The notes under the pieces: model-generated
What the model was told of the DNA's origin: nothing
What the model saw: the letters and a program-made list of their open reading frames with translations, nothing else
Databases searched by the model: none
Origin: a virus
Taxonomy: Duplodnaviria; Heunggongvirae; Uroviricota; Caudoviricetes
Length of the DNA stretch: 64,000 nucleotides
Direction: 5' to 3' (one strand)
IMG/VR virus record: IMGVR_UViG_3300045988_147489
Location: 20,848-84,847 of that record
Position numbers and translations under genes: made by a program
Part shown: in pieces, positions 1 through 64,000 of the stretch
Layout of the letters: the number at the start of each line of letters is the position of its first letter
Numbering within the stretch: position 1 is the first letter of the stretch

Positions 1-37
1 TGTTTTATTAGAACCGCAATTTTCCGGTTATTCGGGA

Positions 38-418
38 ATGCTGTGCGGCGTTCAGTTCGAGAACGGGGTGTCCGTAGCGGAGTTGCCTTTTATCGATCAG
101 CAAAGGATTTGTGCCTCAATGCGAGCATCAACAGTCGAGGGCAAAAATGTTTCTCCGTCTGCCGCATACAGTGATCGTGGCGAGTTGACCGCAGACCTGA
201 TTACCGAGCCAGCAGCACCTGGCATTGTGCCAATGAAACGTGGGACACCAGATGAACCGGCCAAACAGATCCAGACTTTCACACGAGAAGAGTTGGAGTC
301 AATTGCAGACAATGAAGGCATTGCCGGTCTACGTGTGATTGGTAATCAGGTTGGTGTCAAAGCGAAAGGAATTGTCGAGATGATTGAAGGCATCCTGAAA
401 GCACAAGGCGGTGAGTAA
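38..418 (+). CDS. hypothetical phage structural protein; the frame is open to the window edge, so it may be the 3' part of a longer gene
   Basis: ORF in track; same frame has no stop between nt 2 and 38; sits directly upstream of the tail module. Confidence 0.4.
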   Translation: MLCGVQFENGVSVAELPFIDQQRICASMRASTVEGKNVSPSAAYSDRGELTADLITEPAAPGIVPMKRGTPDEPAKQIQTFTREELESIADNEGIAGLRVIGNQVGVKAKGIVEMIEGILKAQGGE

Positions 419-1251
419 TGGCGCAGATCGACTCGTATCGTAGCGGTGAAGCTGTTTCCCTTTCATTTGCCTTCAACGTGCTGGATATCGAATCTGCTAC
501 CTACACAGTAAAGGACAGCACCGGGGCTATTCTCGTTGATGGCGAGCCGCTAGAAATTACCAGCGGTCAAATGTCGATTCCGGTTGTCGTGTCGGCTGAA
601 TATAACCAGCTCTCTGAGAAAGAGCGAGATCTGCGGTACGTCATTGTGAAGGCTGTTGCATCGGGTCTGACGCATGAAGAGCGGCAAATGTATGTTCTGC
701 TGAATAGTTTTGAACTGTCGATACCAGAACAGTCGTTTGCAACTGTCGCTGATGCTCAAATGCAGGCGATCGATATGCTGAATGGGGACACTTTGCTGTC
801 GGATGGTGAAGGCTTAATGCGCAAGCGTCTCATTGAGGCTACCAGACGAATTAAAACTTTACCGTTCTCAATCCGCAAAATTCTACGTATCGACTTTGAC
901 CGATACGATCGCCCTCAAAATATGCTGAATGTGTATGACATTCCGTGGGGAGCAGATGGAGCGTACCGGCATGATTTAGTCGATTGGGAAAAGATGACGC
1001 AGGAGAAGTTTGAAGAGTTCCCTGACTACTTCAAAGAAGCGTTGATGCTTGCCGTTGTCAACGAAGCGTGTGAGATCGCAAATGGCAATGATGTAGCCGC
1101 AGCACGAGAGGATGGCATTTTGTCAGAGTCCATCGGTGAAACAACCAACATGTACCGTACCGGTAAAGCTGCAAACGTGCATGTGGCTCGCAGTACCTGG
1201 CGCTTGCTGGTCAGTTACATCAACAACCGTATGATTGTTCGCCGTGCGTAA
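418..1251 (+). CDS. hypothetical phage protein (head-tail region)
   Basis: 277-aa ORF tightly packed with neighbours on + strand; no motif recognised. Confidence 0.45.
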   Translation: MAQIDSYRSGEAVSLSFAFNVLDIESATYTVKDSTGAILVDGEPLEITSGQMSIPVVVSAEYNQLSEKERDLRYVIVKAVASGLTHEERQMYVLLNSFELSIPEQSFATVADAQMQAIDMLNGDTLLSDGEGLMRKRLIEATRRIKTLPFSIRKILRIDFDRYDRPQNMLNVYDIPWGADGAYRHDLVDWEKMTQEKFEEFPDYFKEALMLAVVNEACEIANGNDVAAAREDGILSESIGETTNMYRTGKAANVHVARSTWRLLVSYINNRMIVRRA

Positions 1252-1330
1252 CGCCAGTCGCATTATTTACTTTTGGTCGAAAGGGTTTTTGGCCAGTAAT
1301 GAGAGCGACCGACAACAACAGGGAGAGAGC

Positions 1331-1675
1331 ATGAATATTTCATGGCAAACAGAAATTGCGATCTACCGCTTTGGCGCAAAGAACGTTTACGGCGAGGCGC
1401 AATTACAATTCGTCAGGAAGACGAATGTCGGCGTGGTTAAGTTCGAACAGAGTAATGAGAAATCGTCAGTTCGTGCTGATAGCTCTGGTAGTCGTGGTAA
1501 GGCGAGTCTGGAGCTGTTTGATGCTGTGTTAGTTGTCCCTTTAGAAGCGGCTGTACAACTTGATGATGTGCTGATCCTTGAAGGTCAAAAATTAAAGGTG
1601 TCCAGTGTTCATCGCCGCTGGGGGCTACGAGGAAGACCTGGGCATCTTGAAGTGGGGGCGAATATATGGGTCTGA
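1331..1675 (+). CDS. putative head-tail joining / neck protein
   Basis: ATG at 1331 preceded by GGGAGAG; about 115 aa; position before tail genes; function assigned by synteny only. Confidence 0.35.
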   Translation: MNISWQTEIAIYRFGAKNVYGEAQLQFVRKTNVGVVKFEQSNEKSSVRADSSGSRGKASLELFDAVLVVPLEAAVQLDDVLILEGQKLKVSSVHRRWGLRGRPGHLEVGANIWV

Positions 1676-2139
1676 AATACGATGCGCATCAGTTCAAACG
1701 TGCGGGGAATAGACTCAATAACAGCCAGAAAGCATTTAAGCGATATCTTATTCGGGACATGGAAAAGCTGGCGCGTTTGGTTGAGCGTCTCAGCCGTGCA
1801 ATGGCCCCGCTGGAAACCGGATCTCTGGAGACAGCCATCTTTGCCAGGGTGATTAAAGAAGGTTATTCAGGGCTGCGTATTGAGCTTTCTGTGTCTGGAG
1901 CAAAACCACGTCAGGGGCATCCGGGCGTAGAAGTCGGTGACTATGCTAAGTACATGGAGCTGGGTAAATACCGACTCGGTTATCTTTCTCGAATGAAGAA
2001 CGTGACAAACCCACCAATTGCCGGTGTTAAACCTCGTGTTGGGCCACACTTTCTGGAAAGAGCGGTGGAAATTAGCGAGAAGCAGTTCTCAGAAGCGATT
2101 CTTGAGGCTGCCAGAAAAGCCGGTTTTACGAGAGGTTAA
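1666..2139 (+). CDS. putative neck/tail-completion protein (HK97 gp10-like size and position)
   Basis: 157-aa ORF overlapping the previous stop; synteny. Confidence 0.4.
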   Translation: MGLKYDAHQFKRAGNRLNNSQKAFKRYLIRDMEKLARLVERLSRAMAPLETGSLETAIFARVIKEGYSGLRIELSVSGAKPRQGHPGVEVGDYAKYMELGKYRLGYLSRMKNVTNPPIAGVKPRVGPHFLERAVEISEKQFSEAILEAARKAGFTRG

Positions 2140-2140
2140 T

Positions 2141-2524
2141 GTGTTTATTGAAGCGTTTGCAAGTTTGATGCAGAAGGCAAAGATTGGCACGGTCGGGACT
2201 GACATTTTCTGTCACTACTTGCCTGCCAATGTGAAATCTGGCGTCCTGCTTATTAACCCAAATACCGGTATCAGCATCGATCATGAGCTACAGGGCTTTT
2301 ACCACGAATCATTCACAATAATTGTGCGTGGTTCGTCAATTACTACGACGGTTGAGAAAGCCAATAAAATCATTGAGATGTTTCCAGTAGAGGAAACGGA
2401 ATCTGGTGGTGTTTATTTTCGACTGGTACGACCGATGGCGATGCCAATCATTTATCCCAAAAATGATGGGGCATTAATAGAAGCAGGCATTCCTATTGAA
2501 TTTGCTGGCTATTTATTGAATTAA
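2141..2524 (+). CDS. putative tail terminator (gpU-like position)
   Basis: GTG at 2141 immediately after the upstream stop; about 127 aa; directly precedes the major tail protein gene. Confidence 0.35.
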   Translation: MFIEAFASLMQKAKIGTVGTDIFCHYLPANVKSGVLLINPNTGISIDHELQGFYHESFTIIVRGSSITTTVEKANKIIEMFPVEETESGGVYFRLVRPMAMPIIYPKNDGALIEAGIPIEFAGYLLN

Positions 2525-2598
2525 CTCAATTGGTAAGTATATACTTACTATTAGCGCAATGAATGCGTAGAATTAACGGAAAAAGGAGTTTTCCATCA

Positions 2599-3345
2599 AT
2601 GTCTAATACCCATGTAAAAAACATCAAACTTGGTGCCTGTAAGGTGTCGTTTGGTGGTGTGGATTTGGGTTACACCAAAGGTGGTGTTCAGGTTGAAATC
2701 GCAACCGAAACGCTGAAAGTGACCGTAGACCAGCTGGGCCAGACCACGATCTCCGAGCTGATCCAGGGCCGCAACATCACCATTACTGCGCCGCTGGCTG
2801 AATCCGTGTTGAAAAACATGGTCGATCTGATGCCAGGTTCCACGCTGAGTTCTGGCGAAGATACCGTAACCATCACGTCTGCGCAGGGAGTGAACCTGAT
2901 CGACGTTGCGAAAGAGTTGGTGCTGACCCCGCAGGATGCGACGGATTATGTTCTGACCATCCCTAAAGCAGCAACCGCGGGTAACTTCACCATGACCTAC
3001 CAGTCTGACGACGTTCGCGTGTTCTCAGTTGAGTTTTCCGCTTACCCGGACGACGCTGGCGTGTTGGGGAAAATGAGCCTCCCAAAGCCGGTTGAGAGCG
3101 TCACGCTGACCCCGTCTTCACCGACCGTAAAAGTGGGCACTAAAGTTCAATTGAGCGCAACCTTCACCCCGGCCGATGCAACCAATAAGACTGGCGTGTG
3201 GAGCTCTGATGCGACTGATAAAGCGACCGTAGATCAGAACGGACTGGTAACTGGTAAAGCTGTCGGTTCAGCCAATATCACCTTCACAACTAATGACGGT
3301 GCCAAGAAGGCGACCAAAGCCGTCTCTGTAACTGCCGCAAGCTAA
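2599..3345 (+). CDS. major tail protein with C-terminal Ig-like (Big_2-type) domain
   Basis: AAGGAG RBS then ATG at 2599; C-terminal segment VTLTPSSPTVKVGTKVQLSATFTPADATNKTGVWSSDATDKATVDQNGLVTGKAVGSANITFTT is a typical bacterial Ig-like fold signature; position before chaperone/tape measure. Confidence 0.8.
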   Translation: MSNTHVKNIKLGACKVSFGGVDLGYTKGGVQVEIATETLKVTVDQLGQTTISELIQGRNITITAPLAESVLKNMVDLMPGSTLSSGEDTVTITSAQGVNLIDVAKELVLTPQDATDYVLTIPKAATAGNFTMTYQSDDVRVFSVEFSAYPDDAGVLGKMSLPKPVESVTLTPSSPTVKVGTKVQLSATFTPADATNKTGVWSSDATDKATVDQNGLVTGKAVGSANITFTTNDGAKKATKAVSVTAAS

Positions 3346-3359
3346 ATTGTGATAACCCA

Positions 3360-3381
3360 AGAGGCCCATGGATGGGCCTCT
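3360..3381 (+). terminator. hairpin downstream of major tail gene
   Basis: AGAGGCCCA-TGGA-TGGGCCTCT perfect 9-bp stem. Confidence 0.45.
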
Positions 3382-3406
3382 GTATGAGTTTAAAAGGATT
3401 TAAACC

Positions 3407-3724
3407 ATGACCAAATTACTCGATCTCGACTCCATTCTGCCGCCGAAAAAAAGCATCAAATTTGGTGGCAAAGAATATCCCATCGTTGAAATGACCGTCG
3501 GCCTCTTTGTTTCCATCAAGCAGATGGAAGGCAAAGATCTCATGAACATGTCTCCTGTTGAGCAAGTGACAGCTTATGCAGATCTGGTTCGTAAGGTTAT
3601 CCCTTCAGTACCTGACGAAGTTCTTGAAAAACTGACTGTTCCGCAACTCCAGCAGATCTTCACCTTCGCTATGGAAGTGATTGATGAAGAAAACGAAAAA
3701 GCGGCTGGCGAAGGGGCAAAGTAA
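3407..3724 (+). CDS. tail assembly chaperone (gpG-like)
   Basis: 105-aa acidic ORF immediately upstream of tape measure gene. Confidence 0.65.
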   Translation: MTKLLDLDSILPPKKSIKFGGKEYPIVEMTVGLFVSIKQMEGKDLMNMSPVEQVTAYADLVRKVIPSVPDEVLEKLTVPQLQQIFTFAMEVIDEENEKAAGEGAK

Positions 3725-4074
3725 TTTCCCGCGATGAATCCGGGACAAGGACCGTCTCAATAGATCTCGGATTCTATTTCAGTCGTGTAGTTGCTCACTA
3801 CGCCGTGTCGCCATTAGAGCTACTGAACGTTCCTCTCACGATGTTCTGGATGCTCAGTCGCAATATAGACCGTCTGCGTGCGGAAGAGGATGTCCGCAAC
3901 TTACAAGTCGCTCGTGCGTCCCAGGCGGATGGCGAGGCTGTGAAGGCGTTCATGGAGGGTTTGCAACTCAGGATTGGAAGACCAGTCGTAACAGATAAAG
4001 TCTACGATCCAAGCCAGGATAAGGCAGACCCTGACGCCAAAGAGCAACTGATGCAAATATTTGGCAGAGGATGA
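3688..4074 (+). CDS. gpT-like extension, probably expressed as a G-T fusion by -1 frameshift
   Basis: -1 frame relative to the G-like ORF is open from 3688 to the TGA at 4072-4074; A-rich GAAAAAG at 3695-3701 lies in the overlap. Confidence 0.5.
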   Translation, partial: RKRKSGWRRGKVISRDESGTRTVSIDLGFYFSRVVAHYAVSPLELLNVPLTMFWMLSRNIDRLRAEEDVRNLQVARASQADGEAVKAFMEGLQLRIGRPVVTDKVYDPSQDKADPDAKEQLMQIFGRG

Positions 4075-4081
4075 CAAGGGA

Positions 4082-7000
4082 ATGTCACAAAACGTAGAGT
4101 TTATCCTGTCGCTGGAAGACAAACAGTTTACAGCGTCAATCGATCGTGCGGGGAAACTGCTTACTCGATTTGGTGAGCAGGTAACAAAGCCTGCTCAAAA
4201 AATCCAAACCTTTGAACGCTCTTTGGGTTCGGTCGCCCGTATCATTGGCGTTCTGGAAAGCAAGCTCGATTCTACGGCAGATAAACTACAGGATGTAGCT
4301 GCCGGTTTTGAGCTTGCTTCAGATGCTACGCGTAAAATGCGTGGCAACATCACCAGCCTCAATTCTGGTCTTAAAGCCCTGATTGAGCGCGTCGATACGA
4401 CAACTTCTTCAGTAGATAAACTCACCGCGTCATTACGTAAAGTGCAATCAGAGCTAAATGATTTCTCTGATTGGGCGACCTATGCAAGCAAAAGCGCAAG
4501 CCGCTTTGGTACGGAGGTCAAAGAAGCCTCTGCGTCCGTGAGTGGCATGAATACGCGCCTTAATACCACGACGAAGCGACTCAGTAATTGGGGTGTCACA
4601 ACGAGTCAGGCTGCCGAGGGACTGAAAAAGGTTCGTGAGCAGATGGACGAAGTTATCGGACGTCAGCAACTGATTAGCAAGCCGGTACGCGTTCGTACAT
4701 CTGGAAGTGGCGATGGTGGCAGCGGGCGGCGTAGCGGCTCTGGCCATAGCGGTAAAAGTAACGAAGGAGGTATGTTCTCTGGCCTTCGTGGCAACATTTT
4801 CCTGCTTGGCGAGATCGGAGATGCAGCCAGAACGGTTACTGACATCATGTTTGGATGGCAGAAGCCTATTGTTGAAGCTGCGGCCGAAATGGAACGTATG
4901 CGGGTGATGCTTCGTGGGTTGAATAAGGAGAAGTCTAACCCTGGCCAGGCTGCCGCCGATGACATGAAGTACATCGTAGACATGGCTCAAAATGCGCCGT
5001 TCGCGATGCAGGCGTTAACAGACTCCTTCGTGAAGTTTCGTTCTGCTGGCTTAGATCCAACCGATGGTTCTCTGAAGGCGCTGGTGGACTCCGTTGCTCG
5101 TTTTGGTGGTGATAGTGAGCTGTTGAAACGTGCGGCTGTGGCCGTTCAGCAGATGTCCGGTAAGGGCGTCGTGTCAATGGAAGAGCTACGTCAGCAATTA
5201 GGTGAAGCCGTTCCTAACGCGATGCAGGCAATGGCAGACGCCGCAGGCATCACTATGGGGGAACTGACTAAAGCCGTTGCCAGCGGTACGGTTGAGGCAA
5301 AACAGGCGTTGTCTCTGATGTTTGTTGGTCTGCGTGCGGAGAATGAGAACGCAGCGAAAGACATGATGCAAACCTACACAGGTGCGCTGGCGCAACTTCA
5401 GACGTCATTCACGTTATTTGCTGATCGGGTTGGTCAGGCCGGATATCTGGATTCTCTATCGAAGGGGATGAAAGAACTGGCTTCAATCATGAATAGCGCC
5501 GAAGGGATTTCGTTTGCCAATTCTTTAGGTTCGGGGTTAACAACGGCAATCGATGGGTTGCGTCAGCTTGCTCAATGGTTAGCAAAGAACCAAGAGCTGG
5601 TAATTAATCTCGGTAAGGTCGTGGCCGCGATGGTTGCGTTCAAACTGATGCGAGCAGGGATCATGGGGGTAGTTGGCGCTGGGAGCCAGATGGTTAGCAC
5701 CTTTGCCACGATGGCGACCGCCATACAGACTCCATTTAACCTCGGCGCTACAGCAGTAACTCGATTCAATCGTGCGGCACGTATGGGGCTGGCTCCGATC
5801 CCCTCTCTTATTTTCGCCATCCGTGGGGCGATTACGGGGCTTAAAGGCGCTTTTGCTGGATTAACGGCGTTTATTGCAGCAAACCCTATAGGGGCAGCAT
5901 TTACAGTTGCCACTGTAGCTGTTGCTGGCCTAATCACGTACATGACCATGCTCCGCAGCGAAACTTCAAAGGTCGTTGACGAGATTAGGAAAATACCAGA
6001 AGCGATGACAGCGGCCAAACGTGCACAAATGGCCGACCGCGCAGAAAAGCTCGAAAATCAGATTCTTGCTGATCAACGAGCATTAAAAACTGGTGAGGGT
6101 GTTAATTACGTATCTAACTCTGCCGGTGTTATTACTCACAAAGAGTCGAAGGCTGACATCGAAGCACGCCTGAAAAAAAATCAGGAAGAGTATCAAAAGA
6201 TAACCGGCACGATAGCTCTTGGTGACGGCGCTGTAGCAAAGCGTTTGGCTAAAGAGGCTGCCGAATCTCAGATTGAGAAAATTCGAGCGGAAAACCAGAT
6301 TTTCGCGGCAACATTCGTGAAAGCCCGGCAGGAGGCTCTGGATAAGATCCAGAAAATCAATGATGACGGTTCACTTTCAGATGATGAAAAGAACAAGCTA
6401 TTGGCACCGTTACGTGAAACGGTAAACAAAAGCTATCTTGAGCCTGCGCAAAAACTGGTTGATTCACTTTCTTCTCGTAAGAATGCGACCGAGAAGCAAA
6501 TCGCGACTCTTAATGATCAGCTTGAAAAAGCCAAAAAGGATGGAAATACCGAGCAGATCCAGAAACTGCAAGGCAGTATTCGTGGTTATCAGGAGCATTT
6601 GGAAGCCGTTGCTCAGGAGCTGACTCAGGCAGAGTTCGAGAGAGATAACGCGGCCAAAACTGGTAAGGGCGTAATGTCAAACCAGGGGACTGTTCTTGGG
6701 TTAGGTACAACTGATAAAGCTGCTCAGAAGGCGCTGGCGCAATATATGCGAAACCAGATGGATTCTGCGACTTATCAACGTACTTTGCCTGACGGCACTC
6801 CGATGATGGACTTCGAAGGTAAGCCGATTATTGGGCCTAAACAACTCAAGACGCAGCTTAATTTGCAGAAAGCATCCAGTGCCAGCTCTCTGGAGAAAAT
6901 GAGCGATGAAGAGCGTGCCGCAGCCATTGCTGCACTGACTAAAGCTCGTGAACAGGATGCAGCAGCCGCCGAGAAAGCAGCCCAACGATCAGCTAACGCC

Positions 7001-8602
7001 TCGCAGCGTGCGGCCAAGAAGGAACAGGCAGCGCAACAGAAGCTGGCTGCCGGCTACCAGAAGGCTCTGGATAAAGCTGATCAGCTCATGGGGCAAATGG
7101 GCGAAAGTTCAAAGGCTACTGTGTCGTTTGATCAGTCGCTGCGTGATGTCACCAAGTCACTAACCGATCTTGCAAACGCCACGCCTAACGAGTTTATCTC
7201 GCAGGAGATGGTTGACCAGGCCAAAAAACGTCTCGCGGATTTGAGGAACGCTACCCCCGAATACCGTGAAATGTTTAATCGCCGCAACGTCGAGCAAATG
7301 ATCAGCGCTTGGGCGCCGGAATCGGATTCGATTATCAGCGCAGGCTTGATGCAAAGCCATGAGGAGAAGGCTGCCGAGTTTTCGGATACCTACAATCGCA
7401 ATCTTAAGGCGCTGATCGAGCTGCGTGATAAGGCGACTGACCCGAAAATCATCTCGCTTTACAACAAGCAGCTTAATCAGCTGGTGGCCGCTGGCAACAA
7501 TGCGCTGATTAAGCAAACAGGTACAGCGACCCAGCAGTTGGCTCTGGAGTATGAGAACCTGGCTGAACAGATTGAGGGCACATGGACAGATCTGTTTAGC
7601 GGCTTAACTGACACGCTTACTGACTTTGTTGTTAACGGGAAGATGATCTTCTCCAGTCTGGCCACATCGATCCTTAAAGACATCACCAACATGGTCGTGA
7701 AGACCCAGATCACTCTGCCTCTCATGAATATGTTGGGAATGGGAACGACAAACGCCGGCAATGCACAAAGTGGAAATCTCATGAATGGCGTAGCGTCTGC
7801 GATCGCTAATCAAGGGGTTCAGCTCGGTAATTCTGGTGGGGCGGTGGCCAATGGGGATAAATCTGTCGGCGAGGCCACTAAGGAGACAGCCTCCGGCGTG
7901 AATTCGATGGGGCAAGCGTCTCAGAATGCGGCCAGTGGTTTAAGTCAGGCGGTGAATGGCGTCTGGGACTGGACTAAGTCATTGTTCACCGGTACTGACG
8001 CTACGAAAGATCAAACCAAAGCGGTTAACAGCAGCATCCTCAGTATGGGGAATCTATCTACCGCGGCTGGGGCGCTGGCAGCTACATTCGCCATGGTAGG
8101 TGCTTCGTCGTCGAGTTCGTCCAGCCGTTGGCTGAATTTCGGTCTGTCACTGGCCAGTACCGCAGTGTCCGCCTGGGCTGGGTCTTCGACGCCATCAGGC
8201 TCAAAGCCAAATGTGAAGAAGCACGCCAATGGCGGCATCTTTGGCAGGGAAGGGGTTGTGCCTCTGAGAGCTTATCAGAAAGGCGGAATTGCCACCTCAC
8301 CACAGTTGGCGATGTTTGGCGAGGGCTCAATGAACGAGGCTTACGTTCCGTTGCCAGATGGTCGAACCATTCCAGTCACACTTTCTGCAGAGTCGGCTGG
8401 AAAGAGCACGGGTAACGCGGTGTCCCCTGTCTCGATTCAGATCAATGTAACCAAGGATGGCCGAACCAGCGAGAGCAGCAGTGGAAGCGAGAGCAGTCTC
8501 TGGAACGGCGCAGCACGGCAAATCAAGTCGATTGTGCTTGAGACGATTGCCGAAGAGAAACGTTCTGGTGGTTCACTTAATCCGCATACCACCAGAGGGT
8601 AG
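4082..8602 (+). CDS. tail tape measure protein
   Basis: about 1500-aa ORF, long coiled-coil-rich, Gly/Ala hydrophobic segments, position after G/T pair. Confidence 0.85.
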   Translation: MSQNVEFILSLEDKQFTASIDRAGKLLTRFGEQVTKPAQKIQTFERSLGSVARIIGVLESKLDSTADKLQDVAAGFELASDATRKMRGNITSLNSGLKALIERVDTTTSSVDKLTASLRKVQSELNDFSDWATYASKSASRFGTEVKEASASVSGMNTRLNTTTKRLSNWGVTTSQAAEGLKKVREQMDEVIGRQQLISKPVRVRTSGSGDGGSGRRSGSGHSGKSNEGGMFSGLRGNIFLLGEIGDAARTVTDIMFGWQKPIVEAAAEMERMRVMLRGLNKEKSNPGQAAADDMKYIVDMAQNAPFAMQALTDSFVKFRSAGLDPTDGSLKALVDSVARFGGDSELLKRAAVAVQQMSGKGVVSMEELRQQLGEAVPNAMQAMADAAGITMGELTKAVASGTVEAKQALSLMFVGLRAENENAAKDMMQTYTGALAQLQTSFTLFADRVGQAGYLDSLSKGMKELASIMNSAEGISFANSLGSGLTTAIDGLRQLAQWLAKNQELVINLGKVVAAMVAFKLMRAGIMGVVGAGSQMVSTFATMATAIQTPFNLGATAVTRFNRAARMGLAPIPSLIFAIRGAITGLKGAFAGLTAFIAANPIGAAFTVATVAVAGLITYMTMLRSETSKVVDEIRKIPEAMTAAKRAQMADRAEKLENQILADQRALKTGEGVNYVSNSAGVITHKESKADIEARLKKNQEEYQKITGTIALGDGAVAKRLAKEAAESQIEKIRAENQIFAATFVKARQEALDKIQKINDDGSLSDDEKNKLLAPLRETVNKSYLEPAQKLVDSLSSRKNATEKQIATLNDQLEKAKKDGNTEQIQKLQGSIRGYQEHLEAVAQELTQAEFERDNAAKTGKGVMSNQGTVLGLGTTDKAAQKALAQYMRNQMDSATYQRTLPDGTPMMDFEGKPIIGPKQLKTQLNLQKASSASSLEKMSDEERAAAIAALTKAREQDAAAAEKAAQRSANASQRAAKKEQAAQQKLAAGYQKALDKADQLMGQMGESSKATVSFDQSLRDVTKSLTDLANATPNEFISQEMVDQAKKRLADLRNATPEYREMFNRRNVEQMISAWAPESDSIISAGLMQSHEEKAAEFSDTYNRNLKALIELRDKATDPKIISLYNKQLNQLVAAGNNALIKQTGTATQQLALEYENLAEQIEGTWTDLFSGLTDTLTDFVVNGKMIFSSLATSILKDITNMVVKTQITLPLMNMLGMGTTNAGNAQSGNLMNGVASAIANQGVQLGNSGGAVANGDKSVGEATKETASGVNSMGQASQNAASGLSQAVNGVWDWTKSLFTGTDATKDQTKAVNSSILSMGNLSTAAGALAATFAMVGASSSSSSSRWLNFGLSLASTAVSAWAGSSTPSGSKPNVKKHANGGIFGREGVVPLRAYQKGGIATSPQLAMFGEGSMNEAYVPLPDGRTIPVTLSAESAGKSTGNAVSPVSIQINVTKDGRTSESSSGSESSLWNGAARQIKSIVLETIAEEKRSGGSLNPHTTRG

Positions 8603-8645
8603 TAAAGCAGGCCGCCTTAACGGGCGGCCATCACAAGGAAGTGAT

Positions 8646-8981
8646 ATGTCGAGGAAAGTATTTAATTGGTATCCAGATTATGAGTCTGAGAAAACCGTAA
8701 AGCCTAACGTGACCGTGCTGAACTACGGCGACGATTACGAGCAGCGCCAGTCGCAGGGGCTCAATCGGATTAAAGAAGAGTGGTCTCTCACGTTCACCCG
8801 TAGCCATGACGTGGTAAACGACGTTGATGACTTTTTGACTGCCCGCGCTGGGGTGGAGTCATTCATTTGGACTAACCCAAGAGGCAAAGCAATTATCGTG
8901 GTTTGTGACAGCCATACGGTAAAGCGTTACCCCGGTTATCAAGTGCTTACGGCAACATTTAGACAGGTTTTTGAGTCTTAA
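8646..8981 (+). CDS. minor tail protein (lambda gpM-like)
   Basis: AAGGAAG RBS, about 111 aa, order M-L-K-I-J as in lambda. Confidence 0.75.
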   Translation: MSRKVFNWYPDYESEKTVKPNVTVLNYGDDYEQRQSQGLNRIKEEWSLTFTRSHDVVNDVDDFLTARAGVESFIWTNPRGKAIIVVCDSHTVKRYPGYQVLTATFRQVFES

Positions 8982-9067
8982 CTTGCGACTATAGATAAGT
9001 AATCACTTATCTATTATCATATATCAACACCACAGGATGTGACGTTGAGTTTTTCAAGGATGAAGTG

Positions 9068-9766
9068 ATGGGTATTAGAGCTGATATTCAGAGTTTATCG
9101 CCTTCTGCGCTCATTGAGTTGTTCGAGTTGGATATGTCGGTGACAACCTCCGGCGGCAAGTTGTATTTCCATGCCGGCACCAACGGGCTTAGCCAGCCAA
9201 TTGTCTGGCAGGGAGTTTCCTATGAGCCGTGGCCAATTAAAGCGTCTGGCTTTGATAAAAGCGGTCAGGGAACACTTCCTCGTCCAAAGATTCAGGTTTC
9301 CAACTACGACGGTGTAATTTCTGCCGAGCTGCAGGCCAATGACGATCTGATTGGCTGCAAAATCATTCGCAAGATGACGCTGGCACGTTTTCTGGACGCG
9401 GTGAACTTTCCGGATGGAAACCCGACTGCAGACCCAAGTCAGCATTTTGCTGATGAAATGTGGTTCGTCGAACAGAAGACCCTGGAGACGCACCAGTATG
9501 TCGAATTCGAGCTGTCCAGCGTCTTAGATCTGATGGGCGTTCAACTGCCGTATCGTCAGATCATCAAAAACAGCTGCCCGTGGAAATATCGCGGAACAGA
9601 GTGTGGTTACACCGGCCCCTATTTCGACAAAAACAACCAGCAAACCTCTTTGGCCGGCGCCGACTACTGCACCAAGCGTTACGACGCCTGTAATGCTCGC
9701 CGCAACTACTTCGCGAATGGCGTTATTCATTTTGGCGGATTTATTGGGGCGACACGATATGAGTAA
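9068..9766 (+). CDS. minor tail protein (lambda gpL-like)
   Basis: contains ARFLDAVNF and WKYRGTECGYTGP, which match my recollection of conserved gpL segments. Confidence 0.8.
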   Translation: MGIRADIQSLSPSALIELFELDMSVTTSGGKLYFHAGTNGLSQPIVWQGVSYEPWPIKASGFDKSGQGTLPRPKIQVSNYDGVISAELQANDDLIGCKIIRKMTLARFLDAVNFPDGNPTADPSQHFADEMWFVEQKTLETHQYVEFELSSVLDLMGVQLPYRQIIKNSCPWKYRGTECGYTGPYFDKNNQQTSLAGADYCTKRYDACNARRNYFANGVIHFGGFIGATRYE

Positions 9767-10556
9767 CCAGACGTTACCTGAGCTGGGCTCAGAAGTCATG
9801 CAGGATATCTATCGCTGCGCTATCCAACGTTACCCGAATGAAGCGTGTGGCTTTCTTGTGCGCACACAGGGTGAGAAATATCGCTTTATGGAAGCGATGA
9901 ATGTCTCTGAAACGCCACGTGAGGATTTTGTCATGCGTGCCAGCGACATTATTGCGGCCGAAGATGCTGGGGAAGTGATCGCTATTTGGCACTCTCACGT
10001 TGAGCGCAGCGCAGAGGCGTCAGACCCGGATCGCTCCGGGTGCGAGGCGACGGAACTACCGTGGATGATTCTGGCAATTCGCAAAAATGTGGAAAGCGAT
10101 ATGCCATTCCACTTTAGCGAAATGAACGTCATTTATCCGTGTGGTTTTGAGATGCCCTACCTCGGGCGCCCATACGTATTCGGTGTGTTTGATTGCTGGA
10201 TGCTGTGCCGCGATTACCTAAAGCGTGAATTTGACGTTGAGCTGAATGCAAACGCCCACCTGCATATTCCTTCTTGGTACACGGGGGACAACGACATCCT
10301 CGACCAGAACTACCGAAATGAAGGACTTGTCCGCATGGCGCCGGGGACGGAACCCCAGCGCGGCGACATCTTCTTCATCCAGTACGGGAAAATGCCAGAT
10401 CACTGCGCGGTATACATCGGCGACGGCATGATCATGCATCACCAGATCGACCGTCTCAGCTGTCGGGCTTATTACGGTGGGATGTATCAGAAGCACACGA
10501 CGCATCACCTGCGTCACAGGGATTTACTCAAGGGAGACGAGACGTGTCTGAATTAG
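9759..10556 (+). CDS. tail assembly protein (lambda gpK-like), JAMM/MPN plus NlpC/P60 domains
   Basis: ATG overlaps gpL stop (ATGAGTAA); HSHVERSAEASDPD is a JAMM metal motif; C-terminal Cys/His region (FDCWMLCRDY). Confidence 0.75.
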   Translation: MSNQTLPELGSEVMQDIYRCAIQRYPNEACGFLVRTQGEKYRFMEAMNVSETPREDFVMRASDIIAAEDAGEVIAIWHSHVERSAEASDPDRSGCEATELPWMILAIRKNVESDMPFHFSEMNVIYPCGFEMPYLGRPYVFGVFDCWMLCRDYLKREFDVELNANAHLHIPSWYTGDNDILDQNYRNEGLVRMAPGTEPQRGDIFFIQYGKMPDHCAVYIGDGMIMHHQIDRLSCRAYYGGMYQKHTTHHLRHRDLLKGDETCLN

Positions 10557-11155
10557 TTCATGTTCAGCTCGGCGGTGCGATGGCAAAGAACTTTGGCCGC
10601 CACTGGAAATTGAAGGTGCGCAACACCAAACAAGCCATCGATTTGATTGAGGCGAATCGCCCGGGCTTTAAAGCCTGGATTAAGCGTAACCGTAACCACT
10701 TCGATAAGTACCACATCCAGGTCACAAATAAGCAGGGCCACAAGTGGTCAATGGACGACACCGAATACCAGATGATGGGCGAGTCGGAAAATATCGTAAA
10801 AATCCGCATTACTCCCGTACCACGTGGCAGCGGTGGTAAGGCGTTTGGGTGGTTCCAGACTTTCGTGGGCGCCGCGATGATCGCTGTCGGCGCTCTGGCC
10901 TCTGGGCTGACTTTTGGTGCGTCTTCCGCGCTGGTGATGGGAGGGATGTCATTGATGATGGGCGGTGTGTCCATGCTGATTTCGCCGCAGGCATCAAATG
11001 CGTCTGTCAGACAGGCGGATAACACGGATTCGTTTTACTTCGATGGGCCTCAAAACACCAGCAACCAGGGAAACCCGGTTCAGCTTAATTACGGCGAGGA
11101 AATTTTAGTTGGCTCACAGATTGTGAGTTCTTCAATCACCATAGACCAACTGTAA
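10544..11155 (+). CDS. tail assembly protein (lambda gpI-like)
   Basis: GTG start after GGGAGA; Gly/Ala-rich hydrophobic middle and C-terminal pattern like gpI; synteny. Confidence 0.7.
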   Translation: MSELVHVQLGGAMAKNFGRHWKLKVRNTKQAIDLIEANRPGFKAWIKRNRNHFDKYHIQVTNKQGHKWSMDDTEYQMMGESENIVKIRITPVPRGSGGKAFGWFQTFVGAAMIAVGALASGLTFGASSALVMGGMSLMMGGVSMLISPQASNASVRQADNTDSFYFDGPQNTSNQGNPVQLNYGEEILVGSQIVSSSITIDQL

Positions 11156-11171
11156 GGGAAGTTTTTTGAAC

Positions 11172-14100
11172 ATGGATCAGTTCAAGAAAAAGAGATTGCC
11201 CCTCCTGATTGCGGGAGCGGGCGGCAAAAAGAGCTCAGGCTCAAGCCGTACACCAGTTGAAGCGGATGATACCGTTAATTCGCGGGCCATGGCGTCTATC
11301 CTCGATCTGCTCGGGGAAGGTGTTGTTGGTGGGCTTATTAACGGTGCTAAATCTATCTTCATCGATGGCGTGGCGCTGGAGAACGAAGACGGATCATTCA
11401 ACTATTCCGGTGTAACCTGGGATTTCCGGGATGGTTCACAAGACCAAAGCCCGATGCCTGGTTTCGATTTTGTCGAAACGCCAAAGGCCGTTAACACACA
11501 GCTGAAAACCACAAACGCGGTTACGGTCGCCATCGATAACGACGACGCTGATCGTGTCCGAGTGATCATGAAGTTCCCGTCGCTGCGTAGCATTGACAAG
11601 AAAACAGGGGACACAAACGGTACTTCTGTCCAGTTTAAGTTCCAGCTGGCCAATGGCAATGGCTCTTTCTATGACGTGATTGCTACAGGTGAGAGCAGCT
11701 CTGACGTGAAGCTGACTGCGAAAAAGACTGGTGTCTACTACCGCAGTTACGAAATCCAACTTCCAAAGCCTGGGCGCGCCTATAAAGTGCGCGTGCTTCG
11801 TCTCTCCGCCGACAGCAACGATCAGTATCTCTTTAACGATACCTGGGTCGACTCTATCGGTGAGATCGTTGACACCCCAATGAACTACCCGAACTCCGTT
11901 CTGGTTGGCCTTAAGGTTAACTCTGAGCAGTTTGGTAGCTCTATGCCGTCACGTTCGTATCTTATCCGTGGCCTCAAAATCCGTGTGCCTTCGAATTATG
12001 ATGAAAATACGAACACTTATAACGGCGTTTGGGATGGAACCTTTAAGCTTCTGTCGTCTTCCAACCCTGCCTGGATTCTGTTCGATCTGCTGACCAATGC
12101 TCGTTATGGCCTCGGCAAATTTGTTTCGGAGTCAATGATTGACCTTGGTCAGCTTTATCAGATCGGTCGCTACTGCGACGAAGAGGTTGATGATGGCTTT
12201 GGCGGCAAAGAAAAACGCTTTGCAATCAACACCCAGATCACCAGTCGTCAGGACGCTTATCGTCTGATTCAGGATATTGCCGGCGCTTTCCGTGGCATGG
12301 TTTTCTGGGCTGGTGGCATGGTGAATATCATGCAGGACAGCCCGTCTGACCCTGTCATGCTGTTTACCAACGCAAACGTAAAAGATGGCCTGTTTACCTA
12401 TAAAGGCTCAGCTCGAAAAGACCGGCCGTCCGTAGCGTTGATCACTTATAACAACAAACAAGACGGCTATAAGCAGAACGTTGAGTATGTTGAAGATCAG
12501 GAAGCGATGGCCCGATACGGGGAGCGCAAGACCGAGGCCGTTGCGTTCGGATGCACCAGCCGAGGTCAGGCTCATCGTGTAGGTTTGTGGCTGCTCTATA
12601 CCGCGCGTATGGAGTCAGACATGATCACCTTTACCGCGGGCCTGGACGCCTCGTTCCTGATGCCGGGCGAAACCGTTCTGATCCAGAACAAATATCGTGC
12701 CGGCAAACGCAATTCCGGTCGCATTGTCTCTTTCACCAAAAACAGCATCACCCTCGATGCACCTGTCTCTCTGAAAAAGAGCGGTAGCTTCATCCGTATC
12801 ATCAATCAGGAAGGCAAAATCGTTGAGCGAGACATCAACGAGACCGGCGACAACATCACTAAAGTTACCTTCAAGACGGCGTTGGCCACAGCCGAACAAC
12901 CAGTAGCGAATGGCGTCTGGACGATCACCGAACCAGACCTTGTTCCAATGCGGGCGCGCGTTGTCGCTATCGCGCAAGGTGAAACCCCGGGGTCGTTTGA
13001 TATCACGGTGGTGCAGAACAATGCATCTAAGTACCAGGCGATTGATAACGGGGCCGCGCTCGTTCCAGAAAATACGACGGTTCTTGATCCCACATATTCC
13101 AAACCGAGCAATCTGGTCATCTCAGAAGGCACCTATCTGTCCAGTCCGGGCAACTTGTCCGTGAAGCTGATGCTTGCCTGGGAAGGTAAATCACCAGAAT
13201 ACTGGGTCAGCTGGCGCCGCTCCGACGAGGGCAACGTCTCCAACTGGCAATCTGCCCGCGCCACGGAAGAACAATATGAAATCGTCAATGTTGCCGAAAA
13301 TGGGCGATATGACTTCCAGCTGTATTCCGTTTCCTTCGGCGGCAAAAAATCCGAGATCATTACTGCTGTCTATCAGGTAAAAGGCACGATGACGCCGCCA
13401 GGGGCGCCCACATCACTCACCGCGGTGGGGGATTATCGTAACGTGGTATTGAATTGGGTTAACCCTGATTCAGTCGACCTCGCGCAGATCAACGTGTATG
13501 CGTCCAAAACAAATAAGCTGGACACCGCAACACTCATTGCTCAGGCTGCAACAACGACTTTCACTCACGCTGGCCTGGGTGACAACGAGACCTGGTATTA
13601 CTGGATTCGTGCGGTAAACAAACGTGGGATGGTAGGCCAGCCGAACTCGAACCTCGGTACAGAGGCCACCACTCGCGACGTATTGTCTTTCCTGAAAGAT
13701 AAGATCACATCTTCTGAACTCGGCAAGGAGCTGCTCGACGAAATCGACAGCAAAGCCACTCAGGAGGCGGTAGACAACGCCATTGGAGAGGTTCAGAACT
13801 CAGTCAACGAGTCTATCCAGCAAGTTGAAAACGATCTGGCGCAAACCTCCTCCGAAATTAAGGCGCAGGTTGACTCTGTCAATCAGTCGCTGAAAGAGGA
13901 TATAAAGACCGTCAATCAGACGATTGTTGACAACATCGATGCCGTCAACCAGACGATCAATACCAACATCTCCAACGTAAACAGCCAAATTGAAGCTGCA
14001 AAACAGTCTATTAAAGACGGCGACGCGGCTCTGTCGCAGGAGATTAAGAATGCGCAGTCATCACTGACAACGTCGCTGTCCCAGACCAGCAAAGATCTGA

Positions 14101-17100
14101 CTGCGGCCATTCAGAAAGAGACGAATGACCGTATTGCAGATGTTAATGACGCAGCCAAGCAAGCGGCCGACCAACTGCTGAGCGCGAAGAATGAGCTGAA
14201 AACCTCTATCGATAGCTTGTCTGAGGTTGTGACCTCCGGTGACGAAAACCTCGCGCGACAGATCTCGCAGATTGCCGCTGGCACAGGGGAACAGTTTGAC
14301 TCTCTGAAAATCTGGTATTTCGACCAGGACGCTGAAGGCTGGACGGAAGATGATAATGGCTACACGCCAATGAGCGTCACCAGCGATGGCTGGCTGAAAG
14401 CGAACAATCCGACCTCAACCTGTCGTTCCCCTAACGGCTTGACGATCGATGCCCATGCTTATCGTTTCATTAAGATGCGCATTAAAAAGGTTGGCAACCC
14501 AACCTGGAACGCCAAAATGTTCTGGATCGGCGCTGATGAAACCGGCTGGAATGCTGGTCGCTCCGTGGTTATCAATGAACCGGAATACGATGACAAGGGT
14601 ATTGCGATTCTGACCCTGCACGACCTTGAGTGGCGAGATTCGACAACGATTCGTCGTTTCCGCTTCGATTTCACTTCAGGTCAGGATACGGACAATTACC
14701 TGTTATTCGACTGGATTGCTGTCGGTCGACCGACGCCGGGCGCAGGCATGGCCGCGTTACAGGAAGAGCAGCAGGCTCGTGCGAATGCAGATACCGCCGA
14801 AGCGCAGGCGCGCAGCACATTGGCTGCACAAATCCGCGGTTCATCTGAAAGCGGAAATCTGGACGACATTCGTTCTGGCCTGATCTATCAGGAGAAAAAT
14901 GCTCGTATCACCGCCGATGCTGCGGAAGCGAGTGCGCGTGAATCCCTGCAGACTGAATTCAACAGAAACAAAGCCTCTGTTGCAGAAGAGCTGCATACGC
15001 TGTCCACTGAACAAGCTTCCCAGGCAAGCAAGATTACCGGGTTGCAAACAAGCCTTGGCCAGAAGGCCGATGCCAGTGCAGTACAGACAATTTCCCAGAA
15101 GGTTGAAGAGCAGGGCAACACCCTTAAATCACAAGGTGCGGCATTGTCTACGCTGGATAATCGCGTAGGAAGTGTTGAGTCTGGTGTATCTGCGAATAGC
15201 AAGGCGATCACGGGTCTGCAGTCGACCGTAACCCAGCAGGATAAAACCCTTAGCAGCCAGAGTGAAAGCATCACCACCCTGAATAACTCGCTGAGCGATA
15301 TCCAGAGCGATACCGATACTGCCAAAAGCAACCCGAGTAATTTGCTGGTTAACGCCTCCTTTGAGCGTGACCTGGCAGGGTGGTCTGCAGGGAACAGCGT
15401 ATCCAATGTTATCAAAGCGAGCGCGCCCCATTCTGGTAGCAAAATTCTTGTTTGCGCCGCTGGCACGGTGCAAATCACGCAATCTGTAAGCGTCGTCGAA
15501 GGGCGGACATACAAGCTGTCCTCTTTTGTGCGGTGCACCACTGATGCGGTGATCAGCAGCCCTGGCAACAACAAACTGCGTATTGGCGCGGCTACGTTGC
15601 TCAAAGAGATTCCGATCCGTCCGGAGAATCTGCCCAAAGATGAAACATGGAAGGAGGTCTCTGATACCTGGAAGGCGACGCTGACCGGTAAAGTTGACGT
15701 ATCGATCATGTCTTCTCTCAAAACCGGTTCTCAGTACTTCGATGATGTTGGTTTTGTTGACGTCACTGATGCTCTGGCGATTGAGGCGAACGCCAGTGCC
15801 ACCAATGCTTTGACCTCTCGGGTATCGTCTGTTGAGGGCACCATCACAAGTCAGGGGCAACAGATCACTTCGATGCAGAACAGTATCAAGAACAAAGCTG
15901 ACGCCTCAGCTGTGACTAATCTGGCAAACCGCGTAACTGCTGCCGAAAATCAGATCTCCAGCCAGTCCCAGAGCATCACCAGCCTGTCAAATTCGCTGGA
16001 TAACGCCAATGCTGATGCGGATGCCTCGAAAGCGATCATCGGCAACATGCTCAAAAACAACTCTTTTGAACGTGGTTTCGAAGGTTGGGAGTATGTTGGT
16101 TGGACTCTGCTGGAGGCCCAAAACCCCAAATCGGGGAAATACATCATCCAGGCGGGCAAACTGGCCTCTGGCGGTGACTCGGGCTGCAACCAAACGATCG
16201 AGCTGCAGGCTGGCAAGACTTATCGTATCGGCGCATGGGTTCGCAAATCCGCTGACTTCGCGATTAATAATGCCGGCAACAACAAAATTAGCCTTCGAAA
16301 CGCAGATCTTACGCCAATAAAGGATATCCCGATCACTGGCGCCGGGCTGTCGACGAACTGGGCGCTTATTAGCGGCGAGTATACGCCAGCCAAAACCGCG
16401 AGCGTGGTTGTGTCTCTGCGCGCAAGTGTCGCTTCAGGCTATATGTATCTCGATGACGTCTTCTGCGTTGACGTGAGCAATGAGAAAGCGATTGATGCGA
16501 CGTCCAATGCGTTATCAACCCTCAACAGCACCGTGACCCAGCAGGGAAAAGACATTACGTCTAACTCCAACAGCATCACTTCGCTGTCAAACCAGATGGT
16601 TAACGGCCGCCAGAACATGTGGGTGCGTAGCGTATACAACGTACAACTGGCGAACAATACCACTGAGCCGACCTTTAGCGATATCAACGGTAAGGCGCCA
16701 ATCTCGATCGATGAGGTTCCTGACGCGGCAAAACTGGACTTTGCGAGCGCCGGCAGTTACGTGATCGCGCATTACAAAGCCTTCGTGAAAGTCAATGCTG
16801 ATACCACCATCACTATGGCACCAGGGTCTCGTGTTTTTGATGATACGGGCGCCGTGTACGTGAACGGTGTTAGGGTTGCCTTTGGTAATGCGAGCTGGAA
16901 TACGGTTAGCTTTGATCTGAAAGCTGGCTGGAGCACGGTTGAGTTCTTGGTGAACCAATGGACTGGTCAGGCTTACATTAACCTCGGCTTTAAACTGTCC
17001 GAGAAGGTAGCCCAGCTGAATTCTGCTCTTGGGATGAACGCGCTTTCGAATGCCATTAGCGCCGTCACCTCAAACGTCAGCACCGTAGGTGATCGCGTCA

Positions 17101-20100
17101 CGAGCACCTCGCAGAGCGTTACTGATCTGCGAAACAGCCTCGAACAGACCAACGCTAATCTGGCGAATAAGGCAGATGCACAGGCGCTGTCTACGCTGCA
17201 AAATACGGTCTCCAAGCAGGGGGATACGATTTCCAGCCAGGGTAACAGCATCACGAACCTGAATAACACCCTGACCGCTGCCAGAAACTCCGGTGACAAC
17301 CTGATCCCGAACTACGATTTCCTGCAGGGTGCAACTGCGTGGGATATCCAGTATCCGGCGGGCGTCGCTTTCGGCAACTTCGGTGATGGTAAGGCTGGGG
17401 TTAAACTGAACCGGACGACCACTACCAGCCCAGGCATCTTCTCCAACAACAACAAGCCGCTGCCGCTTAATGGTCAGCGCAAATATCGTGTTGTGGTTAA
17501 AGCCAAGGGCGTGTCCGGGGCGATGAACATGTTGATCCGGCGCCAGAACAAAATCGGCCAGACCGACAGCAATTATGAAGATAAAAACGTCACACTCACC
17601 AGTGAGTGGCAGACCATTACCTGGGAAACTGGGCTTACTGCCTCTAACGCTGATGGTCAGAACTTTAAGCTTTATGCGCACCCGGCTAATGCCGAAATCT
17701 GGGTTGATACCTTTAAGGTCTTTGATATCACGGATGAGGTGAAGATCAAGGCTAATAGCGATGCGCTGTCTACGTTGTCGAGCACGGTGACACAGCAGGG
17801 TGACAAGATCACCAGCCAGGGCAACAGCATCACTAAGTTGACCAATGACCTCGAGGCCGCTGACGCAAACATCGCGAAAAAGGCCGATCAGTCGGCAGTC
17901 ACTACGCTGACAGGTCGGGTAGAGAAGACGGAGTCCGGTCTGACGGCGGCGAACAGCAACATTACGTCGCTTAGCAGCTCTCTGAGCCAGCAATCCAAAC
18001 GCGGCGCTAATCTGCTTCCTGATGGCACTTTTGAAAGCTACGCGGTTGGCCATAATCTATCAAATAATCGCGTTATCGTTACCACTGATGACTCTCACGG
18101 TGGAAATAAGTGCATCCGTGTGACGCGTCCGAACGACTACAACGCCAACGCAACAGATAACAGCGATAACCATATTTTTAGCGGATTTCAGGTTCGCGAT
18201 AACGCAGTGTTCTACATGGAGTGCTGGGTTAAGCTGGATGCCAATAGCACAGCCATGGCCGAGAACACGCAGATCTCTATCGGTTTGTCGCTCCAGTATC
18301 AGGATAACTCGTGGCAGTGGCCGGCAGTAACTAAAGCTGCGAAAGATCTGTCTACAGCTCAATGGACGAAGGTTTCTGGTTACCTGAAATCAACGAAGAG
18401 CGGTATTAAGCAGGCAATGGTGAGGATTTCTATTCCTAACGTTAGCAGCGTTAAGGCGGGAAACTCATTCCTTATTGATGACCTGGTCATTACCGAAGTA
18501 ACTGATGCCTACAATGCGCAAAGTACAGCAGATGCTAACGCCAATGCGATTTCGACACTGGACTCGACCGTTTCCCAACAGGGCGACCAGATCACCAGTC
18601 AGGGTAACAGCATCACCAAACTGACAAATGACCTGGCAACGACCAATAACAACGTCAGTAAAAAAGCGGATCAGAGCGCTTTAAGCGTGTTGTCCGGGCG
18701 CGTCGATCAAACAGAATCGGGCTTATCCTCTGCGAATAGCAGTATCACTGCGCTTAATTCATCTGTACGCGCAGGGAATGCGACAAGTGGCGATTTGATT
18801 AGCAACCCGACATTTGACCCAGAGTTTAGTCAGATGGGCTTCACTGTGGTTCCCAGCTCGTCTGAGGGCGTGCCAGCCAATTGCCCATACGCTTATGTTG
18901 CACGCATTGCGGCTCGCGACCATCACCCAAATTTTGCTGCTATTCCGGCGACATTGGGGGATGTCTATGAAATGTCTGCTCTCGTCGCGTGTGGCACTGG
19001 CTCCGCTGATTTCAACCTGTATCTCGGAACCGCAACACGGCCAAGCGGCAGCGTGGGCGCGCCTCTGTCATCTGGCGGCAACCGCAAGGCGTCGGCCACA
19101 TGGCAGCGAGTAACCTGGCGTTTCAAAATTACTCAGGGGATTGTCGATCGCGGCTTCTTCCGTCCATTCCTGCAAATCAACCAGTCCAGCCCGTTCGGCA
19201 CCGTCTGGTATGTGACCGACTGGCATCTGCGGAACGTAACCGACTCCTCCAAAGTTCAGGATTCTCTCGATGCTACGGCGAAAGCGGTTGATTCGCTGAC
19301 CTCTACGGTAAATCAGCAGGGGGAGAATATCTCCAGCATTGGTACACGTACTACCAATCTTGAGAATAATTTGAGAACAACAAATGCAAACGTTGCTCAA
19401 AAAGCGGACGCCAATGCTCTGACGGCACTGACCAACCGTGTTACCCAGACCGAAAAAGACATTAACTCAACGAGTTCTTCTGTCACGAATCTGAACAACA
19501 AGGTTGATGCAATTTCTGTCGGCGGTACAAACCTGATCAAGAACTCCGGCGATATGACCGGCTGGTCGAACGTTGTCAGCGATACGTATCGTGGTAACGC
19601 GGTAATTGGCGCAACTGTAAAAGCCGGCTCCGGTTACAGGGATTTGCGGGAAATCACGCTTGAGTCGCCGGTCGATGCAGGTGAGTACGTTTACAGCTTC
19701 TATGCGAAAGGCGGTGTTGCTGGCCAGATTATGACGGCGTTCTTCTACAATCCGAACACTACAACGTCTATCGAGACCAGCCAGGGTGCGAAGGGTAACA
19801 ACAGTGATGGCCGTGCGCAGTTCACGCTGACCACTTCATGGGCCCGCTATTGGGTTAAGTGGAAACAGACACCTACCACGAGTACCAAGCGCCTGATTCT
19901 GTGTCGTATCGAGAGCAATACCTCCAAAGACCAGACGGTGTACATCAACAGTCCGAAGTTTGAGGTAGGTAACGTTGTTTCCGACTGGAACGAGTCTCCG
20001 TCTGATAGTGCCAGTGCGTCGGCTGTGGACTCGCTGACAACGAAAGTGAATCAGCAGGGCACTTCCATTAGCTCTATCGGAAATCGCACCACATCGTTGG

Positions 20101-23100
20101 AAAACGGGTTATCGACAGCTCAAAACAACATTGCCAAGAAGGCTGATGCTTCTGCATTGCAGGATCTCCGGAACACGGTGACATCTCAGGGTGATGATTT
20201 AACCGCGGCGAACAGCAGCATTACCAGCCTGCATGCCTCGATGAACCGTCGCACTGTGTTTACTGTCACTGCACGGGGTAATGGCAACAGCGTTACCCAT
20301 GGGGTGTTTGATGAAAGCGGCAAGAATCTGTTTACCCCTGGTCGCAGCTGGGCGCTGGTCACTTTTGCAAAACACAGCGACGGATCAACGGTGATTGCGA
20401 CCTCCAAAACATACGATGTCTTTGGCAGCGCGAATAATGGCGCCACGATGTCGGCTGATATCGAGGCACTGGCCAGTGGGACTTACGTTTGCGTCCTGAC
20501 ATTCGATGAGCCAACTGGCAACCGAGGTAAGGTGTTGTCTGCCCTGGAATCTCTTGGTGGCACTTCCGAAGTCGTTAACTCTCTGCCGTATCGTGGCGCC
20601 TACATTCTCCTTGGCCGCAAAGGTATGAAGCCGGGCGATGGTCTGGAACTGCGTGCGCCAACCGGTGGCGACGGCACCGCCCACATTTCGACCTCAGTCG
20701 AGTTTGTGAACGGGGTAATGATGGGGCTGGGCGCCGCTGGTGGTGTGATGATGAAGGCTGATGCGAACGCATCTGCAATTACCACGCTCCAGAATACAGT
20801 GAAGACCCAAGGGGATAATATTGACTCCCTGAGCTCCTCGACAACAGCGCTGGAAAACAGCCTTGCGTCCAGTAACGCCAGCGTGGATGCAGCAAGCCAG
20901 ATCCCCGGTAACCTGATCGTAAACCCGTCTTTTGAGCGTGGTACGGAGGGCTACACTGGTTGGAGCGGTATTGCCACGGTGGCAACGCTGCAGGTTCCAC
21001 ATCTTGGCACCAAAGCCGCCAAACTAGCGGCGGGTGGTTCTGCAGGCGTGGGCCAGAAGATCTCCTTCAAAAAGGATCGGTCGTACAAAATTGGTATTTG
21101 GGCAAAGCAGGACCCTAATACCACCATTCAGTCGACCGACAACACAAAATTCCGTGTGGCTGACGGTACTGGCCTGATTGCAAGTAAGGTTTATGGTCCG
21201 TTCACCTCGAACTGGCAGGAGGTGTCATGGACATGGAAGGCGACAAAGGATGTCCTTGCTGACGTTCAGTTCACTGCTTTCTTGTCAGCCGGCGCGATGT
21301 ACTTTGATGATTTTTACGTCGTCGATGTGACCGACTCAGTTGAAACTCAGGCGAACTCGAGTGCGATCACGAAGCTCGATAGTCGTGTGACCAAGACAGA
21401 GAATGACATCACCAGCCAGGGCAGCCAGGTTACGCAACTTAAGAATGACCTTGCTACCACAAACACAAATGTTTCGAAGAAAGCGGATGCAGCTGCGTTA
21501 ACGGCATTAACGAACCGCGTCACGCAGAATGAGAAAGAAATTGGAACCCAGAGCAGCCAGACAACTTCGCTCAAAAACTCTTTGAGCACTGTTCAGGCAA
21601 TGGGAAGCAACCCGTGGTTTGATGGTTCTCTGGAGACGTACTCCGAAAACCAGCAGATCAGCGGCTCGCGCGCGGTCGTCGTCAGCTCTCAGAAACGAAG
21701 CGGAACGAAGTCGTTGCGTGTTTCCCGCGGCGCCGGTGAGGGCGGAAACAGCGATAAAACCATCGGTAAGTGGATTGCTCTGCGTGAAAATGCGGTATTC
21801 CGCATTGAACTCTGGGCGATGATGCCGGCAGATCAGTCGCCATCATCCGGGTGGTCAACGCTCGTTGGTTTGCAGACCCAAAACGCTGCCAACAACAATA
21901 ACTGGCCGACGGCAATCACTATCAATGAAGCCGCATTGGGTGCAAGAGGCGCATGGAAGAAATTCACCGGTACGCTCCGTGTAGCCGCTGGCCACACTCG
22001 CGGCGCATTTTGGGTATCTACCCGCGGCACAACTGGCACTGGTACACCGGGGTATGATCTGTATATCGATGACGTTGTTGTCACCGATATCACCGACGCA
22101 AAAGAGGCTCAAGATTCGGCTAATTCGAACGCATCCGCGCTCACCAGCCTTACCTCACGTGTTACCAATGTAGAAGGGCAGGTGACATCCCAGGCGTCTC
22201 AGCTGTCCTCTTTGACGTCCCAGGTGAATGATGCGTCTTCGAAGGTTGATCAGATGGCGCAAACCATCACCAACAACGAGAAAACGCAGTCGTCGCTGAA
22301 TACCAGCTTGCAGTCGCAAATTGATGCGCAGGCATCGGCAAACATCAAGAACCAGACGGAGTTGAATAACGCCACCACTTCGATGGCGGCAATTAAATCA
22401 ACTCAGCAGACTCAGGCCACAACGATTAGTGCACTGTCTCAGCAGCAAACGAATTTAACGGCCCAGGTAGGAGGCCAGTCAGCCGAGCTGCAGGAGCTGA
22501 AGAAAACGGTTGTTGAAAACGGCAACGTTAACAGCACCTGGATGGTCAAAATGGAAACCAACAGCAACGGTAAAAAGTATGCTGCTGGTATAGCTTTAGG
22601 TATCGATGGCAAAAATTTGCAGAGCCAGTTTCTGGTTCAGACTGATCGCTTCGGCTTAATCAACACCTCTAACGGGAATACGACTACACCTTTCGTTATC
22701 GAAAATGGCGTTGCGTATATTAATGCCGCTGTCATTAAAGATGGCTCGATCACCAATGCGAAAATTGGAGGCGAAATCCGTTCTGACAATTTCGTTAATG
22801 GTTCAAATGGCTGGAGAATTGGAAAAGACGGTAGTTCACAGTTCAACAATGCGATATTCAGAGGTCATATTGAAGCGCGCAGTGGTACGTTCAAAGGAAC
22901 CCTGGAAGCTCAAAACTTTATTGGTGATATCGCTGTAGCTCGGCGTTATGCGGGTTTATCGTTCCGTCGTAACAACACCGTACAGCGTGATGGTCGTTAC
23001 CAGAACCGCGGATACGGTATGACTATTGTGCTAAGTTGCACCCTGATATATCAGGTTACTGGGGGGAATGAGGATCGTAACGGTTATATTGTTGAAATGA

Positions 23101-23330
23101 CATTTAACGTTGGCGGTCAGGAGGCAACTCGCAGTTTCCCGATCAACCCGCGAATGAATATGGGCTCCTACTCGATGGAGTTTCGTTTTGCAGCGGATAT
23201 TCCAGGCAACTATGACAACGTCCCGTTCTTTGTAAGAGCACGTGGTCGGGATGCTACTTGGAACTACCAGTGTTATGTAGAAAACATCACTGCCACTGCT
23301 TTCCGTACAAACAGCAACTCATTCAGCTAA
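11172..23330 (+). CDS. giant host-specificity / central tail fibre protein (gpJ-like N-terminus with repeat-expanded extension)
   Basis: single ORF of about 4050 aa; N-terminal about 800 aa has gpJ-like layout including an FN3-like segment; rest is repeated modules; TTG at 11166 is an alternative start. Confidence 0.85.
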   Translation: MDQFKKKRLPLLIAGAGGKKSSGSSRTPVEADDTVNSRAMASILDLLGEGVVGGLINGAKSIFIDGVALENEDGSFNYSGVTWDFRDGSQDQSPMPGFDFVETPKAVNTQLKTTNAVTVAIDNDDADRVRVIMKFPSLRSIDKKTGDTNGTSVQFKFQLANGNGSFYDVIATGESSSDVKLTAKKTGVYYRSYEIQLPKPGRAYKVRVLRLSADSNDQYLFNDTWVDSIGEIVDTPMNYPNSVLVGLKVNSEQFGSSMPSRSYLIRGLKIRVPSNYDENTNTYNGVWDGTFKLLSSSNPAWILFDLLTNARYGLGKFVSESMIDLGQLYQIGRYCDEEVDDGFGGKEKRFAINTQITSRQDAYRLIQDIAGAFRGMVFWAGGMVNIMQDSPSDPVMLFTNANVKDGLFTYKGSARKDRPSVALITYNNKQDGYKQNVEYVEDQEAMARYGERKTEAVAFGCTSRGQAHRVGLWLLYTARMESDMITFTAGLDASFLMPGETVLIQNKYRAGKRNSGRIVSFTKNSITLDAPVSLKKSGSFIRIINQEGKIVERDINETGDNITKVTFKTALATAEQPVANGVWTITEPDLVPMRARVVAIAQGETPGSFDITVVQNNASKYQAIDNGAALVPENTTVLDPTYSKPSNLVISEGTYLSSPGNLSVKLMLAWEGKSPEYWVSWRRSDEGNVSNWQSARATEEQYEIVNVAENGRYDFQLYSVSFGGKKSEIITAVYQVKGTMTPPGAPTSLTAVGDYRNVVLNWVNPDSVDLAQINVYASKTNKLDTATLIAQAATTTFTHAGLGDNETWYYWIRAVNKRGMVGQPNSNLGTEATTRDVLSFLKDKITSSELGKELLDEIDSKATQEAVDNAIGEVQNSVNESIQQVENDLAQTSSEIKAQVDSVNQSLKEDIKTVNQTIVDNIDAVNQTINTNISNVNSQIEAAKQSIKDGDAALSQEIKNAQSSLTTSLSQTSKDLTAAIQKETNDRIADVNDAAKQAADQLLSAKNELKTSIDSLSEVVTSGDENLARQISQIAAGTGEQFDSLKIWYFDQDAEGWTEDDNGYTPMSVTSDGWLKANNPTSTCRSPNGLTIDAHAYRFIKMRIKKVGNPTWNAKMFWIGADETGWNAGRSVVINEPEYDDKGIAILTLHDLEWRDSTTIRRFRFDFTSGQDTDNYLLFDWIAVGRPTPGAGMAALQEEQQARANADTAEAQARSTLAAQIRGSSESGNLDDIRSGLIYQEKNARITADAAEASARESLQTEFNRNKASVAEELHTLSTEQASQASKITGLQTSLGQKADASAVQTISQKVEEQGNTLKSQGAALSTLDNRVGSVESGVSANSKAITGLQSTVTQQDKTLSSQSESITTLNNSLSDIQSDTDTAKSNPSNLLVNASFERDLAGWSAGNSVSNVIKASAPHSGSKILVCAAGTVQITQSVSVVEGRTYKLSSFVRCTTDAVISSPGNNKLRIGAATLLKEIPIRPENLPKDETWKEVSDTWKATLTGKVDVSIMSSLKTGSQYFDDVGFVDVTDALAIEANASATNALTSRVSSVEGTITSQGQQITSMQNSIKNKADASAVTNLANRVTAAENQISSQSQSITSLSNSLDNANADADASKAIIGNMLKNNSFERGFEGWEYVGWTLLEAQNPKSGKYIIQAGKLASGGDSGCNQTIELQAGKTYRIGAWVRKSADFAINNAGNNKISLRNADLTPIKDIPITGAGLSTNWALISGEYTPAKTASVVVSLRASVASGYMYLDDVFCVDVSNEKAIDATSNALSTLNSTVTQQGKDITSNSNSITSLSNQMVNGRQNMWVRSVYNVQLANNTTEPTFSDINGKAPISIDEVPDAAKLDFASAGSYVIAHYKAFVKVNADTTITMAPGSRVFDDTGAVYVNGVRVAFGNASWNTVSFDLKAGWSTVEFLVNQWTGQAYINLGFKLSEKVAQLNSALGMNALSNAISAVTSNVSTVGDRVTSTSQSVTDLRNSLEQTNANLANKADAQALSTLQNTVSKQGDTISSQGNSITNLNNTLTAARNSGDNLIPNYDFLQGATAWDIQYPAGVAFGNFGDGKAGVKLNRTTTTSPGIFSNNNKPLPLNGQRKYRVVVKAKGVSGAMNMLIRRQNKIGQTDSNYEDKNVTLTSEWQTITWETGLTASNADGQNFKLYAHPANAEIWVDTFKVFDITDEVKIKANSDALSTLSSTVTQQGDKITSQGNSITKLTNDLEAADANIAKKADQSAVTTLTGRVEKTESGLTAANSNITSLSSSLSQQSKRGANLLPDGTFESYAVGHNLSNNRVIVTTDDSHGGNKCIRVTRPNDYNANATDNSDNHIFSGFQVRDNAVFYMECWVKLDANSTAMAENTQISIGLSLQYQDNSWQWPAVTKAAKDLSTAQWTKVSGYLKSTKSGIKQAMVRISIPNVSSVKAGNSFLIDDLVITEVTDAYNAQSTADANANAISTLDSTVSQQGDQITSQGNSITKLTNDLATTNNNVSKKADQSALSVLSGRVDQTESGLSSANSSITALNSSVRAGNATSGDLISNPTFDPEFSQMGFTVVPSSSEGVPANCPYAYVARIAARDHHPNFAAIPATLGDVYEMSALVACGTGSADFNLYLGTATRPSGSVGAPLSSGGNRKASATWQRVTWRFKITQGIVDRGFFRPFLQINQSSPFGTVWYVTDWHLRNVTDSSKVQDSLDATAKAVDSLTSTVNQQGENISSIGTRTTNLENNLRTTNANVAQKADANALTALTNRVTQTEKDINSTSSSVTNLNNKVDAISVGGTNLIKNSGDMTGWSNVVSDTYRGNAVIGATVKAGSGYRDLREITLESPVDAGEYVYSFYAKGGVAGQIMTAFFYNPNTTTSIETSQGAKGNNSDGRAQFTLTTSWARYWVKWKQTPTTSTKRLILCRIESNTSKDQTVYINSPKFEVGNVVSDWNESPSDSASASAVDSLTTKVNQQGTSISSIGNRTTSLENGLSTAQNNIAKKADASALQDLRNTVTSQGDDLTAANSSITSLHASMNRRTVFTVTARGNGNSVTHGVFDESGKNLFTPGRSWALVTFAKHSDGSTVIATSKTYDVFGSANNGATMSADIEALASGTYVCVLTFDEPTGNRGKVLSALESLGGTSEVVNSLPYRGAYILLGRKGMKPGDGLELRAPTGGDGTAHISTSVEFVNGVMMGLGAAGGVMMKADANASAITTLQNTVKTQGDNIDSLSSSTTALENSLASSNASVDAASQIPGNLIVNPSFERGTEGYTGWSGIATVATLQVPHLGTKAAKLAAGGSAGVGQKISFKKDRSYKIGIWAKQDPNTTIQSTDNTKFRVADGTGLIASKVYGPFTSNWQEVSWTWKATKDVLADVQFTAFLSAGAMYFDDFYVVDVTDSVETQANSSAITKLDSRVTKTENDITSQGSQVTQLKNDLATTNTNVSKKADAAALTALTNRVTQNEKEIGTQSSQTTSLKNSLSTVQAMGSNPWFDGSLETYSENQQISGSRAVVVSSQKRSGTKSLRVSRGAGEGGNSDKTIGKWIALRENAVFRIELWAMMPADQSPSSGWSTLVGLQTQNAANNNNWPTAITINEAALGARGAWKKFTGTLRVAAGHTRGAFWVSTRGTTGTGTPGYDLYIDDVVVTDITDAKEAQDSANSNASALTSLTSRVTNVEGQVTSQASQLSSLTSQVNDASSKVDQMAQTITNNEKTQSSLNTSLQSQIDAQASANIKNQTELNNATTSMAAIKSTQQTQATTISALSQQQTNLTAQVGGQSAELQELKKTVVENGNVNSTWMVKMETNSNGKKYAAGIALGIDGKNLQSQFLVQTDRFGLINTSNGNTTTPFVIENGVAYINAAVIKDGSITNAKIGGEIRSDNFVNGSNGWRIGKDGSSQFNNAIFRGHIEARSGTFKGTLEAQNFIGDIAVARRYAGLSFRRNNTVQRDGRYQNRGYGMTIVLSCTLIYQVTGGNEDRNGYIVEMTFNVGGQEATRSFPINPRMNMGSYSMEFRFAADIPGNYDNVPFFVRARGRDATWNYQCYVENITATAFRTNSNSFS
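13680..22520 (+). repeat. internal tandem modules within the J gene (about 11 copies of coiled-coil segment plus CBM-like beta-sandwich domain)
   Basis: recurrent peptide blocks such as STVTQQGDKITSQGNSITKLTNDL...KKADQSA and domain starts such as NASFERDLAGW, NNSFERGFEGW, NPSFERGTEGYTGW; matching DNA repeats e.g. CAGGGTAACAGCATCAC at about 17235, 17818, 18603; coordinates approximate. Confidence 0.7.
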
Positions 23331-23333
23331 CAT

Positions 23334-23352
23334 GGCGCCCCTTTGGGGCGCC
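23334..23352 (+). terminator. GC-rich hairpin after J gene
   Basis: GGCGCCCC-TTT-GGGGCGCC. Confidence 0.5.
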
Positions 23353-23386
23353 CACTAAACCGTATTAACTCAAGGAAGAGTAAATT

Positions 23387-24826
23387 ATGGCAATGTATGA
23401 AGTTGGCACCATAACGGGTGCTGCAAACCAGGCAAAGGTTACAGGTATTTCCACTAAGTGGTCGGAGACCGCCCTGGGTATTCAAGAGGGTTCGATTCTT
23501 GTCATTTATCGCAATGGAAGTGCCGATCTGTATGCCATCAAATCCGTTAATAACGACACTCAACTGACCCTGACGAGAAACATTACAACAGCTTTTTCTG
23601 GTGCGAAATATGGAATTATCACATCAGAAACAGCCAGCACATCGTCTTTTGCTAATCAACTCGCCAGTGCATTCACTCTGTGGCGTAATGTTGTCCAGGG
23701 GTGGTCTACAGCACTAACAGGTAGTGGCAATATTACAATAACAGACCCTTTAACGGGTGTATCTGTGACTGTTCCAGCAATTTCAGGAATGGCGAAAGCG
23801 TCCGATCTCACAGCACTTAGCAACTCGCTGAAAGATGTAGCGAAGACTACAACGGCAAACACATGGACGCAGGCGCAGACGTGGAACGCAGCATCTACGT
23901 TTAAAAATAACCTTACGGTGAACGGCACTTTTACAGTAAATGGGAATTTCTACGGCAAGCAGCTTGCTGGAGGCCACATAGAGTTAACAGGGGCGACCCC
24001 TTATATCGACTTTCACCACGGCAACACCACAACAGACTACACACATCGAATTATTACTGAGAATGGGGCATTGGCTGTTTATCCGGGCTTACGCGTCCGT
24101 GGTGGATTGGGGATTTATGGTGTAGCTACGCAATACGGAGATCAGTACGGGCAGGGATTTATCACCCGTCTTAACACAGATCCAGGTAACGTAGCTAACG
24201 GCACAATCATTGCCTCTCCACGCGTCACAACTAGGTTCAACACTCGCGGCAGTGACACAAATGTTGACGGCGGACAGGGGGCCATGTGGTTTGAGGAGCA
24301 GGTGGGGACGAACCATAGGCTGGTATTCATGCTTGGTGGTTTCAGTCAGCCTGTCCAATATTGGCACCACTTGCCTGATGGGCGGATCTATAGTAGTTCT
24401 CGCGGCGATGTTGCATTTAACGGGACGTCCGACGAACGGTTGAAACATAGTATAGAACCGACTGACGGCCATTTGTCAGTCGATCGCATTCGTCAGCTTG
24501 AGCTGGTGACGTTCGTCTATAACGATGACGAGCAGGAACGAGTACGCCGCGGGATTATTGCGCAGCAGGCTCAGCTGGTCGACAAACAGTATGTTAAGCA
24601 GATTAACACATCGTATATTCTCAACGGTGAGAAAGTGGACGATGACCGTCTGCAACTCGATAATAACGTTATTCTAATGGATACATTGGCGGCGGTTAAA
24701 GTACTGATTCAGCGAGTTGAAGAACTTGAGAATAAACTTAACTCATCAGAAGGGAGCGACGCCATAAATACAAACCAGAATACCTTCGATACAGGCGTGG
24801 CCATGAGAAGTGAGCAATCAAATTAA
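23387..24826 (+). CDS. side tail fibre protein with C-terminal intramolecular chaperone (peptidase S74-type) domain
   Basis: AAGGAAG RBS; C-terminal NGTSDERLKHSIEP matches the autoproteolytic chaperone signature as I recall it. Confidence 0.7.
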   Translation: MAMYEVGTITGAANQAKVTGISTKWSETALGIQEGSILVIYRNGSADLYAIKSVNNDTQLTLTRNITTAFSGAKYGIITSETASTSSFANQLASAFTLWRNVVQGWSTALTGSGNITITDPLTGVSVTVPAISGMAKASDLTALSNSLKDVAKTTTANTWTQAQTWNAASTFKNNLTVNGTFTVNGNFYGKQLAGGHIELTGATPYIDFHHGNTTTDYTHRIITENGALAVYPGLRVRGGLGIYGVATQYGDQYGQGFITRLNTDPGNVANGTIIASPRVTTRFNTRGSDTNVDGGQGAMWFEEQVGTNHRLVFMLGGFSQPVQYWHHLPDGRIYSSSRGDVAFNGTSDERLKHSIEPTDGHLSVDRIRQLELVTFVYNDDEQERVRRGIIAQQAQLVDKQYVKQINTSYILNGEKVDDDRLQLDNNVILMDTLAAVKVLIQRVEELENKLNSSEGSDAINTNQNTFDTGVAMRSEQSN

Positions 24827-24916
24827 TTCAATTCGTATGTAAGTGCTTACCTACAATTAGTTTCTAATTTATGATATAAATCTGCCATCCGATTTGACTT
24901 ATTCATGGAGGAAGAC

Positions 24917-25240
24917 ATGTCAAACGAGATGGCAGGCGTGACGCCAGAGCAGGTGGAGCGCATTGCCGCAATTGTTGCGCGAGAAGTCGTAGGAAAATTA
25001 AGTAAGGAGCTTCGCGATGATATTGGCCAGGAGGTCAACGATCAGCTGCGAACCTACTTTGGCGATATGACTCCGGCGCAACATAGCATTCAGCATTCCA
25101 ACCTGGACAAACTTCTTAATCGGCTCGACACGATTTCAAGCGGGTTCTTTGGAGGCATTATTTCCAAGATTACCTCGTTCCTGATCACCGTGCTGCTTTT
25201 GGGTTTGGCCGCTTATGGCGTGAAAAATGGACTGCAATAA
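24917..25240 (+). CDS. small membrane protein, possible holin
   Basis: GGAGGA RBS before ATG 24917; single C-terminal transmembrane helix; position at head of lysis cassette. Confidence 0.35.
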   Translation: MSNEMAGVTPEQVERIAAIVAREVVGKLSKELRDDIGQEVNDQLRTYFGDMTPAQHSIQHSNLDKLLNRLDTISSGFFGGIISKITSFLITVLLLGLAAYGVKNGLQ

Positions 25241-25253
25241 CAGGAGAACAAGG

Positions 25254-25946
25254 ATGAGTACTCCAAGAGGCATTCGTAACAACAACCCTGGCAACCTGGA
25301 TAAAGGGTCGCCGTGGCAAGGGTTAGTAAACAACCCGTCGGAACCGCGGTTCTGTACTTTTAAAGACCCCGTATGGGGGATTCGAGCACTGACAGTAACG
25401 CTCATCACCTACCATGATAAGCGCCGTGCAAAAGATGGCTCCAGCATCGATACGATCCGCGAAGTCATCGAGCGTTGGGCGCCGCCACACGAAAACAACA
25501 CCGCCGCCTATATCAATGAGGTTTCTAAAGCCGTTGGCGTGACGCCGGACATGATCATCGATCTGCATGACTACAATACTATGCGGCCGCTGGTGGAGGC
25601 GATTATTCGTCATGAGAACGGTCGTGGCCCTTTGAAAACACTCAACAGCTGGTATTCGGCCGAAGTTATTGACGAAGGTATGCGTCGCGCCGGCGTCGTT
25701 AAACCGGTAACTGCAGTGAAAGCCGTACCTGTCACGAAAGAAACTGCAGGCGCAACGGTGACTGCAGGTATCGGTATTGCGCAGCTGGCGGACGTAATGC
25801 CGCAGATCTCCGTTGCGATGGATAAGGCCCAGGGACATATTACCAGCGGGGATACCGTTCGCATTATCTTCGGTATTGCGACCATTGTTGTCGCCGGCTT
25901 TATTGCCTGGTCGCAAGTTCGTAAGCATCAGGCAGGAGTGGTGTAA
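25254..25946 (+). CDS. putative lysis protein (endolysin candidate) with C-terminal membrane anchor
   Basis: globular N-terminal domain starting MSTPRGIRNNNPGNL; C-terminal hydrophobic helix IIFGIATIVVAGFIAW; sits between holin-like gene and Rz/Rz1 pair; enzymatic class not established. Confidence 0.35.
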   Translation: MSTPRGIRNNNPGNLDKGSPWQGLVNNPSEPRFCTFKDPVWGIRALTVTLITYHDKRRAKDGSSIDTIREVIERWAPPHENNTAAYINEVSKAVGVTPDMIIDLHDYNTMRPLVEAIIRHENGRGPLKTLNSWYSAEVIDEGMRRAGVVKPVTAVKAVPVTKETAGATVTAGIGIAQLADVMPQISVAMDKAQGHITSGDTVRIIFGIATIVVAGFIAWSQVRKHQAGVV

Positions 25947-25948
25947 CC

Positions 25949-26200
25949 ATGAACGGCAGCCTGCTTTCAAAGGTCAAATCGACCATCATGACTTTGGCTG
26001 CCGTCTTCTCTGTGCTCGTTGGGGCGTACACCTGGGGTGGACGTGCTGCCCGGCGGGCCATGGAAGAAAAGGCGCAGAGAGAAACCAACAAACGGCTTCA
26101 AGGCACAGTGGATGTGAAAAATGAGACGATTAATGAAGTCAGGACTAAGGATGCTTCTGCCGTTCATCGCGAGCTTCGCGATAAGTGGATGCGTGATTAA
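25949..26200 (+). CDS. Rz-like inner-membrane spanin candidate
   Basis: N-terminal TM helix followed by charged helical region; overlapped by lipoprotein ORF in another frame. Confidence 0.5.
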   Translation: MNGSLLSKVKSTIMTLAAVFSVLVGAYTWGGRAARRAMEEKAQRETNKRLQGTVDVKNETINEVRTKDASAVHRELRDKWMRD

Positions 26201-26348
26201 ACCCCAGACCGTGGGCGTACAATTCTGCGATGGGGCTAACCCTATCTACATCAGCAAGGACGACGCCCTGACAGAAGAAACTGAGAGGGAAATCCTGATC
26301 CACAACACGCTGGGTGAGCGAATCTGTGATTGGGGGAAAGGTACATAA
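26121..26348 (+). CDS. Rz1-like outer-membrane lipoprotein spanin candidate
   Basis: signal peptide with lipobox ISGC; starts inside 3' end of the Rz-like gene in +1 frame; alternative ATG at 26133. Confidence 0.5.
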   Translation: MRRLMKSGLRMLLPFIASFAISGCVIKPQTVGVQFCDGANPIYISKDDALTEETEREILIHNTLGERICDWGKGT

Positions 26349-26360
26349 GGAACTGACGTA

Positions 26361-26400
26361 AGATGCGCTTGCGTTGATGTGAGGCGCATCTGTTTCTTCT
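26361..26400 (+). terminator. terminator-like hairpin after lysis cassette
   Basis: AGATGCGC...GCGCATCT stem followed by T-rich tract. Confidence 0.45.
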
Positions 26401-26428
26401 ATCTGTAATCGAGTAAATGCCGTCATCC

Positions 26429-26460
26429 AAGTTCACCGAACTTGATTATTCTTCACCGAA
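26429..26460 (+). promoter_or_regulatory. two direct repeats TTCACCGAACTT spaced 20 bp, upstream of gene at 26590
   Basis: exact 12-nt direct repeat in intergenic region. Confidence 0.3.
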
Positions 26461-26589
26461 CTTCACTCAAGGTAATCTTGAATCATCCTGCTTAATGATG
26501 TAGATTTAACCAACAGCTGACGATGTCGTCAGCCGTTAGACCTGAAAAGGTGCCGCAATGACACTTGTGTTAACGGCTAAGGTGGATAT

Positions 26590-27009
26590 ATGCTAAATTA
26601 TCATGACAATACGCGTTCTATGCAGACGATCCGCACCAATACTGCGGTTATCGACAGCTTTCCTATGCGTATTCACAACAGTGAAGACGCAGTAGAAGTG
26701 CGACGTATGTTGTGCCGTGAATCAGCTAACCGCCAGCACTTCATCGTCACTTTTAAGAGCGATGTGGCGCGTGCCGAAAAGATCTCTAATTCTACGTCAC
26801 TGGTTAAACCGTTGGCCGAGGTTGTCACTAACGGTAAACGAACCTCTTTTGTTTTAGATGTTGCTGAACAATATCCTGACTTGAAGTGTTTAGATCGTGA
26901 TATTTCTTCACGAATCAAACAAGTTGTAGAGTCTTTTATGAAGAAATTCTGTAAAATCGATGATATGGAACCATCAACGGCACAGAATACTTCATGGCAC
27001 CATCTCTAA
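26590..27009 (+). CDS. hypothetical protein
   Basis: ORF from track; no motif recognised. Confidence 0.4.
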   Translation: MLNYHDNTRSMQTIRTNTAVIDSFPMRIHNSEDAVEVRRMLCRESANRQHFIVTFKSDVARAEKISNSTSLVKPLAEVVTNGKRTSFVLDVAEQYPDLKCLDRDISSRIKQVVESFMKKFCKIDDMEPSTAQNTSWHHL

Positions 27010-27767
27010 TTGGTCAGGCGAACAGATTAATCCCTGAAATAGAAGACTACAGCAAGGTCTTGTCTGAAATGCCGAGAGCGACGAGAATTATCGCTCTCGG
27101 TGAGTTCTATTTTATCTCCCGAGGTTTCGATCTAATTCGATTTACCGAATACGAGCTTGTTGATTCGGCCTATGAACGCTGTATTGTTGGCGAGTGTCTT
27201 GAGTCATGTGATCCTGATTACCAAGAGCAGGAAGTTAAGCGACTCAAACGTGCTGGTTACACACCTCTTGAGATAGGAGCAGAAATTGAATCCTACAAGT
27301 TGCATGTGGGGCAGCCAGTCCAAACAGTCTTCCGCGTGGCCTACTGCGAGTTTCCAATCAAGGATAAATCTGGAGTAAAAGTCAGCGCCAAGCAGATTAG
27401 AGGGGTTTTTACTCATGCTGATTATATGGGATTAGGCATCGCAAGTTTTGCTTACCTTTATCTCGTAGATAAGTATCAGTACTTGGTTTGCGATACGTTA
27501 CAGACGGTAAAAGGCGCAACTCTTTGGGCTGTGAGTATGCGCAAACATGGACTGGTCGAAATTTACGATACGAAGAACGAAAATTTTATAGAGGAATTGG
27601 GTGAGGATGCCTGTGGCGTAAGTGGTTTTATTCCGTGGGATATCGGTAAGTCTGACGGAGGCCAGATGCGAAGACGTGAAGAGTGGGGGACTAATAAAAT
27701 CAATCTCACCCCAGGTGCTTGTACTCATATAGTGAACATTCTGAGTAAACGATCTATGAATCAATAA
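26994..27767 (+). CDS. hypothetical protein
   Basis: ORF from track; followed by clear terminator. Confidence 0.45.
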   Translation: MAPSLIGQANRLIPEIEDYSKVLSEMPRATRIIALGEFYFISRGFDLIRFTEYELVDSAYERCIVGECLESCDPDYQEQEVKRLKRAGYTPLEIGAEIESYKLHVGQPVQTVFRVAYCEFPIKDKSGVKVSAKQIRGVFTHADYMGLGIASFAYLYLVDKYQYLVCDTLQTVKGATLWAVSMRKHGLVEIYDTKNENFIEELGEDACGVSGFIPWDIGKSDGGQMRRREEWGTNKINLTPGACTHIVNILSKRSMNQ

Positions 27768-27790
27768 ACCCGCTACGGCGGGTTTTTTGT
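27768..27790 (+). terminator. rho-independent terminator
   Basis: ACCCGC-TACG-GCGGGT followed by TTTTTTGTT. Confidence 0.7.
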
Positions 27791-27915
27791 TATTAAGCCC
27801 ACCTATGTACCTATCATTAAACCTTTACACCGCAGCCGTAGGCATTTAGGCTATATCACATATAAGAAAACAAGTTGTTTCAGACGATAATTATATACGC
27901 AAAGGGAACTCTCCA

Positions 27916-28584
27916 ATGACCAAGATCTTTGTGGTTGGCGGCACAAAGGGCGGGCCTGGCAAATCCACCGTTGCCCAGCAAATTGCCGTTTGCCTGAAAG
28001 TCAAAAAGAAGAAGAAGGTTTATATTACCGATATAGATATTCAGCGCACGACAACGAGCTGGTGTGAAGACCGTCGACAGAACGAAGACCTTGAGCTGAT
28101 TCCTTTTGCATACGTTCAGGATGACATCATTAAGCACCTAAAATCGCTTCAGGGTAGAGCTGAGTTTGTAGTGGTAGATGCTGGTGGCTTCGACTCCGAA
28201 ATTCAGCGACAAGCGATGCTGATGGCTGACGTTATCATTATCCCGCTGCGTCCTAAGCGTCGTGATTTGAAATCTTTACGTGACATCGATCCTATTATCG
28301 ACAATGTTCGCAATGTAAACGATAAAGTGAAGGTCCGCGCGGTCATGAACCAGTGCCCGGCTTTGCCATCACAAGTGTCTCGCATTCTGGCGGCTAAAGA
28401 GATTGTTGAGACGTTTGGCATCGAGTCTGCGCCAGTCAATCTATATAACCGCAACGTCTATGATGATGCGGAAGAGTCTGGTCGCTCTATCTTTGAAATG
28501 ACCGGTAGCGAGCGCGACAAAAAGGCGGAAGCCGAGTTTGAAGAATTTGTAGATTATCTGTTGAGTCTGGAGGAAGAAGAATAA
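27916..28584 (+). CDS. parA: ParA-family partition ATPase
   Basis: N-terminal deviant Walker A GGTKGGPGKST; size and following small partner gene typical of type I partition loci. Confidence 0.8.
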   Translation: MTKIFVVGGTKGGPGKSTVAQQIAVCLKVKKKKKVYITDIDIQRTTTSWCEDRRQNEDLELIPFAYVQDDIIKHLKSLQGRAEFVVVDAGGFDSEIQRQAMLMADVIIIPLRPKRRDLKSLRDIDPIIDNVRNVNDKVKVRAVMNQCPALPSQVSRILAAKEIVETFGIESAPVNLYNRNVYDDAEESGRSIFEMTGSERDKKAEAEFEEFVDYLLSLEEEE

Positions 28585-28943
28585 TGTCCATGAAAATGGG
28601 TGACCTAGCAAAGCGCAAAGAGCCTGATGCACCGGCTAAGAACACAACTCCTTTGCGCCAACCAGTCAGACCACAGGGACGCCCGACTCGTGGCAAAGAG
28701 AAAATTAAAAGCCGCACAATGTCACTGGAGGACGAATACTTCGAACTGCTGGAGATGATGAAGTTCATCCCTCGCTTCGAGAAGTTCACTCGTTCTGACG
28801 TGATTCGAGCAGCCATTTTCCATCTGGCAGAGAAGTCACCGCAGGAAATCGAGGACATCGTGAAATTGAATGAGGCGATCACCGCTGCCGATGTCACGAT
28901 GCGTACCGATGAAATCAAACGAGAGTTGATGAAGAAAGGTTAA
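28584..28943 (+). CDS. small partition partner (ParB/ParG-like DNA-binding protein)
   Basis: start overlaps parA stop (TAATG); basic N-terminus; position. Confidence 0.5.
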   Translation: MSMKMGDLAKRKEPDAPAKNTTPLRQPVRPQGRPTRGKEKIKSRTMSLEDEYFELLEMMKFIPRFEKFTRSDVIRAAIFHLAEKSPQEIEDIVKLNEAITAADVTMRTDEIKRELMKKG

Positions 28944-28948
28944 AAATC

Positions 28949-28979
28949 ATGCATTGGCGCGTACATTGCGCCAATGCAT
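28949..28979. repeat. 12-bp inverted repeat ATGCATTGGCGC / GCGCCAATGCAT, possible centromere-like site or bidirectional terminator
   Basis: perfect palindromic arms with 7-nt spacer between convergent genes. Confidence 0.4.
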
Positions 28980-28995
28980 AACTACAGTGTCAGCT

Positions 28996-29763
28996 TTATG
29001 CCGCGCTAACACTATGTTCAGTCCTAACCACCCCAACCTTCACAAAAGGGCTACCGTAGCTTGGTGGCTTCTTGATTAATTTGCCTACATACAGTTTTCT
29101 AATATGCTCATCGGCTATTCTGCCAACAAATTCATAACGTTTTGTGTCGGGGCCAAGAGCTATATCCCTTGTAAAGTACTGCTGAGAACCGGCTTTGACC
29201 CAGCATTCAATCTGATAAACTTCCATTATCAGCCCACCATATGTAGCGTAGGCATATTTGAGATTCTCGTCTCTTGGAACCTTTGCCCATACGCCACGCG
29301 TAGCTTCATATAATGCCAGAGCGGACATTCCTGACTTGTAGGTGCTGTTTAGCAGGAAGGCAAGACCGGCGTGCTCAGGAGCAATTTCAGTTTCCTCTTG
29401 CAGCACTAAGTGATGGTAGGCGTCCAGTGATATTCTGCCCATCATGGAACCACTTCCTCGTACCTTATTCGTAAGCTCTCCGACCCCCATAAGGTCGATG
29501 CATGTCGCCTCAACAAGTTTGGCTGTGGTTTCATCCATACCATGACGAAGTATATCTATGCCTAATTTTTTATTAGCCAAAAGTTCTTTGATCCGCATGG
29601 ATTTGGGAGAGTCATCGGGATACTTGATGTGATCGAGACAACGAGTCGATTTGCCTTTTCCTATGTAAAACGGTCTTTTCATCTTGTCTTCTGTATCATA
29701 GAGACAGTAAACATAGTATTTAGCCTTATCCAATGATCTCGCGTATACCGATAAATCGTCCAT
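28996..29763 (-). CDS. GIY-YIG nuclease domain protein
   Basis: N-terminal YYVYCLYD...PFYIGKGKSTR matches GIY-YIG motif. Confidence 0.6.
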   Translation of the reverse strand: MDDLSVYARSLDKAKYYVYCLYDTEDKMKRPFYIGKGKSTRCLDHIKYPDDSPKSMRIKELLANKKLGIDILRHGMDETTAKLVEATCIDLMGVGELTNKVRGSGSMMGRISLDAYHHLVLQEETEIAPEHAGLAFLLNSTYKSGMSALALYEATRGVWAKVPRDENLKYAYATYGGLIMEVYQIECWVKAGSQQYFTRDIALGPDTKRYEFVGRIADEHIRKLYVGKLIKKPPSYGSPFVKVGVVRTEHSVSAA

Positions 29764-29874
29764 TATTGCATCTCTTTGCTACTGACTAATGCGTTCTATT
29801 TTACACATAAGTTTTTAATCAATTTAACAGGCTCAAAGTGTAGAGCTTCTGGGCGTCTAAGACGACAAGTTATG

Positions 29875-29929
29875 CCTGCTTCTGTATATATAAATAATAA
29901 GTAACTTATTAAATATATACGGAAGCAGG
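29875..29929. promoter_or_regulatory. about 55-bp near-perfect palindrome in divergent promoter region
   Basis: CCTGCTTCTGTATATAT...AATAAGTAACTTATT...ATATATACGGAAGCAGG (one mismatch in 17-bp arms). Confidence 0.5.
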
Positions 29930-30045
29930 TCTTTTAAAAGACACCACCAGAACAACTCCCTTCCGTTTCCACTTCCAAAAACTGCCACCAGTCGCTATCA
30001 TCCGCTCATTGTGATAAGTAAGTAACTACCTACCAGGTGAGCCAC

Positions 30046-30786
30046 ATGAGCCAAATCTTTTTCGATACCATCGACAACGACCAGTACGACTTCATGACAG
30101 AGTGGAATACCGCTGTTATGGACAAGTGGGTCGCTGAAAACATTGGTTTGTCGCGCTGTAAAGACGAGGCTGAACTCTTCGAGACGAAGTGGTTTGATTA
30201 CCGCGACATGCATCCTCTCATGGCCACCTGTCTTTTTACGGAGGCATACAAACGTCAGTACTCAAATATCATGCTGACGCACGGTCGCGAACACTTTGAA
30301 ACAGCTCCGTTCACCACCGGGTTAAAACGCCTGCCTTATCAGGAGTTGTCGACTGCCAATAAAACGTCGCTATGGAAAGCACGCCAGTTTGCGGATCGCT
30401 ATTGCTGCTCATACGACTACTTTATCTCCACCGTTCTTTCCGCAGCTGCACGACGGCTGTGGGACAAGCTGCCGCGCCCACAGCATTTATGGCAGCCAGA
30501 ACTGATTGAGATATTTGAAGAGAAATTAGCCAGACGCGCAACAACCCGTCTGGATGACTCTCTGGTTAGCTTTAAGCATATGGGAGACATGCAGTTCAAC
30601 CCGATTCAGGAAAGCTATTTTGAGTGGATTCTGGAGCGTTTGCGCACCATCCCTCGCAGCAAGCGCATACGCGCAATTTTCTCCGCTATCTGGCTAATGG
30701 AAATCGTTCCAGAGCGCCTTATTTCCGCCCACTTTCCAGAAGAACTGGAAGAAGCACGGCGGTTTATTGATCCCCTATCTAATTAA
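30046..30786 (+). CDS. hypothetical protein (replication module)
   Basis: AGGTGA RBS before ATG 30046; GTG at 30037 alternative. Confidence 0.45.
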   Translation: MSQIFFDTIDNDQYDFMTEWNTAVMDKWVAENIGLSRCKDEAELFETKWFDYRDMHPLMATCLFTEAYKRQYSNIMLTHGREHFETAPFTTGLKRLPYQELSTANKTSLWKARQFADRYCCSYDYFISTVLSAAARRLWDKLPRPQHLWQPELIEIFEEKLARRATTRLDDSLVSFKHMGDMQFNPIQESYFEWILERLRTIPRSKRIRAIFSAIWLMEIVPERLISAHFPEELEEARRFIDPLSN

Positions 30787-30829
30787 CTAATACTAGAAAA
30801 CAATTTGTTTAAAAAACAAAGGAAAGCAC

Positions 30830-32170
30830 ATGACCGAACTTTGCCATACAGGACGCGGGCTGTCCGAAGAGTTTGATGAAGATTTCCAGAACAGACTGAC
30901 GGCATATTTTTGTCGTGATCACGAGTTTCTTACTCGTGCGGGAGATCTGGTTGTGCCTAGCCAGTTTGCCAATGCGGCCAATGCCATATTGGTTAATATG
31001 GTTTCGGGCTATTACCGTATGTACAAGAGCGCGCCCTCTTCATCTGCAATTCTGGATATGCTTAAGCGTGCGAAACGCGATAAGACTATCCGTGAGGAAC
31101 TATTCGCCGATGTTGTTGCTGCGTTTAAGCGCATTCTTGCAGAAAAATTGTCCGATACCTCGTACATGGTTGACCAGGTATCAACCTTCGCAAAAAGTGT
31201 AGCGTTTGATGATGCTCTGATTAAGGCTGCTGAACTGAAAGAGAAAGGCGACTTTCAGGGGGCGATGGCAATCATGGCCAAGGTTCAGCAGATTGGATCG
31301 AACGAAGCGACCGGAATCTATGACTACTACACCTCCGCAAGTGAGCGATTGAAAGCGCGTGAATATGAGGCTTCAGAGGAGTATGTACCAAACAGTATTA
31401 CAACTGGACTCCCTCTTCTCGATAGGTTGCTGTACCAAAAAGGCTGGGCAAAGCGCGAAATGGTGCTCTTCATGGGGTTCGCTAAATCCGGTAAATCGAC
31501 CGCAATGGGTGAGTTTTCCATAAACGCAACGCTTGCTGGCTACAATGTTCTGTATCTCTCGCTGGAGGTTCACACCACCATTTTATCCGACCGTTTTGAT
31601 GCAAGATTGTCGGAGACAGAAATGTCCAAGCTGGTGGAACGGCGCGATGAGGTTCATCGTAAGTTGGCAGAGTTGGGAGCCACGAAGGGGATTGGTAGTT
31701 TGTGGGTGGTTGAGCGTCCGTCAGGAAGTATGTCACCGGCAGATCTGGACCGTATGCTTAACAGCATGAAAGCCAACGGCATGGTGCCTGACATGGTTGT
31801 TGTCGACTACGCAGATTTGATGCGTGCCAGTTATGACCTTCGTGATGATCGCGCCAACATTCGTAGCATCTACACCGATTTACGTGCTCTTTATGACAAG
31901 CATAACGTTGCTGGGATCACGGCATCGCAGACAAACCGTGAAGGTGGCGCGTCAGAAGTTGCCACAATGATGCACGCTGCCGACAACATCGAAAAAGTAC
32001 GTATTGCTGACCTGGTAATAACGATCAACAAAACCGAAGAAGAAGAAGCGAAAGGAGAGGCTCGTCTCTACTTTGCCGGTTCACGTAACCAGCAGGGAGG
32101 GATCAGCATTCGCGTTAAACAAAACCTCGAACAAATGCGCTTCATTGAGCGAATCTTAGACGTTACCTAA
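30830..32170 (+). CDS. DnaB-like replicative helicase
   Basis: RecA-fold ATPase with Walker A FMGFAKSGKST, Walker B VVVDYADL, and ITASQTNREGG resembling the DnaB-family arginine-finger region; adjacent to primase. Confidence 0.65.
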   Translation: MTELCHTGRGLSEEFDEDFQNRLTAYFCRDHEFLTRAGDLVVPSQFANAANAILVNMVSGYYRMYKSAPSSSAILDMLKRAKRDKTIREELFADVVAAFKRILAEKLSDTSYMVDQVSTFAKSVAFDDALIKAAELKEKGDFQGAMAIMAKVQQIGSNEATGIYDYYTSASERLKAREYEASEEYVPNSITTGLPLLDRLLYQKGWAKREMVLFMGFAKSGKSTAMGEFSINATLAGYNVLYLSLEVHTTILSDRFDARLSETEMSKLVERRDEVHRKLAELGATKGIGSLWVVERPSGSMSPADLDRMLNSMKANGMVPDMVVVDYADLMRASYDLRDDRANIRSIYTDLRALYDKHNVAGITASQTNREGGASEVATMMHAADNIEKVRIADLVITINKTEEEEAKGEARLYFAGSRNQQGGISIRVKQNLEQMRFIERILDVT

Positions 32171-32251
32171 AAAATAAGCGTGGAGAACACCTCCACGCTT
32201 GATTCATTGGTGAAACAACTTTTCTTTTGCCAAACCACAAAAGAAAAACAC

Positions 32252-33433
32252 ATGAACCTTTATATTATATCAACATTTAGGTTGGTCACAATATTGCCTG
32301 TTAAAAGTGGAATTATCGTGAGCGAGCTGAAAGAGCTAATTACCGAATTAGATTTTGAACAATGGTTGGATACTGAAGGTATCGTTTATCGACGTGGAGG
32401 CGTGAGTACTCGCGGTCGTGAAGTGAATATCAAGGAGTGTCCGGTATGCGGCAGCTCCAACTGGAAGGTATATTTCAATCTGACCAGTGGCGTCGGTAAA
32501 TGCTTCGCTGGTGATCATCCCGAAGAGATTCAGTTCAATAAGCTGGTCTTCCTCAAGCACTACAGCGGCAAATCACGACGACAGTTCGAGGAATATGTGC
32601 AGAACGCCCTTCTTTCCCAGGGGTGGGCACCAAAGAAAGAAGAGCTAGTGCTTGCAAGCACAGTCGAGTTAGAGGAGCCAGTTGCACTCCCTCGTCATTA
32701 CGAGCTTCCTATAGATGGCCGTCTTCCAGACTATCTGGTTGAACGAAACATATCGCCTGAAATGGCAAAGTATTTTGACCTACGATACTGCGTCGAAGGC
32801 AAGCACGCCTATGTAGATCCGTATACAGATCAGGTTAAAGGACAGATATTCGATATGCGAATACTGATACCGGTTTACGATCTGGATGGGGTAATGAAGA
32901 CATTTCAGGGACGAGACATTACCGGTACAGCAGAACGCCGCTACCTCTTTCCTATGCAACTTCCAGCTTCAGGTAAGTTTCTCTACAACGGCCATAATGC
33001 AGTCGGCAAACAGACTGTAGTTGTCTGTGAGGGGGCGTTCGATGTTATGGGGGTTAAACGAGCTATTTTTGACGAAGAAACATTACGTGATTACGTGGAA
33101 CCAATAGGAACGTTCGGGATGCATCTATCTGGTAACACCACTCAGGATGCAGAAGATCAGTTAGGCGCGTTCCTGACGCTCAAGGCGCGTGGGTTACGTA
33201 ATGTGATCATGATGTGGGATAGTGAAAAGCAAGCTATACGCAACACGATGGCCGCAGCCAGGCGACTGACCAGTATTGGTCTTAATGTCAAAGTGGCGTG
33301 TTTGGGCGAGGAAGGACTCGACCCGGGCGATGCAACGCCAGAGCAAATCATCAAAGCCTATTATCGGGCAAAACCGTATACCAAACAGTTGGAGTTGCAA
33401 AGCAAGGTTTTGGGCATTAAGGCTCTATCATAA
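32252..33433 (+). CDS. DNA primase (zinc ribbon plus TOPRIM)
   Basis: CPVCGSSNW...GKCFAGDH zinc-binding region; TOPRIM-like VVVCEGAFDVMGV; ATG 32252 carries the conserved AAAGAAAAACACATG cassette; upstream in-frame start at 32180 possible. Confidence 0.65.
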   Translation: MNLYIISTFRLVTILPVKSGIIVSELKELITELDFEQWLDTEGIVYRRGGVSTRGREVNIKECPVCGSSNWKVYFNLTSGVGKCFAGDHPEEIQFNKLVFLKHYSGKSRRQFEEYVQNALLSQGWAPKKEELVLASTVELEEPVALPRHYELPIDGRLPDYLVERNISPEMAKYFDLRYCVEGKHAYVDPYTDQVKGQIFDMRILIPVYDLDGVMKTFQGRDITGTAERRYLFPMQLPASGKFLYNGHNAVGKQTVVVCEGAFDVMGVKRAIFDEETLRDYVEPIGTFGMHLSGNTTQDAEDQLGAFLTLKARGLRNVIMMWDSEKQAIRNTMAAARRLTSIGLNVKVACLGEEGLDPGDATPEQIIKAYYRAKPYTKQLELQSKVLGIKALS

Positions 33434-33508
33434 CAATCACCTTTAAAATAAGTAGATGATTACTTATCTTTCTGTGAGAATACTTTCATCTGTTAGCTAG
33501 GAGTTGGT

Positions 33509-34291
33509 ATGAAAGACGAAATTCAGAAATTAGCCTGCGACATCATTGATAAAACTGGTTTAGAAATCAGCGAGAGCAATCGGCTAGACATCATTGAAAA
33601 AGCCGTAAAAACAGCAATGGATCATATCGCCACTCGTTTGGTCGAGATCCCGCTACCGGGGCTACCTTATCTGAAGGTTAAGTTACACGTATGGGGTGAA
33701 CCTTCTTGTGCACGGCGTTCTGCATTAGTTGTTTTTATTAGCAAAGAAAACCCGATCAGTCTTAAAGTGCAGGTTGGGGCATGGATGGATGGCAAAGTGA
33801 TCTACACAAATACCGTTTTTTGTGCGTCAAATGACAGTATTATTGAAGAGGCTATTCAAGAATCACTTCTAACTATGCATAGCTTATTTTTGCTGGAAGA
33901 CAAGCAAAACTACGAAGAGTACTTACGGTCGATAAAAGGTGAGAGAACATTGTCACTTAAAGCCGATTTCGTTACCCCGACAAACCTGTTGGAAGTCTTG
34001 CTTAATAAAGGGGCTAATGATGCCGTAAATGTAATCAGAGAGAGTGAGTATGCGTCTCTTTGCGACATGTGCAAAAGCCAGTTGGATCTGGTGCATATCG
34101 TTATTGATGCTGGGAAGGCATGTGATGGCGTAATGGCGGAGTTTGCTGGGAAGATGGTCAGGATTGCTAACGAATTACCGATGATAGAGCAAGAGGCTAA
34201 ATCATACGCCACCAATCATGTCACAGAGCTTCTTGTCCCCTATCGCTTAGAAAGCGATCAGCGCAAGATGATTAGCTGGGGAAGTTGGTAA
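33509..34291 (+). CDS. hypothetical protein
   Basis: ORF from track. Confidence 0.45.
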   Translation: MKDEIQKLACDIIDKTGLEISESNRLDIIEKAVKTAMDHIATRLVEIPLPGLPYLKVKLHVWGEPSCARRSALVVFISKENPISLKVQVGAWMDGKVIYTNTVFCASNDSIIEEAIQESLLTMHSLFLLEDKQNYEEYLRSIKGERTLSLKADFVTPTNLLEVLLNKGANDAVNVIRESEYASLCDMCKSQLDLVHIVIDAGKACDGVMAEFAGKMVRIANELPMIEQEAKSYATNHVTELLVPYRLESDQRKMISWGSW

Positions 34292-34346
34292 TCTCTCCGC
34301 GCGTCGTTTTTTACGCAAATAACGATAGGTAAGTACAAGATTATTT

Positions 34347-34829
34347 ATGGCGGTAGTTGTGAAAGCTGATTTGTCAAAAATCCCCTCTATTTCAGGAAAT
34401 AATGGTTATTCACTTCGTTGTGAGGAAGTAAAGATAAACGGTGAGTCGGCATATTGCAGCTACTCCGTTTGCCAGCACACCATTCTTGCCTTCAAAGAAA
34501 ACCGTCTTCCTCGAACTTCATTCCAGTCGTGCGCAACCGCTATCAAAGCAGGCAAATGCAAGGCGTTAAAAATGATGGTTGAAGAGATTCGTAAAGGAGA
34601 ATCTCTGTATTTCGAAGATATGACCGCGCTCATTAAGGAGGTTGAAGAACGGAATAAACAAGCCAGAACTTTAAAACGAAAACGTGACAGTGTAACGATT
34701 AATAGCATGGTTAAGAAGAGCGCCACATCACAAACAGCGATCACTGACGTGTATGCGGCGTTGCTTGAAGAAACAACAAAAGAAACACATGAGCAAATCG
34801 ATCAACATATGGAGGCAAAACAACAATGA
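34347..34829 (+). CDS. hypothetical Cys-containing protein
   Basis: ORF from track; stop overlaps ligase start. Confidence 0.4.
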   Translation: MAVVVKADLSKIPSISGNNGYSLRCEEVKINGESAYCSYSVCQHTILAFKENRLPRTSFQSCATAIKAGKCKALKMMVEEIRKGESLYFEDMTALIKEVEERNKQARTLKRKRDSVTINSMVKKSATSQTAITDVYAALLEETTKETHEQIDQHMEAKQQ

Positions 34830-36148
34830 AAAAGTTGATCGCACTTAAGCATAAGCTGGACGAAATGAAAGCTATGGGAACCAATGCAAAAAAAGAGGCA
34901 TTGGCCAACATGGATGACTTTGAACAAAGCATGGTTTCATTGATGCTCAACCCTTTCATCCGTTTTGGGGTAAAGAAATACAAAGTGGCAAAGCCGCTTA
35001 GTGAGTCCGTCCCAAGTGACGAAAAAGCCATTGATGTACTGAATAAGCTGGCCTCTCGCGAGCTGACGGGGAACGCAGCAATAGCAGCTGTTGAGTCTAT
35101 CGTGGCGTCAATGTGCGCCGATGGGCAGGACGTGTTCCGTCGTTTCCTCTTAAAAGACCCGAAAGCAGGTGTTGGGATTAGCCTATGCAACAAGGTTTTT
35201 GAAAATCCCATTCCGAAATTCGAGGTGCAGCTGGCGTCACCGTATAAAGAAAAAGGCGACAAATACCCCTTCAAGCCAAATCCTAAAGCAAAATGGCCGA
35301 TGATTGGCAGTCTTAAGCTCGATGGTTTGCTAGTAATTTGCGAGGTTATTGTTGACGAGGAAGAGGTTAACTTCCTTTCTCGTACTGGTAATCCAATCAC
35401 GTCTCTCGATCACCTAAAGCCAGCAATGCTCGAATTAGGCAAACTTTCAGGCCACAAACACATCTTCTTCGATGGTGAAGGAACAGCCGGTTCATTTAAC
35501 CAGTCCGTATCTGCATTGCGCAAAAAGAACGTGCAGGCAATTGGCGCTATTTATCATGTTTTCGACTTCTTCCTACCGGAATGGCGAGCACAGGCTAAAT
35601 CCAAAGAGTATGCAAAGACAGGTATGAAGCTGAAAGAGCGCCTGGCTATTCTCGTGGCGTTGTTCAAAAACGATCGCAGTGAAGGCTACACACAAGACAT
35701 TCACCTGCATCCGTTCTATATCATCCATAGCCACGAAGACCTCATCGAACGCTTCATGAAACGCCTGGACGATAACGAAGAAGGGGAGATGGGTAAAGAT
35801 CCGAACTCTGTTTACGAGTTTAAACGCACCCGCAGCTGGTGGAAGTTAAAAGACGAAGATTCAGAAGATGGTGAAATTATCGATTTTGAGCCGGGCGATC
35901 CGGACTCTGGTTTTGCCAACACGCTTGGAAAAATTGTTATTCGTCTTGAAAACGGCGTCATCGTGCGTGCGAGCGGCATTAAGCATAAATATCTGGACGA
36001 GATCTGGAACAACAAAGAGAAGTACCGTGGTCGTATTGTTGAGGTTCATTGTCACGAGAAAACACCGGATGGCAGCTTACGCCACCCACGACTGAAATGG
36101 CCGCGTTGCTTACGCGATACAGAAGATCGAATCGGAGATAAAGAATGA
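34826..36148 (+). CDS. ATP-dependent DNA ligase
   Basis: adenylation motif MIGSLKLDGLLV (KxDG); further nucleotidyltransferase-like motifs (FDGEGT, WWKLK). Confidence 0.75.
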   Translation: MKKLIALKHKLDEMKAMGTNAKKEALANMDDFEQSMVSLMLNPFIRFGVKKYKVAKPLSESVPSDEKAIDVLNKLASRELTGNAAIAAVESIVASMCADGQDVFRRFLLKDPKAGVGISLCNKVFENPIPKFEVQLASPYKEKGDKYPFKPNPKAKWPMIGSLKLDGLLVICEVIVDEEEVNFLSRTGNPITSLDHLKPAMLELGKLSGHKHIFFDGEGTAGSFNQSVSALRKKNVQAIGAIYHVFDFFLPEWRAQAKSKEYAKTGMKLKERLAILVALFKNDRSEGYTQDIHLHPFYIIHSHEDLIERFMKRLDDNEEGEMGKDPNSVYEFKRTRSWWKLKDEDSEDGEIIDFEPGDPDSGFANTLGKIVIRLENGVIVRASGIKHKYLDEIWNNKEKYRGRIVEVHCHEKTPDGSLRHPRLKWPRCLRDTEDRIGDKE

Positions 36149-36324
36149 TGCTCGGCTGGATGATTGCATTTTTAGCAGTTGGTTTTTTCATCGGTATTGT
36201 GGTGATGTCCAGTTGCATTAATGACTACATTAAAAACGGTGTTATAGAAAGACGCGGTCGTATTTATCGCATTGTAGAAATAACCAACACCCTGAAGGAG
36301 ATTAAGGATGATCGTATTAAGTAA
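36145..36324 (+). CDS. small membrane protein (59 aa), paralogue 1
   Basis: not in ORF track (under 60 aa); ATG overlaps ligase stop; translation MMLGWMIAFLAVGFFIGIVVMSSCINDYIKNGVIERRGRIYRIVEITNTLKEIKDDRIK. Confidence 0.4.
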   Translation: MMLGWMIAFLAVGFFIGIVVMSSCINDYIKNGVIERRGRIYRIVEITNTLKEIKDDRIK

Positions 36325-36523
36325 ACGGGAGAAGGAAACGCTTCATGAAATCAGTAAGTGGCCGGAGTTCCCTGAGTACTGGAAGCCTAAAACGCGAGCT
36401 AAGTTAGAGCGTTTAGGGTTGGTTGCAAACGTTTCTGAAACGAAGTGTTCGGCCAACTACCAGTTAACTGATAAAGGGAAAGTATTGCTACAGCAATTAG
36501 TAGAATCAGGAGTGTTAAAATGA
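36308..36523 (+). CDS. hypothetical small protein
   Basis: 71-aa ORF, start overlaps previous gene. Confidence 0.35.
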   Translation: MIVLSKREKETLHEISKWPEFPEYWKPKTRAKLERLGLVANVSETKCSANYQLTDKGKVLLQQLVESGVLK

Positions 36524-36672
36524 TTCCATACATCTCATTAGCTTTTATGGGTGGCTTCCTTATCGGCTTCGGCATCTGTCGTGATTTAATTAAGCAGGAA
36601 CTTAAAACCAAAACACTGTGCATCGGAAAGCGTGTGTATCGGGTAGTTCATGAAACAAAGGTTAAAAAATGA
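36520..36672 (+). CDS. small membrane protein (50 aa), paralogue 2
   Basis: not in ORF track; translation MIPYISLAFMGGFLIGFGICRDLIKQELKTKTLCIGKRVYRVVHETKVKK; same TM plus G(K/R)R.YR.V pattern as paralogue 1. Confidence 0.4.
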   Translation: MIPYISLAFMGGFLIGFGICRDLIKQELKTKTLCIGKRVYRVVHETKVKK

Positions 36673-36959
36673 GCAATTTAACTTCTTGGGACTGGTGGTT
36701 GGCCACCTATTTCTTAGCGGCCGGAGTCGCATTCGCCTTTTACGTAGGTCAGTTAGTCGTAAAACTGTTGCTGATTAAATTTGCTAGTCATAAACGTATC
36801 GATGATGGTCTGTGGCGTCTTGGCACCCTGGTGGAAACTCGCTACGGGCAACTTAAGGAGAACGAAACCATTACTATCCAGGCGAAACGATTCACTGCCA
36901 CCATCACAAGAACACCTAGTCGTAGAGTGGCCTTGATCAAAAAAGTCACAACCGAATAA
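36669..36959 (+). CDS. small membrane protein (96 aa), paralogue 3
   Basis: N-terminal TM helix then basic region; start overlaps previous stop (ATGA). Confidence 0.4.
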   Translation: MSNLTSWDWWLATYFLAAGVAFAFYVGQLVVKLLLIKFASHKRIDDGLWRLGTLVETRYGQLKENETITIQAKRFTATITRTPSRRVALIKKVTTE

Positions 36960-37195
36960 AAACATCATGATAAGTATTTACTTACTTATCTTTTATGTAT
37001 AAGATGACTTTGTTTTCGTTGAGACGCGACTGTTTGAACTTAAATACAAGTGCAAACGAAGAAGTCTATCTGGCAGTAGCCTAATAAGCCAAACACCAGC
37101 GAGGTCAGTTTCCAGCCTCGTTACCGAAATGGGACACACTGAGCGAGTGTGATTGCAGAACGCAGGAGGGAACATTCATGTTCCCTCCGATGAAG

Positions 37196-37273
37196 TAACA
37201 GAATGGGCGGTTGGTATATTTTCAACTCCATATGACTCCCGGATTCTTAGCCTCTGACCGCCCATCCTGTTAC
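37196..37273. repeat. long-range inverted repeat A (about 17-bp arms, 2 mismatches)
   Basis: TAACAGAATGGGCGGTT ... GACCGCCCATCCTGTTA. Confidence 0.5.
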
Positions 37274-37347
37274 GTCATTTTGTTCAATTATGTCGTTTAT
37301 ACTGGGTTAAAAAGCGGCGACGTAGCCCGGCTGGTATGGTTAGCCAG

Positions 37348-37471
37348 CACACAACGTTGAGGCCATTACATTTTTATCAATTCTAAGGTTCTATTCACAG
37401 AGATACCGGCGAGCGTTGATATGTAACATGTTGGGCAAACATTCAATCGGAGTAGTGGCCTCAACGTTGTG
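37348..37471. repeat. long-range inverted repeat B (16-bp perfect arms, 92-nt spacer)
   Basis: CACAACGTTGAGGCCA ... TGGCCTCAACGTTGTG. Confidence 0.6.
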
Positions 37472-37737
37472 AAGACAGGATTGTTGTGTAGGTTTAACCA
37501 CTGTTGCCATTGGTGCCTGTTTTCACAACAAATGATTCCATACATCACATTGTATAAATTACAAAGTAGGTGCTGTCCTCAGAAACATCATCTACTTAAA
37601 GATTTTGCCTTCTACTATTGAGCGAAGTCGAAAGCGTCTGGCACTAACGAAAAGTGCAAGTAGCGGTGCGTTTCCTGGCAGAAACTAAACCGTCGCGATT
37701 GGCACTGTTGAGTAATAAATACTGGCAGTGCTGAATT

Positions 37738-37812
37738 GATGGTGTAGCTCAGCGGTAGAGCAGTTGGCTGTTAACCAACTGGTCGGTGGTTCGAATCCAC
37801 CCACCATCGCCA
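37738..37812 (+). tRNA. tRNA-Asn (anticodon GTT)
   Basis: cloverleaf folded by hand: 7-bp acceptor GATGGTG/CACCATC, anticodon loop CTGTTAA, T-loop GGTTCGAATCC, CCA end. Confidence 0.8.
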
Positions 37813-37817
37813 ATTTA

Positions 37818-37904
37818 GGGGAGTTAGTCCGTAGAGGTAGCGGTGTAGACTGTAAATCTACTGTCATGGCGACTCGGGTGGTTCGACTCCATCACTCCCC
37901 ACCA
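37818..37904 (+). tRNA. tRNA-Tyr (anticodon GTA), long variable arm
   Basis: acceptor GGGGAGT/ACTCCCC, anticodon stem-loop GTAGA-CTGTAAA-TCTAC, T-loop GGTTCGACTCC, CCA end. Confidence 0.75.
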
Positions 37905-37908
37905 AATT

Positions 37909-37984
37909 GCCGGTTTAGCTCAGTTGGTAGAGCGCCTGCCTTGTAAGCAGGATGTCAGCGGTTCGAGTCCGTTAACCGGCACCA
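37909..37984 (+). tRNA. tRNA-Thr (anticodon TGT)
   Basis: acceptor GCCGGTT/AACCGGC, D-arm GCTCAGTTGGTAGAGC, anticodon loop CTTGTAA, T-loop, CCA end. Confidence 0.8.
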
Positions 37985-37992
37985 ACATAATA

Positions 37993-38073
37993 TTGAGAAC
38001 ATTGGCGTAACGGGTTCATATCCCAATTTATGAATATAATGTTGCGTTGCAGCGTGACAACCAGTGTTCTCAA
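37993..38073. repeat. long-range inverted repeat C immediately 3' of tRNA-Thr
   Basis: TTGAGAACATTGG ... CCAGTGTTCTCAA (1 mismatch). Confidence 0.5.
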
Positions 38074-38278
38074 CATTGTGGTGAATGCACAGGCTGATGT
38101 GCGACGTAGAAGCAAGCGGATGAACTGCCTGAAGGCCGCTAACGTAGGCAATGCCGGAGATCAGCACCGGCCATCACAATTTGGCTCTCTTGCAACAGCA
38201 TAACGCTGAAATACGTCCAACCTGGTGCGGTCTGATCACCCGCCGTTAGCTCCACGAAACGGAGCACACAACACAATT

Positions 38279-38365
38279 GGAGAGTAGGGAGCATGGTGCT
38301 CAAGCGGTCTTGAAAACCGTCCCATTGTGCAAACGATGATGGTTCGATTCCATTACTCTCCGCCA
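38279..38365 (+). tRNA. tRNA-Ser (anticodon TGA), long variable arm
   Basis: acceptor GGAGAGT/ACTCTCC, anticodon stem-loop GCGGT-CTTGAAA-ACCGT, T-loop GGTTCGATTCC, CCA end. Confidence 0.65.
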
Positions 38366-38367
38366 GA

Positions 38368-38445
38368 CACAGCGTTGAGCGGTTTGGCCTTTTAATCAAC
38401 CAGATTAAGACTCCGCTAACATAAACCAGACCGCTCAACGCTGTG
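38368..38445. repeat. long-range inverted repeat D immediately 3' of tRNA-Ser (16-bp perfect arms)
   Basis: CACAGCGTTGAGCGGT ... ACCGCTCAACGCTGTG; arm sequence resembles repeat B. Confidence 0.6.
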
Positions 38446-38499
38446 ATAGACAATTACGGCAGACGTTCTTAACCATAGCTTGCTAACATCCTAGCAACA

Positions 38500-38542
38500 C
38501 TTTTTTCAGCGCAAAATTCAAAGGGGCTTCGGCCCCTTTTTT
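38500..38542 (+). terminator. terminator-like element; also copy 1 of a direct repeat flanking the lipoprotein gene
   Basis: TTTTCAGCGCAAAATTCAAAGGGGCTTCGGCCCCTTTTTT. Confidence 0.55.
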
Positions 38543-38658
38543 GATTTGTTGACACTTAGTTATATTCACGTATCGTTTTATCGCTTTGATCCGAGGCAGC
38601 GTTAGACTGCCTTCATGTTCCTGATTAGATCGCAGCAGTTAAACATGGAGACAAATTA

Positions 38659-39213
38659 ATGAAGAAGTGCCATCTCAATATTTTCGCATCTCTAATAATT
38701 GCGTTAACACTAACAGGGTGTAACGAATCTGAAATAGATGAATTAACGTTAATAGGCAAAGATAAAAGTGAACTTGAACAAAATTATAAAGCCCAATTCA
38801 AGAAGCTAACACAAAATGTTGAAGTGTTTATTCTTCAAGATAAAAATAGTCCGACTGAAAAAGAACCGCATACGAATGGCAACCTGATCGACGGAAAAGT
38901 CGAAATGTCATTAACCAGTAATGTTGGTAAGTATACATTCATCCAGATAAGTGAAATGCTGACAAAGGAGTACGGAAAACCCGTTGCTACAAAAGATCGT
39001 GTTTTTAACAGAGAAGCAGTATCTGGCATGGACTGTATTGAAACTAAAACTTGTGGAGCTGGTAAATATTATGAAATCTTTCGAGGGAAGGATAGATTGA
39101 TTATGGTGTCAAACGGTGCCGGTCTTTTACACGAAAAGGAAGGTGTAACACTACTCACCATCACCGATAAACAATTTAAATTTTCTCGTTTAGAAGAAGA
39201 TAAAATAAAATAA
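38659..39213 (+). CDS. putative lipoprotein (AT-rich cargo gene)
   Basis: signal peptide ending in lipobox LTGC; visibly AT-rich codon usage unlike neighbours. Confidence 0.5.
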   Translation: MKKCHLNIFASLIIALTLTGCNESEIDELTLIGKDKSELEQNYKAQFKKLTQNVEVFILQDKNSPTEKEPHTNGNLIDGKVEMSLTSNVGKYTFIQISEMLTKEYGKPVATKDRVFNREAVSGMDCIETKTCGAGKYYEIFRGKDRLIMVSNGAGLLHEKEGVTLLTITDKQFKFSRLEEDKIK

Positions 39214-39420
39214 TGACAGGGGCGTATACGCCCCTATCTAAAATTTGACATTAAACATATATTGCATCTGGTATCAGCAATTTTTGTGCGCTATGTAAGT
39301 CCTTACCTGCAATCAGTCTCATAAATATCGGATTTTACGTAGCGTACCATCGTTACAGCAAGCATCAAATTATTCACTGACATTTATGCGCTGAAAACAG
39401 CGTTACTTACCGTAAAATAA

Positions 39421-39455
39421 CAATTTTCAGCGCAAAATTTAAAGAGGCTTCGAAT
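39421..39455 (+). repeat. copy 2 of direct repeat (degenerate version of 38500-38530)
   Basis: CAATTTTCAGCGCAAAATTTAAAGAGGCTTCGAAT versus TTTTTTCAGCGCAAAATTCAAAGGGGCTTCGGCC. Confidence 0.5.
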
Positions 39456-39464
39456 CTGCACAAC

Positions 39465-40793
39465 CTATTGTGCGTACTCGCCCAATTTTAATGTTTCACG
39501 CTTATATTCATCAACTATCTCACATGATTTAATATAGATATGGCACAATAGGTTATCACTATCATCATTATCGTTTATTGCCATAAGTGCCAACTTTTTC
39601 TCATATTCATCGATCGCATCACTCAACTGATCACCTGTAATTACATCTGACTCACTCGAGAAATATAACTGCCCAAGATTTACCGCATTTTTTCCAGTTT
39701 TTCTTTGCTCTATGTAATTTTTAATCATATCCTTCACATCCTTTTCACTACTCAGTATTTCACTTTCGAAATGGACATGCTCTGAAATCGACGCGACTCT
39801 GCAACCGATCAAACGATGAATATAGTCATCAATAGACGTAACACTATCATTAGCTTTTTTTAGTGCTTCATCAAAAATGCTCTTTACCTCATTTGGCAAA
39901 TTTTTAAAATAATCATCAATTAAACCAGATAATGGTGTTTGGTAGTTCATTAATACCGATGAAGCAACTTGCGGACGACGAGCCACCCAGATTTCTTTGA
40001 CTTCAACTTGAGAATAATATTCCTTAATCACGTTCCAAAAGTATTTTAACATCTTGGTTTTAAATATTTTATCAAATCTATCCTTTATAAATAGCTCTAC
40101 TTCAGGCATGCTTGAATAAGCATCATCAAAGAATATTTCATCTTTGAAAAAATCATATTTATTTAATAAAGCATACAGTTTTTTTGAATCCAGCGGTTCA
40201 CGAGAATCGATGTCCAATCCAAAAACTGCAATAACCAACTTCATTTGCGGTGGTATTTTTCCACTCAATTGAATAATATATTCCATTTTTTCATCAAAAC
40301 AATTTCCATCTATGTAAAATCGGTTATCTACATAGACTAATATATTGGTAATATGTTTTATGTACTGAATAACCTCATGCTTTCTTACCAATGGATAAAA
40401 AAACGAATGCATTTCATTTTTATTAAATTGTTTTTTTGTCTGTTCAATGATTGGTATGACATTATTGTACAACTCATCATGCTGATTTAATAAAGTGTCA
40501 AACCATTCTTTGAAAGAATTTTTTCTCATCTCAATCAATGAATCGGTAGTTATCCTAACGGCCTCCAGTGCTGCCTTTGCACTTTTTCTTGCTTCATAGG
40601 CGTTCCACGCTGTTGCACAAAAAGCCGCTGTCGTTATAAAACTACTCAATACAGCAATTTGGTCTGTAACCTTCCAATCTTGAAATGGCTCAAGTAGTAA
40701 ACCTAAAAACAAAATTATTATGGAAAACATTAGAATTGCAACAGAAATAAAAACAGGCATGTATGCTCTCGTACTTACCATTGTTAGTTGCAT
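39465..40793 (-). CDS. 442-aa membrane protein of unknown function (two N-terminal TM helices plus large cytoplasmic domain); candidate accessory/defence gene
   Basis: long ORF on opposite strand to surrounding genes; strongly AT-rich; no catalytic motif recognised. Confidence 0.5.
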   Translation of the reverse strand: MQLTMVSTRAYMPVFISVAILMFSIIILFLGLLLEPFQDWKVTDQIAVLSSFITTAAFCATAWNAYEARKSAKAALEAVRITTDSLIEMRKNSFKEWFDTLLNQHDELYNNVIPIIEQTKKQFNKNEMHSFFYPLVRKHEVIQYIKHITNILVYVDNRFYIDGNCFDEKMEYIIQLSGKIPPQMKLVIAVFGLDIDSREPLDSKKLYALLNKYDFFKDEIFFDDAYSSMPEVELFIKDRFDKIFKTKMLKYFWNVIKEYYSQVEVKEIWVARRPQVASSVLMNYQTPLSGLIDDYFKNLPNEVKSIFDEALKKANDSVTSIDDYIHRLIGCRVASISEHVHFESEILSSEKDVKDMIKNYIEQRKTGKNAVNLGQLYFSSESDVITGDQLSDAIDEYEKKLALMAINDNDDSDNLLCHIYIKSCEIVDEYKRETLKLGEYAQ

Positions 40794-40932
40794 TAAATAT
40801 TAACTAAATTAAGTTGTGATTAACAGGCAAGTTTACGATGTATTGCAGACATTAAATAGGTTTTTACTTACCTATCTTTTATAGTAATATTTATTTTCTG
40901 GTTAAGTAACACATAATTATTATGAGGTAAAC

Positions 40933-41178
40933 ATGACTATCGTTATCTACGGACGAGATAACTGCTCATATTGCAAACGTGCGGTCGAGCTGGCGAAACA
41001 ACTAAAGGGACACGGCTATGGTGATTATGAGTACATCGACATCACCACTGCCGGTATCGATAAGGAAAAACTTAGCGAAATTGTTGGCAAACCGGTAGAG
41101 ACTATCCCCCAGGTACTGATCGATGGCCAACCGATTGGCGGATACACAGAACTGGCTGCATACGTCACCACTCTCTAA
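40933..41178 (+). CDS. glutaredoxin-like protein
   Basis: N-terminal CSYC active-site motif in thioredoxin-fold context (VIYGRDNCSYCKRA); 81 aa. Confidence 0.7.
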   Translation: MTIVIYGRDNCSYCKRAVELAKQLKGHGYGDYEYIDITTAGIDKEKLSEIVGKPVETIPQVLIDGQPIGGYTELAAYVTTL

Positions 41179-41183
41179 TTTTA

Positions 41184-41208
41184 ACGGCTCACAGGAGCCG
41201 TTTTTGTT
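41184..41208 (+). terminator. rho-independent terminator
   Basis: CGGCTC-ACAG-GAGCCG followed by TTTTTGTT. Confidence 0.65.
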
Positions 41209-41388
41209 CCCACCAAACTCACGCTTGGTTCCCTTAAAATTCAAAAAACAACGGCTAAATGATTCCATACCTACTATGTATGGAATCATTACTGAAAATG
41301 AGTTACTTTTACTCTTGATCCTATAAGAATCTATGCCTAATATACTGTTTACTTATACAGTGAATCGGCGTAACTCGGTGATTGTCAT

Positions 41389-42492
41389 ATGAAAAATAGC
41401 TTTGACAGAGCACGCGCTGCGGAGAACACCTCAAAAGAGGCGATTGAGTATCTCGAAAGAGCATCTCAAATGCAGGCCGTTATGATCTCGCAGGTCAGCA
41501 ATGACATGAGATTCTCGGACGCATTCATGTTATTCACTCGCTTATCTCTGCTGATAACAAGACGTCGGCCAGAGATCGCTGTTCATTGTATTTTGATACA
41601 TGTTTTGCCGCACATTGCCGATGTAAAAGTAAGTGACATTAATAGGTTCATGGTGAACCAACTGGTCAACCCACTAATACTGGATGGCAAAATTGTTATG
41701 GGCCGCCGCGTTTTCTCTCTGATGAAGCAGTTCCTTAGCTGGTGCGCCTTCCAGGGGATGATAGACGTGTCACCGTTAAACGATATGTCACTAAACAAAG
41801 TTGCCGGTGGCGCAAAGCCTACACCTCGCGAGCGGAAGCTGACCGACGCAGAGGTATGGGTGTTCTGGAATATATGGGACTACTTCAATGTGTGCGCTGG
41901 TACAAAATGGGCGGCCAGGCTGTGTCTTGTATCCGCAAGACGACCTGACGAAGTACTGCGGGCTAAAAAAAGTGAGTTCAATCTTAAGCGTGGGGTTTGG
42001 AATCAAGGCAAGAGGAACAAATCTGCCCGTGAGCATTCTCTGCCTTTAAGCTCATTAATGCGCACTTGTATTGAAGAGTTGTTCGAATATGGTAAAGACA
42101 GCCAGTGGCTCGTGCCTTCGAATAAAAAAATCGGGAAAGACCTTCCTATGTCTAAAGTGGCAATAGCCCAGGCATTACGTCGTATTCTGGAACGACCAGA
42201 ACTGATGGAGCTTGAGCCATTTACACCCCGAGATTTGCGCCGTACTGCGCGTAGTTACTTCCCAGCATTAGGCATAAGCCAGGAGGTATCACGTAAAATC
42301 ATGAACCACAGTCTTGAGGGGATAGATCGGGTCTACGACCGGCACGATTATATGGACGAGATGCGAGACGCCTTAGAAAGTTTCTCGACGTACATCGCAT
42401 CAATCGTAGAGCAACCGGATTTAGACGAAATTGACCACAAATTTAAGGGAGATCGTCTATCAACAGAGCTTATTCGTGTAAATTTTTCATAG
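41389..42492 (+). CDS. tyrosine recombinase / phage integrase family protein
   Basis: C-terminal catalytic-domain pattern with conserved Arg/His/Tyr (LRRTARSYF, HSLEGIDRVYDRHDY). Confidence 0.75.
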   Translation: MKNSFDRARAAENTSKEAIEYLERASQMQAVMISQVSNDMRFSDAFMLFTRLSLLITRRRPEIAVHCILIHVLPHIADVKVSDINRFMVNQLVNPLILDGKIVMGRRVFSLMKQFLSWCAFQGMIDVSPLNDMSLNKVAGGAKPTPRERKLTDAEVWVFWNIWDYFNVCAGTKWAARLCLVSARRPDEVLRAKKSEFNLKRGVWNQGKRNKSAREHSLPLSSLMRTCIEELFEYGKDSQWLVPSNKKIGKDLPMSKVAIAQALRRILERPELMELEPFTPRDLRRTARSYFPALGISQEVSRKIMNHSLEGIDRVYDRHDYMDEMRDALESFSTYIASIVEQPDLDEIDHKFKGDRLSTELIRVNFS

Positions 42493-42873
42493 AGACTTTA
42501 TGGCCTCAACAACCTTTTGTGATGCGCCTTTCTCTTTACCGAATCGCTCGTTATATGCAGCAAGAACCTGTTTTTCGTCCTCGTTAAGAGGAGCAGTGCC
42601 TTCTTTGTATAAAAATGCTGCGAGTTCGGGTTGGCGTTCTTCCAGCACCATCATCATAAGACGACTTGGCTCAATGCCCAGTGCCAGCGCCAGCGGACGA
42701 ACCTTATCGATAGGCAAAGGAATTTTGCCGCTTTTAATTAAAGAAAGGTTGTTGGCGTTTTTATACCCAATTGTTTTGGCTATCTGGGCCTGGCTCATAG
42801 GTGAGGATTCAATCAACCCTGCGATAAAAGCAGCATAGCGACTTTCTATAAATTCAATCTTGTTGTCAGACAT
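42487..42873 (-). CDS. HTH (XRE/Cro-CI-like) transcriptional regulator
   Basis: helix-turn-helix signature QAQIAKTIGYKNANNLSLIKSGK; 3' end overlaps integrase 3' end by 6 bp. Confidence 0.6.
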   Translation of the reverse strand: MSDNKIEFIESRYAAFIAGLIESSPMSQAQIAKTIGYKNANNLSLIKSGKIPLPIDKVRPLALALGIEPSRLMMMVLEERQPELAAFLYKEGTAPLNEDEKQVLAAYNERFGKEKGASQKVVEAIKSL

Positions 42874-43123
42874 TGTTACAACCTTTGCGCGTTCAATTCT
42901 CTCTGGTAAGTGCTTACCGATATTACATCAAAGGTTAGGGTTGTAAAGCTATTATCATTTTTTCGATAGGCACTTAAAAGACCGGTTAAAGGCCATTGCA
43001 CGGAGAAAAATTGGCCCAAAACAGGTAAGAAAATTAACTTGCATATGATATGAATGTATTCAGTATTGATATAAATTTTAGTAGTATTCCTTACCATAGT
43101 ATAAGTTAGAATGGATTGATTGA

Positions 43124-43336
43124 ATGAACACCACTATTTCCAGCCTAATCGCTCTTGAGATCGGACACGTACAGAAATTAGCTGATGAGTGTGTAGCTGA
43201 CATCCTCACCGATCTACCGAATGAGCAGATTCAGGTTGGTGTGAATGACACAACTGGCTTTATATTCGAACTTAACAACAAACGCTTCACGCTTCTCAAT
43301 ATCGGCTCCGGGTCTTTAGCCGTCAGAATCTGTTAA
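43124..43336 (+). CDS. hypothetical small protein
   Basis: 70-aa ORF; followed by 9-bp-stem hairpin CTGCGCGAA...TTCGCGCAG at about 43350-43383. Confidence 0.3.
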   Translation: MNTTISSLIALEIGHVQKLADECVADILTDLPNEQIQVGVNDTTGFIFELNNKRFTLLNIGSGSLAVRIC

Positions 43337-43434
43337 CCCCTCTTCTCCCTGCGCGAATGGCTTAGTTCCCTGTTCGCGCAGTGCTACATTAAACACACTA
43401 GTAAATAATTTGTTTTCATAACAAAGGATTAGCC

Positions 43435-45543
43435 ATGTCTAAAAAACGTTCCATCAAAGAGGTTCAGGACTTCCGTGACAGTGTAAAACGAGTAGTCGCT
43501 CTCCTTTCAGGTAAAAACATCCCTGTTGCAGAACGAGGGGACGACGCTTATGTACGCTATAACGATGATGGAGAGCCAATTCTCGTAAACATCCCATCAA
43601 TCCCGGATAACGCAACACCGGCATTGATGAATGCTGTGCGCGGATTTCTCGATCATGAGGTTGCTCACATTTTGTTTACCGATATTCGTGTGTCCAACAA
43701 AATGAGAGAAAAAGGACGCGTTCCTTCCTGGTCGCTATGGAATGCCTTAGAAGACGTGTTCATCGAGCGAAAAATGGGTCAGGTCTTTAACGGAACAAGA
43801 CGTAATCTGATGGCAACTCAGCGCCTTATAATCGAAAAAGTCTTTAAACCAAAGGCTTCAGAGGCTATTGCTTATTGTGGCAAAGATCAGCGCGCGCTTT
43901 TTCTAAACTTCTTTCTCTGTCCGGTTGTAAGAGCCTGGGATGGCCAAGCACCGTTCGTAGATTTCATGGATGAATACTGGCCTGTCATTGAGAAACCAAT
44001 TTCATTATTAAAAGAACATGGTATCGATGTGGCCGTGCGTAACATGTCTTGCACCGAGGATTGTGTAAAGGTGGCTGCGACCATAGCTAAGATCCTCAAA
44101 GACACTGAAAGTGAAAGCAAAGGTAAGGAGTCAGCTCCGGGAAAAACTTCCGATCCTTCAGACGCTGACCAGACGGATGCCTCTGGAGAAAACAATGAAG
44201 ACAACGAAGATCATGAGACACCCTCATCGTTAGATAATCACAAATCTATCGAATCAGAATCACATAGTAAGCACAAACATGATAATAACGACAGCGATGA
44301 TTCAGATAATTCTGAATCATCAGAAACAATATTCGATGATACAGAAAATGATAAAGAGGTATCAGATTCTGATGCTTCTGATAACGCGGCGTCAGAATCA
44401 TTAACCGCTGACCACGAAAAAAGAAAAACGACAGAAGACGGCTCTTCAGATATCCCAACTCCGTCAAAAATGAGTCTGGAAGAGGCTTTAGAGGAGCTGG
44501 ATAGCATAGAAGATGAAGTCGGAGGCATGACAGAAGATGCTCTATCCGAAACGATTAAAAGCGAGTTAACAGAAAGCTCGAAAAGCGAATACAGGCCATA
44601 CAATCGCTCATACGACTTCATCGGCTCGATTGATCAGGCAGAAGCCCATATCAAACGGCTTATTAAAACATTCTCCGATATTGATTTGGGAGGATATCCA
44701 ATCAGCCGCTATCGCATCGTTCCTGAAGGCAACCAGCTCTTCGACAAATATATTGAAAAGCATCTTTCGTCAGGTGTTTCGTCGACGCTGGCAAAAGACC
44801 TGGAGCGAGCAATAGCAAGCAGAAACAGAGTTCAGTTTATACCGGGCCAGCGTCGGGGGCGCATTCATGGTTCTAGTATCTACAGATTAGCAATGAATGA
44901 TGCTCGCGTGTTTCGTAAAAAAGAAGAATCTAAAGCCGTTAACGCCTGTGTTCAACAAGTGATTGATTTATCAGGTTCAATGAGTGGTATAACGATTAAA
45001 CTGGCTCTTGCAAGTGCATATACCATCGCCGATGCCCTTGATCGAATAAATGTTCCCAACATTATCACCGGCTTCACTACATTTGGTAGTCATATGGCGG
45101 CAGGAGAACTTAAGGCTGTCAAGTATGAGTTCTCTCGCTTTGAATCTTTAATGCTACCTATCATCAAAAATTGGAATGAAAAGGTAAATTCTCGCGAAGT
45201 TCGCTCACGTATGGGGTGCGTAGGCTACACATTCCCACTTCTTAATAACGTGGATGGTGAAAGCATAGCCAGCCTTGCATCGTTATTTTCCGGTCGCTTG
45301 GAGGACAGGAAGATCATGCTTGTTCTGAGTGATGGCGCGCCGTGGGCTGTTGGGAGAGGTTTTGACGCTCATTTGCGTTCAGTTGCGAAGCAAATTGAAA
45401 CGCAGACTGATATTGATTTGATGGCAATTGGCATCATGACTGACGCACCGGAGAGATTTTACTCAAATCATGCCCTGGTAACGAGCGTTGATAGTCTTGG
45501 TTCATCTGTAGTTACTGAACTATCTCGTATCATTTTAAAGTGA
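43435..45543 (+). CDS. von Willebrand factor A domain protein with long acidic Ser/Asp-rich linker (CobT-like architecture)
   Basis: MIDAS motif VIDLSGSMSG; low-complexity acidic region about aa 230-370. Confidence 0.65.
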   Translation: MSKKRSIKEVQDFRDSVKRVVALLSGKNIPVAERGDDAYVRYNDDGEPILVNIPSIPDNATPALMNAVRGFLDHEVAHILFTDIRVSNKMREKGRVPSWSLWNALEDVFIERKMGQVFNGTRRNLMATQRLIIEKVFKPKASEAIAYCGKDQRALFLNFFLCPVVRAWDGQAPFVDFMDEYWPVIEKPISLLKEHGIDVAVRNMSCTEDCVKVAATIAKILKDTESESKGKESAPGKTSDPSDADQTDASGENNEDNEDHETPSSLDNHKSIESESHSKHKHDNNDSDDSDNSESSETIFDDTENDKEVSDSDASDNAASESLTADHEKRKTTEDGSSDIPTPSKMSLEEALEELDSIEDEVGGMTEDALSETIKSELTESSKSEYRPYNRSYDFIGSIDQAEAHIKRLIKTFSDIDLGGYPISRYRIVPEGNQLFDKYIEKHLSSGVSSTLAKDLERAIASRNRVQFIPGQRRGRIHGSSIYRLAMNDARVFRKKEESKAVNACVQQVIDLSGSMSGITIKLALASAYTIADALDRINVPNIITGFTTFGSHMAAGELKAVKYEFSRFESLMLPIIKNWNEKVNSREVRSRMGCVGYTFPLLNNVDGESIASLASLFSGRLEDRKIMLVLSDGAPWAVGRGFDAHLRSVAKQIETQTDIDLMAIGIMTDAPERFYSNHALVTSVDSLGSSVVTELSRIILK

Positions 45544-45638
45544 ACAAAACAGCCTTAATGATAAGTTACTACTTACGATAGATGATGATATATTTATATA
45601 AGAAGTTGAACGCTCATTAGAGAACAAAGGAAAAACGC

Positions 45639-46874
45639 ATGACGACTACTGCACTGCAAAATGAAAAAAATCCTTCTGATTACCTTGTTTGCAAGTGGTG
45701 CGGCAAATCATTTCACTATTTTAAGTCCCATGTAGCCAATGGTAATTGCGAGGGCATTCCTGAGTCAGTAAAAGATGCCGATCCTGACACCGTACTGAAA
45801 ATGTACACAACGCAGTTTCCAGATGAACCAACGCTATCGAAAAAGGCACTTGATGCAATTCAAGCTAAACGTGCCGAGCAAAAAAGCGAAATGGCCAAAT
45901 CTTCTGGCTTGACCAGTAGCCCTGGCTACACAGGCACAGTTGAGTACAAGATGGATCTGGTCGCAGCTCACGAACTGCTAAACGTAACGGTGGAAGAACT
46001 CGGAACAAAACGTGGGACGCCGCTCATGGTTAGCGTCAACGTCAATACGCCGTATCCAGAGTTCGTTCCCGAAGTGAAGAAAGGCTACGTATATGGCGAC
46101 TTCGAACTGATCAAAGATATTTTCATGATGCTTGAACTTGGCATACCTGGCTATTTGTGGGGTCATGCAGGAACAGGCAAATCGTCATTGCCTACACAGC
46201 TATGTGCTTTGCTCAATCGTCCGTTGATCCGTGCCCAACATACAGCATCAATGGAAGAGGCACATGTTACGGGGCAAATTCTGGCGCGTGATGGCTCTAC
46301 GTATTTCGAACCTGGCTTGCTTGCGCTCGCAATGAAGCATGGCTGGGTTTACCTCGCGGATGAATACGACTTTGCGTTTCCACAAATTCTTGGCGTGTAT
46401 CAGCCAGTGCTGGAAGGTGAAGCGTTGGTCATCAAAGAGGCAACTCCAGAATGGCGTCGCATTACTCCGCATGAACGGTTTGCTTTCATTGGCACTGGCA
46501 ACACGAACGGATCTGGTGATGAAACCGGCTTGTACCAGGGTACAAACATCCAGAACGCCGCGAACTTTTCGCGTTTTGGCATCGTTTCGAATGTGAAATA
46601 CATGAGCAAAGACGCAGAGATCAACATGTTGACAAATGCAGGCATCGTGGATGAATACGCTGAAAAGATGGTTAAGTTTGCCGGTATCGTTCGCGATGGA
46701 TACGAAGAACACCTTATTAGTCAGCCAATTGGCCCTCGTGAACTTTTGTTGTCGGCCAAGATTGGAATGATGCGAGGCGACTTTGTGACAGGTATTGAGC
46801 GTTCTTTCATTAACAAACTCCCTTCAGCTTCTGCACAAGCGGCTCGTGAAGTTGTTCAAAAAATATTTGGTTAA
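45639..46874 (+). CDS. AAA+ ATPase (MoxR/CobS-like) with N-terminal Cys cluster
   Basis: Walker A GHAGTGKSS, Walker B VYLADEYDF; CxxC...C..C near N-terminus. Confidence 0.65.
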   Translation: MTTTALQNEKNPSDYLVCKWCGKSFHYFKSHVANGNCEGIPESVKDADPDTVLKMYTTQFPDEPTLSKKALDAIQAKRAEQKSEMAKSSGLTSSPGYTGTVEYKMDLVAAHELLNVTVEELGTKRGTPLMVSVNVNTPYPEFVPEVKKGYVYGDFELIKDIFMMLELGIPGYLWGHAGTGKSSLPTQLCALLNRPLIRAQHTASMEEAHVTGQILARDGSTYFEPGLLALAMKHGWVYLADEYDFAFPQILGVYQPVLEGEALVIKEATPEWRRITPHERFAFIGTGNTNGSGDETGLYQGTNIQNAANFSRFGIVSNVKYMSKDAEINMLTNAGIVDEYAEKMVKFAGIVRDGYEEHLISQPIGPRELLLSAKIGMMRGDFVTGIERSFINKLPSASAQAAREVVQKIFG

Positions 46875-46876
46875 TC

Positions 46877-47080
46877 GTGCGTAAAGGATGTTTCGGCTCT
46901 CTTATCGCTGCTTCTGAAACTGGTAAGGCTTGTCTGGTGTGTCCAGACAAGCCCGATTGTCACCAATCAGCAAAAGAAGTTGCGATTTCGATGCATGGGA
47001 AGTTCGTAGGCTTCCCCAATGACAAAATCAAAAAAACCAGAAAGGTAAAAACACATGAAGGCACTGATGGTTCGAACTGA
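46877..47080 (+). CDS. small Cys-rich hypothetical protein
   Basis: 67-aa ORF with GTG start, overlaps polymerase start; weak. Confidence 0.2.
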   Translation: MRKGCFGSLIAASETGKACLVCPDKPDCHQSAKEVAISMHGKFVGFPNDKIKKTRKVKTHEGTDGSN

Positions 47081-50000
47081 CTTCTCACTTGGGGAGTCGG
47101 CTTTAAAAGCAGAAAACGCGGTGAAGATTGCCAGAGAAGCTGGCTACACCGCTGTAATTTCAGCAGATAGCATGAATATTGCGAGCGTTATTCCACTACA
47201 ACGTGCCGCTGGTGACGACATGGCGGTTATTTGTGGTGTGAAACTAAACATTGTTGATGATCCCACATACGAGCACCGGGTTAAACTTGCTAAAGAATCT
47301 ATGAGATGTATGGAATCATTAGAGCGGGGACGTAACTACTCGTTTACCGCTCTAATTAAAAATGAGCAAGGATATCGCGACATCTGCGAACTAATGACGG
47401 TGGCCAACACACGAGAACAGTTCTACTTTGTACCGCGTCTCTCGCTCGAACAGTTGGTTTCTACATATGCCAAAGGCAACATCATCCTGCTCACTTCCGA
47501 CATCGATAGCGTGTTCCAACGCAACGATTTTGCAAAAATCACAAGCTCACTGATTACAGCGGGCGGGAAAGACAACTTCTATAGCGTGGTTTATCCGCAC
47601 CCTACCCCATTCTACGACCAGATTAACGTCCGGGCGATGAAAGTCGCCAGCGCATTGAAAATAGAGCCAGTGGCGTTCTATCCCGCTTATTACGAATCGA
47701 TCGACGATGCAGACATTAAAGACATTGCGCACATGGTTACGAACAACATAAAAATCGACCAGCCGCATCGTCTGCGTATCCCCCACCAGCGAGATAACGC
47801 CATCAATGGTCGTCGCCATCTCCTTGAGGCGCTTAAAGCCTTCTCCATTCGCATGGATGTGCCGGTAACAGCTGCAATGGCCTCAACAACGCAGGATACC
47901 ATTATCGATGCCTGCACATGGCGCTGGCATGAATTGCCACCAGCACTGCCCAAGATGGCAGACGACGAACCTGCAACGCTGATGAAACTGGCTGTTGCAG
48001 GGCTGCGTAAACGTCTTACCACAAAAGAGTTTGGATACACACCACCTGCTTCTGAGAACAGGGTTTATGTTGAGCGGCTAAAGTACGAAATGGACACGCT
48101 GACTCGCCTGGGATTCTGTGGTTACTTCCTGATGGTGCGCGATCTGATGAATCATAGTCGTGAAACTGGCATTCCCGTTGGGCCTGGTCGTGGTTCCTCT
48201 GCCGGTTCTCTGGTGGCGTGGTGCATAGGCATAACCAACGTCGACCCAATCCGTCACGGTCTTCTGTTTGAGCGTTTCATCAACCCTGAGCGTCTCGACT
48301 TGCCGGATGCGGACTTGGACTTCAGCCAGGCACGTCGCCATGAGGTGATCGAGTATCTGAATGAACGCTACGGCGAAGATTACGTTGCAGGCATTCCGAA
48401 CTTCACCTACCTGGGCGCAGCCTCTGCACTACGTGACACCGCTCGTATTTATGGTGTGGAGTCCGCAGATATGGCGGTATCAAAAGAACTGAAGAACGTC
48501 GAGGATGATAGCCTTCCATTGGAAGAGCTGCGCGAACAACTGGCAAGTCTCGACAAATACGCAACAAAATATCCTGATGCATTCAATGCAGCCTGCAAGT
48601 TACAAAGCCTTATGCGTGGCTTTGGTAGACATGCGGCAGGGATGATCGTAGCAGGTGTTCCTCTGACAGAACGTACACCGGTTGAGCGCCGTGGTGACGC
48701 GCGTTGTATCGCATTTGACAAGCGTTACTGCGAGGCTATGGGCCTAATTAAGCTGGACGTACTTGGTCTGGCAACTCTCGATTTGCTCGATAGTGCAAAA
48801 CGCTACATAAAAGAGAACACAGGTGAAGATATCAATCTTGATGCCATTTCTCTTGAAGATCGCAAGGTGCTGGATGGTTTTGCTGCTGGGTACACTCAAG
48901 GTGTTTTCCAGCTTGAATCAGGCCCAATGCGCAAGCTGCTTAAAGATTTAGGTGGTGGAATTGAGCCAATGAGCTTTAAAACGGTTGTTGCTACGACTGC
49001 GCTCTTCCGGCCGGGGCCAATTCAGTCAGGCATGTTGGATGACTATGTTTCTGTAGCCAAAGGCTTTATGACGCCGGAATCATTACACCCCGTTCTTGAT
49101 GAACTTACCGCAGAAACAAATGGCGTGATTCTCTATCAGGAACAGACGATGAACGCGACTCGATTGCTTGCTGGCTTCACAATGGCTGAAGCTGACGGCG
49201 TTCGTAAAGCGATCGGCAAAAAAGACATGGAAAAAATGAAGAGCATGGGCGAGAAGTTCATCGTTCAGGCTCAAGCTGGCTGGATAGACGTTGAGCTGGA
49301 AGATGGCACTACACAGCGCATTCACCGTGCGGAACATTTTAAATGCGAAGACGGAACTCTGAAAACTGTCGAAGAGGCACTTGAGTACGGCGCAAAACTA
49401 CCTATAAACGCAGTACGCGTTACAGCGTCACATCCAGGGCTATCAGAGATGAAAGCGAAGGAGATCTGGACCGCATTCGAAAAGAATGGTGCCTACCAGT
49501 TCAACAAATCACACTCTGTTGCTTACTCCTTAATCAGTTATCAATCTATGTGGTTGAAAATTCATTATCCCGCGGAGTTCTTCGCTGCTGCTCTCACTAT
49601 TCTTGGCGAAGATAAACACCAGGGGCTGGTTAAAGATGCGCTGACCTATGGTATTCGCGTATTGCCACCAGACGTTAACGTGTCATCTAACCGAATCGAG
49701 ATCCGCACGCTTGAAGATGGCAGCCAGGTGCTGTATGCGCCCTTCTCTGCTGTGAAAGGGTGTTCTGAGAATGGCTGCCAAGCCATCATGAGAGCGCGAG
49801 AAAAAGTTGGCGGCAAATTCGAGTCACTGGCGCAATTCGAAGAAGCTGTCGAGAAACGTGCCTGTAATAGTCGAGTGCGCGAATCGCTGCAAAAAGTAGG
49901 GGCGTTTGCATCCATCGAGCCAGGCAGTCTGCCAGCAACTGATCCAGAGCGCCTACGCGACCAGGCTGAATTGATGGGAAACCTTGTCATAGACGCAGTT

Positions 50001-50573
50001 AAAGCCTCACGTCCGTTTGAGATGAACCCCAAACGTTCGGCTGAAATTAACGTACTCATGACGCGGATGGCGGCTGAAATGGGCTTAGGTGATGAACTAA
50101 TCCGCCCCAGCATTGGTATTAAGCCGAAAATCATGATCATTCTGGACAATGCGAACGGCAATGATGCTCGAACCGGTTACTTTATGGAGAACGGATACGA
50201 CGACTTTAAGGCCAAGCTATTGACGGCTGGAGATTTACGCATGGGCGATCTCTATGTCACAGGTGTTTGCAAGAAGGTTAAAGACAAAGAAAAAGACTAC
50301 ACCAAAGACGAGATCGGCCAGTTCACCGACTTTATGCGTGAAGAGATCAATCTGGTGCGTCCGACCTATGTGCTGACGTGTGGCAGCCGGGCAACTTCAT
50401 TGTTTAACAACAAAAACAAGCCATCCGATTTGGTCGGCAGGAAGGAGTATCTTCCAGACCTTGACGTTACTGTCTTTTACGGGTTTAACCCCAACATTCT
50501 TTACTTCAGACCTGAAGAGGGAGAACGACTAGAAGCGATATTAACCGACGTAGCAGAAACTATTAAGTCGTGA
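47055..50573 (+). CDS. DNA polymerase III alpha subunit (DnaE-like, with PHP domain)
   Basis: palm-domain signature GPGRGSSAGSLVAWCIGITNVDPIRHGLLFERFINPER...LPDADLDF; length 1172 aa. Confidence 0.85.
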   Translation: MKALMVRTDFSLGESALKAENAVKIAREAGYTAVISADSMNIASVIPLQRAAGDDMAVICGVKLNIVDDPTYEHRVKLAKESMRCMESLERGRNYSFTALIKNEQGYRDICELMTVANTREQFYFVPRLSLEQLVSTYAKGNIILLTSDIDSVFQRNDFAKITSSLITAGGKDNFYSVVYPHPTPFYDQINVRAMKVASALKIEPVAFYPAYYESIDDADIKDIAHMVTNNIKIDQPHRLRIPHQRDNAINGRRHLLEALKAFSIRMDVPVTAAMASTTQDTIIDACTWRWHELPPALPKMADDEPATLMKLAVAGLRKRLTTKEFGYTPPASENRVYVERLKYEMDTLTRLGFCGYFLMVRDLMNHSRETGIPVGPGRGSSAGSLVAWCIGITNVDPIRHGLLFERFINPERLDLPDADLDFSQARRHEVIEYLNERYGEDYVAGIPNFTYLGAASALRDTARIYGVESADMAVSKELKNVEDDSLPLEELREQLASLDKYATKYPDAFNAACKLQSLMRGFGRHAAGMIVAGVPLTERTPVERRGDARCIAFDKRYCEAMGLIKLDVLGLATLDLLDSAKRYIKENTGEDINLDAISLEDRKVLDGFAAGYTQGVFQLESGPMRKLLKDLGGGIEPMSFKTVVATTALFRPGPIQSGMLDDYVSVAKGFMTPESLHPVLDELTAETNGVILYQEQTMNATRLLAGFTMAEADGVRKAIGKKDMEKMKSMGEKFIVQAQAGWIDVELEDGTTQRIHRAEHFKCEDGTLKTVEEALEYGAKLPINAVRVTASHPGLSEMKAKEIWTAFEKNGAYQFNKSHSVAYSLISYQSMWLKIHYPAEFFAAALTILGEDKHQGLVKDALTYGIRVLPPDVNVSSNRIEIRTLEDGSQVLYAPFSAVKGCSENGCQAIMRAREKVGGKFESLAQFEEAVEKRACNSRVRESLQKVGAFASIEPGSLPATDPERLRDQAELMGNLVIDAVKASRPFEMNPKRSAEINVLMTRMAAEMGLGDELIRPSIGIKPKIMIILDNANGNDARTGYFMENGYDDFKAKLLTAGDLRMGDLYVTGVCKKVKDKEKDYTKDEIGQFTDFMREEINLVRPTYVLTCGSRATSLFNNKNKPSDLVGRKEYLPDLDVTVFYGFNPNILYFRPEEGERLEAILTDVAETIKS

Positions 50574-50580
50574 TCCAATA

Positions 50581-50610
50581 AACATGGCCTCTATGGCCAT
50601 GTTTTCTCTT
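50581..50610 (+). terminator. terminator-like hairpin
   Basis: AACATGGCC-TCTAT-GGCCATGTT then TTCTCTT. Confidence 0.5.
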
Positions 50611-50698
50611 ATCCCCTCATATCCCCTATCCTCGAACTCCTTGCCTTATCATCACAATGATATAATCAATATAAGATGATAAGTCAAAAGGAAAGCAC

Positions 50699-51130
50699 AT
50701 GATCACCGATATTTACGAGAAAATAATGTCTGATCTCGAGTTTGACCGAGACAATCTGGAGGAAGTCTGGCGTAGACAACCCCGCCTTTTAATGGAGTAT
50801 GGCTCAAAACTCGCTCATGCAGAAAGAAGTGTCGCAGAGGCAAAACTTAACCTTGAAGCTGTTGAAGCAAAGCTATACGACACAGAGCGTAAGAACTTGA
50901 GTATGAACGGTATTAAGTTCAACGAGTCTGTACTGGACGCTAAGGTTAAAACAAACCCACAGTATCTGTCTAAACGGCAGAAGTTGGATGAAGCACGGCA
51001 CATCGCAGACATATACAAACATGCTGTCGCCGCCTTTTCGCATCGCCGAGACATGATCGTTCAGGCGTCAAAGATGGCCATCGTTGAATTAGAGCGATTA
51101 GGCTCTGAACGCTTTATTACTCCCCGTTGA
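50699..51130 (+). CDS. hypothetical coiled-coil protein
   Basis: ORF with conserved RBS cassette. Confidence 0.45.
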   Translation: MITDIYEKIMSDLEFDRDNLEEVWRRQPRLLMEYGSKLAHAERSVAEAKLNLEAVEAKLYDTERKNLSMNGIKFNESVLDAKVKTNPQYLSKRQKLDEARHIADIYKHAVAAFSHRRDMIVQASKMAIVELERLGSERFITPR

Positions 51131-51247
51131 TTTTTGATAGATAATAAGTAAGTACTGATCTATCATTTAACAGCTCGAAAGAGCCACGAATGAACGAAAG
51201 CCCAACGCGCATAGCGCCATCGGCCAAATCACAACAAGGAGAAACAC

Positions 51248-52276
51248 ATGTCTAAGACATTACTTGATTTGCTTAACAAAACTCGTGAAGACATTGCCGC
51301 CAAACGTGGTAACAACGTTGATCTGACTCGCTTAAAAGACGGCGTCAACTATATCCGCATCTTCCCGAATAAAGACGACCCAAACGGTAAGTTCTTCCAG
51401 ACTTTCGGTATGCACTACGTTAAGTATCAGAACGAGGAAGGTAAAGAAGCAACCAACGCTTATATTTGTGAGCAACATACTCACGGTCGCGCTTGTCAGC
51501 TATGCGAAATGGTGATGGAAGGTCGCGCTCGTCACAAGGGTAACAAAGCAATGGAAGAACGCATCGGTCAAATGCGTGCCACTCCTCGCTACCTGGTCAA
51601 CGGCATTCTTTCTGCTCGTGAGGATTTCGCAGATGCTGAGAAATGCCAGTTAATCGAGCTGCCGTCTACTGTATTCGATGATATCTGCAAAGCAATCACC
51701 GAAGACATCGCTGATGATATCGGCAATCCACTGAGCAAAGAGGAAGGCTACGCATTCCTGATTAAACGTACTGGCTCTGGTCGCGATACCAAATATGACG
51801 TCTCGCCTAAGCGTAAAGTCTACAAAGGCGATATCGAAGATAAATTCTGGAATACCCAGCATGATCTGATCGCATACGCAAATCAGGCTGATGAAACTCG
51901 TCTTCTGTCGACAGTTCGCACTATGGGTCGTCTGATTGGCATCGCTGCACCAACTGCCGCAGCATCTGCACCAGCAATTTCCTCAACCGCGAAAACATCG
52001 GCTGCGGCACTACCTGGATTTGGCTCTGTCACTGGTCATACGGAGGGTGCGACTGCTGTAGCTACCGCTCATACCCCAGCTTCTGAACCAACCAGTCTGG
52101 TTGATGAAGAAATCCTCCGTGCCGTTGAAACTGAATTTAAACCAGAAGCAAGTCCCGCTGCCGTTGCAGTATCAGTCAAAGAGTCTGAAGCAGTCGCAGC
52201 GACATCTGTAGCAGCCGCATCTGCGACGGAAGATGAAGGTCTGGATGACCTACTGAGAGAGCTGGACTCTCTGTAA
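51248..52276 (+). CDS. ssDNA-binding protein (T4 gp32-like) with acidic C-terminal tail
   Basis: His/Cys cluster CEQHTHGRACQLCE in an N-terminal segment (IRIFPNKDDPNG) that resembles my recollection of the gp32 zinc-binding core; Ala-rich linker; acidic C-terminus EDEGLDDLLRELDSL. Confidence 0.55.
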   Translation: MSKTLLDLLNKTREDIAAKRGNNVDLTRLKDGVNYIRIFPNKDDPNGKFFQTFGMHYVKYQNEEGKEATNAYICEQHTHGRACQLCEMVMEGRARHKGNKAMEERIGQMRATPRYLVNGILSAREDFADAEKCQLIELPSTVFDDICKAITEDIADDIGNPLSKEEGYAFLIKRTGSGRDTKYDVSPKRKVYKGDIEDKFWNTQHDLIAYANQADETRLLSTVRTMGRLIGIAAPTAAASAPAISSTAKTSAAALPGFGSVTGHTEGATAVATAHTPASEPTSLVDEEILRAVETEFKPEASPAAVAVSVKESEAVAATSVAAASATEDEGLDDLLRELDSL

Positions 52277-52293
52277 TCCCATTACGTGACCAG

Positions 52294-52322
52294 TAAGGCG
52301 TCTACGGACGCCTTACTTTTTG
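52294..52322 (+). terminator. rho-independent terminator (member of a repeated terminator family)
   Basis: TAAGGCGTC-TACG-GACGCCTTA then CTTTTT. Confidence 0.7.
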
Positions 52323-52336
52323 GAAGGAATGTACCG

Positions 52337-53281
52337 GTGAATTATCTCTTCGTAGATGGCAATAGCCTGGGTTATTACCACCAACAATCTGACAAATTGC
52401 ACAACGGCGAAATGGAAGTACAGGCTGCTTTCGGCTTTGTTAAGAACGTCCGTCGTTATGCCTCCATCCTCCATGCCCGACCTATGATTCTTTGGGATGG
52501 ATTTAGTGACAAGCGTCGCGACTTTTACCCGGACTACAAAGCAAATCGCGACGACGATCCTGATATGAAAAAGATGAAGGAAGGCTTTGCTATCCAGAAG
52601 CCATACATCCTCAAAATGATGACCGCGCTTGGAGTTACCCAACTCATTGCAAAAGATGCAGAAGCGGATGATCTGGCCGGGCTGCTGGTAGCCAGCATTG
52701 CACCGCAGCCAATCGTTGAACACATCTATCTGTTAACAGGCGATAGCGACTGGCTTCAGTTAGTTCGCGAAAACGTAAGCTGGGTAAGCCTGCGCGAAGA
52801 CGCCAAAAACAAGCAGGTTAATTTTGAGCAATTTGCGGAGCTGACAGGATTCGCTACTCCTCGCGCATTTTTGGAAGCAAAAGCATTACAAGGCGATAAA
52901 TCGGACAACATTAGCGGTGTTGGTGGCATTGGTGCTGGCGGTGCGAAAGAGCTGCTGCATGAATGGGGAAGTGTCGCAACGATGGTACGCGGCATCAACG
53001 ACGGCTCAATCGTGGTTGACAAAGGACGCCATAAGACCGCCTTCAACAAACTAGCGAAGAATGCCTTCAACGAGAAAACAGGCTGTCGAATGCTCGAAGC
53101 GTTCAAGAGAAACATCACGCTAATGAACCTGATTGAGACGAAGTTTCCGCCTACCGAAATCGAAACAATCAAAGGCAATCGTGACGTGAAAGCATTCGAG
53201 CAACTGTGCTACGAGCTGAATTTCCGTTCGTTCCTTGAAGACCTTGAAGTGTTTGTTCTTCCATTCGAAAGGTATTGCTAA
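52337..53281 (+). CDS. 5'-3' exonuclease / flap endonuclease (FEN-like)
   Basis: N-terminal NYLFVDGNSLGYY, LTGDSD, helix-3-turn-helix GVGGIGAGGAKELL; GTG start placed after the terminator with GGAAGG RBS. Confidence 0.7.
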   Translation: MNYLFVDGNSLGYYHQQSDKLHNGEMEVQAAFGFVKNVRRYASILHARPMILWDGFSDKRRDFYPDYKANRDDDPDMKKMKEGFAIQKPYILKMMTALGVTQLIAKDAEADDLAGLLVASIAPQPIVEHIYLLTGDSDWLQLVRENVSWVSLREDAKNKQVNFEQFAELTGFATPRAFLEAKALQGDKSDNISGVGGIGAGGAKELLHEWGSVATMVRGINDGSIVVDKGRHKTAFNKLAKNAFNEKTGCRMLEAFKRNITLMNLIETKFPPTEIETIKGNRDVKAFEQLCYELNFRSFLEDLEVFVLPFERYC

Positions 53282-53547
53282 TGCTTAAATCGATTATCAA
53301 TGGCGCTACAACCACCCCTGCCCAACTGGCAAAAGAGATTGTCTTTTATCACGGTGAGTACGCTGTCATCGCACTGCCGTCAATTCTAGGCGCTGCCGGA
53401 ATGAAAGCGACAGATCGCGAGTTTGGATTAGTCAGCGAGCAGGTCGTAAAAATCCTCGCTCGTGTATCCAGACTCCTTAACCACGATGCGATTATATTCG
53501 ACGAATCCGCCGCTTTAAAACGAATCAACGAAACAAAAGGAGCCTGA
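53275..53547 (+). CDS. hypothetical small protein
   Basis: 90-aa ORF between exonuclease and recA-like gene. Confidence 0.35.
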   Translation: MLMLKSIINGATTTPAQLAKEIVFYHGEYAVIALPSILGAAGMKATDREFGLVSEQVVKILARVSRLLNHDAIIFDESAALKRINETKGA

Positions 53548-53549
53548 TC

Positions 53550-54623
53550 ATGGCAAAAGGAAAATCCGCACTGGCACTTGCTCTGAAAAAGAAAATCGGT
53601 AGCAACGACGAAATTCAGAAAGTAACTCATTGGATTGATACAGGCTTTCCACCGTTAAACAAAGCTATTTCTGGTCGTTACGATGGCGGCTTCCCATGTG
53701 GTCGTATCGTCGAAGTATTCGGTCCTCCAAGTGCAGGGAAAACGTTCCTTGCAACAGCAGCGATGATCTCCGCTCAAAAACAAGATGGTCTGGCGGTATT
53801 CCTCGATCATGAAAACAGTTTTGACGTTGGCCTGGCTGTAGCCAATGGCCTGAACGCAGATGAGGATGACGGTCAGTGGGTATACAAGCAGCCTGATACC
53901 TTCGAAGACTCTGTAGAGTTGATCGGCACAATTCTTAAATTGGTACGTGATGAAGAGCTTATTCCTGAATCAGCACCTATCTGTATCGTGGCTGACTCAC
54001 TTGCGTCTATGGTTCCGAACTCCAAAGCCGAGAAGTTCGAAAAGATGGCTGAAGGCACTGCCAAAGACAAAGATCAGCTAAACATGAACGACAATACGGC
54101 ACTGGCTCGTGCGACAAGTGCGAACTTCCCTACTCTGGCTTTGTGGGCACGCAAATACAACGCCTGCATCATCTTCTTGAATCAGGTTCGCACAAAAATC
54201 GGTGTAATGTTTGGCGACCCTACTACGTCTCCAGGTGGAGATTCACCGAAGTTCTACGCTTCTGTACGTATCCGTCTTGGTGCATCGGTGATGAAGGATG
54301 GTAAAGAGAAGATCGGCCAGGACGTAGGCGCAGAATGCATCAAAAACAAAGTTGCACCACCGTATGGCAAATGCACCTGGAAATTCTACTTCGATCCTAC
54401 TCGTGGCCTCGACGTTATCGAATCGCTCGTCGAGTACATGCTGGAAGAAGGATACCTGCCAAAGAACGCCAGCGGGCGAGTTGAAATTGGTGACAAGAAA
54501 TACACCAAATCGCAGATCGTCGAGATGTATCGGGAGAAGCCACTGGCTGAAATCATTGCGGCTTTGCAGGCAATCGACGACCGAAGAGCAAAAGACAACC
54601 CAACCGAGTCAGTAGAAGAGTAA
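53550..54623 (+). CDS. RecA-family recombinase
   Basis: GGFPCGRIVEVFGPPSAGKTFLATAAM parallels the RecA Walker A region; AAAGGAG RBS. Confidence 0.8.
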   Translation: MAKGKSALALALKKKIGSNDEIQKVTHWIDTGFPPLNKAISGRYDGGFPCGRIVEVFGPPSAGKTFLATAAMISAQKQDGLAVFLDHENSFDVGLAVANGLNADEDDGQWVYKQPDTFEDSVELIGTILKLVRDEELIPESAPICIVADSLASMVPNSKAEKFEKMAEGTAKDKDQLNMNDNTALARATSANFPTLALWARKYNACIIFLNQVRTKIGVMFGDPTTSPGGDSPKFYASVRIRLGASVMKDGKEKIGQDVGAECIKNKVAPPYGKCTWKFYFDPTRGLDVIESLVEYMLEEGYLPKNASGRVEIGDKKYTKSQIVEMYREKPLAEIIAALQAIDDRRAKDNPTESVEE

Positions 54624-54628
54624 ACACA

Positions 54629-54653
54629 AGGCGTCCACAGGACGCCTTTTTTA
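54629..54653 (+). terminator. rho-independent terminator (repeated family)
   Basis: AGGCGTCC-ACAG-GGACGCCT then TTTTTT. Confidence 0.75.
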
Positions 54654-54715
54654 TCTCTTGAAAATATATAAGTACTTACTTATTATTTTCGCATAACAAC
54701 CACATAGGAAAACAC

Positions 54716-54916
54716 ATGATCAAAATCTATCTATTGGCAGTAGCCACAGGCGTTTCAGTGGCTCTCATCTACGGTTTACTGGTTCCGTCGCTGATTTCTA
54801 CCAAGAGTGATTTAGCCGTCATGTTTGGAGTTATCGTTGGTTTTGGTGCTCCTGTAATCGGTCTTATTGCTGGTCGTAAGTTTATCAACTCATTAATCAA
54901 AGCAAAGGGGAAATAA
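54716..54916 (+). CDS. small two-TM membrane protein (partner of SPFH protein)
   Basis: 66 aa, hydrophobic; conserved RBS cassette. Confidence 0.45.
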   Translation: MIKIYLLAVATGVSVALIYGLLVPSLISTKSDLAVMFGVIVGFGAPVIGLIAGRKFINSLIKAKGK

Positions 54917-54919
54917 GTA

Positions 54920-55750
54920 ATGAAGAAAGGTTTACTTGCAGTTGCTCTGGCGGCTATTTGCACAATGGGTCTTACTGGCTGTGATCGCGTGGAGCCTGGA
55001 TACGTTGGCATCAAAGTAAACAAATTAGGTGAAGACAAAGGGATCGGTGAAGTGGTTGGCGTTGGTCGCCAATGGACAGGTCTTAACACCGAACTTTACG
55101 TATTCCCGACCTTCAAACAAATGAAGACCTACGACGAACCGTTCACATTCCAGATGAGTGACGGTACTGCTATTGGTCACAAAATTGGCGTTGCGTATCT
55201 GGTTAATCGTGACAAGGTAACGACGGTGTTCCAGACCTATCGCAAAGGCGTAGACGATATCACCGAATCAGATCTGCGTCAGAAAATTGCCGACTCTCTA
55301 AACCGTTTGGCCAGCCGTATGACCACTGACTCATTTATCGACGGTGGTAAGGCGCAATTGCTGGACAACGCACTGAAAGACATTCAGAAAGAGATGTCTC
55401 CGGTTGGTATTGAGGTACTGAGCCTGTCATGGGTTGGAAAGCCTGATTACCCAAAAACCGTCATTGAATCTATCAACGCCAAAGTAACGGCTAACCAGCG
55501 TACTCTGCAACGTCAGCAGGAAGTTGAACAACGTAAAGCTGAGGCGAATATGCTACGTGAACAGGCTAATGGTGAAGCTGATGCTATCCGTGCTCGTGCT
55601 CAAGCAGAAGCAGACGCCATTCGTCTGCGCGGTGAAGCTCTGCGTCAAAACCCGAACGTTATGGAACTGGAAGCCATCAATAAATGGAATGGCCAGTTAC
55701 CGCAGTACATGACTCAAGGGGCTAACACTCCTTTCATTACAGTGAAATAA
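54920..55750 (+). CDS. SPFH/band-7 (prohibitin/stomatin-like) lipoprotein
   Basis: signal peptide with lipobox LTGC; band-7-like core; C-terminal Ala/Glu/Arg-rich coiled coil. Confidence 0.65.
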   Translation: MKKGLLAVALAAICTMGLTGCDRVEPGYVGIKVNKLGEDKGIGEVVGVGRQWTGLNTELYVFPTFKQMKTYDEPFTFQMSDGTAIGHKIGVAYLVNRDKVTTVFQTYRKGVDDITESDLRQKIADSLNRLASRMTTDSFIDGGKAQLLDNALKDIQKEMSPVGIEVLSLSWVGKPDYPKTVIESINAKVTANQRTLQRQQEVEQRKAEANMLREQANGEADAIRARAQAEADAIRLRGEALRQNPNVMELEAINKWNGQLPQYMTQGANTPFITVK

Positions 55751-55766
55751 CTCCCCTAAAAAGTTC

Positions 55767-55792
55767 AGGCGTCCAGTTGGACGCCTTTTTTA
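55767..55792 (+). terminator. rho-independent terminator (repeated family)
   Basis: AGGCGTCC-AGTT-GGACGCCT then TTTTTT. Confidence 0.75.
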
Positions 55793-55841
55793 TCGCAATT
55801 ATCTTATTAAGAAAACAATTTGTTTAAAAGGATAAGAAAAC

Positions 55842-56267
55842 ATGACAGTTATTAAGAAACTCTACGATGCCGCAAACGTGGCTCTGGATGTTATTGATGA
55901 TGAAGTAGCAAAAGGCTTTCCTGAACCTGATTGGGCGCATCAGCTACGAAACGCTATCGCAGAAATGACCCCACCAGATCCAACCCCCGACGAGACAGAC
56001 TGGCAGCGATTCATCCGTATGTACGCTCAGGAAATAGGTCCAACGCCAACGGCAGAGCAGGCAATGCTGCTGAAATACTTCAAAGAGGCGGGAGAGGATT
56101 TACCAATTGATGACTCAGCATATTGGTTCCACTGCGCATGGCGTAAGTATGACGTGATATACACACAAGGCATGGGAAGCAAAGATATGGTTGTGTGGCA
56201 TCTACTCCATATAGACACAGCCGTTGACAGAGTTATTGAACAGTTTTTCCCTAACCAAGAAGATTGA
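55842..56267 (+). CDS. hypothetical protein
   Basis: ORF from track. Confidence 0.45.
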   Translation: MTVIKKLYDAANVALDVIDDEVAKGFPEPDWAHQLRNAIAEMTPPDPTPDETDWQRFIRMYAQEIGPTPTAEQAMLLKYFKEAGEDLPIDDSAYWFHCAWRKYDVIYTQGMGSKDMVVWHLLHIDTAVDRVIEQFFPNQED

Positions 56268-56322
56268 TCGCCTATTCATAACTAACAAAATAAGTAAACA
56301 CTAACCACAAAAGGAAAAACAC

Positions 56323-56598
56323 ATGAGAGTTTTAGTTCGAATCGTTACCAGCACTGTCTATGACGTGTTTCCGCTTTTTATGGTCAAAGTCGATGGCCTT
56401 AACGATGAAGAAACTGACGCGCTGATCCAGCGTACTCTTGTTGAATATACAGGTCATGACGCTGATTCAGTGATGGTTGATGATGATGGTGTTTGTTGGC
56501 ATAACGGCAACTGTTGGTACGTAGAAGAGACTCAACAAATCAGTAATGAAGATGCTGAACATCTTGAGCGTATTTTAAGCATCAGCACTTTTGAGTGA
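56323..56598 (+). CDS. hypothetical protein
   Basis: ORF with conserved RBS cassette. Confidence 0.45.
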   Translation: MRVLVRIVTSTVYDVFPLFMVKVDGLNDEETDALIQRTLVEYTGHDADSVMVDDDGVCWHNGNCWYVEETQQISNEDAEHLERILSISTFE

Positions 56599-56813
56599 GT
56601 TTACAGTAAAGTTTATATAAGTTAGTATCTACCTATCATGAAGATTTTTATTGAATACTTGTTACTCATCGTTTCAATAGCTTTTGTCATCGACTGCATT
56701 TTCACTGGTGTCATTCGTAAAGTCTTTTCCCCGGTGCACGACGTAGTCATAAACGCTTTGGCTATCGTGCTCGTATTTAATTCAGCATTTGATGTAATCA
56801 AAGAGGTGGCAGC

Positions 56814-57149
56814 ATGAAGACCATCCCATTCGCGCTGTTGTTTCTTTCTTCGATCGTTGTGGCCGACACCACTGTTTATCAGTGTGAAATGTCTGTAGCC
56901 GACGTTAAGAATGGCGCTCTTACCGACGTCATAAAAGCACCATATGGAGCGATGGTCGTAGACAGCGGCGACCAGTTCTATGTTGTGCGTGACGATCGAG
57001 TGTTGTCATCCCCATATCTCACAAATCGTAATGGCAAATTAACCGGCGTCGGAGAAGACCACTTCGTATACAACAAATACAAGGGCTTCTATGGCGTTCA
57101 CGCTTCTCAGCAAAGCTACCTTTTCGATGACTGCAAGGAGGTTGGGTAA
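56814..57149 (+). CDS. small secreted protein (signal peptide)
   Basis: N-terminal hydrophobic signal-like segment MKTIPFALLFLSSIVVA. Confidence 0.4.
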   Translation: MKTIPFALLFLSSIVVADTTVYQCEMSVADVKNGALTDVIKAPYGAMVVDSGDQFYVVRDDRVLSSPYLTNRNGKLTGVGEDHFVYNKYKGFYGVHASQQSYLFDDCKEVG

Positions 57150-57361
57150 TGGCATTAACACTGGCAGGTCTGGAAATCGAGAAAACAAGCGGCTACTGGC
57201 GTGCTAAGGGTTTCAAGCAGCATGGCATTCTTGAGCGTCTGGAACGTGAAGATGGGTATATCGTCCACCAGCGGCGTGAATGGCGTATGTACGATCCAGA
57301 AACAGGAAAACTGACTACAAAAGCCGGAACACTTTGGGGTCTGTTAAAGAAAATACACTAA
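57149..57361 (+). CDS. hypothetical small protein
   Basis: ORF overlapping previous stop. Confidence 0.35.
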   Translation: MALTLAGLEIEKTSGYWRAKGFKQHGILERLEREDGYIVHQRREWRMYDPETGKLTTKAGTLWGLLKKIH

Positions 57362-57407
57362 ATGCAAACTGACTGCGGCACGTTCCGCAGTCATATTTCA
57401 TAGTCGT

Positions 57408-57941
57408 CACCGCTGACAGCATACACAATCAACTACCGCTGATAGCATATCGAGAGTCTATCTCACCGCTCACAGCATACTTTACTCGATTTTTTACCGC
57501 TGACAGCATACTTAAGAAATTGCATGAATAATGTGTCCCGGTATGGGTATAACCAGAACAAAATTACCGCTGGCAGCATACGAATGTCTGACATATACCA
57601 TTAATTACCGCTGATAGCATATCCAAACAAAAATTCCTCAATAAAACACCGCTGACAGCATACGTTCTATCAGGGAGTAGCAGGCAATAAATGCCTTTCA
57701 CTACAAGCAATCAGCGCAATAGCAATAGAATGTTAGTGAGCGCAAACCTATATGGAATGCACTCTTCGAGGTTAGTAACCACTGGGGAGGTATGACAGAG
57801 CATTGAGTGGTGATAGATGATTTACCGCTCACAGCATACGTTCATCTCACTATACCGCTGGTAGCATATCTTTAACCGTTCACAGCATACTTTTCAGAAA
57901 AATAGCCGCTGATAGCATACATTTCACCGCTGACAGCATAT
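57408..57941 (+). repeat. iteron array downstream of repA (incA-like control locus): 12 copies of about 17-bp repeat, consensus (T/C)ACCGCTGACAGCATAC
   Basis: copies at about 57408, 57434, 57464, 57495, 57565, 57606, 57647, 57823, 57853, 57874, 57904, 57925; same orientation; two clusters separated by about 160 bp. Confidence 0.8.
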
Positions 57942-59035
57942 CAAAGCAGTTTGAGACTATTGGAAAGGATCTCAATCATCTTGATATTTTCAGGCGTCAA
58001 ATTCTGCGAAAGTTCGGTTATCTTGTTGATAATGTTCTGTTTGGCATCAATTTCCCCAGCTTTCTCATCTGGTTTTTTGGGTTCGATGTCTTCAGGTTTT
58101 GGCGGTGCGACTTTGAGTTTTGGATTGCGGCTGTGAATCTGGATATAGATCGACCGCCCACGCTTAATCTCGCTGTATTCGAGATAGCCCAAATCTTGGA
58201 GAGCTTTTAAGCCGTTACGTATAGTCTGATTCTGCGAGCTGACATTCCTGCTACTCAAATTGAGTCGCGCACGCAATCGAGCAAGCGATACCGGCGCAGG
58301 CTTGGTAGGAAGACTTTCGATGAAGGTGTACAGAGCCTGTGCTGTTTCTTTGCGTGGTAGCTTATTGATAACCTTTAACTGCAAAAGAACCTTATGGTCA
58401 AAGCGATATAGTTCGGCCAGCTTCGGTTCTGCATAGAACACCACCGTATCTTTCTGCTCGTTGTAGTCCACGCTATTGATGAGGTGCACCATCAGAAGCG
58501 AGATCTTGTTAGAGCCGTCGACGTTCTTTTCTTCATACGTTCTCTGGAAAGACAGAGTTGTACGCATGATCTTCAAAAGACTGTTTGTAAGCCGGTCGCG
58601 GAGTGTTTTGCGGATCTGTGACGATGGATAGCCACAAAACTTAGCAAATTTCGTGATGCTTAACTCGACACGACCGTTAGGTTCGCCGTATTCTGCCAGC
58701 GAACGCACAACGCCCACCCACGTTTTGAAATCATGATCCATGTCGAGACGAGGACCGGTTATCTTGATATCGGAATAGCCTTCAGAACGGGCTACTTCGA
58801 GCTGGACAAGCTCCTTTGAAGCATCAATCTCATTTGGCTTGTTACGTTTACTGTATTTTGTTCCCTTAAGCGTGGGGACGAACAACCCCAGTCGCATCAA
58901 CGCAATTGGTTGGACTGTATTGTTGCTATTAGGGACAAGTTCCCCTGTGTACAATTCAAGGGAACCTTCTTCAAAGTTGTCGATGTTATCTTCTACTTCT
59001 TTGTTATTTTTACCTTTTTTATTTTTTGTGGACAT
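57941..59035 (-). CDS. repA: plasmid replication initiator RepA (iteron-binding)
   Basis: gene bracketed by iterons; start set at the internal ATG (MSTKNKKG...) because the upstream extension is translated from iteron DNA; AAAGG RBS. Confidence 0.7.
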   Translation of the reverse strand: MSTKNKKGKNNKEVEDNIDNFEEGSLELYTGELVPNSNNTVQPIALMRLGLFVPTLKGTKYSKRNKPNEIDASKELVQLEVARSEGYSDIKITGPRLDMDHDFKTWVGVVRSLAEYGEPNGRVELSITKFAKFCGYPSSQIRKTLRDRLTNSLLKIMRTTLSFQRTYEEKNVDGSNKISLLMVHLINSVDYNEQKDTVVFYAEPKLAELYRFDHKVLLQLKVINKLPRKETAQALYTFIESLPTKPAPVSLARLRARLNLSSRNVSSQNQTIRNGLKALQDLGYLEYSEIKRGRSIYIQIHSRNPKLKVAPPKPEDIEPKKPDEKAGEIDAKQNIINKITELSQNLTPENIKMIEILSNSLKLL

Positions 59036-59044
59036 GTGGACACC

Positions 59045-59147
59045 TTTGTCATTCAACCGCTGACAGCATACTTGATTTGCCGCTGACAGAATACCAAAAA
59101 CAGTTGGCAGCATACGGTGAACCGCTGACAGACTATCAATTACCGCT
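59045..59147 (+). repeat. origin iterons upstream of repA (4 full copies plus one partial)
   Basis: AACCGCTGACAGCATAC, TGCCGCTGACAGAATAC, partial TTGGCAGCATAC, AACCGCTGACAGACTAT, TACCGCTGACAGCATAC. Confidence 0.8.
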
Positions 59148-59196
59148 GACAGCATACATGAACATGGCTTCAGACCAGTCGTGGCGCGGCTTACAG

Positions 59197-59273
59197 CGAT
59201 CGGGGATCTTATTTGATCTATACAAGGATCTATCTATGGATCTCTTTATTAGGATCTATCCTGTGGATATGTG
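59197..59273. promoter_or_regulatory. origin-associated GATC cluster (six sites, mostly in GGATCT heptamers) plus DnaA-box-like TGTGGATAT
   Basis: GATC at about 59197, 59205, 59216, 59227, 59239, 59253; TGTGGATAT at 59263-59271; layout resembles P1 oriR. Confidence 0.55.
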
Positions 59274-59356
59274 AATAATTAAAACAGGCATTTACTACCT
59301 TCGGCGCACCTGGTGGGTTATCGTTGCCTCGGCTAACAATCACAGAAAAATGACAT

Positions 59357-60001
59357 ATGGATCTAAAACGCACGCGCTGGGTTCGTCGTCTTGAAGACGG
59401 CTCCTACACTATCGAATCAAATTCCAACCTGAATAAGCAGAAGTTGCTTTGTGACATCTGCGGTATAGCGGCGAAGTGCCCGATCTACGAAACCAGAATT
59501 AAACTTGATAAGGCTGGTGTGAATTTTCATTTAAACAGTTGCATCAGGTACGTTCCATTACTCGCATTTCGTAAACCGATCATCGGATTGGATGCTCCCT
59601 ACTTCAACACACTCCGTTCAGGTGTGACGTGGCGAGATCGTTTATCACCAGACAAGCTGATTTGCCTCGTATCCGCAGACACAGGGAAAATCATCCGTTT
59701 TGGGAAAGTAGACAAGGTTTACTCAGGCCCAGTAGACGAAATGTTGCGGAAACACAGCCGGTTTAATCATCTCTGTATGGGTGGTGAGAAAATCGAGAAG
59801 GTAGAAGAAGTGATCCGCAAATCCTACGGACACTTTCTGACCAAAGATAGCCTGCTCACCGCAATCTACATCAGACATGTAAAACGTGAGTTCGACCTCG
59901 AATACCACAGCGAAGAAGAGCTTAACCTTGTTGACCCACGTCCAAAAGCTGGCGTCATAAGCATAAACGCAGCGCGTAAAAAGCCCACTGACGCGCTGTA
60001 A
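59357..60001 (+). CDS. hypothetical protein
   Basis: ORF from track; followed by hairpin GGCGTAGAT...ATCTACGCC at about 60020-60040. Confidence 0.45.
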   Translation: MDLKRTRWVRRLEDGSYTIESNSNLNKQKLLCDICGIAAKCPIYETRIKLDKAGVNFHLNSCIRYVPLLAFRKPIIGLDAPYFNTLRSGVTWRDRLSPDKLICLVSADTGKIIRFGKVDKVYSGPVDEMLRKHSRFNHLCMGGEKIEKVEEVIRKSYGHFLTKDSLLTAIYIRHVKREFDLEYHSEEELNLVDPRPKAGVISINAARKKPTDAL

Positions 60002-60255
60002 CCCTCCAGATCGTATATTGGCGTAGATAGAATCTACGCCTCCTCAAAATAGCTCTCATAGCGTTCTACAGTGATCCTGTCTTATTTTTAGTCATACAGA
60101 CAAGCAAAGTTGCTCCACAATAAATAGGTATATACTTACTTATAAATTTTGTATATTAAGACGCTCGTTTCATTCCTAACATACCGTTATGCATAGTTGT
60201 TTACCTTCTCATTGCTCTTAAAATTTGTATCAAAATAACCACAAAGGAAAAACAC

Positions 60256-61341
60256 ATGACTTTGCCATACGGCGTCATTTCTGACTGCCACTACCACAAA
60301 TGGGATGCGTTCTCCACGACGAACGCAGAGGGGCTTAACTCCAGACTTGAAATACAGTTGGAAGCAACGAAAGAAGCAGCCATCGCCATGAAGAAGGCCG
60401 GTTGTAAGTACATGTTGGTTGCCGGTGATACATTTCACGTCCGAGGAACTGTGTCCCCTTCTGTTTTGCATTACGTAACTGAAACGTACAAGTGGATTAT
60501 CAACGAGCTTGATCTGACAGTAGTAATGCTGGCCGGTAATCACGATCTTGAAACCAACGATTCAGTATATAGCGCCAACGCAGCAGCATCGCTGAGTTCT
60601 ATCGGCGTGGTAATCGTATGTGGCAAACGCCCACACTCAATAAAAATTGGTGATGTGACTGTCCACCTGATTAGCTGGCGTAACAATCATGCGGAGCTTA
60701 TCAGCGATCTGAAAGCATTACGTAAGAGCGTAGAAGGTGATAATCATGACGTTGTTATCCATACATCCATTAACAAAGCCATTCCAACAATGCCTGACGT
60801 CGGTATCGATGCGCAGGAGTTAAAGGATATCGGCTTTCGTCTCGTGCTTAGTGGGCATTACCACAACCACAAAGAGGTCATTCCTGGAGTTATCAGTGTC
60901 GGTGCGCTGACCCATCAAAATTGGGGAGATGTTGGATCTCTGGCTGGTTACATGATCGTAAACCCGGACGGCAGTTTCAGTCACTACGAAACCAGTGCGC
61001 CTAAATTCATTAACCTGGAAGATTATGTTGCCGATGACCAAATTCGCGGCAACTACGTGCGTTTCCGCGCCGTAATTGAGAACGATGAAGAAGGCATTAA
61101 GTACCAGAACATCCTCAAAACAATGGGTGCAAAAGGTGTCGTGTGCAACTTCATCCGTAAGTCATCAATGATGGAAGGGACAGCAAGCACAACGGAAACC
61201 AGCAAAATCGATAGCCTGGGAGAGTCGGTATCTGCTTATTGCAAGATTGTCCACGATACTGACGGCGGATTTGATCTGAGCAAGTTGGATATTTTGTGTC
61301 AGGAAATCCTCACCGAAGCGGAGAGTTCGGAGGCTGTGTGA
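60256..61341 (+). CDS. SbcD/Mre11-like metallophosphoesterase nuclease
   Basis: calcineurin-like motifs: DCHYH, GDTFH, AGNHD, SGHYHNH. Confidence 0.7.
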   Translation: MTLPYGVISDCHYHKWDAFSTTNAEGLNSRLEIQLEATKEAAIAMKKAGCKYMLVAGDTFHVRGTVSPSVLHYVTETYKWIINELDLTVVMLAGNHDLETNDSVYSANAAASLSSIGVVIVCGKRPHSIKIGDVTVHLISWRNNHAELISDLKALRKSVEGDNHDVVIHTSINKAIPTMPDVGIDAQELKDIGFRLVLSGHYHNHKEVIPGVISVGALTHQNWGDVGSLAGYMIVNPDGSFSHYETSAPKFINLEDYVADDQIRGNYVRFRAVIENDEEGIKYQNILKTMGAKGVVCNFIRKSSMMEGTASTTETSKIDSLGESVSAYCKIVHDTDGGFDLSKLDILCQEILTEAESSEAV

Positions 61342-61385
61342 GGCAAAGTCGTTATGGGAGCTTTCGAGACTTTGCCATCACGATG

Positions 61386-61574
61386 AAAAGACTTGAACGA
61401 GGCCAGACGGTGATGTTTCACAAGCCCTACCCGCCACAAGGAAATCCCGTAGCGTTTTATCTTGGAAGGTTAACCAGAAAAGGCGTATTGAGGCGCAGAT
61501 CCTTCCCGGCGCATACGGAGTTCAGATTGAAAGAAGGTCAAAAGCTAACACACGGTATCAAAGGTGTTATATGA
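61386..61574 (+). CDS. small basic hypothetical protein
   Basis: 63-aa ORF between the nuclease and ATPase genes. Confidence 0.25.
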   Translation, partial: KRLERGQTVMFHKPYPPQGNPVAFYLGRLTRKGVLRRRSFPAHTEFRLKEGQKLTHGIKGVI

Positions 61575-63121
61575 AGTTTTTAAAGCTCCAGGTTGAGAAT
61601 TTTATGGCTATCGCCAGCGCGGAGGTCGAGTTAGATCAGCGTGGTTTAGTGCTCATTCAGGGTGTTAATAGTGATGATAGTTCCGCATCAAGTAATGGCT
61701 CTGGAAAGTCAACGCTAATGAATAGCCTGATGTGGTGTCTTTATGGCGAAACAGCTCATGGTGTGAAGGGTGACGATGTGTTGTCTACCGACCATGAAAA
61801 GAACTGTCGTGTTGCAGTAACCATCGAGGATGAAGGCAAGAGATATGCGATCATTCGTCACCGTAAACACAAAGAGTTCAAAAATCGGCTTATCGTTCGT
61901 GGTGAAGACGGCGATATGACGAAAGGCAAAGATGCGCTGACGCAAGAGTTCGTCGAGCGTCTGATCGGTGCATCTAAAGAGGTTTTCATGGCTTCCATCT
62001 ATGCGAGCCAAGAAGCTATGCCAGATTTACCTGGAATGTCCGACAAAAACCTCAAAACCATCGTAGAAGAAGCCGCTGGCGTTGACAGACTGACACGCGC
62101 CTACGCTATTGCTCGTGAGCGAGCTAATGCAGCTGCCGCACGTATGGATGTGGTTAAAACCAAATTGGAGTCGACAATCTCGACCATTGAGGCAACACAG
62201 TCAGAAATTGAGTCAGCGAAAGCCTCCTCTGAATCATGGGAGCAAGAGCGTTCTAAACGTTATGACGATGCCCTGGCTGGGCTGGCCAGTGCCGAAGTTG
62301 AGTTAACGGAAGTTGAACTTGAGATCCGCACTCTTCCCGAACAGATCCGTGATACCGAGAAGGCAATCGAAAGTGAGCGCAAAAAGTTAGCCTCAAAAGA
62401 AGAACATGACGCCAAGTTGCTCAAAGTTCGTGGTGCGATAACTGATATTCGGGCAAGCATCAAAGCTACAGAAAATAGTCAGGCTGATGCAATGAACCGC
62501 GCGCGTAATTTTAAGACTAAAGCAGAAGAGGTTGGTACTAAAGTGGGATCACCATGCCCTACTTGTGGCAAAGCCTACTGCGAAGAAGATCTATCAACGG
62601 TGAAGGAGAATTTCATTGAACAAGCACGTCAGGAAATTGGTCAGGCGAAGACACTTGCAGAGGCAATGGCTAAACACAAAACGAATCTTGAGAAAGCGTT
62701 AAGCATTGAGTCTGCCCTTGTTAAAACGACACCTGATGTAACGGCTATCATTGCCCGGATTGAAGAGCTTACGAAACAACTCTCATCTTTGCGTCATCGT
62801 GAGAAGGAGGTTGTTGCTATTGAGTCTCTTGTGACTCGTGCTCGTACTGAGGTCGATCGTATATCAAAAGAGATTAATCCGTTTATTGCTCTTATCGCCA
62901 GACACGAAGATAACCTGGTATCCAGTAAGTCTACCTTCAAGTCCTTAAAAGATGAGTTGAAGGCTATTCAGGAACAAACGTTGCTATTGGAAAAAGCTCG
63001 TCAGGTCTACTCTCCTGCCGGGGTGCGTTCTCATATTTTGACGTCTGTTACGCCTTTCCTGAATACACGCACTGCCGAGTATCTCAATACGTTGTCTGAC
63101 GGGAATATTACTGCTGAGTGA
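61571..63121 (+). pseudogene. SbcC/Rad50-like ATPase truncated by IS insertion (N-terminal ATPase head, coiled coil, zinc hook present; C-terminal ATPase half missing)
   Basis: Walker A NGSGKSTLMNSL; CPTCGK zinc-hook-like CxxC mid-protein; ORF stops at the TGA formed by the first bases of the IS (63119-63121); no signature motif, Walker B or D-loop before the stop. Confidence 0.6.
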
Positions 63122-63190
63122 AGTGGTTTACTGAATTTGGCCACCTGAACAGAGGTGATATGCTCACCTCAGAACAACACAGGTGCCATA

Positions 63191-64000
<810 letters not shown>

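Follow-up and report, generated by a model that had tools for sequence, protein, structure and literature searches.

A lineage-specific leader directly upstream of non-structural operons in SSU5-type phage-plasmids

Non-structural operons of an enterobacterial phage-plasmid begin with nearly the same leader of ~20 nt, which lies directly 5' of the start codon and has the consensus (ACCAC)AAAGGAAAAACAC-ATG in a cluster of 14 genes. This leader motif and a palindrome found at many promoters are real and conserved. The leader is specific to a lineage and not to a host, and our tentative reading is that it acts as a class-specific, unstructured ribosome-loading site. The analysed stretch of 64,000 nucleotides (the window) belongs to an SSU5/pHCM2-type phage-plasmid of E. 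coli and is 98% identical to phages CMS-2020a and PhiR41_1. Leader counts were made on the complete PhiR41_1 genome (108 kb, 89% coding, 134 annotated starts) and on 110 starts of SSU5, an independently annotated relative.

Nine leaders are present in the window, all on the + strand; coordinates include the ATG. They precede genes for a DnaB-like helicase (30808–30832, TTTAAAAAACAAAGGAAAGCACATG), a 22-codon extension of the primase (32230–32254, CCAAACCACAAAAGAAAAACACATG), a CobS/MoxR-like AAA ATPase (45617–45641, …AACAAAGGAAAAACGCATG), DNA polymerase III alpha (47033–47057, …CCAGAAAGGTAAAAACACATG, inside a small upstream ORF at 46877–47080), a UvsY-like mediator (50677–50701, …GTCAAAAGGAAAGCACATG), a gp32-like single-strand binding protein (SSB; 51226–51250, AAATCACAACAAGGAGAAACACATG), a 66-residue membrane protein (54694–54718, TAACAACCACATAGGAAAACACATG), a 91-residue protein without assigned function (56301–56325, CTAACCACAAAAGGAAAAACACATG) and an SbcD-like nuclease (60234–60258, AATAACCACAAAGGAAAAACACATG). 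These ATGs are real gene starts, each with 43–254 nt of non-coding DNA ahead of it. In SSU5, the ATG equivalent to that of the primase extension opens a 23-residue uORF, the stop of which overlaps the primase ATG. The earlier note had described the leaders of these nine genes as almost identical, which holds, and had given one pair as exactly identical, which does not: 56304–56325 (ACCACAAAAGGAAAAACACATG) and 60237–60258 (AACCACAAAGGAAAAACACATG) differ by one A. The longest exact string common to the two is 17 nt (AAAGGAAAAACACATGA), and nowhere in the window does exact identity between members exceed this length.

It is conceivable that only a generic AAGGA Shine-Dalgarno (SD) sequence is repeated in A-rich intergenic DNA, with the rest supplied by chance and base composition. 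A two-letter A/C alphabet gives high pairwise identity by default. The leader is also not unique as a string: at least 120 stretches, from many different IMG/VR contigs that mostly lie outside the retrieved SSU5-like set, each contain a single copy of an exact 16-mer of it. The counts nevertheless refute this explanation, which we consider extremely improbable. With up to 3 mismatches, AAAGGAAAAACACATG has 7 matches in the window against 0.92 expected, a number reached in 0 of 100 shuffles. Every one of the 7 is a + strand match whose end is a start codon (32252, 45639, 47055, 50699, 51248, 56323 and 60256). Two more ATGs, at 30830 (AAAGGAAAGCACATG) and 54716 (ATAGGAAAACACATG), fit the motif if the A-run may vary by 1 nt. 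An unbiased clustering that used no prior motif was applied to positions -20 to -1 of all annotated PhiR41_1 starts, with a register shift as the null. It yields 41 pairs that match at 14 or more of the 20 positions, where the null predicts 0.5. The pairs form a single cluster of 14 genes, comprising the nine window genes and five outside the window. All 14 are on the + strand, use ATG, are first cistrons of non-structural operons and, in PhiR41_1, lie 43 nt or more from the gene upstream. The SSU5 starts give a corresponding cluster of 10. The trinucleotide CAC occupies positions -3 to -1 at 17 of the 134 PhiR41_1 starts (counted by eye from the listing) and at 13 of the 110 SSU5 starts, against ~2 expected, an enrichment of ~8-fold. 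By our estimate, even an A/C-only composition would place CAC in no more than ~6% of members.

The conserved part, (A/G)GAAA(A)ACAC abutting the ATG, comprises more than AAGGA. Positions -6 to -1 (AAACAC) carry 1.0–1.6 bits of position-specific information, whereas a generic SD would show no conservation outside its core. CAC at -3 to -1 is nearly invariant, and the length of the A-run varies. Eight of the nine window members have AAGGA or AGGA 6–7 nt from the ATG; the primase leader (AAGAAAAACAC) has only AAGAA. The leader is thus kept where the GG of the SD is lost, as it is at PhiR41_1 starts 20035 and 21258. Upstream of -17 the 14 members are unrelated in sequence, and there is no conservation 3' of the AUG. 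The earlier note's suggestion of a constraint beyond plain SD function is supported by the AAACAC core, by its retention without the GG, by its persistence in diverged relatives, by its stepwise gain before uvsY (below) and by its lineage specificity.

A search for the leader in related phages, as proposed by the earlier note, found it in diverged lineages but not in one sister lineage. In relatives of ~80% identity, positions -16 to -1 of cobS, gp32, h91 and sbcD retain 63–90% identity, compared with 35–46% at -45 to -17. The CAC is kept in lineages in which the gp32-like protein is just 41–44% identical. A sister lineage, D (L206 and L209; gp32 52–54% identical), lacks the motif at the same orthologous genes: 1 of 47 of its starts bears CAC, compared with 30 of 90 in the motif lineages (Fisher p = 8e-6). 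Its leaders are also more structured, with an opening energy of 6.1 versus 3.1 kcal/mol, and it lacks the palindrome as well. Since the leaders of lineage D are neither motif-bearing nor unstructured, the motif does not represent an optimum that holds for enterobacterial ribosomes in general. The gp32-like protein of L206 (P0057) is named by NCBI from Klebsiella pneumoniae, and Klebsiella also carries motif-bearing relatives.

Could the similarity be merely historical? One leader, or a cassette of terminator, promoter and leader, might have been copied by recombination and serve as a gene-swap junction with no function beyond that of a ribosome-binding site (RBS). Several features fit such copying. 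Near-identical terminators (GGCGTCC…GGACGCC-T6) occur at 54630 and 55768, identical 20-mers are found at 30795 and 55810, and accessory genes that vary between relatives also carry the leader. The leader of uvsY, on the other hand, is restricted to the E. coli clade, where it was gained de novo and stepwise by several point changes in a homologous intergenic region and not by replacement. The divergence upstream of -17 and the 17-nt limit on exact identity also speak against copying. Moreover, the leader persists at orthologous sites across lineages, down to a gp32 identity of 41%, which requires selection and not recent copying. Retention and gain together point to purifying and convergent selection. 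We therefore regard a purely historical origin as unlikely. The cassette-based shuffling suggested earlier is contradicted for the leader by the gain at uvsY; a module of terminator, promoter and palindrome, however, does front different cargo genes in different relatives: a DUF7238 gene here, and other genes in SSU5, L015 and L070.

The predicted structure of the leaders sets them apart from other starts. Opening positions -18 to +12 costs 4.45 kcal/mol in motif leaders, compared with 7.65 in other first cistrons (Mann-Whitney p = 1e-3) and 8.03 in internal genes (p = 1e-4). Motif leaders are thus ~3–4 kcal/mol easier to open, and their A+C fraction is 0.79 versus 0.48. The promoter ahead of the leader can have a TAAGTA-type inverted repeat, the palindrome or a conserved hairpin; because this type varies, the leader belongs to the mRNA and not to the promoter. 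RNA processing sites had been offered as another reason for the conservation, but Rfam, which found only tRNAs, gives no evidence of such processing.

On our preferred reading, which we hold at somewhat below even odds, (ACCAC)AAAGGAAAAACAC-AUG would be the translation-initiation region of first cistrons in non-structural lytic operons, serving replication, recombination, nucleotide metabolism and some accessory genes that differ between relatives. It combines an AAGGA SD at 6–7 nt from the start codon with surroundings of almost nothing but A and C, predicted not to fold, and with a second codon rich in A, so that the 30S subunit could load on a fresh 5' end without unfolding it. Initiation would in this way be raised or standardised. 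A-rich and CA-rich unstructured leaders are translational enhancers in E. coli, and their effect is compositional. The leader resembles them in that its context is A/C-only, no pairing is predicted and a moderate SD stands at the optimal distance; it differs in the fixed CAC at -3 to -1 and in being lineage-specific. Against this reading, lineage D lacks the motif, and low structure does not explain the conservation of CAC. The coupled or internal genes recA, exo, h88, h111, h70 and sbcC have ordinary SDs, as do the starts of the PhiR41_1 structural module (~46–72 kb), and the putative major capsid gene of SSU5 (start 4587, …AGGGAAATGAAAG-ATG) lacks the motif. The absence of the leader from structural genes is not predicted by a simple "strongest RBS" reading.

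Alternatively, the leader may be an RNA operator at which a translational regulator confined to certain lineages acts, whether a protein or an RNA. Such a regulator would bind the unstructured A-run, CAC and AUG and switch the early/middle lytic regulon together, with a logic like that of T4 RegA or gp32-type repression. T4 RegA represses ~30 early and middle mRNAs at sites described as unstructured, with a poly(A) tract on the 5' side, that contain the AUG or border on it (PMC3014915). The leaders likewise mark replication and recombination mRNAs with an unstructured initiation region, and their A4-5 run and CAC abut the AUG. The kinds of target overlap with those of T4 RegA, gp32 and gp43 (gp32-like SSB, UvsY, polymerase and nucleotide-metabolism genes), and the phage itself encodes an SSB of the gp32 family (PF08804). 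An operator would also be consistent with the restriction to one gene class, the presence of both motif-bearing relatives and a lineage D member in Klebsiella, the retention of the leader despite loss of the GG, and a CAC held beside the AUG while the spacer length drifts. Against this reading, no regulator was found. No RegA homologue or other RNA-binding family was found among 20 small window proteins compared with PHROGs, 10 of which were also compared with Pfam, and no product in Cyrano, PhiR41_1 or SSU5 is annotated as such a regulator. Of the genes in the syntenic 20 kb, only h91 (acidic) and h111 (signal peptide) occur in every motif lineage but not in lineage D, and neither looks like an RNA binder. 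For an RNA regulator, the genome contains no antisense complement of at least 11 nt to the leader, and no regulatory RNA is found by Rfam. The missing conservation 3' of the AUG also counts against an operator. Finally, T4 RegA sites are A+U-rich and poorly conserved, whereas the leaders are A+C-rich and much more uniform. Coordinated translational control of the leader genes is the main rival of the ribosome-loading site, and we give it less weight. With similar reserve, the regulator may be confined to the majority of SSU5/pHCM2/pMT1-type phage-plasmids, a single sister lineage having lost it.

The closest analogue of the leader, judged by its placement, is the SAS/ESAS system of Cluster K mycobacteriophages, in which a short asymmetric motif with an SD core lies directly 5' of start codons (PMC3203893; 188-genome survey PMC12699233). 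SAS occurs in 11–19 copies per genome, in one orientation, with a strong preference for ATG and at non-structural genes only. About half of the copies have an inverted repeat just upstream that is thought to be a DNA-binding site, SAS abundance differs between sub-lineages, and its function is likewise still open (PMC3203893, PMC12699233), a parallel that suits the operator reading. The leader shares the location, orientation, ATG use and gene class, with 14 copies that are all on one strand and before ATG, none in the virion module and 4–5 with a palindrome upstream. The sequences are unrelated, as only the AGGA core is common to SAS (GGGATAGGAGCCC) and the leader (AAAGGAAAAACAC). The leader does not come within 2 mismatches of GGGATAGGAGCCC, and we consider it an analogue and not a member of SAS. 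SAS is G/C-flanked, lies 3–7 bp from the start and is found in phages of Actinobacteria; the leader is A/C-rich, predicted to be unstructured, abuts the ATG and is found in Enterobacteria. The ESAS repeat has two 17-bp arms with a spacer of 4–13 bp, whereas the palindrome here is a single 15-bp element with a 1-nt centre, and many promoters carry it in the absence of the leader.

This palindrome forms the core (GAAAACAA-N-TTGTTT) of a 20-mer, AGAAAACAATTTGTTTAAAA, that is found exactly at 30795–30814 and 55810–55829 (0.01 expected); another copy, which precedes parA at 27865, has 3 mismatches. The duplication upstream of 30830 and 55842 described in the earlier note is thus correct; its link to the leader is not, as the palindrome is a separate DNA-level element with far more copies, found both with and without the leader motif. 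AAACAA-N-TTGTTT occurs 4 times in the window against 0.40 expected. PhiR41_1 contains ~17 intergenic and 3 coding sites (32 raw matches on both strands, versus ~2 in random sequence). Palindromes accompany 4–5 of the 14 leader genes: in PhiR41_1 they precede the ATG by 18–72 nt at 5724, 15936, 16659 and 76070 and, more distantly, at 21258. The window copies are located at 27866–27880 (GAAAACAAGTTGTTT, 35 nt before the parA ATG at 27916), 30796–30810 (GAAAACAATTTGTTT, 19 nt before the helicase ATG), 43401–43415 (GTAAATAATTTGTTT, degenerate, before a CobT-like gene at 43435, where relatives have the canonical GAAAACAAATTGTTT) and 55811–55825 (GAAAACAATTTGTTT, 16 nt before the ATG of the DUF7238 gene at 55842). 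The last copy directly follows a terminator at 55768–55785 (+ strand, GGCGTCCAGTTGGACGCC and T6), just 5' of the promoter, that is near-identical to one at 54630–54646 (+ strand, GGCGTCCACAGGACGCC and T6). The latter closes the recA operon and is followed by TTGAAA-17-TATTAT (54658–54686) and the leader of 54716.

Across 39 non-redundant contexts in the family, the palindrome often comes directly after a terminator, and information peaks at 1.8 bits at a T 12 nt upstream, within GATAAT/TATTAT. The -10-like hexamer ends 12–13 nt upstream of the sites (TCTAAT at 30778–30783 ends 12 nt before the copy at 30796). A point against the operator reading that follows is the weak -35, which agrees at 0–2 of 6 positions in the four window copies. 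The one-base centre leaves no space for an RNA hairpin loop. Given this fixed spot and ~17 copies, the palindrome is most likely a DNA operator, and we predict with reasonable confidence that it is bound by a protein. It would lie at about +4 to +19 of the transcript, centred near +11, at ~17 promoters, a placement that rests on the -10 assignment and would be classic for a repressor dimer standing in the way of RNA polymerase. The C1 operators of phage P1 are dispersed repressor sites and are asymmetric. The palindrome resembles both C1 sites and the stoperators of Cluster A mycobacteriophages (cited in PMC3203893): it is a short, repeated and intergenic-enriched site at many promoters, including that of the replicative helicase gene, and is predicted to overlap or lie just 3' of the transcription start. 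It differs from both in being a symmetric 15-mer, since stoperators too are asymmetric. Candidate binders are an HTH protein (42487–42873, - strand), an RHH-like ParB (28584–28943) and the 71-residue product of 36308–36523. Alongside the palindrome there is another family of inverted repeats, TAAGT…ACTTA, which is older and adjoins the HTH repressor gene; it is the better candidate for the site of the master repressor.

Phage-plasmids of the SSU5/pHCM2/pMT1 type are common. A tblastn search of PLSDB with P0057, from the divergent lineage D, matched 974 plasmids, 78 of them over at least 80% of its length. Klebsiella, Escherichia, Enterobacter, Yersinia and Salmonella account for most of the matches, and Acinetobacter contributes 136 distant relatives. 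Resistance genes are spread by phage-plasmids in general (PMC9600943). We found nothing on gene regulation in this family in the searchable literature. The present analysis yields a cis-regulatory map with two dispersed families of putative operators and a start-associated leader that marks 14 lytic genes. The SAS/ESAS puzzle also gains an enterobacterial parallel, and in this host reporter assays, toeprinting and ribosome profiling are standard methods. As lineage D lacks both the leader and the palindrome, it is a natural control that makes the choice between an optimised RBS and a translational operator directly testable. If the leader is merely an efficient RBS, it would still be a compact, structure-free initiation module of practical use. 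If it is an RNA operator, the lytic genes for replication, recombination and nucleotide metabolism would form a translational regulon, and a RegA-like logic would have arisen a separate time, in a siphovirus-type plasmid prophage of Enterobacteria.

Escherichia phages CMS-2020a and PhiR41_1 share 98% identity with the window, whose G+C content is 47.6%; identity is 94-96% with Cyrano, a phage-plasmid from E. coli LF82, and ~80% with several phage-plasmids of Klebsiella and with Salmonella phage SSU5. The gene map, based on the Cyrano, PhiR41_1 and SSU5 annotations, consists of tail and lysis genes (1-27 kb), parA (27.9 kb) and a lytic replication/recombination module (30-63 kb) encoding a DnaB-like helicase, primase, ligase, a CobT/CobS-like pair, Pol III alpha, UvsY-like protein, gp32-like SSB, exonuclease, RecA-like protein and SbcCD. 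An integrase and HTH repressor pair is located at ~41-43 kb. The iteron-flanked, Rep3-family repA gene (57941-59035, minus strand), the 14 iterons CCGCT(G/C)NNAGCATA on either side of it (57410-57940 and 59057-59156) and a GATC-rich stretch beyond them (~59200-59290) constitute the plasmid origin.

Several regions differ from the related records. The tail module contains a single ORF of 4054 aa (11166-23330), while the J-like host-specificity gene of PhiR41_1 spans just 4.6 kb, indicating that the tail region is strongly different between close relatives. A 1.7-kb non-coding stretch carries a cluster of tRNAs for Asn, Tyr, Thr and Ser (37738-38365); the corresponding cluster comprises only Asn, Thr and Ser in Cyrano and only Asn in SSU5. 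The RecA-like gene (53550-54623) encodes 357 aa in the window and in SSU5, versus 779 aa in the Cyrano and PhiR41_1 records, where it carries a large insert that may be an intein or a homing element.

The near-identical leaders that an earlier note had described before nine genes of the window are present. The 16-mer AAAGGAAAAACACATG yields seven matches at up to three mismatches, compared to 0.92 expected, all of them on the plus strand and ending on gene starts. Two more starts, at 30830 and 54716, match when the length of the A-run is changed by one base. Non-coding stretches of 43-254 nt precede all nine genes. The two leaders reported as identical, at 56304-56325 and 60237-60258, are one A apart and share an exact string of at most 17 nt. 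At least 120 stretches, drawn from many different IMG/VR contigs, contain one copy of the exact 16-mer, and the string is thus not diagnostic by itself.

Circularity was avoided by clustering the 20 nt upstream of each of the 134 annotated starts in PhiR41_1, with all pairs compared in register. At least 14 of 20 positions are identical in 41 pairs, while a register-shift null predicts 0.5. The pairs form one cluster of 14 genes, and every other cluster has at most two. It contains the nine window genes and, from outside the window, the RNR beta gene and four accessory genes; all 14 are plus-strand first cistrons that begin with ATG and follow gaps of 43 nt or more. In SSU5, which was annotated independently, a cluster of 10 is observed and CAC occupies positions -3 to -1 in 13 of 110 starts. 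The translationally coupled genes of the same module (recA, exo, sbcC, h88, h111 and h70) have ordinary, differing Shine-Dalgarno (SD) sequences, and the structural-gene starts in the SSU5 and PhiR41_1 records lack the motif. A possible tenth member before the ligase gene (ATG 34789) sits inside the coding region of the preceding gene and was not counted; the equivalent ATG in SSU5 belongs to a 12-codon bridging ORF. The shared leader is a real feature with strong statistical support, and it is conserved throughout the family.

The conserved core, (A/G)GAAA(A)ACAC, is flush with the ATG and carries 1.0-1.6 bits per position at -6 to -1, with a weaker conserved part, ACCACA, further upstream. 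The motif is kept where the GG of the SD is lost, as in the primase leader AAGAAAAACAC and in AAGAGAAAAACA(C/T) at the PhiR41_1 starts 20035 and 21258, which bears out the proposal of a constraint beyond a plain SD. Among 80 related IMG/VR loci, the orthologous leaders of cobS, a 66-aa membrane protein, h91 (ATG 56323) and sbcD retain AAGGA…CAC-ATG, are unrecognisable beyond -17 and shift in A-run length by single bases; these 1-nt indels lower the ungapped identities, which were used only qualitatively. The gp32 leader has changed from CAC to TAC in most relatives. The uvsY motif is limited to the E. coli clade, where it originated within an intergenic region that is otherwise homologous, by convergence and not by cassette replacement.

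Seven more loci from distant relatives (six full-length and one of 7.5 kb) were located through gp32-like homologues. Four of them (L207, L208, L210 and L212), with gp32 only 41-44% identical, still have AAAGGAAA(A)CAC-ATG before cobS, both Pol III alpha parts, gp32, recA, a small membrane protein and other genes. The motif is absent from lineage D, a sister lineage formed by L206 and L209 (gp32 52-54% identical). CAC at -3 to -1 is found in 30 of 90 called genes in the four relatives versus 1 of 47 in lineage D (Fisher p = 8e-6). The L206 gp32-like protein is named from Klebsiella pneumoniae at NCBI, and motif-bearing relatives occur in Klebsiella too, so the motif is not dictated by the host ribosome. 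No near match to lineage D as a complete genome was found in phage or plasmid collections. The motif is also absent from a yet more distant Acinetobacter plasmid relative (gp32 26% identical), which has no other shared leader in its place. In this relative, the A. baumannii plasmid ZW85p2 (L213), a gene for a sigma-70-family factor (6668-7333) directly follows the CobS/MoxR-like gene; none is seen at that position in the window.

The 20-mer AGAAAACAATTTGTTTAAAA, noted earlier together with the leaders, does occur exactly at 30795 and 55810, but is a distinct element and not part of the leader. A third copy with three mismatches precedes parA. The 20-mer, with the palindromic core GAAAACAA-N-TTGTTT, is probably one copy of a dispersed DNA operator. 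PhiR41_1 contains 32 raw matches on both strands, compared to ~2 in random sequence, and ~17 intergenic and 3 coding palindromes; 89% of the genome is coding. The element precedes parA, helicase, cobT, RNR beta, a DUF7238 gene and a run of small accessory genes, and two tandem copies lie before the first gene of the packaging/structural operon.

Across the family, 39 mutually dissimilar palindrome contexts have a -10-like hexamer (GATAAT or TATTAT) in common, the last T of which lies 12 nt before the palindrome and gives the strongest signal in the flanks (1.8 bits). This spacing would place the palindrome at approximately +4 to +19, centred near +11, a likely operator position. A clear sigma-70 -35 box was not found at the palindrome promoters, where the -35 is weak (0-2 of 6 matches at the four window sites). 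The palindrome often directly follows a GGCGTCC…GGACGCC-T6 terminator; near-identical intrinsic terminators, (A)GGCGTC(C/T)-N2-4-GGACGCC(T) with a T-run, are located at 54630-54646, 55768-55785 and ~52300-52315 and are found repeatedly just before promoters in the family. An RNA hairpin was rejected on sequence grounds, as the arms are one base apart and no loop can form. A P1-late-type activator box upstream of the -10 was also rejected: at many sites the palindrome is 11-24 nt from the ATG, which leaves no space for a -10, start site and SD.

Palindrome and leader motif occur together at 4-5 of the 14 genes, and most other palindrome sites lack the leader motif. The two elements are separable, as L210 carries nine motif leaders while its 21 kb contain no palindrome; lineage D has neither. 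The cargo genes behind the same terminator-promoter-palindrome differ among relatives. This is the only support found for the suggestion of cassette-based gene shuffling, which does not extend to uvsY, where the leader motif arose without cassette replacement.

Other regulatory elements are present. A second dispersed inverted repeat, TAAG(T/C)-N0-8-(A/G)CTTA, is located in promoter-like spacers at 2534-2547, 8996-9009, 24840-24849, 29898-29908, 33449-33466, 36971-36988, 42907-42916, 45562-45575 and 54669-54682. In PhiR41_1, 20 of 34 TAAGTA occurrences are intergenic, compared to 3.7 expected. One copy of the TAAGT…ACTTA type (GGTAAGTGCTTACC) adjoins the HTH repressor gene. The repeat is also found in lineage D, and the Acinetobacter relative has it in the form AGTAAGCGCTTACT. 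The master repressor probably uses this repeat as its operator. An intergenic LexA-type box, CTGTTTACTTATACAG (41345-41360), before the integrase-like gene 41389 fits the ciprofloxacin induction reported for Cyrano (LF82/Cyrano study). The 59-aa gene at 56638 has no SD, and TTTACA-17-TAGTAT ends 9 nt before its ATG (56600-56640); the arrangement is kept in relatives. The transcript of this gene is a candidate leaderless mRNA. The primase motif ATG opens a 22-codon in-frame extension in the window (32252-32320) and Cyrano. In SSU5 (L005, 35837-35908), the equivalent ATG opens a separate 23-aa uORF with a TGA that overlaps the start codon of the primase gene. The peptide has the conserved pattern M-x-LY…RL..ILP.KS. 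A hairpin in the gp32-like leader, with GCGC-ATA-GCGC nested in GCC…GGC (51190-51225), is reminiscent of the structured part of the autoregulatory leader of T4 gene 32. It is kept in all relatives, with changes confined to the loop and no covariation seen among them.

The closest analogue of the leader motif is SAS/ESAS, the start-associated motifs of Cluster K mycobacteriophages. SAS is a 13-bp, SD-containing sequence 3-7 bp before ATG starts of non-structural genes only; about half of the copies are preceded by an inverted repeat that is regarded as a protein-binding site (PMC3203893, PMC12699233). Its function was unverified as of 2025 (PMC12699233). The leader motif does not match the sequence that defines SAS and occurs in unrelated phages and hosts, and is thus an analogue rather than a member. 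Further differences from SAS are its A/C-rich composition, its predicted lack of structure and its position directly against the ATG. The searchable literature yielded no report on regulatory motifs of SSU5-type elements.

The promoters before the 14 genes vary, with a TAAGTA-type inverted repeat in the spacer, the palindrome, or a terminator or conserved hairpin upstream, indicating that the shared leader belongs to the mRNA and translation initiation. The mechanism could involve either an intrinsic unstructured ribosome-binding site or a translational operator. A specific regulator acting on the leader is the less probable of these and the main rival reading. It would account for the confinement of the motif to one gene class, with structural-gene starts in these records devoid of it, and for its lineage specificity, although Klebsiella holds both motif-bearing relatives and a lineage-D member. 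Similarly, the CAC fixed beside the AUG is not accounted for by lack of structure, and the motif persists without GG. One precedent is T4 RegA, which recognises ~30 early and middle mRNAs at unstructured sites with a 5' poly(A) tract that include or abut the AUG (PMC3014915). However, no RegA-like or RNA-binding family was detected when 20 small proteins of the window were searched against PHROGs and 10 of them also against Pfam, the window and genome contain no antisense or sRNA complement of at least 11 nt (only one 10-mer, within coding DNA), and Rfam matches are limited to tRNAs. A Pfam search of 10 PhiR41_1 gene products with the palindrome and/or leader motif upstream returned nothing useful. 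The genes for h91, which is acidic, and h111, which has a signal peptide, are the sole genes of the syntenic 20 kb that are present in all motif lineages and absent from lineage D, a weak lead towards a regulator.

We tentatively prefer the reading in which the leader would be a structure-free ribosome-loading site, taken up by first cistrons of non-structural lytic operons. The A+C content of motif leaders is 79%, compared to 48% for other starts. Opening the region from -18 to +12 costs on average 4.45 kcal/mol in motif leaders versus 7.65 in other first cistrons and 8.03 in internal genes (p = 1e-3 and 1e-4). Orthologues with the motif require 3.1 kcal/mol, while lineage-D leaders require 6.1 (p = 8e-5). 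Further favourable features are the SD spacing of 6-7 nt and second codons rich in A. The LF82/Cyrano study, which reported lysogenic expression of repressor, toxin-antitoxin and partition-region genes, with replication genes not among them, fits a lytic role for the motif genes.

Follow-up and report, generated by a model that had tools for sequence, protein, structure and literature searches.

Small membrane proteins encoded behind the DNA ligase gene of SSU5-like phage-plasmids look like accessory proteins of the lytic cycle

What might a set of very short membrane proteins do when their genes follow directly on that of a phage DNA ligase? The early regions of phage genomes frequently encode small single-pass membrane proteins without an assigned role. 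In the window analyzed here (the whole 64,000-nucleotide stretch of a Caudoviricetes genome), a first-pass annotation had picked out three tandem genes encoding 59, 50, and 96 amino acids and had suggested toxins, holin-like proteins, or superinfection-exclusion factors. The three open reading frames (ORFs) are present on the plus strand exactly where that annotation had placed them, and each encodes a predicted single-pass membrane protein: g1 (36145 to 36324; PHROG 4381), g3 (36520 to 36672; PHROG 6302), and g4 (36669 to 36959; PHROG 4507). They are tandem only in part, however: g3 and g4 do overlap, but g1 is separated from g3 by a gene that the annotation did not mention, g2 (36308 to 36523, plus strand), which overlaps g1 by 17 nucleotides and g3 by 4. 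The product of g2 is a 71-residue soluble protein (PHROG 4054) that has no hydrophobic segment in hydropathy profiles and is possibly of winged-helix type.

The gene upstream, on the plus strand at 34826 to 36148, encodes a 440-residue ATP-dependent DNA ligase, identified from the ORF list by a match to Pfam PF01068 (E = 4.8e-11) and also by the annotation "DNA ligase" in the records of phages Cyrano and SSU5. Its stop codon overlaps the start codon of g1 (ATGA), and similar start/stop overlaps and Shine-Dalgarno sequences run through the block, so that g1 to g4 are co-oriented with the ligase gene and translationally coupled to it as part of a replication module whose other members include helicase, primase, and polymerase genes. 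No promoter-like site was found on the plus strand between 33500 and 38000, and the block is free of strong terminators; the sole plus-strand match within g1 to g4 is a weak 5-bp stem in g4 (36694 to 36707).

All four ORFs are under strong purifying selection, and g1, g3, and g4 are real genes. The dN/dS ratios are 0.08 to 0.24 for g1, 0.08 to 0.19 for g3, and 0.07 to 0.10 for g4, at dS values of at least 0.8 that are saturated; for g2, dN is 0.18 to 0.32, with dS saturated or incalculable, and the single computable ratio is 0.084. Conservation among relatives is extensive. The genes were found in 752 plasmid records as well as in SSU5, Cyrano, and the Yersinia pestis plasmid pMT1, which places them in hundreds of SSU5-like phage-plasmids, and the lengths and motifs of the small proteins are kept across genera. 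The families are restricted to elements of Enterobacterales. An exhaustive HMMER search of 1.84 billion representative sequences with the g4 profile returned 18 matches, all of them to the same family or its chimeras, and among them no distant relative in an informative context.

Hydropathy and charge bear out the earlier description of g1, g3, and g4 as a hydrophobic helix followed by a basic segment. Each has one N-terminal hydrophobic stretch, with 19-residue Kyte-Doolittle maxima of 2.55, 1.84, and 2.00, respectively, and the C-terminal parts carry net charges of +3, +7, and +7. Each protein has one helix, a very short N terminus, and a basic C-terminal tail, and the positive-inside rule, taken by itself, predicts that the tails are cytoplasmic (N-out/C-in). 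The predicted helices span approximately residues 3 to 23 in g1, 2 to 20 in g3, and 9 to 36 in g4 and contain the motifs G13xxxG17, G12xxxG16, and G19xxxA23xxxG27, the last of which is invariant; in the alignments, the small residues within all three helices are invariant or nearly so.

A G(K/R)R-x-YR-x-V pattern had also been ascribed to all three proteins, which holds literally for g3 only. Six-frame translation of the whole window contains a single occurrence of G[KR]R.YR.V, the GKRVYRVV of the 50-residue g3, while g1 has the variant RGRIYRIV, and a motif scan of the window found no YR motif in g4. The core R[IVL]YR[IVL]V occurs twice in the window against 0.03 expected, as RIYRIV in g1 (36259 to 36276) and RVYRVV in g3 (36631 to 36648).

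The suggestion of a small paralogous family stands for g1 and g3, whereas g4 has no detectable sequence relation to either. The g1 and g3 proteins align in BLASTP (E = 5e-5) and in hhalign (85% probability, E = 6e-6, over 49 ungapped columns), and they are reciprocal best HMM matches among all ORFs of the window. Column-shuffled controls matched the observed score in 0 of 300 and 1 of 300 trials, the merged alignment is gap-free with GxxxG and R[IV]YR[IV]V in register, and a distant g3 orthologue likewise matches g1 (E = 2e-5 to 8e-5). By these comparisons, g1 and g3 are paralogues. In contrast, BLASTP gave no alignment of g4 with g1 or g3, hhalign gave a probability of 0.6%, and the HMM E value of 5.9 among the window ORFs is within noise; as far as sequence can tell, g4 resembles the other two in architecture only.

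Where conservation falls within the proteins bears on what they might do. Mean column identity in tail versus helix is 0.83 versus 0.67 for g3, 0.90 versus 0.76 for g4, and 0.82 versus 0.81 for g1. In g3, the decapeptide GKRVYRVVHE is invariant apart from V42, which is isoleucine in 1 of the 15 aligned sequences, and the tail of g4 is conserved as well (FASHKRIDDGLWRLG...). Conservation of the tails thus equals or exceeds that of the helices, which suggests a specific cytoplasmic interface and not generic membrane damage.

Searches of Pfam, NCBIfam, PADLOC, and PHROGs with all four proteins returned only PHROGs without a function. PHROGs 4381, 6302, 4507, and 4054 (g1, g3, g4, and g2) are these same proteins (full-length matches, E = 1e-36 to 1e-59), as are SSU5_045 to SSU5_048, CYRAN_37 to CYRAN_39, and the pMT1 homologues; the annotated records show synteny of the genes, and all of these proteins carry the label "unknown function." Some g4 records bear the name "C-type natriuretic protein," for which the Pfam search gives no support, and a literature search on these genes, their accession numbers, and that name found nothing. 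The winged-helix suggestion for g2 comes from weak matches to PF14947 (E = 0.067), EarA (E = 0.056), and the C terminus of PADLOC Csa3 (E = 0.001). Against the full set of PDB sequences, profile searches produced no match below an E value of 0.2. AlphaFold2 predicted essentially one long helix for g1 (pLDDT 72, with the merged g1 and g3 alignment as input) and a long helix (residues 6 to 61) plus a hairpin (67 to 80) for g4 (pLDDT 66); these are low-confidence single helices, and fold matches from such models are meaningless.

The block varies among relatives. Of 80 related viral contigs, 13 lack g1, as do approximately one-third of E. coli plasmids. Comparison of the window with an E. coli plasmid that lacks g1 reveals a deletion of exactly 163 bp, with its junction within a 16-nucleotide imperfect direct repeat. 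The left copy of this plus-strand repeat (GGAGATAAAGAATGAT; 36134 to 36149) includes the Shine-Dalgarno sequence and start of g1, and the right copy (GGAGATTAAGGATGAT; 36297 to 36312) includes those of g2. The pattern indicates that g1 has been lost via the repeat in about a third of the E. coli elements and that it is dispensable. In 7 of the 80 loci, the tail of g3 and g4 itself are swapped for another membrane-protein cassette, whose variants likewise matched only function-less PHROGs in family searches. Distant relatives with a 74%-identical ligase still have the order ligase, g3-like gene, g4-like gene, and ligase-g3-g4 is likely the ancestral core arrangement; in the most distant relative, both g3 and g4 are missing.

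Published expression data for Cyrano, a phage 99% identical to the window, cover g2 to g4 but not g1 (PMC9928086). In a Cyrano lysogen grown overnight in LB, normalized counts for g2 to g4 are 5.0 to 7.6, the level of terminase and capsid genes, compared with 96 for the repressor, and g3 is at 0 FPKM (PMC9928086). These three genes are transcriptionally silent in the lysogen. From the position of the block together with this silence, we infer that g1 to g4 are made in lytic growth.

Taken together, these proteins look like accessory membrane proteins of the lytic cycle and less like a holin or like a toxin that is produced in lysogeny. The explanation we favor, at a probability of roughly one in three (0.35), is that g1, g3, and g4 act during lytic growth as inner-membrane anchors, oriented N-out/C-in, with tails that tether or sequester a cytoplasmic partner. 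The small-xxx-small motifs would drive helix-helix packing, giving homo-oligomers or a g3-g4 hetero-oligomer, and the tails (R[IV]YR[IV]V in g1 and g3; KRIDDxLWxL plus the hairpin in g4) would bind the partner at the membrane. In the version we prefer, the tethered partner would be phage DNA undergoing replication or ligation, or else a replication protein; alternatively, the tails may bind a host membrane-associated protein. The function would be accessory and not essential, given the loss of g1 via the repeat, the replacement of the g3 tail and g4, and the absence of g3 and g4 from the most distant relative.

A more specific proposal, which we regard as a long shot, is that g3 and g4 assemble into a hetero-oligomeric tether in the inner membrane, for which g1 would be a spare, and that during lytic growth this tether recruits to the membrane the ligase or replisome, or the replicating DNA. 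The precedent is p16.7 of the Bacillus phage phi29, which anchors replicating phage DNA to the membrane and whose gene lies among early and replication genes. The likeness is one of architecture and context only, namely an N-terminal anchor with a predicted cytoplasmic C-terminal part in a replication-gene setting. The PDB profile searches revealed no sequence or structural relation, the tails here are just 30 to 60 residues long and contain no recognizable DNA-binding domain, and the host is Gram-negative. If it were true, the g3-g4 tether, made up of proteins of 50 to 96 residues, would be the functional counterpart of p16.7 in a Gram-negative host, and R[IV]YR[IV]V would be a new binding motif.

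The variability of the block is a counterpoint to any role in replication, as host-interaction or exclusion genes would account for it no less well. T4 Imm and Sp are small envelope proteins with an early-gene location that are dispensable in the laboratory, and sp (61.3) and imm sit among replication and nucleotide-metabolism genes. Small single-pass membrane proteins encoded among early and replication genes, in a variable and partly dispensable block of the sort typical of host-interaction or competition genes, would suit inner-membrane proteins of this type, made early in lytic growth to stop DNA delivery by later phages. We nevertheless consider such lytic-phase exclusion unlikely: there is no homology to Imm or Sp and no similarity to exclusion or defense families in Pfam, NCBIfam, PADLOC, or PHROGs, conservation falls on the predicted cytoplasmic tail and not on a periplasmic face, and the genes are silent in the prophage, the state in which exclusion would bring a temperate element the greatest benefit. 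Exclusion by prophage-expressed proteins of the SieA, SieB, gp15, or Cor type, for which no PADLOC, Pfam, or NCBIfam match was found, would lead one to expect expression in lysogeny, yet the Cyrano genes that are expressed in that state do not include g2 to g4. This reading and that of an addiction toxin were rejected on the published expression data (PMC9928086).

It is also conceivable, but quite unlikely, that the proteins modulate a target in the host inner membrane (for example, a cell-division protein, a transporter, a protease, or a sensor kinase), much as small bacterial membrane proteins of the AcrZ, MgrB, or SidA kind do. Their single-pass architecture and conserved helix-packing motifs are compatible with this, and confinement to Enterobacterales would suit a host-specific target; the strongest conservation, however, lies in the tail and not in the helix.

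Membrane-damaging toxins or holin/antiholin-like proteins that time lysis, as the first-pass annotation had suggested, are very unlikely. In size, in glycine-zipper-like small-xxx-small helix motifs, and in their charged C termini, the hydrophobic proteins g1, g3, and g4 do recall the holins and pinholins lambda S and S21 and the type I toxins Hok and TisB, and there is a marginal match to a PHROG holin family (phrog_2359, E = 0.019) over the g4 helix only. No holin or toxin family match in Pfam, NCBIfam, PADLOC, or PHROGs is significant, however, and Cyrano has a canonical holin-endolysin-Rz-Rz1 cassette at 26739 to 28157, equivalent to approximately 25.4 to 26.9 kb of the window and about 10 kb upstream of g1 to g4. 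The holin reading was rejected on this position outside the lysis cassette and on the lack of holin family membership. Type I toxins have their own promoter and an antisense partner, whereas g1 to g4 have neither and are coupled within an operon; the silence of g2 to g4 in the plasmid state means that they are not an addiction module, and the tails are more conserved than the helices. That these are spurious or decaying ORFs without function is barely credible: they are very short, and g1 is unannotated in Cyrano and g3 in one Klebsiella record, but dN/dS ratios of 0.07 to 0.24 at saturated dS, cross-genus conservation of lengths and motifs, and the presence of Shine-Dalgarno sequences and start/stop coupling contradict the idea.

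SSU5-like phage-plasmids, which include pMT1 of Y. pestis, are often found in clinical E. coli, Klebsiella, and Salmonella, and few of their small genes have been studied. On present evidence, the general picture is unchanged. What is gained is that the ORFs are genuine and constrained, including one overlooked by some annotations, that two are paralogous, and that the genes can be assigned to a lytic replication block and not to lysis or lysogenic conversion; genuineness, paralogy, and placement narrow the range of worthwhile experiments.

An unannotated tmRNA-like RNA with the tag ANEEVYLAVA begins 12 nucleotides downstream of the gene block. It is supported by covariation, judged by helix-level counts; an all-against-all column scan was overwhelmed by phylogenetic signal and set aside. 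The RNA is also found in Kuttervirus and Felixounavirus genomes.

The window derives from an SSU5-like phage-plasmid, as indicated by the identity of the region to Escherichia phage Cyrano, or pLF82 of E. coli LF82 (99.2%), and to Salmonella phage SSU5 (79%). The stretch carrying g1 to g4, the four small ORFs that follow the DNA ligase gene, was found in 752 plasmid records from Escherichia, Klebsiella, Enterobacter, Salmonella, Citrobacter, and Yersinia pestis (pMT1). All five genes lie on the plus strand: the 440-aa ATP-dependent DNA ligase (34826-36148; PF01068, E 4.8e-11; so annotated in Cyrano and SSU5) and, from our ORF list, g1 (36145-36324, 59 aa), g2 (36308-36523, 71 aa), g3 (36520-36672, 50 aa), and g4 (36669-36959, 96 aa). 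The block is coupled to the ligase gene, with ATGA overlaps at the ligase/g1, g2/g3, and g3/g4 junctions, a 17-nt overlap between g1 and g2, and a GGAG or AGGAG-like sequence upstream of each start. The first-pass annotation described g1, g3, and g4 as tandem small membrane protein genes; it placed the three ORFs correctly but did not mention g2, which encodes a soluble protein and interrupts the series. In genome annotations, SSU5 has all four genes (SSU5_045-048), Cyrano has only g2 to g4 although g1 is intact (L001 6346-6525), and Klebsiella plasmid NZ_CP016161 has an intact yet unannotated g3.

These are real genes. When the window was compared with SSU5, an Enterobacter plasmid, pMT1, and two Klebsiella plasmids, dN/dS was 0.07-0.24 for g1, g3, and g4 (dN 0.08-0.30, dS 0.8 to saturated); for g2, dN was 0.18-0.32 and dN/dS was 0.084 in the sole computable pair, dS being otherwise saturated or incalculable. 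Lengths and motifs are retained across genera. Existing catalogs list the proteins as hypothetical families, each a PHROG with no assigned function (4381, 4054, 6302, and 4507 for g1 to g4, respectively), and searches of Pfam, NCBIfam, and PADLOC gave no significant match. The weak matches of g2 are of the winged-helix type (PF14947, E 0.067; the C terminus of PADLOC Csa3, E 0.001), and Cyrano g2 is annotated as a putative transcriptional regulator. Many g4 records bear the name "C-type natriuretic protein," which no Pfam match backs and which appears to be a propagated misannotation. The other three proteins, g1, g3, and g4, are best filed as uncharacterized members of a broad kind, the small phage single-pass membrane proteins.

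Each of these three has a single N-terminal hydrophobic stretch (Kyte-Doolittle 19-residue maxima of 2.55, 1.84, and 2.00 for g1, g3, and g4), and g2 has none (0.21). The N-terminal side of the helix has no net positive charge, and the C-terminal side carries +3 in g1 and +7 in both g3 and g4. By the positive-inside rule of membrane protein topology, this distribution predicts N-out/C-in anchors with cytoplasmic tails. All three helices contain conserved small-xxx-small motifs. Their invariant positions are G13 in g1 and G19, A23, and G27 in g4; conservation is 90% or higher at G17 in g1 and at G12 and G16 in g3. The tails match or exceed the helices in conservation, with mean column identities (tail versus helix) of 0.83 versus 0.67 in g3, 0.90 versus 0.76 in g4, and 0.82 versus 0.81 in g1, and the g3 decapeptide GKRVYRVVHE is invariant save for V42, which is isoleucine in 1 of 15 aligned sequences. 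AlphaFold2 returned low-confidence long helices for g1 (pLDDT 72) and g4 (pLDDT 66), the latter with a possible hairpin at residues 67-80.

The proposal that the three form one paralogous family holds for g1 and g3, which several independent sequence tests find to be related. They match by BLASTP (E 5e-5) and by profile-profile comparison (85% probability, E 6e-6, 49 ungapped columns). The 29 sequences of the two families align together free of internal gaps, with R39, Y41, and R42 invariant and G13, G17, and T47 nearly invariant in both families. Shuffling the g3 columns, with helix and tail kept apart, reached the observed score in 0 of 300 trials; shuffling only the tail reached it in 1 of 300. 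Among all six-frame ORFs of 25 aa or more in the window, the g1 and g3 HMMs are reciprocal best non-self matches (E 1e-3 and 4e-3; next >0.28), and the six-frame translation contains exactly two instances of the core R[IVL]YR[IVL]V, where 0.03 would be expected. The proposal fails for g4, for which BLASTP, profile-profile, and HMM comparisons detected no relation to g1 or g3; it has only the general plan in common with them.

Homologs of g1, g3, and g4 are confined to SSU5-like elements of Enterobacterales, and an exhaustive g4 profile search of 1.84 billion representatives yielded only 18 matches. The most distant carriers, with a ligase 74% identical, encode the ligase, a 56-aa g3 ortholog, and a g4 ortholog but lack g1 and g2, so that ligase-g3-g4 is probably the ancestral order; g1 probably arose by duplication of g3 and came in with g2. 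Of 80 IMG/VR loci gathered via the ligase, 52 have the full ligase-g1-g2-g3-g4 order, 13 lack g1, and 4 are ligase-g3-g4; in 7, the g3 tail and g4 are swapped for an unrelated tail-anchored 138-aa protein (PHROG 34759), 2 have g2 split or duplicated, and 2 lack both g3 and g4. Near-identical 16-nt repeats (36134-36149 and 36297-36312; Shine-Dalgarno plus ATGAT) flank g1, one holding the ribosome-binding site and start of g1 and the other those of g2, and the g1-less form arises through a 163-bp deletion between these repeats that takes out g1 precisely (locus L003 1501-1600). Many plasmids of E. coli, E. albertii, and Shigella have this form, and 138 Escherichia plasmid records contain g1 DNA versus 218 with g3. 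Recombinants also occur (loci L082, L084, and L085, about 3909-4762; proteins P0100, P0113, and P0118): a g3 helix carrying an unrelated tail, with the PHROG 34759 protein next in place of g4, the N-terminal half of g4 joined to a Phage_gp49_66 C terminus (PF13876, E 1e-21), and a ligase N terminus joined to the g4 C terminus by deletion of everything from ligase through g3. The g1 deletion, the block variants, and these chimeras mark the block as conserved but accessory and prone to recombination.

The block lies between helicase-primase-ligase genes and a tRNA array, with a polymerase after the array. A plus-strand search across 33500-38000 found no sigma-70-like promoter; the only plus-strand terminator-like site within g1 to g4 is a weak 5-bp stem inside g4 (36694-36707), and a strong one first appears at 38520. 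In the lysogen g2 to g4 are silent: published LB-overnight normalized RNA-seq counts for LF82 (PMC9928086, S1 Table) are 5.9 for ligase, 6.4 for g2, 5.0 (0 FPKM) for g3, and 7.6 for g4, as compared with about 7 for terminase and capsid genes, 96 for the repressor, and 7084 for CYRAN_43, and g2 to g4 are missing from the authors' list of lysogeny-expressed genes (PMC9928086).

We tentatively favor, at a probability of roughly one in three, a role for g1, g3, and g4 as inner membrane anchors of the lytic cycle, serving to tether a cytoplasmic partner or to sequester it. They would be expressed in the lytic phase, sit N-out/C-in, oligomerize through the small-xxx-small motifs, and bind the partner by their conserved tails, replication or ligation components being the favored candidates. 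The first-pass annotation, whose observation is confirmed in part and whose interpretation as a whole, the paralogous family included, finds partial support, had named toxins, holin-like proteins, or superinfection-exclusion factors as what such proteins often are. Exclusion of the T4 Imm type, acting in the same phase, is unlikely but deserves consideration, and modulation of a host membrane protein by such anchors is somewhat less plausible. Membrane toxin or holin-like action would suit small hydrophobic proteins, but we doubt it still more: the Cyrano holin-endolysin-Rz-Rz1 cassette lies ~10 kb upstream, no family membership points that way, and the expression data also disfavor a toxin of the carrier state. 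That g1, g3, and g4 have no function at all is scarcely credible.

The tRNA array (37738-38365) comprises Asn(gtt), Tyr(gta), Thr(tgt), and Ser(tga); Cyrano is annotated with Asn, Thr, and Ser only, so the tRNA-Tyr of the window is additional. Downstream of the array is a strong terminator-like hairpin (38520-38539, AAAGGGGCTTCGGCCCCTTT plus a T-run).

Directly 3' of g4, "intergenic" DNA from 36971 to about 37355 is far better conserved than the flanking genes and forms the core of a structured, tmRNA-like RNA, with extensions to about 37530. Across 21 diverse sequences, the structure has 79 pairs in 11 helices and one pseudoknot, with 98.5% of cells paired; 21 of the 79 pairs show two-sided changes, versus 1-5 in slid controls, and 0 of 500 shuffles reached the observed values. 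A promoter-like TTTACT-17-TAAGAT (36977-37005), constant in spacing but variable between clades in its -10 hexamer, precedes the predicted transcript. Forty nucleotides into that transcript lies a tmRNA-like tag frame without a start codon, ANEEVYLAVA (37052-37087; GCA AAC GAA GAA GTC TAT CTG GCA GTA GCC TAA TAA). Nine tag variants in relatives all match AN[DE]xx[YF]LAVA, and the final alanine codon is seen with each of the four synonymous third bases. ARAGORN called no tmRNA, Rfam 15 gave tmRNA-type matches below threshold (14-29 bits), and no alanine-type tRNA-like domain was found in the window.

This RNA occurs independently of g3 and g4. Related copies are carried by Klebsiella siphoviruses of about 45 kb and by Felixounavirus, Kuttervirus/Vi01-like, Erwinia, and Cronobacter phages. 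Every copy examined has tRNA genes nearby apart from that of Vi01, whose 3-kb locus yielded none. One Felixounavirus has a 79-nt tRNA-like element with G3.U70, A73, and CCA after the tag and pseudoknot region. The RNA matches 782 GenBank phage records, and the 25 listed have either nothing or a hypothetical protein annotated under the match. In a 2014 survey of tmRNA genes, mycobacteriophages and Bacillus phage G are the only phages listed with copies (PMC4131195), and a Kuttervirus genome report gives "0 tmRNAs" (PMC10112204). The RNA described here looks like an unrecognized, widespread family of phage tmRNA-like RNAs. Beyond the core, at about 37355-37470, a variable insert lies between the arms of a perfect 16-bp inverted repeat (CACAACGTTGAGGCCA ... 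TGGCCTCAACGTTGTG); distant relatives have a 69-aa ORF in place of the insert. An 11-bp hairpin ending in TTTTCAC follows (37470-37527), and the repeat and hairpin are possibly 3' extensions of the RNA or its terminator.

Follow-up and report, generated by a model that had tools for sequence, protein, structure and literature searches.

The locus raised the question of what the long inverted repeats embedded in its tRNA cluster are for. A preliminary description, made from the sequence, had treated them as one family of four repeats that could be degenerate tRNA-like elements, signals for processing or termination, sites of recombination or small structured RNAs. The window (i.e., the whole 64-kb stretch of DNA that was analysed) belongs to a phage-plasmid of the SSU5/pHCM2 type. 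An inverted-repeat search recovered all four repeats, here called A to D, and B and D were the top two short-range inverted repeats of the entire window. The arms, given earlier as 13–17 bp, proved to be longer, at 20–23 nt, with folded stems of 19–27 bp. On the + strand, hairpin A occupied 37190-37278 (arms 37190-37211 / 37257-37278, 22 nt, 91% complementary), hairpin B 37350-37471 (arms 37350-37369 / 37452-37471, 20 nt, 95%), hairpin C 37983-38083 (core 37993-38073; arms 37983-38005 / 38061-38083, 23 nt, 83%) and hairpin D 38368-38445 (arms 38368-38387 / 38426-38445, 20 nt, 95%). Folded as + strand RNA, they gave -33.6 to -47.8 kcal/mol, with z-scores against dinucleotide shuffles of -5.7 (A), -6.8 (B), -4.8 (C) and -9.9 (D); none of 200 shuffles folded equally well. 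On the - strand, the z-score of hairpin C was -3.4. The loops measured 38–82 nt, and a U-tract was absent after each hairpin.

The earlier proposal that the arms of B and D are related was borne out, and the kinship was found to include C (CTCAACGTTGTGA / CTCAACATTGTGG / CTCAACGCTGTGA). These three hairpins had a CACAAC/GUUGUG base in common, whereas the arms of A were unrelated, and a family of four was therefore reduced to B, C and D. The T-arm-like element reported for hairpin C (GGGTTCATATCCC) was indeed present, in the form GGG-UUCAUAU-CCC, but it was unconserved, being GGGGUCAUAUCCC in relatives and reading GGGGTCATATCCC in L002, L008 and P1. Neither B nor D contained a T-arm.

All four hairpins lay within a single unit of approximately 1.5 kb (~37012-38545, + strand) that opened with an operator-like promoter, itself conserved, and closed with a terminator, and in which the ORF check found no credible ORF. 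The operator-like palindrome (ATAAGTATTTACTTACTTAT, 36970-37005, + strand) was accompanied by a weak sigma-70-like promoter, TTTACT-17-TAAGAT, which had 8/12 matches and was unflagged by the promoter scan. The palindrome was invariant even in relatives whose flanking protein was only 60% identical, and its motif occurred four times in the window, where no copies were expected. In Felix-O1-like and MK54-like phages, a strong promoter (TTGACA-17-TATAGT/TAGATT) was situated at the same distance 5' of the same UUUUCG... start. The non-coding operon presumably begins at the 36970-37005 promoter, with its transcript starting near 37012. The only intrinsic terminator found within the unit was at 38520-38545 (+ strand). 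ARAGORN identified four tRNAs on the same strand and nothing else: tRNA-Asn(GUU) at 37738-37812 (Rfam 75.5 bits), tRNA-Tyr(GUA) at 37818-37904 (41.6 bits), tRNA-Thr(UGU) at 37909-37984 (74.9 bits) and tRNA-Ser(UGA) at 38279-38365, for which the top Rfam model was tRNA-Sec with 44.8 bits, under that model's threshold. The Asn, Tyr and Thr tRNAs were only 4–5 nt apart, without intervening hairpins. From 5' to 3', the modules were a tmRNA-like tag RNA; hairpins A and B with a module B2; tRNA-Asn, tRNA-Tyr and tRNA-Thr; a variable cassette (hairpin C, a STnc100/PasD-like module E and a module X); tRNA-Ser; and hairpin D with a terminal trailer. The tRNA content differed among relatives, Tyr being present or absent and His standing in place of Asn in L050.

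Hairpin A had a 25–27-bp stem and was confined to SSU5-like elements, among which 31 distinct variants were found. Just before it was a short variable hairpin (GGAGGGAACAT / ATGTTCCCTCC, 37165-37188, + strand), a perfect 11-nt inverted repeat for which relatives had other complementary sequences, e.g., GGATAGGGCATG...CATGCCCTATTC. Directly 5' of hairpin B, a small hairpin (GCUGG-UAUGGUUAG-CCAGC, 37330-37348, + strand) was kept in all relatives, with a compensatory variant in L053 (GCTGAC...GTCAGC). Hairpin B itself had a 19–20-bp stem and an 82-nt loop with the conserved motifs CCACAGAG, AUGUUGGG..AACAU and AAUCGG. The GUUGUG at 37466-37471 belonged both to the 3' arm of B and to module B2 (37466-37529, + strand; closed by GUUGUGAAGACAGG / CCUGUUUUCACAAC, an inverted repeat of 14 nt, 93%), so the B and B2 helices compete for these 6 nt. 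The B2 stem was kept at 14–21 bp in relatives (e.g., GTTGTGAAATTAGGTTCAGTA...TGTAGAGCCTGGTTTCACAAC in L068). Hairpin B had been lost cleanly from L182 and L073, and the L182 deletion fell exactly between its two copies of AACGTTG.

Hairpins C and D adjoin the 3' ends of tRNA-Thr (37984) and tRNA-Ser (38365), as had been observed initially. Hairpin C, the first part of the variable cassette, adjoined the CCA of tRNA-Thr; it was also present in phage P1, absent in Cyrano, and had other hairpins in its place in L003 and L019. The next part, E (38075-38180, + strand), was a cloverleaf-like small RNA closed by AUUGUGGUG / CAUCACAAU, with a 5' hairpin GCACA-GGCUGA-UGUGC and a 3' hairpin GCCGG-AGAUCAGCA-CCGGC. 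All three of its helices covaried among 24 distinct homologues, and two of its loops were complementary (CUGAU / AUCAG); the MFE of the single sequence was not significant (z = -0.6). Module E is related to the prophage sRNAs STnc100 and PasD. In the window it gave no match to Rfam STnc100 (RF02076), also at a permissive threshold; its architecture was that of the sub-threshold STnc100 matches in P1 (33.4 bits) and D6 (39.6 bits), the gathering threshold being 47. Both E and the module that follows hairpin 4 of P1/D6 had the STnc100 arrangement of a closing stem, UGGUGAAU...CACCA, and a 3' hairpin, CCGG-loop-CCGG. Module X (38181-38278, + strand) comprised a conserved hairpin, GCUCC-ACGAAAC-GGAGC, and ended in CACACAACACAAUU just 5' of tRNA-Ser; homologous stretches were found in P1, L112, L117 and L178. 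Where the window had C, E and X, Cyrano had CCA-ACACAATT-Ser, and other strains had different hairpin-plus-sRNA cassettes, or two of them. The content between tRNA-Thr and tRNA-Ser thus varied even among near-identical plasmids, with end-points in a repeated CAACA(T/C)AAT / CACAAC motif.

Hairpin D (ACACAGCGUUGAGCGGUUUGG...) started 2 nt past the CCA of tRNA-Ser, and its loop combined a variable mini-hairpin with AAGACUCCGC, which was invariant in all D variants. In all SSU5-like relatives a D-type hairpin came after the last tRNA, this being Asn, or His in L050. The 3' trailer that followed (AUAGACA..CGGCAGACGUUCUUAACCAUAG, 38446-38545, + strand) contained a hairpin, GCUUGCUA..UAGCAAC, then a U-run and the 38520-38545 terminator, and was conserved in relatives at 80% flanking-protein identity.

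Comparison with relatives showed that pairing was retained rather than lost. Stems A, B and D were conserved down to relatives with 60% flanking-protein identity, with 3, 4 and 2 compensatory pairs respectively, although these counts reflect few independent events among related sequences. For hairpin B (alignment A1), 98.5% of cells were paired, four pairs had changed on both sides, and there were 14 G-U cells against 1 A-C; none of 500 shuffles reached either the pairing percentage or the covariation score, and slid controls paired at 26–56%. For hairpin D (alignment A2), 99.6% of cells were paired, with 15 G-U against 1 C-A, while the number of compensatory pairs was no better than in shuffles (423/500). 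Hairpin A (alignment A3) had 25 pairs, of which three were compensatory, and 57 G-U cells against 2 A-C/C-A. Overall, paired cells amounted to 98.5–99.6%, compared with 23–56% when partners were slid. Across A, B and D, read on the + strand, non-Watson-Crick cells numbered 86 G-U to 4 A-C; since wobbles of this kind fit the + strand only, selection acts on the transcript of the tRNA strand. Of the possibilities raised initially, that of small structured RNAs was accordingly upheld, inasmuch as the hairpins are conserved structured elements on that strand.

The family to which B, C and D belong was not peculiar to this element. Its members had a conserved base (5'-CACAAC...GUUGUG-3'), a stem of 17–24 bp (in 23 members) and a variable loop of 31–87 nt, and occurred also in P1, HK620 and Klebsiella siphoviruses; the modules around them recurred in P1, HK620, Felix-O1-like phages and siphoviruses. 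Family hairpins were located at module boundaries, having a tRNA CCA end or the tag module on the 5' side and STnc100/PasD-like RNAs on the 3' side. Where present, the hairpin usually began 111 or 119 nt past the tag start (32 unrelated contexts), and in at least nine contexts the 5' end of E or of a STnc100-like RNA was directly 3' of a family hairpin. Hairpin-plus-sRNA cassettes had been exchanged between close relatives at CACAAC junctions. In HK620 the homologue was located in the pR'-tR' late leader. One loop type, GGGGCUUGGCUUAAAUGCA, was common to Felix-O1-like and MK54-like phages, and L180 had one hairpin with arms of two types (AAGAGCA and UGAUCUU). Several members contained near-perfect T-arms (CAGAG-TTCGACT-CTCTG in L002; GAGGG-TTCGAAT-CCCTA in P1 and L117), and some modules closed by GUUGUGG/CCACAAC plainly descended from tRNAs, having the canonical D and T arms while lacking CCA (L123, L112). 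Pairing across modules, in which a 3' arm would join the 5' arm of the next hairpin and enclose the module as tmRNA helix 2 does, was considered and rejected, as it was worse than local pairing (L011). The literature search returned nothing specific on these hairpins. Rfam, applied to the window, P1, D6, HK620 and MK54 at gathering and permissive thresholds, contained no matching hairpin family and gave only chance-level miRNA and snoRNA matches.

The explanation favoured here, tentatively and at a little under an even chance, is that the hairpins would be punctuation stems within one protein-free transcription unit, where they would delimit and stabilise processed RNAs. Each stem, of about two helical turns, would start 0–2 nt after a tRNA CCA end or the tag module, end where the next RNA begins, and offer a cleavage site to a double-strand-specific endonuclease such as RNase III, with RNase P possibly acting alongside at tRNA-like neighbours. 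Remnants of the stem could then shield the freshly cut termini, 3' as well as 5', from RNase E and from exonucleases. Two pairings are open to the terminal GUUGUG, backward to close the hairpin itself or forward to close the module that comes next, and this could order folding and cleavage. Cassette gain, loss and recombinational exchange take place at the same repeated junction sequence. Punctuation is supported by the fixed positions of the hairpins and by stem lengths held within 17–24 bp against loops of 31–87 nt, and also by the Asn, Tyr and Thr tRNAs, which stand side by side and need no hairpin between them. The processing half of the original suggestion of processing or termination signals is consistent with this exact placement at module boundaries. 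E. coli RNase III requires ~20 bp of double-stranded RNA, and it is from stems of this sort that it cuts out rRNAs, DicF and RNAs of phages T7 and lambda. The stems in the window, at 19–27 bp, are as long as such a substrate (at least ~20 bp of mostly uninterrupted double-stranded RNA), and it is from their length and by analogy that a part for RNase III is suggested. Hairpin A, which lacks the family motif and lies away from a tRNA boundary, is less easily accommodated, as are the loop types common to unrelated phages. Strongly conserved unpaired motifs (AAGACUCCGC in D, UCCCGGNUUC in A, CCACAGAG and AAUCGG in B) argue against a pure spacer and suggest that the hairpins may have functions of their own.

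Those motifs introduce another reading, that each hairpin is a functional small RNA in which the stem is only a scaffold or excision handle and the activity resides in the loop, whether as base-pairing seed, sponge, protein decoy or mimic of a tRNA or tmRNA aimed at some host factor or defence nuclease. This is possible but doubtful, and is compatible with a punctuation role, the two not being mutually exclusive. The motifs are invariant amid otherwise variable loops (UCCCGG(A/U)UUC in the case of A), loop types are conserved across unrelated phages, and L002, P1 and L117 have their near-perfect T-arms; moreover, the adjoining E and STnc100/PasD modules are related to known Hfq-dependent sRNAs (bioRxiv 10.64898/2026.05.13.724894), and Cyrano encodes tRNA-repair or RNA-related proteins, namely a Pnkp homologue, MetRS and an ASCH-domain protein. 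Conversely, a complementarity search of the window turned up nothing for the loop motifs to pair with, loops differ wholly among family members while the stem base and boundary position are conserved, and individual hairpins can be dispensed with (B in L182 and L073, C in Cyrano). At the level of DNA, the inverted repeats with their CACAAC/GTTGTG ends might be recombination sites that move tRNA and sRNA cassettes between phages, as junctions akin to integron attC sites or mosaic-boundary sequences, RNA structure being incidental. The end-points of cassette variation among near-identical plasmids do coincide with the common motif, in line with the recombination-site option of the preliminary description, and the precise deletion in L182, the mixed-arm hairpin of L180 and the spread of the same modules over unrelated phages point the same way. 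Such a reading is nonetheless unlikely, given that the preponderance of G-U over A-C indicates selection of the + strand as a single strand. The hairpins are always oriented as the tRNAs and lie inside the promoter-to-terminator unit, both of which fit RNA; the P1, HK620, Felix-O1-like, MK54-like and SSU5-like contexts have no dedicated, hairpin-linked recombinase in common; attC-like core sites (GTTRRRY) are absent, the ends reading CACAAC...GTTGTG; and ordinary recombination or slippage at short direct repeats yields deletions of this type.

The chance that the hairpins are decayed tRNA genes, left without function by turnover of the tRNA cluster, is very small. Its attraction lies in the T-arm-like segments of C and several family members, in the tRNA-derived modules of L123 and L112 and in the variable tRNA content of relatives. 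The T-arm of C was not conserved, however, and stems of 19–27 bp are un-tRNA-like. ARAGORN and Rfam (tRNA, tRNA-Sec, tmRNA and YrlA models) detected nothing on A to D, the Rfam search of 36900-38700 giving no tRNA-clan match there even at E<=10; the sole weak matches to YrlA (RF02553; 25.6 bits) overlapped true tRNAs of P1 and D6. Compensatory changes that keep pairing across divergent hosts largely refute this account, and the idea of ordinary tRNA pseudogenes was set aside. Least credible is that they are terminators or attenuators controlling read-through into downstream tRNAs and genes. Stable, G+C-containing hairpins in a long leader might be so interpreted, particularly as the HK620 homologue occupies a late leader where antitermination operates, but A to D are followed by no U-tract, the terminator scan of the unit returned 38520-38545 only, loops of 38–82 nt on stems of ~20 bp are unlike intrinsic terminators, and the tRNAs 3' of A, B and C must be transcribed. 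The termination half of the original suggestion was not sustained.

As punctuation stems, the hairpins would find their nearest counterparts in the RNase III stems of the rRNA operon that flank 16S and 23S, T7 early R1-R5, the lambda N leader and sib, and DicF from the dicB operon. In both cases inverted-repeat stems of ~20 bp enclose or abut functional RNA between cistrons of one transcript, and in the known systems stem remnants stabilise the products; here, in contrast, cleavage is a prediction, loops measure 38–82 nt, and the stems have a common CACAAC/GUUGUG base and exchangeable cassettes with sRNA. The stable species I and II RNAs of T4 (rnaC, rnaD) are reportedly encoded in the T4 tRNA cluster, their function not being known, and species I is said to have been a substrate of RNase III in vitro in work of the 1970s by Paddock, Fukada, Abelson and Robertson. 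They resemble the hairpins, by description rather than by sequence, as structured non-tRNA small RNAs with a long terminal stem, co-transcribed with phage tRNAs; unlike them, the hairpins are a multi-member family with a junction motif, distributed over temperate phages and phage-plasmids. The hairpins themselves fall outside the STnc100/PasD family, although PasD adjoins the Q antiterminator (bioRxiv 10.64898/2026.05.13.724894) and the HK620 array likewise lies beside one. Integron attC sites are also imperfect inverted repeats of similar size, placed at cassette boundaries and selected as one folded strand, but the hairpins lack an integrase, the GTTRRRY/RYYYAAC cores and any extrahelical-base signature, and are within a transcription unit in tRNA orientation.

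The first module of the operon, 5' of hairpin A and unannotated, was the tag module (37012-37165, + strand), which was found in many unrelated enterobacterial phages. Its 5' region (UUUUCGUUGAG..GCGACUG..) was followed by a tag frame at 37052-37084 (GCA AAC GAA GAA GTC TAT CTG GCA GTA GCC TAA = ANEEVYLAVA*, with a second TAA at 37085-37087), a stop-codon hairpin (CUGG 37070-37073 / CCAG 37096-37099) and two pseudoknots whose stems covaried: a (CGAGG 37100-37104 / CCUCG 37116-37120; UUCC 37110-37113 / GGGA 37131-37134) and b (about 37134-37165). There were 24 distinct nucleotide variants of the tag, each with 10 codons and a stop, and with synonymous variation; in 85 of 110 contexts an in-frame stop lay upstream and a start codon was absent. 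The frame has the features of a tmRNA tag, being start-less, with a putative resume codon and a hydrophobic, Ala-rich C-terminus. As in tmRNA (SsrA, its two-piece permuted forms included), GCA AAC GA. provides a resume-codon-like start and the stop codon is held in the loop of a hairpin; the pair of pseudoknots downstream is reminiscent of tmRNA as well, and the tag, ANxxx[YF]LAVA* over 10 codons, resembles the E. coli tag ANDENYALAA. Unlike tmRNA, the module is unaccompanied in the phage by a tRNA-like domain (TLD), with neither an acceptor stem nor G3:U70, a T-arm or a CCA: none was found in the window or in the whole 108-kb genome of the close relative Cyrano, where searches for a T-arm plus 7-nt strand plus NCCA, and for a complement of the UUUUCG 5' end plus CCA, returned only known tRNAs. 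Rfam tmRNA models (RF00023, RF04321, RF01850) gave weak matches of 14–26 bits to the tag region only, against a threshold of 47 bits. With ARAGORN, default and slightly loosened settings gave no tmRNA call, and its nine calls at -ps60 were indistinguishable from noise. Upstream hairpin loops were rejected as a permuted TLD, being unrelated between contexts and absent where the promoter adjoins. The leader had no complementary match of 9 nt or more to a provisional copy of the E. coli tmRNA sequence, and a variable-gap scan of genome contigs yielded, among the matches listed, mostly chance ones, together with what may be true tmRNA genes from other phyla.

That lambda-immP22 and Mu depend on tmRNA is known genetically and is unexplained. 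The literature search gave nothing specific on a tmRNA-like element in phages. In an exhaustive ssrA survey of 543 phages, mycobacteriophages and Bacillus phage G were the sole reported carriers of tmRNA (PMC4131195). Mycobacteriophage DS6A has half a tmRNA, a TLD-only remnant that inhibits tmRNA (PMC4131195), and the tag module corresponds to the opposite half. It is conceivable, though rather against the balance of probability, that the hairpins punctuate an undescribed, horizontally mobile system of ncRNA cassettes founded on an orphan tmRNA messenger domain with a translated tag. Such a system would span very different enterobacterial phages, namely P1, SSU5-like phage-plasmids, the P22-like HK620, Felix-O1-like myoviruses and Klebsiella siphoviruses, and its tag RNA would either be decoded on rescued ribosomes via host Ala-tmRNA/SmpB or interfere with host trans-translation. 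Were this so, the tag RNA would be the mirror image of the DS6A RNA. It would also be weightier than the stems. A messenger-only relative of tmRNA would be a first, this one is carried by classic model phages, and it would offer a direct handle on phage use or subversion of ribosome rescue.

In the usual annotation, a phage tRNA cluster consists of tRNAs with junk or dubious small ORFs between them, whereas this one is a conserved, modular and purely RNA-coding operon of ~1.5 kb. If its stems are processing or stabilising punctuation, they would explain both the packing of tRNAs and regulatory RNAs into one transcript and the swapping of cassettes.

Some protein annotations have been deposited over this conserved RNA, among them plp and upl of P1, CYRAN_40 of Cyrano and the 'C-type natriuretic protein' of SSU5 and of plasmids.

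The four inverted repeats reported in the preliminary description were all top matches of the repeat finder, with arms of 20–23 nt that were 83–95% complementary; B (37350–37471) and D (38368–38445) were the best short-range inverted repeats of the whole 64 kb. Folding of the + strand produced the long hairpins expected, with z-scores of -5.7 for A (37190–37278), -6.8 for B, -4.8 for C (37983–38083) and -9.9 for D. The relationship proposed between the arm sequences of B and D held and took in C, the three having outer ends of CACA[A/G]CG...CG[U/C]UGUG in common, but did not extend to A. B, C and D are members of a phage-wide hairpin family with a conserved base, CACAAC...GUUGUG (the CACAAC family). 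Neither ARAGORN nor Rfam made any call on A–D, even at a permissive E<=10, which made degenerate tRNA-like elements unlikely and left the four hairpins without a match to any known RNA family. A T-arm-like motif was indeed present in C, but it was altered in relatives. No U-tract followed any of the four, and they were not therefore interpreted as termination signals. These hairpins constitute a genuine, conserved and previously uncatalogued RNA family.

The region matched E. coli phage-plasmids of the SSU5/pHCM2 type. Among plasmids, NZ_CP083480 ranked first, with 98.7% identity over the entire 1.8-kb query; Cyrano and CMS-2020a were the best phage matches, while phages P1, P7 and D6 gave weaker, partial matches. 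Downstream of a 96-aa ORF that stops at 36959, no credible ORF was found until the next likely gene, at 38659. This space contained tRNA-Asn (37738–37812), tRNA-Tyr (37818–37904), tRNA-Thr (37909–37984) and tRNA-Ser (38279–38365), all on the + strand and called by ARAGORN, and the terminator scan placed a clean intrinsic terminator at 38520–38545.

Conservation was assessed with 73 related loci, retrieved through the upstream ORF, in which the flanking protein was 60–100% identical to that of the window. The order of elements was constant in relatives, i.e., A, B, the tRNA(s) and a hairpin that abuts the last of these, and many long nucleotide blocks of the leader were invariant even at 60% flanking-protein identity. 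The compensatory changes sought in relatives were found, and pairing was kept. Among the 19 pairs of B, 98.5% of cells were paired and four pairs had changed on both sides (GAGGCC/GGCCUC to GAGAUC/GAUCUC, GAGACC/GGUCUC or GAAGCC/GGCUUC); the observed pairing percentage and covariation score were reached by none of 500 shuffles, and control alignments with slid partners paired in only 26–56% of cells. D had 20 pairs (99.6% paired), of which two were compensatory, a count that alone was no better than shuffles, while three of the 25 pairs in A were compensatory. Since events were few and the sequences related, these numbers represent consistency rather than proof. One-sided changes were nearly all + strand wobbles: G-U occurred in 14, 15 and 57 cells of B, D and A respectively, against 1, 1 and 2 cells of A-C, which would look like a wobble on the minus strand. 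Therefore, the selected molecule is the + strand, i.e., the strand of the tRNAs, and A–D are conserved + strand RNA hairpins.

The hairpins are positioned where modules of a non-coding operon meet. Family stems were 17–24 bp long, with loops of 31–87 nt. In a survey of 32 context types, a CACAAC-family hairpin, if there was one, usually began 111 or 119 nt after the start of the tag (described below), directly 3' of the second pseudoknot. In at least nine contexts the 5' end of an E module (see below) or an STnc100-like module came immediately after the hairpin, and in SSU5-like elements one started 0–2 nt past the CCA of the last tRNA; hairpins were absent between neighbouring tRNAs. The terminal GUUGUG has two pairing options, either back to its own CACAAC or forward to the CACAAC closing the next module, as exemplified by B with the adjoining module B2 (37466–37529) and by C with E (38075–38083). 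In two comparison loci, L123 and L112, modules were closed by an acceptor-like GUUGUGG/CCACAAC stem and had canonical D and T arms, without CCA; some GUUGUG-closed modules are plainly tRNA-derived.

The interval between tRNA-Thr and tRNA-Ser (37984–38279) varied among near-identical plasmids. Comparison with L001 (Cyrano), L002, L003, L019, L034, L037 and L062 showed that the number of hairpin-plus-sRNA cassettes in it ranged from none to two, and that these were of at least four kinds. Cyrano had no cassette (CCA-ACACAATT-Ser), the window had C followed by the modules E and X, CP053388 had a different hairpin with an E-like module, L019 and L037 had a hairpin with an STnc100-like module, and L002, L034 and L062 had two cassettes. 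Junctions fell within a repeated CAACA(T/C)AAT / CACAAC motif, and in L182 hairpin B was deleted exactly between its two AACGTTG copies. Hairpin-plus-sRNA units turn over as cassettes, and the junction repeats are clearly sites of recombination. The tRNA complement also differed: tRNA-Tyr was present in some relatives and absent in others, and L050 had tRNA-His in place of tRNA-Asn.

The C1-controlled ban operon of P1 has a long leader with tRNA-Asn and tRNA-Thr, followed by four hairpins of the A–D kind; one of these is a direct homologue of C, and is succeeded by a homologue of E. The E module (38075–38180, + strand) is a cloverleaf-like RNA closed by UUGUGGUG/CAYCACAA. All three of its helices covaried across 24 distinct copies, and two hairpin loops were mutually complementary (CUGAU/AUCAG). 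This architecture is common to the prophage sRNA STnc100, for which the P1 and D6 copies scored 33–40 bits against a threshold of 47 bits; the window copy was below any Rfam score. A 2026 preprint links STnc100 with the PasD sRNAs, which adjoin the Q antiterminator (bioRxiv 10.64898/2026.05.13.724894), and E resembles these prophage sRNAs in architecture. A further module type, X (38181–38278, + strand), contains the conserved hairpin GCUCC-ACGAAAC-GGAGC and recurred in P1 and several lambdoid arrays. Annotated proteins overlie conserved RNA modules in P1 (plp and upl, L077 1575–2144) and Cyrano (CYRAN_40, L001 3963–4175), in each case on the opposite strand, while a 'C-type natriuretic protein' is annotated over leader RNA modules in SSU5 and many plasmid records. 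These annotations are probably not genes.

The hairpins may act as punctuation, both processing and stabilising the transcript, a mechanism that is plausible but unproven. E. coli RNase III needs roughly two helical turns, which the stem length matches. The hairpins would stand in for single-stranded trailers, the usual RNase E cut sites after tRNA, and the stem halves remaining after cleavage would cap the adjoining RNAs. The proposal is drawn by analogy with the stems of rRNA operons, RNase III sites of T7 and lambda, DicF, and T4 species I RNA, which is encoded in that phage's tRNA cluster. Its main rival, in which the hairpins are themselves functional RNAs, is compatible with punctuation. 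Loop motifs include AAGACUCCGC and UCCCGGAUUC; the invariance of AAGACUCCGC in D and UCCCGGNUUC in A, and the loop types that unrelated phages have in common, favour such a function. A recombination role at the DNA level is less likely, because the wobbles are strand-specific.

A more surprising finding than the hairpins was a start-less, tmRNA-like tag module (37012–37165, + strand). Weak Rfam matches to tmRNA models at 37052–37084 coincided with the frame GCA AAC GAA GAA GTC TAT CTG GCA GTA GCC TAA, i.e., ANEEVYLAVA*, comparable with the E. coli tmRNA tag, ANDENYALAA. The module was also located in P1 (L077, ~1043–1075; ANDDLMMVAA*), HK620 (L079, ~1211–1243), wV8 (L080) and MK54 (L081), and blastn found the sequence surrounding the tag in 320 records from markedly dissimilar phages. 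These include Felix-O1-like myoviruses, where it lies within the tRNA cluster, Klebsiella siphoviruses, an Aeromonas phage, and P22-like HK620, which has it in the pR'-qut-to-tQ late leader. When 5,426 complete genomes of E. coli were compared with the HK620 version (tag module plus hairpin plus E), 157 matched it in prophage DNA, 84 of them along 80% or more of its length; among the matches listed, nearly all were without annotation. No ncRNA annotation of the tag module was seen in the records examined.

A pattern scan of IMG/VR returned 110 contexts with 24 distinct tags, all of exactly 10 codons plus stop and conforming to A-N-[DE]-[DENT]-x-[YF]-L-A-V-A. Synonymous pairs were abundant (GAC/GAT, GAA/GAG, TAT/TAC, TTC/TTT, GCC/GCT/GCG, TAA/TAG/TGA), and 85 of the 110 contexts had an upstream in-frame stop with no ATG, GTG or TTG separating it from the tag. 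A hairpin loop holds the stop codon of the tag, and two pseudoknots with covarying stems come next (e.g., UGAGG/CCUCA, CGAGG/CCUCG, CAAGG/CCUUG, CAGGG/CCCUG; GCCCG/YGGGC, GCCCUGA/UCAGGGC, GACGGGAG/CUCCCGUC). Searches of the window and of the whole genome of its close relative Cyrano found no tRNA-like domain (TLD). A survey that looked exhaustively for ssrA in 543 phages recorded tmRNA in mycobacteriophages and Bacillus phage G only, and a TLD-only form that inhibits tmRNA in phage DS6A (PMC4131195); the window module would be the opposite half. In wV8 (L080 1403–1486), and also L098, the tag module was followed, after ~165 nt, by an unannotated tRNA-like sequence. The wV8 sequence had an acceptor stem of CGGGGCG/CGCCUCG with G3:U70, A73 and CCA (alanine identity elements), a good T-arm and a UCU anticodon-like loop, without a D-arm, and was not called by ARAGORN; in other Felix-O1-like phages, this position is occupied by a normal tRNA-Arg(UCU).

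Two further motifs were over-represented in the window. The palindrome ATAGGTAnTTACTTACnTAT occurred four times against 0 expected (36970–36989, 40856–40875 and 60124–60143 on the + strand, 30014–30033 on the minus strand), with one copy overlapping the RNA operon's promoter. The palindrome probably serves as the operator for a phage repressor, or else as a promoter element specific to the phage, and is comparable to the C1 operator preceding the homologous P1 ban operon. AATGATTCCATAC occurred five times against 0.14 expected (36519, 37531, an inverted pair at 41258/41278, and 47308) and is possibly a protein-binding site. One copy was a perfect palindrome near the integrase/repressor region, one was the start of a 50-aa ORF, and one, within the RNA operon, was invariant in all relatives. 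Finally, the whole Cyrano genome (L320–L322) encodes a T4 Pnkp-like polynucleotide kinase-phosphatase, MetRS, a protein with an ASCH RNA-binding domain and TciA/TciB homologues, and its DNA ligase gene adjoins the RNA operon; a functional link between the tRNA and ncRNA operon and this RNA-repair and translation-related gene set of Cyrano-type phage-plasmids is possible.
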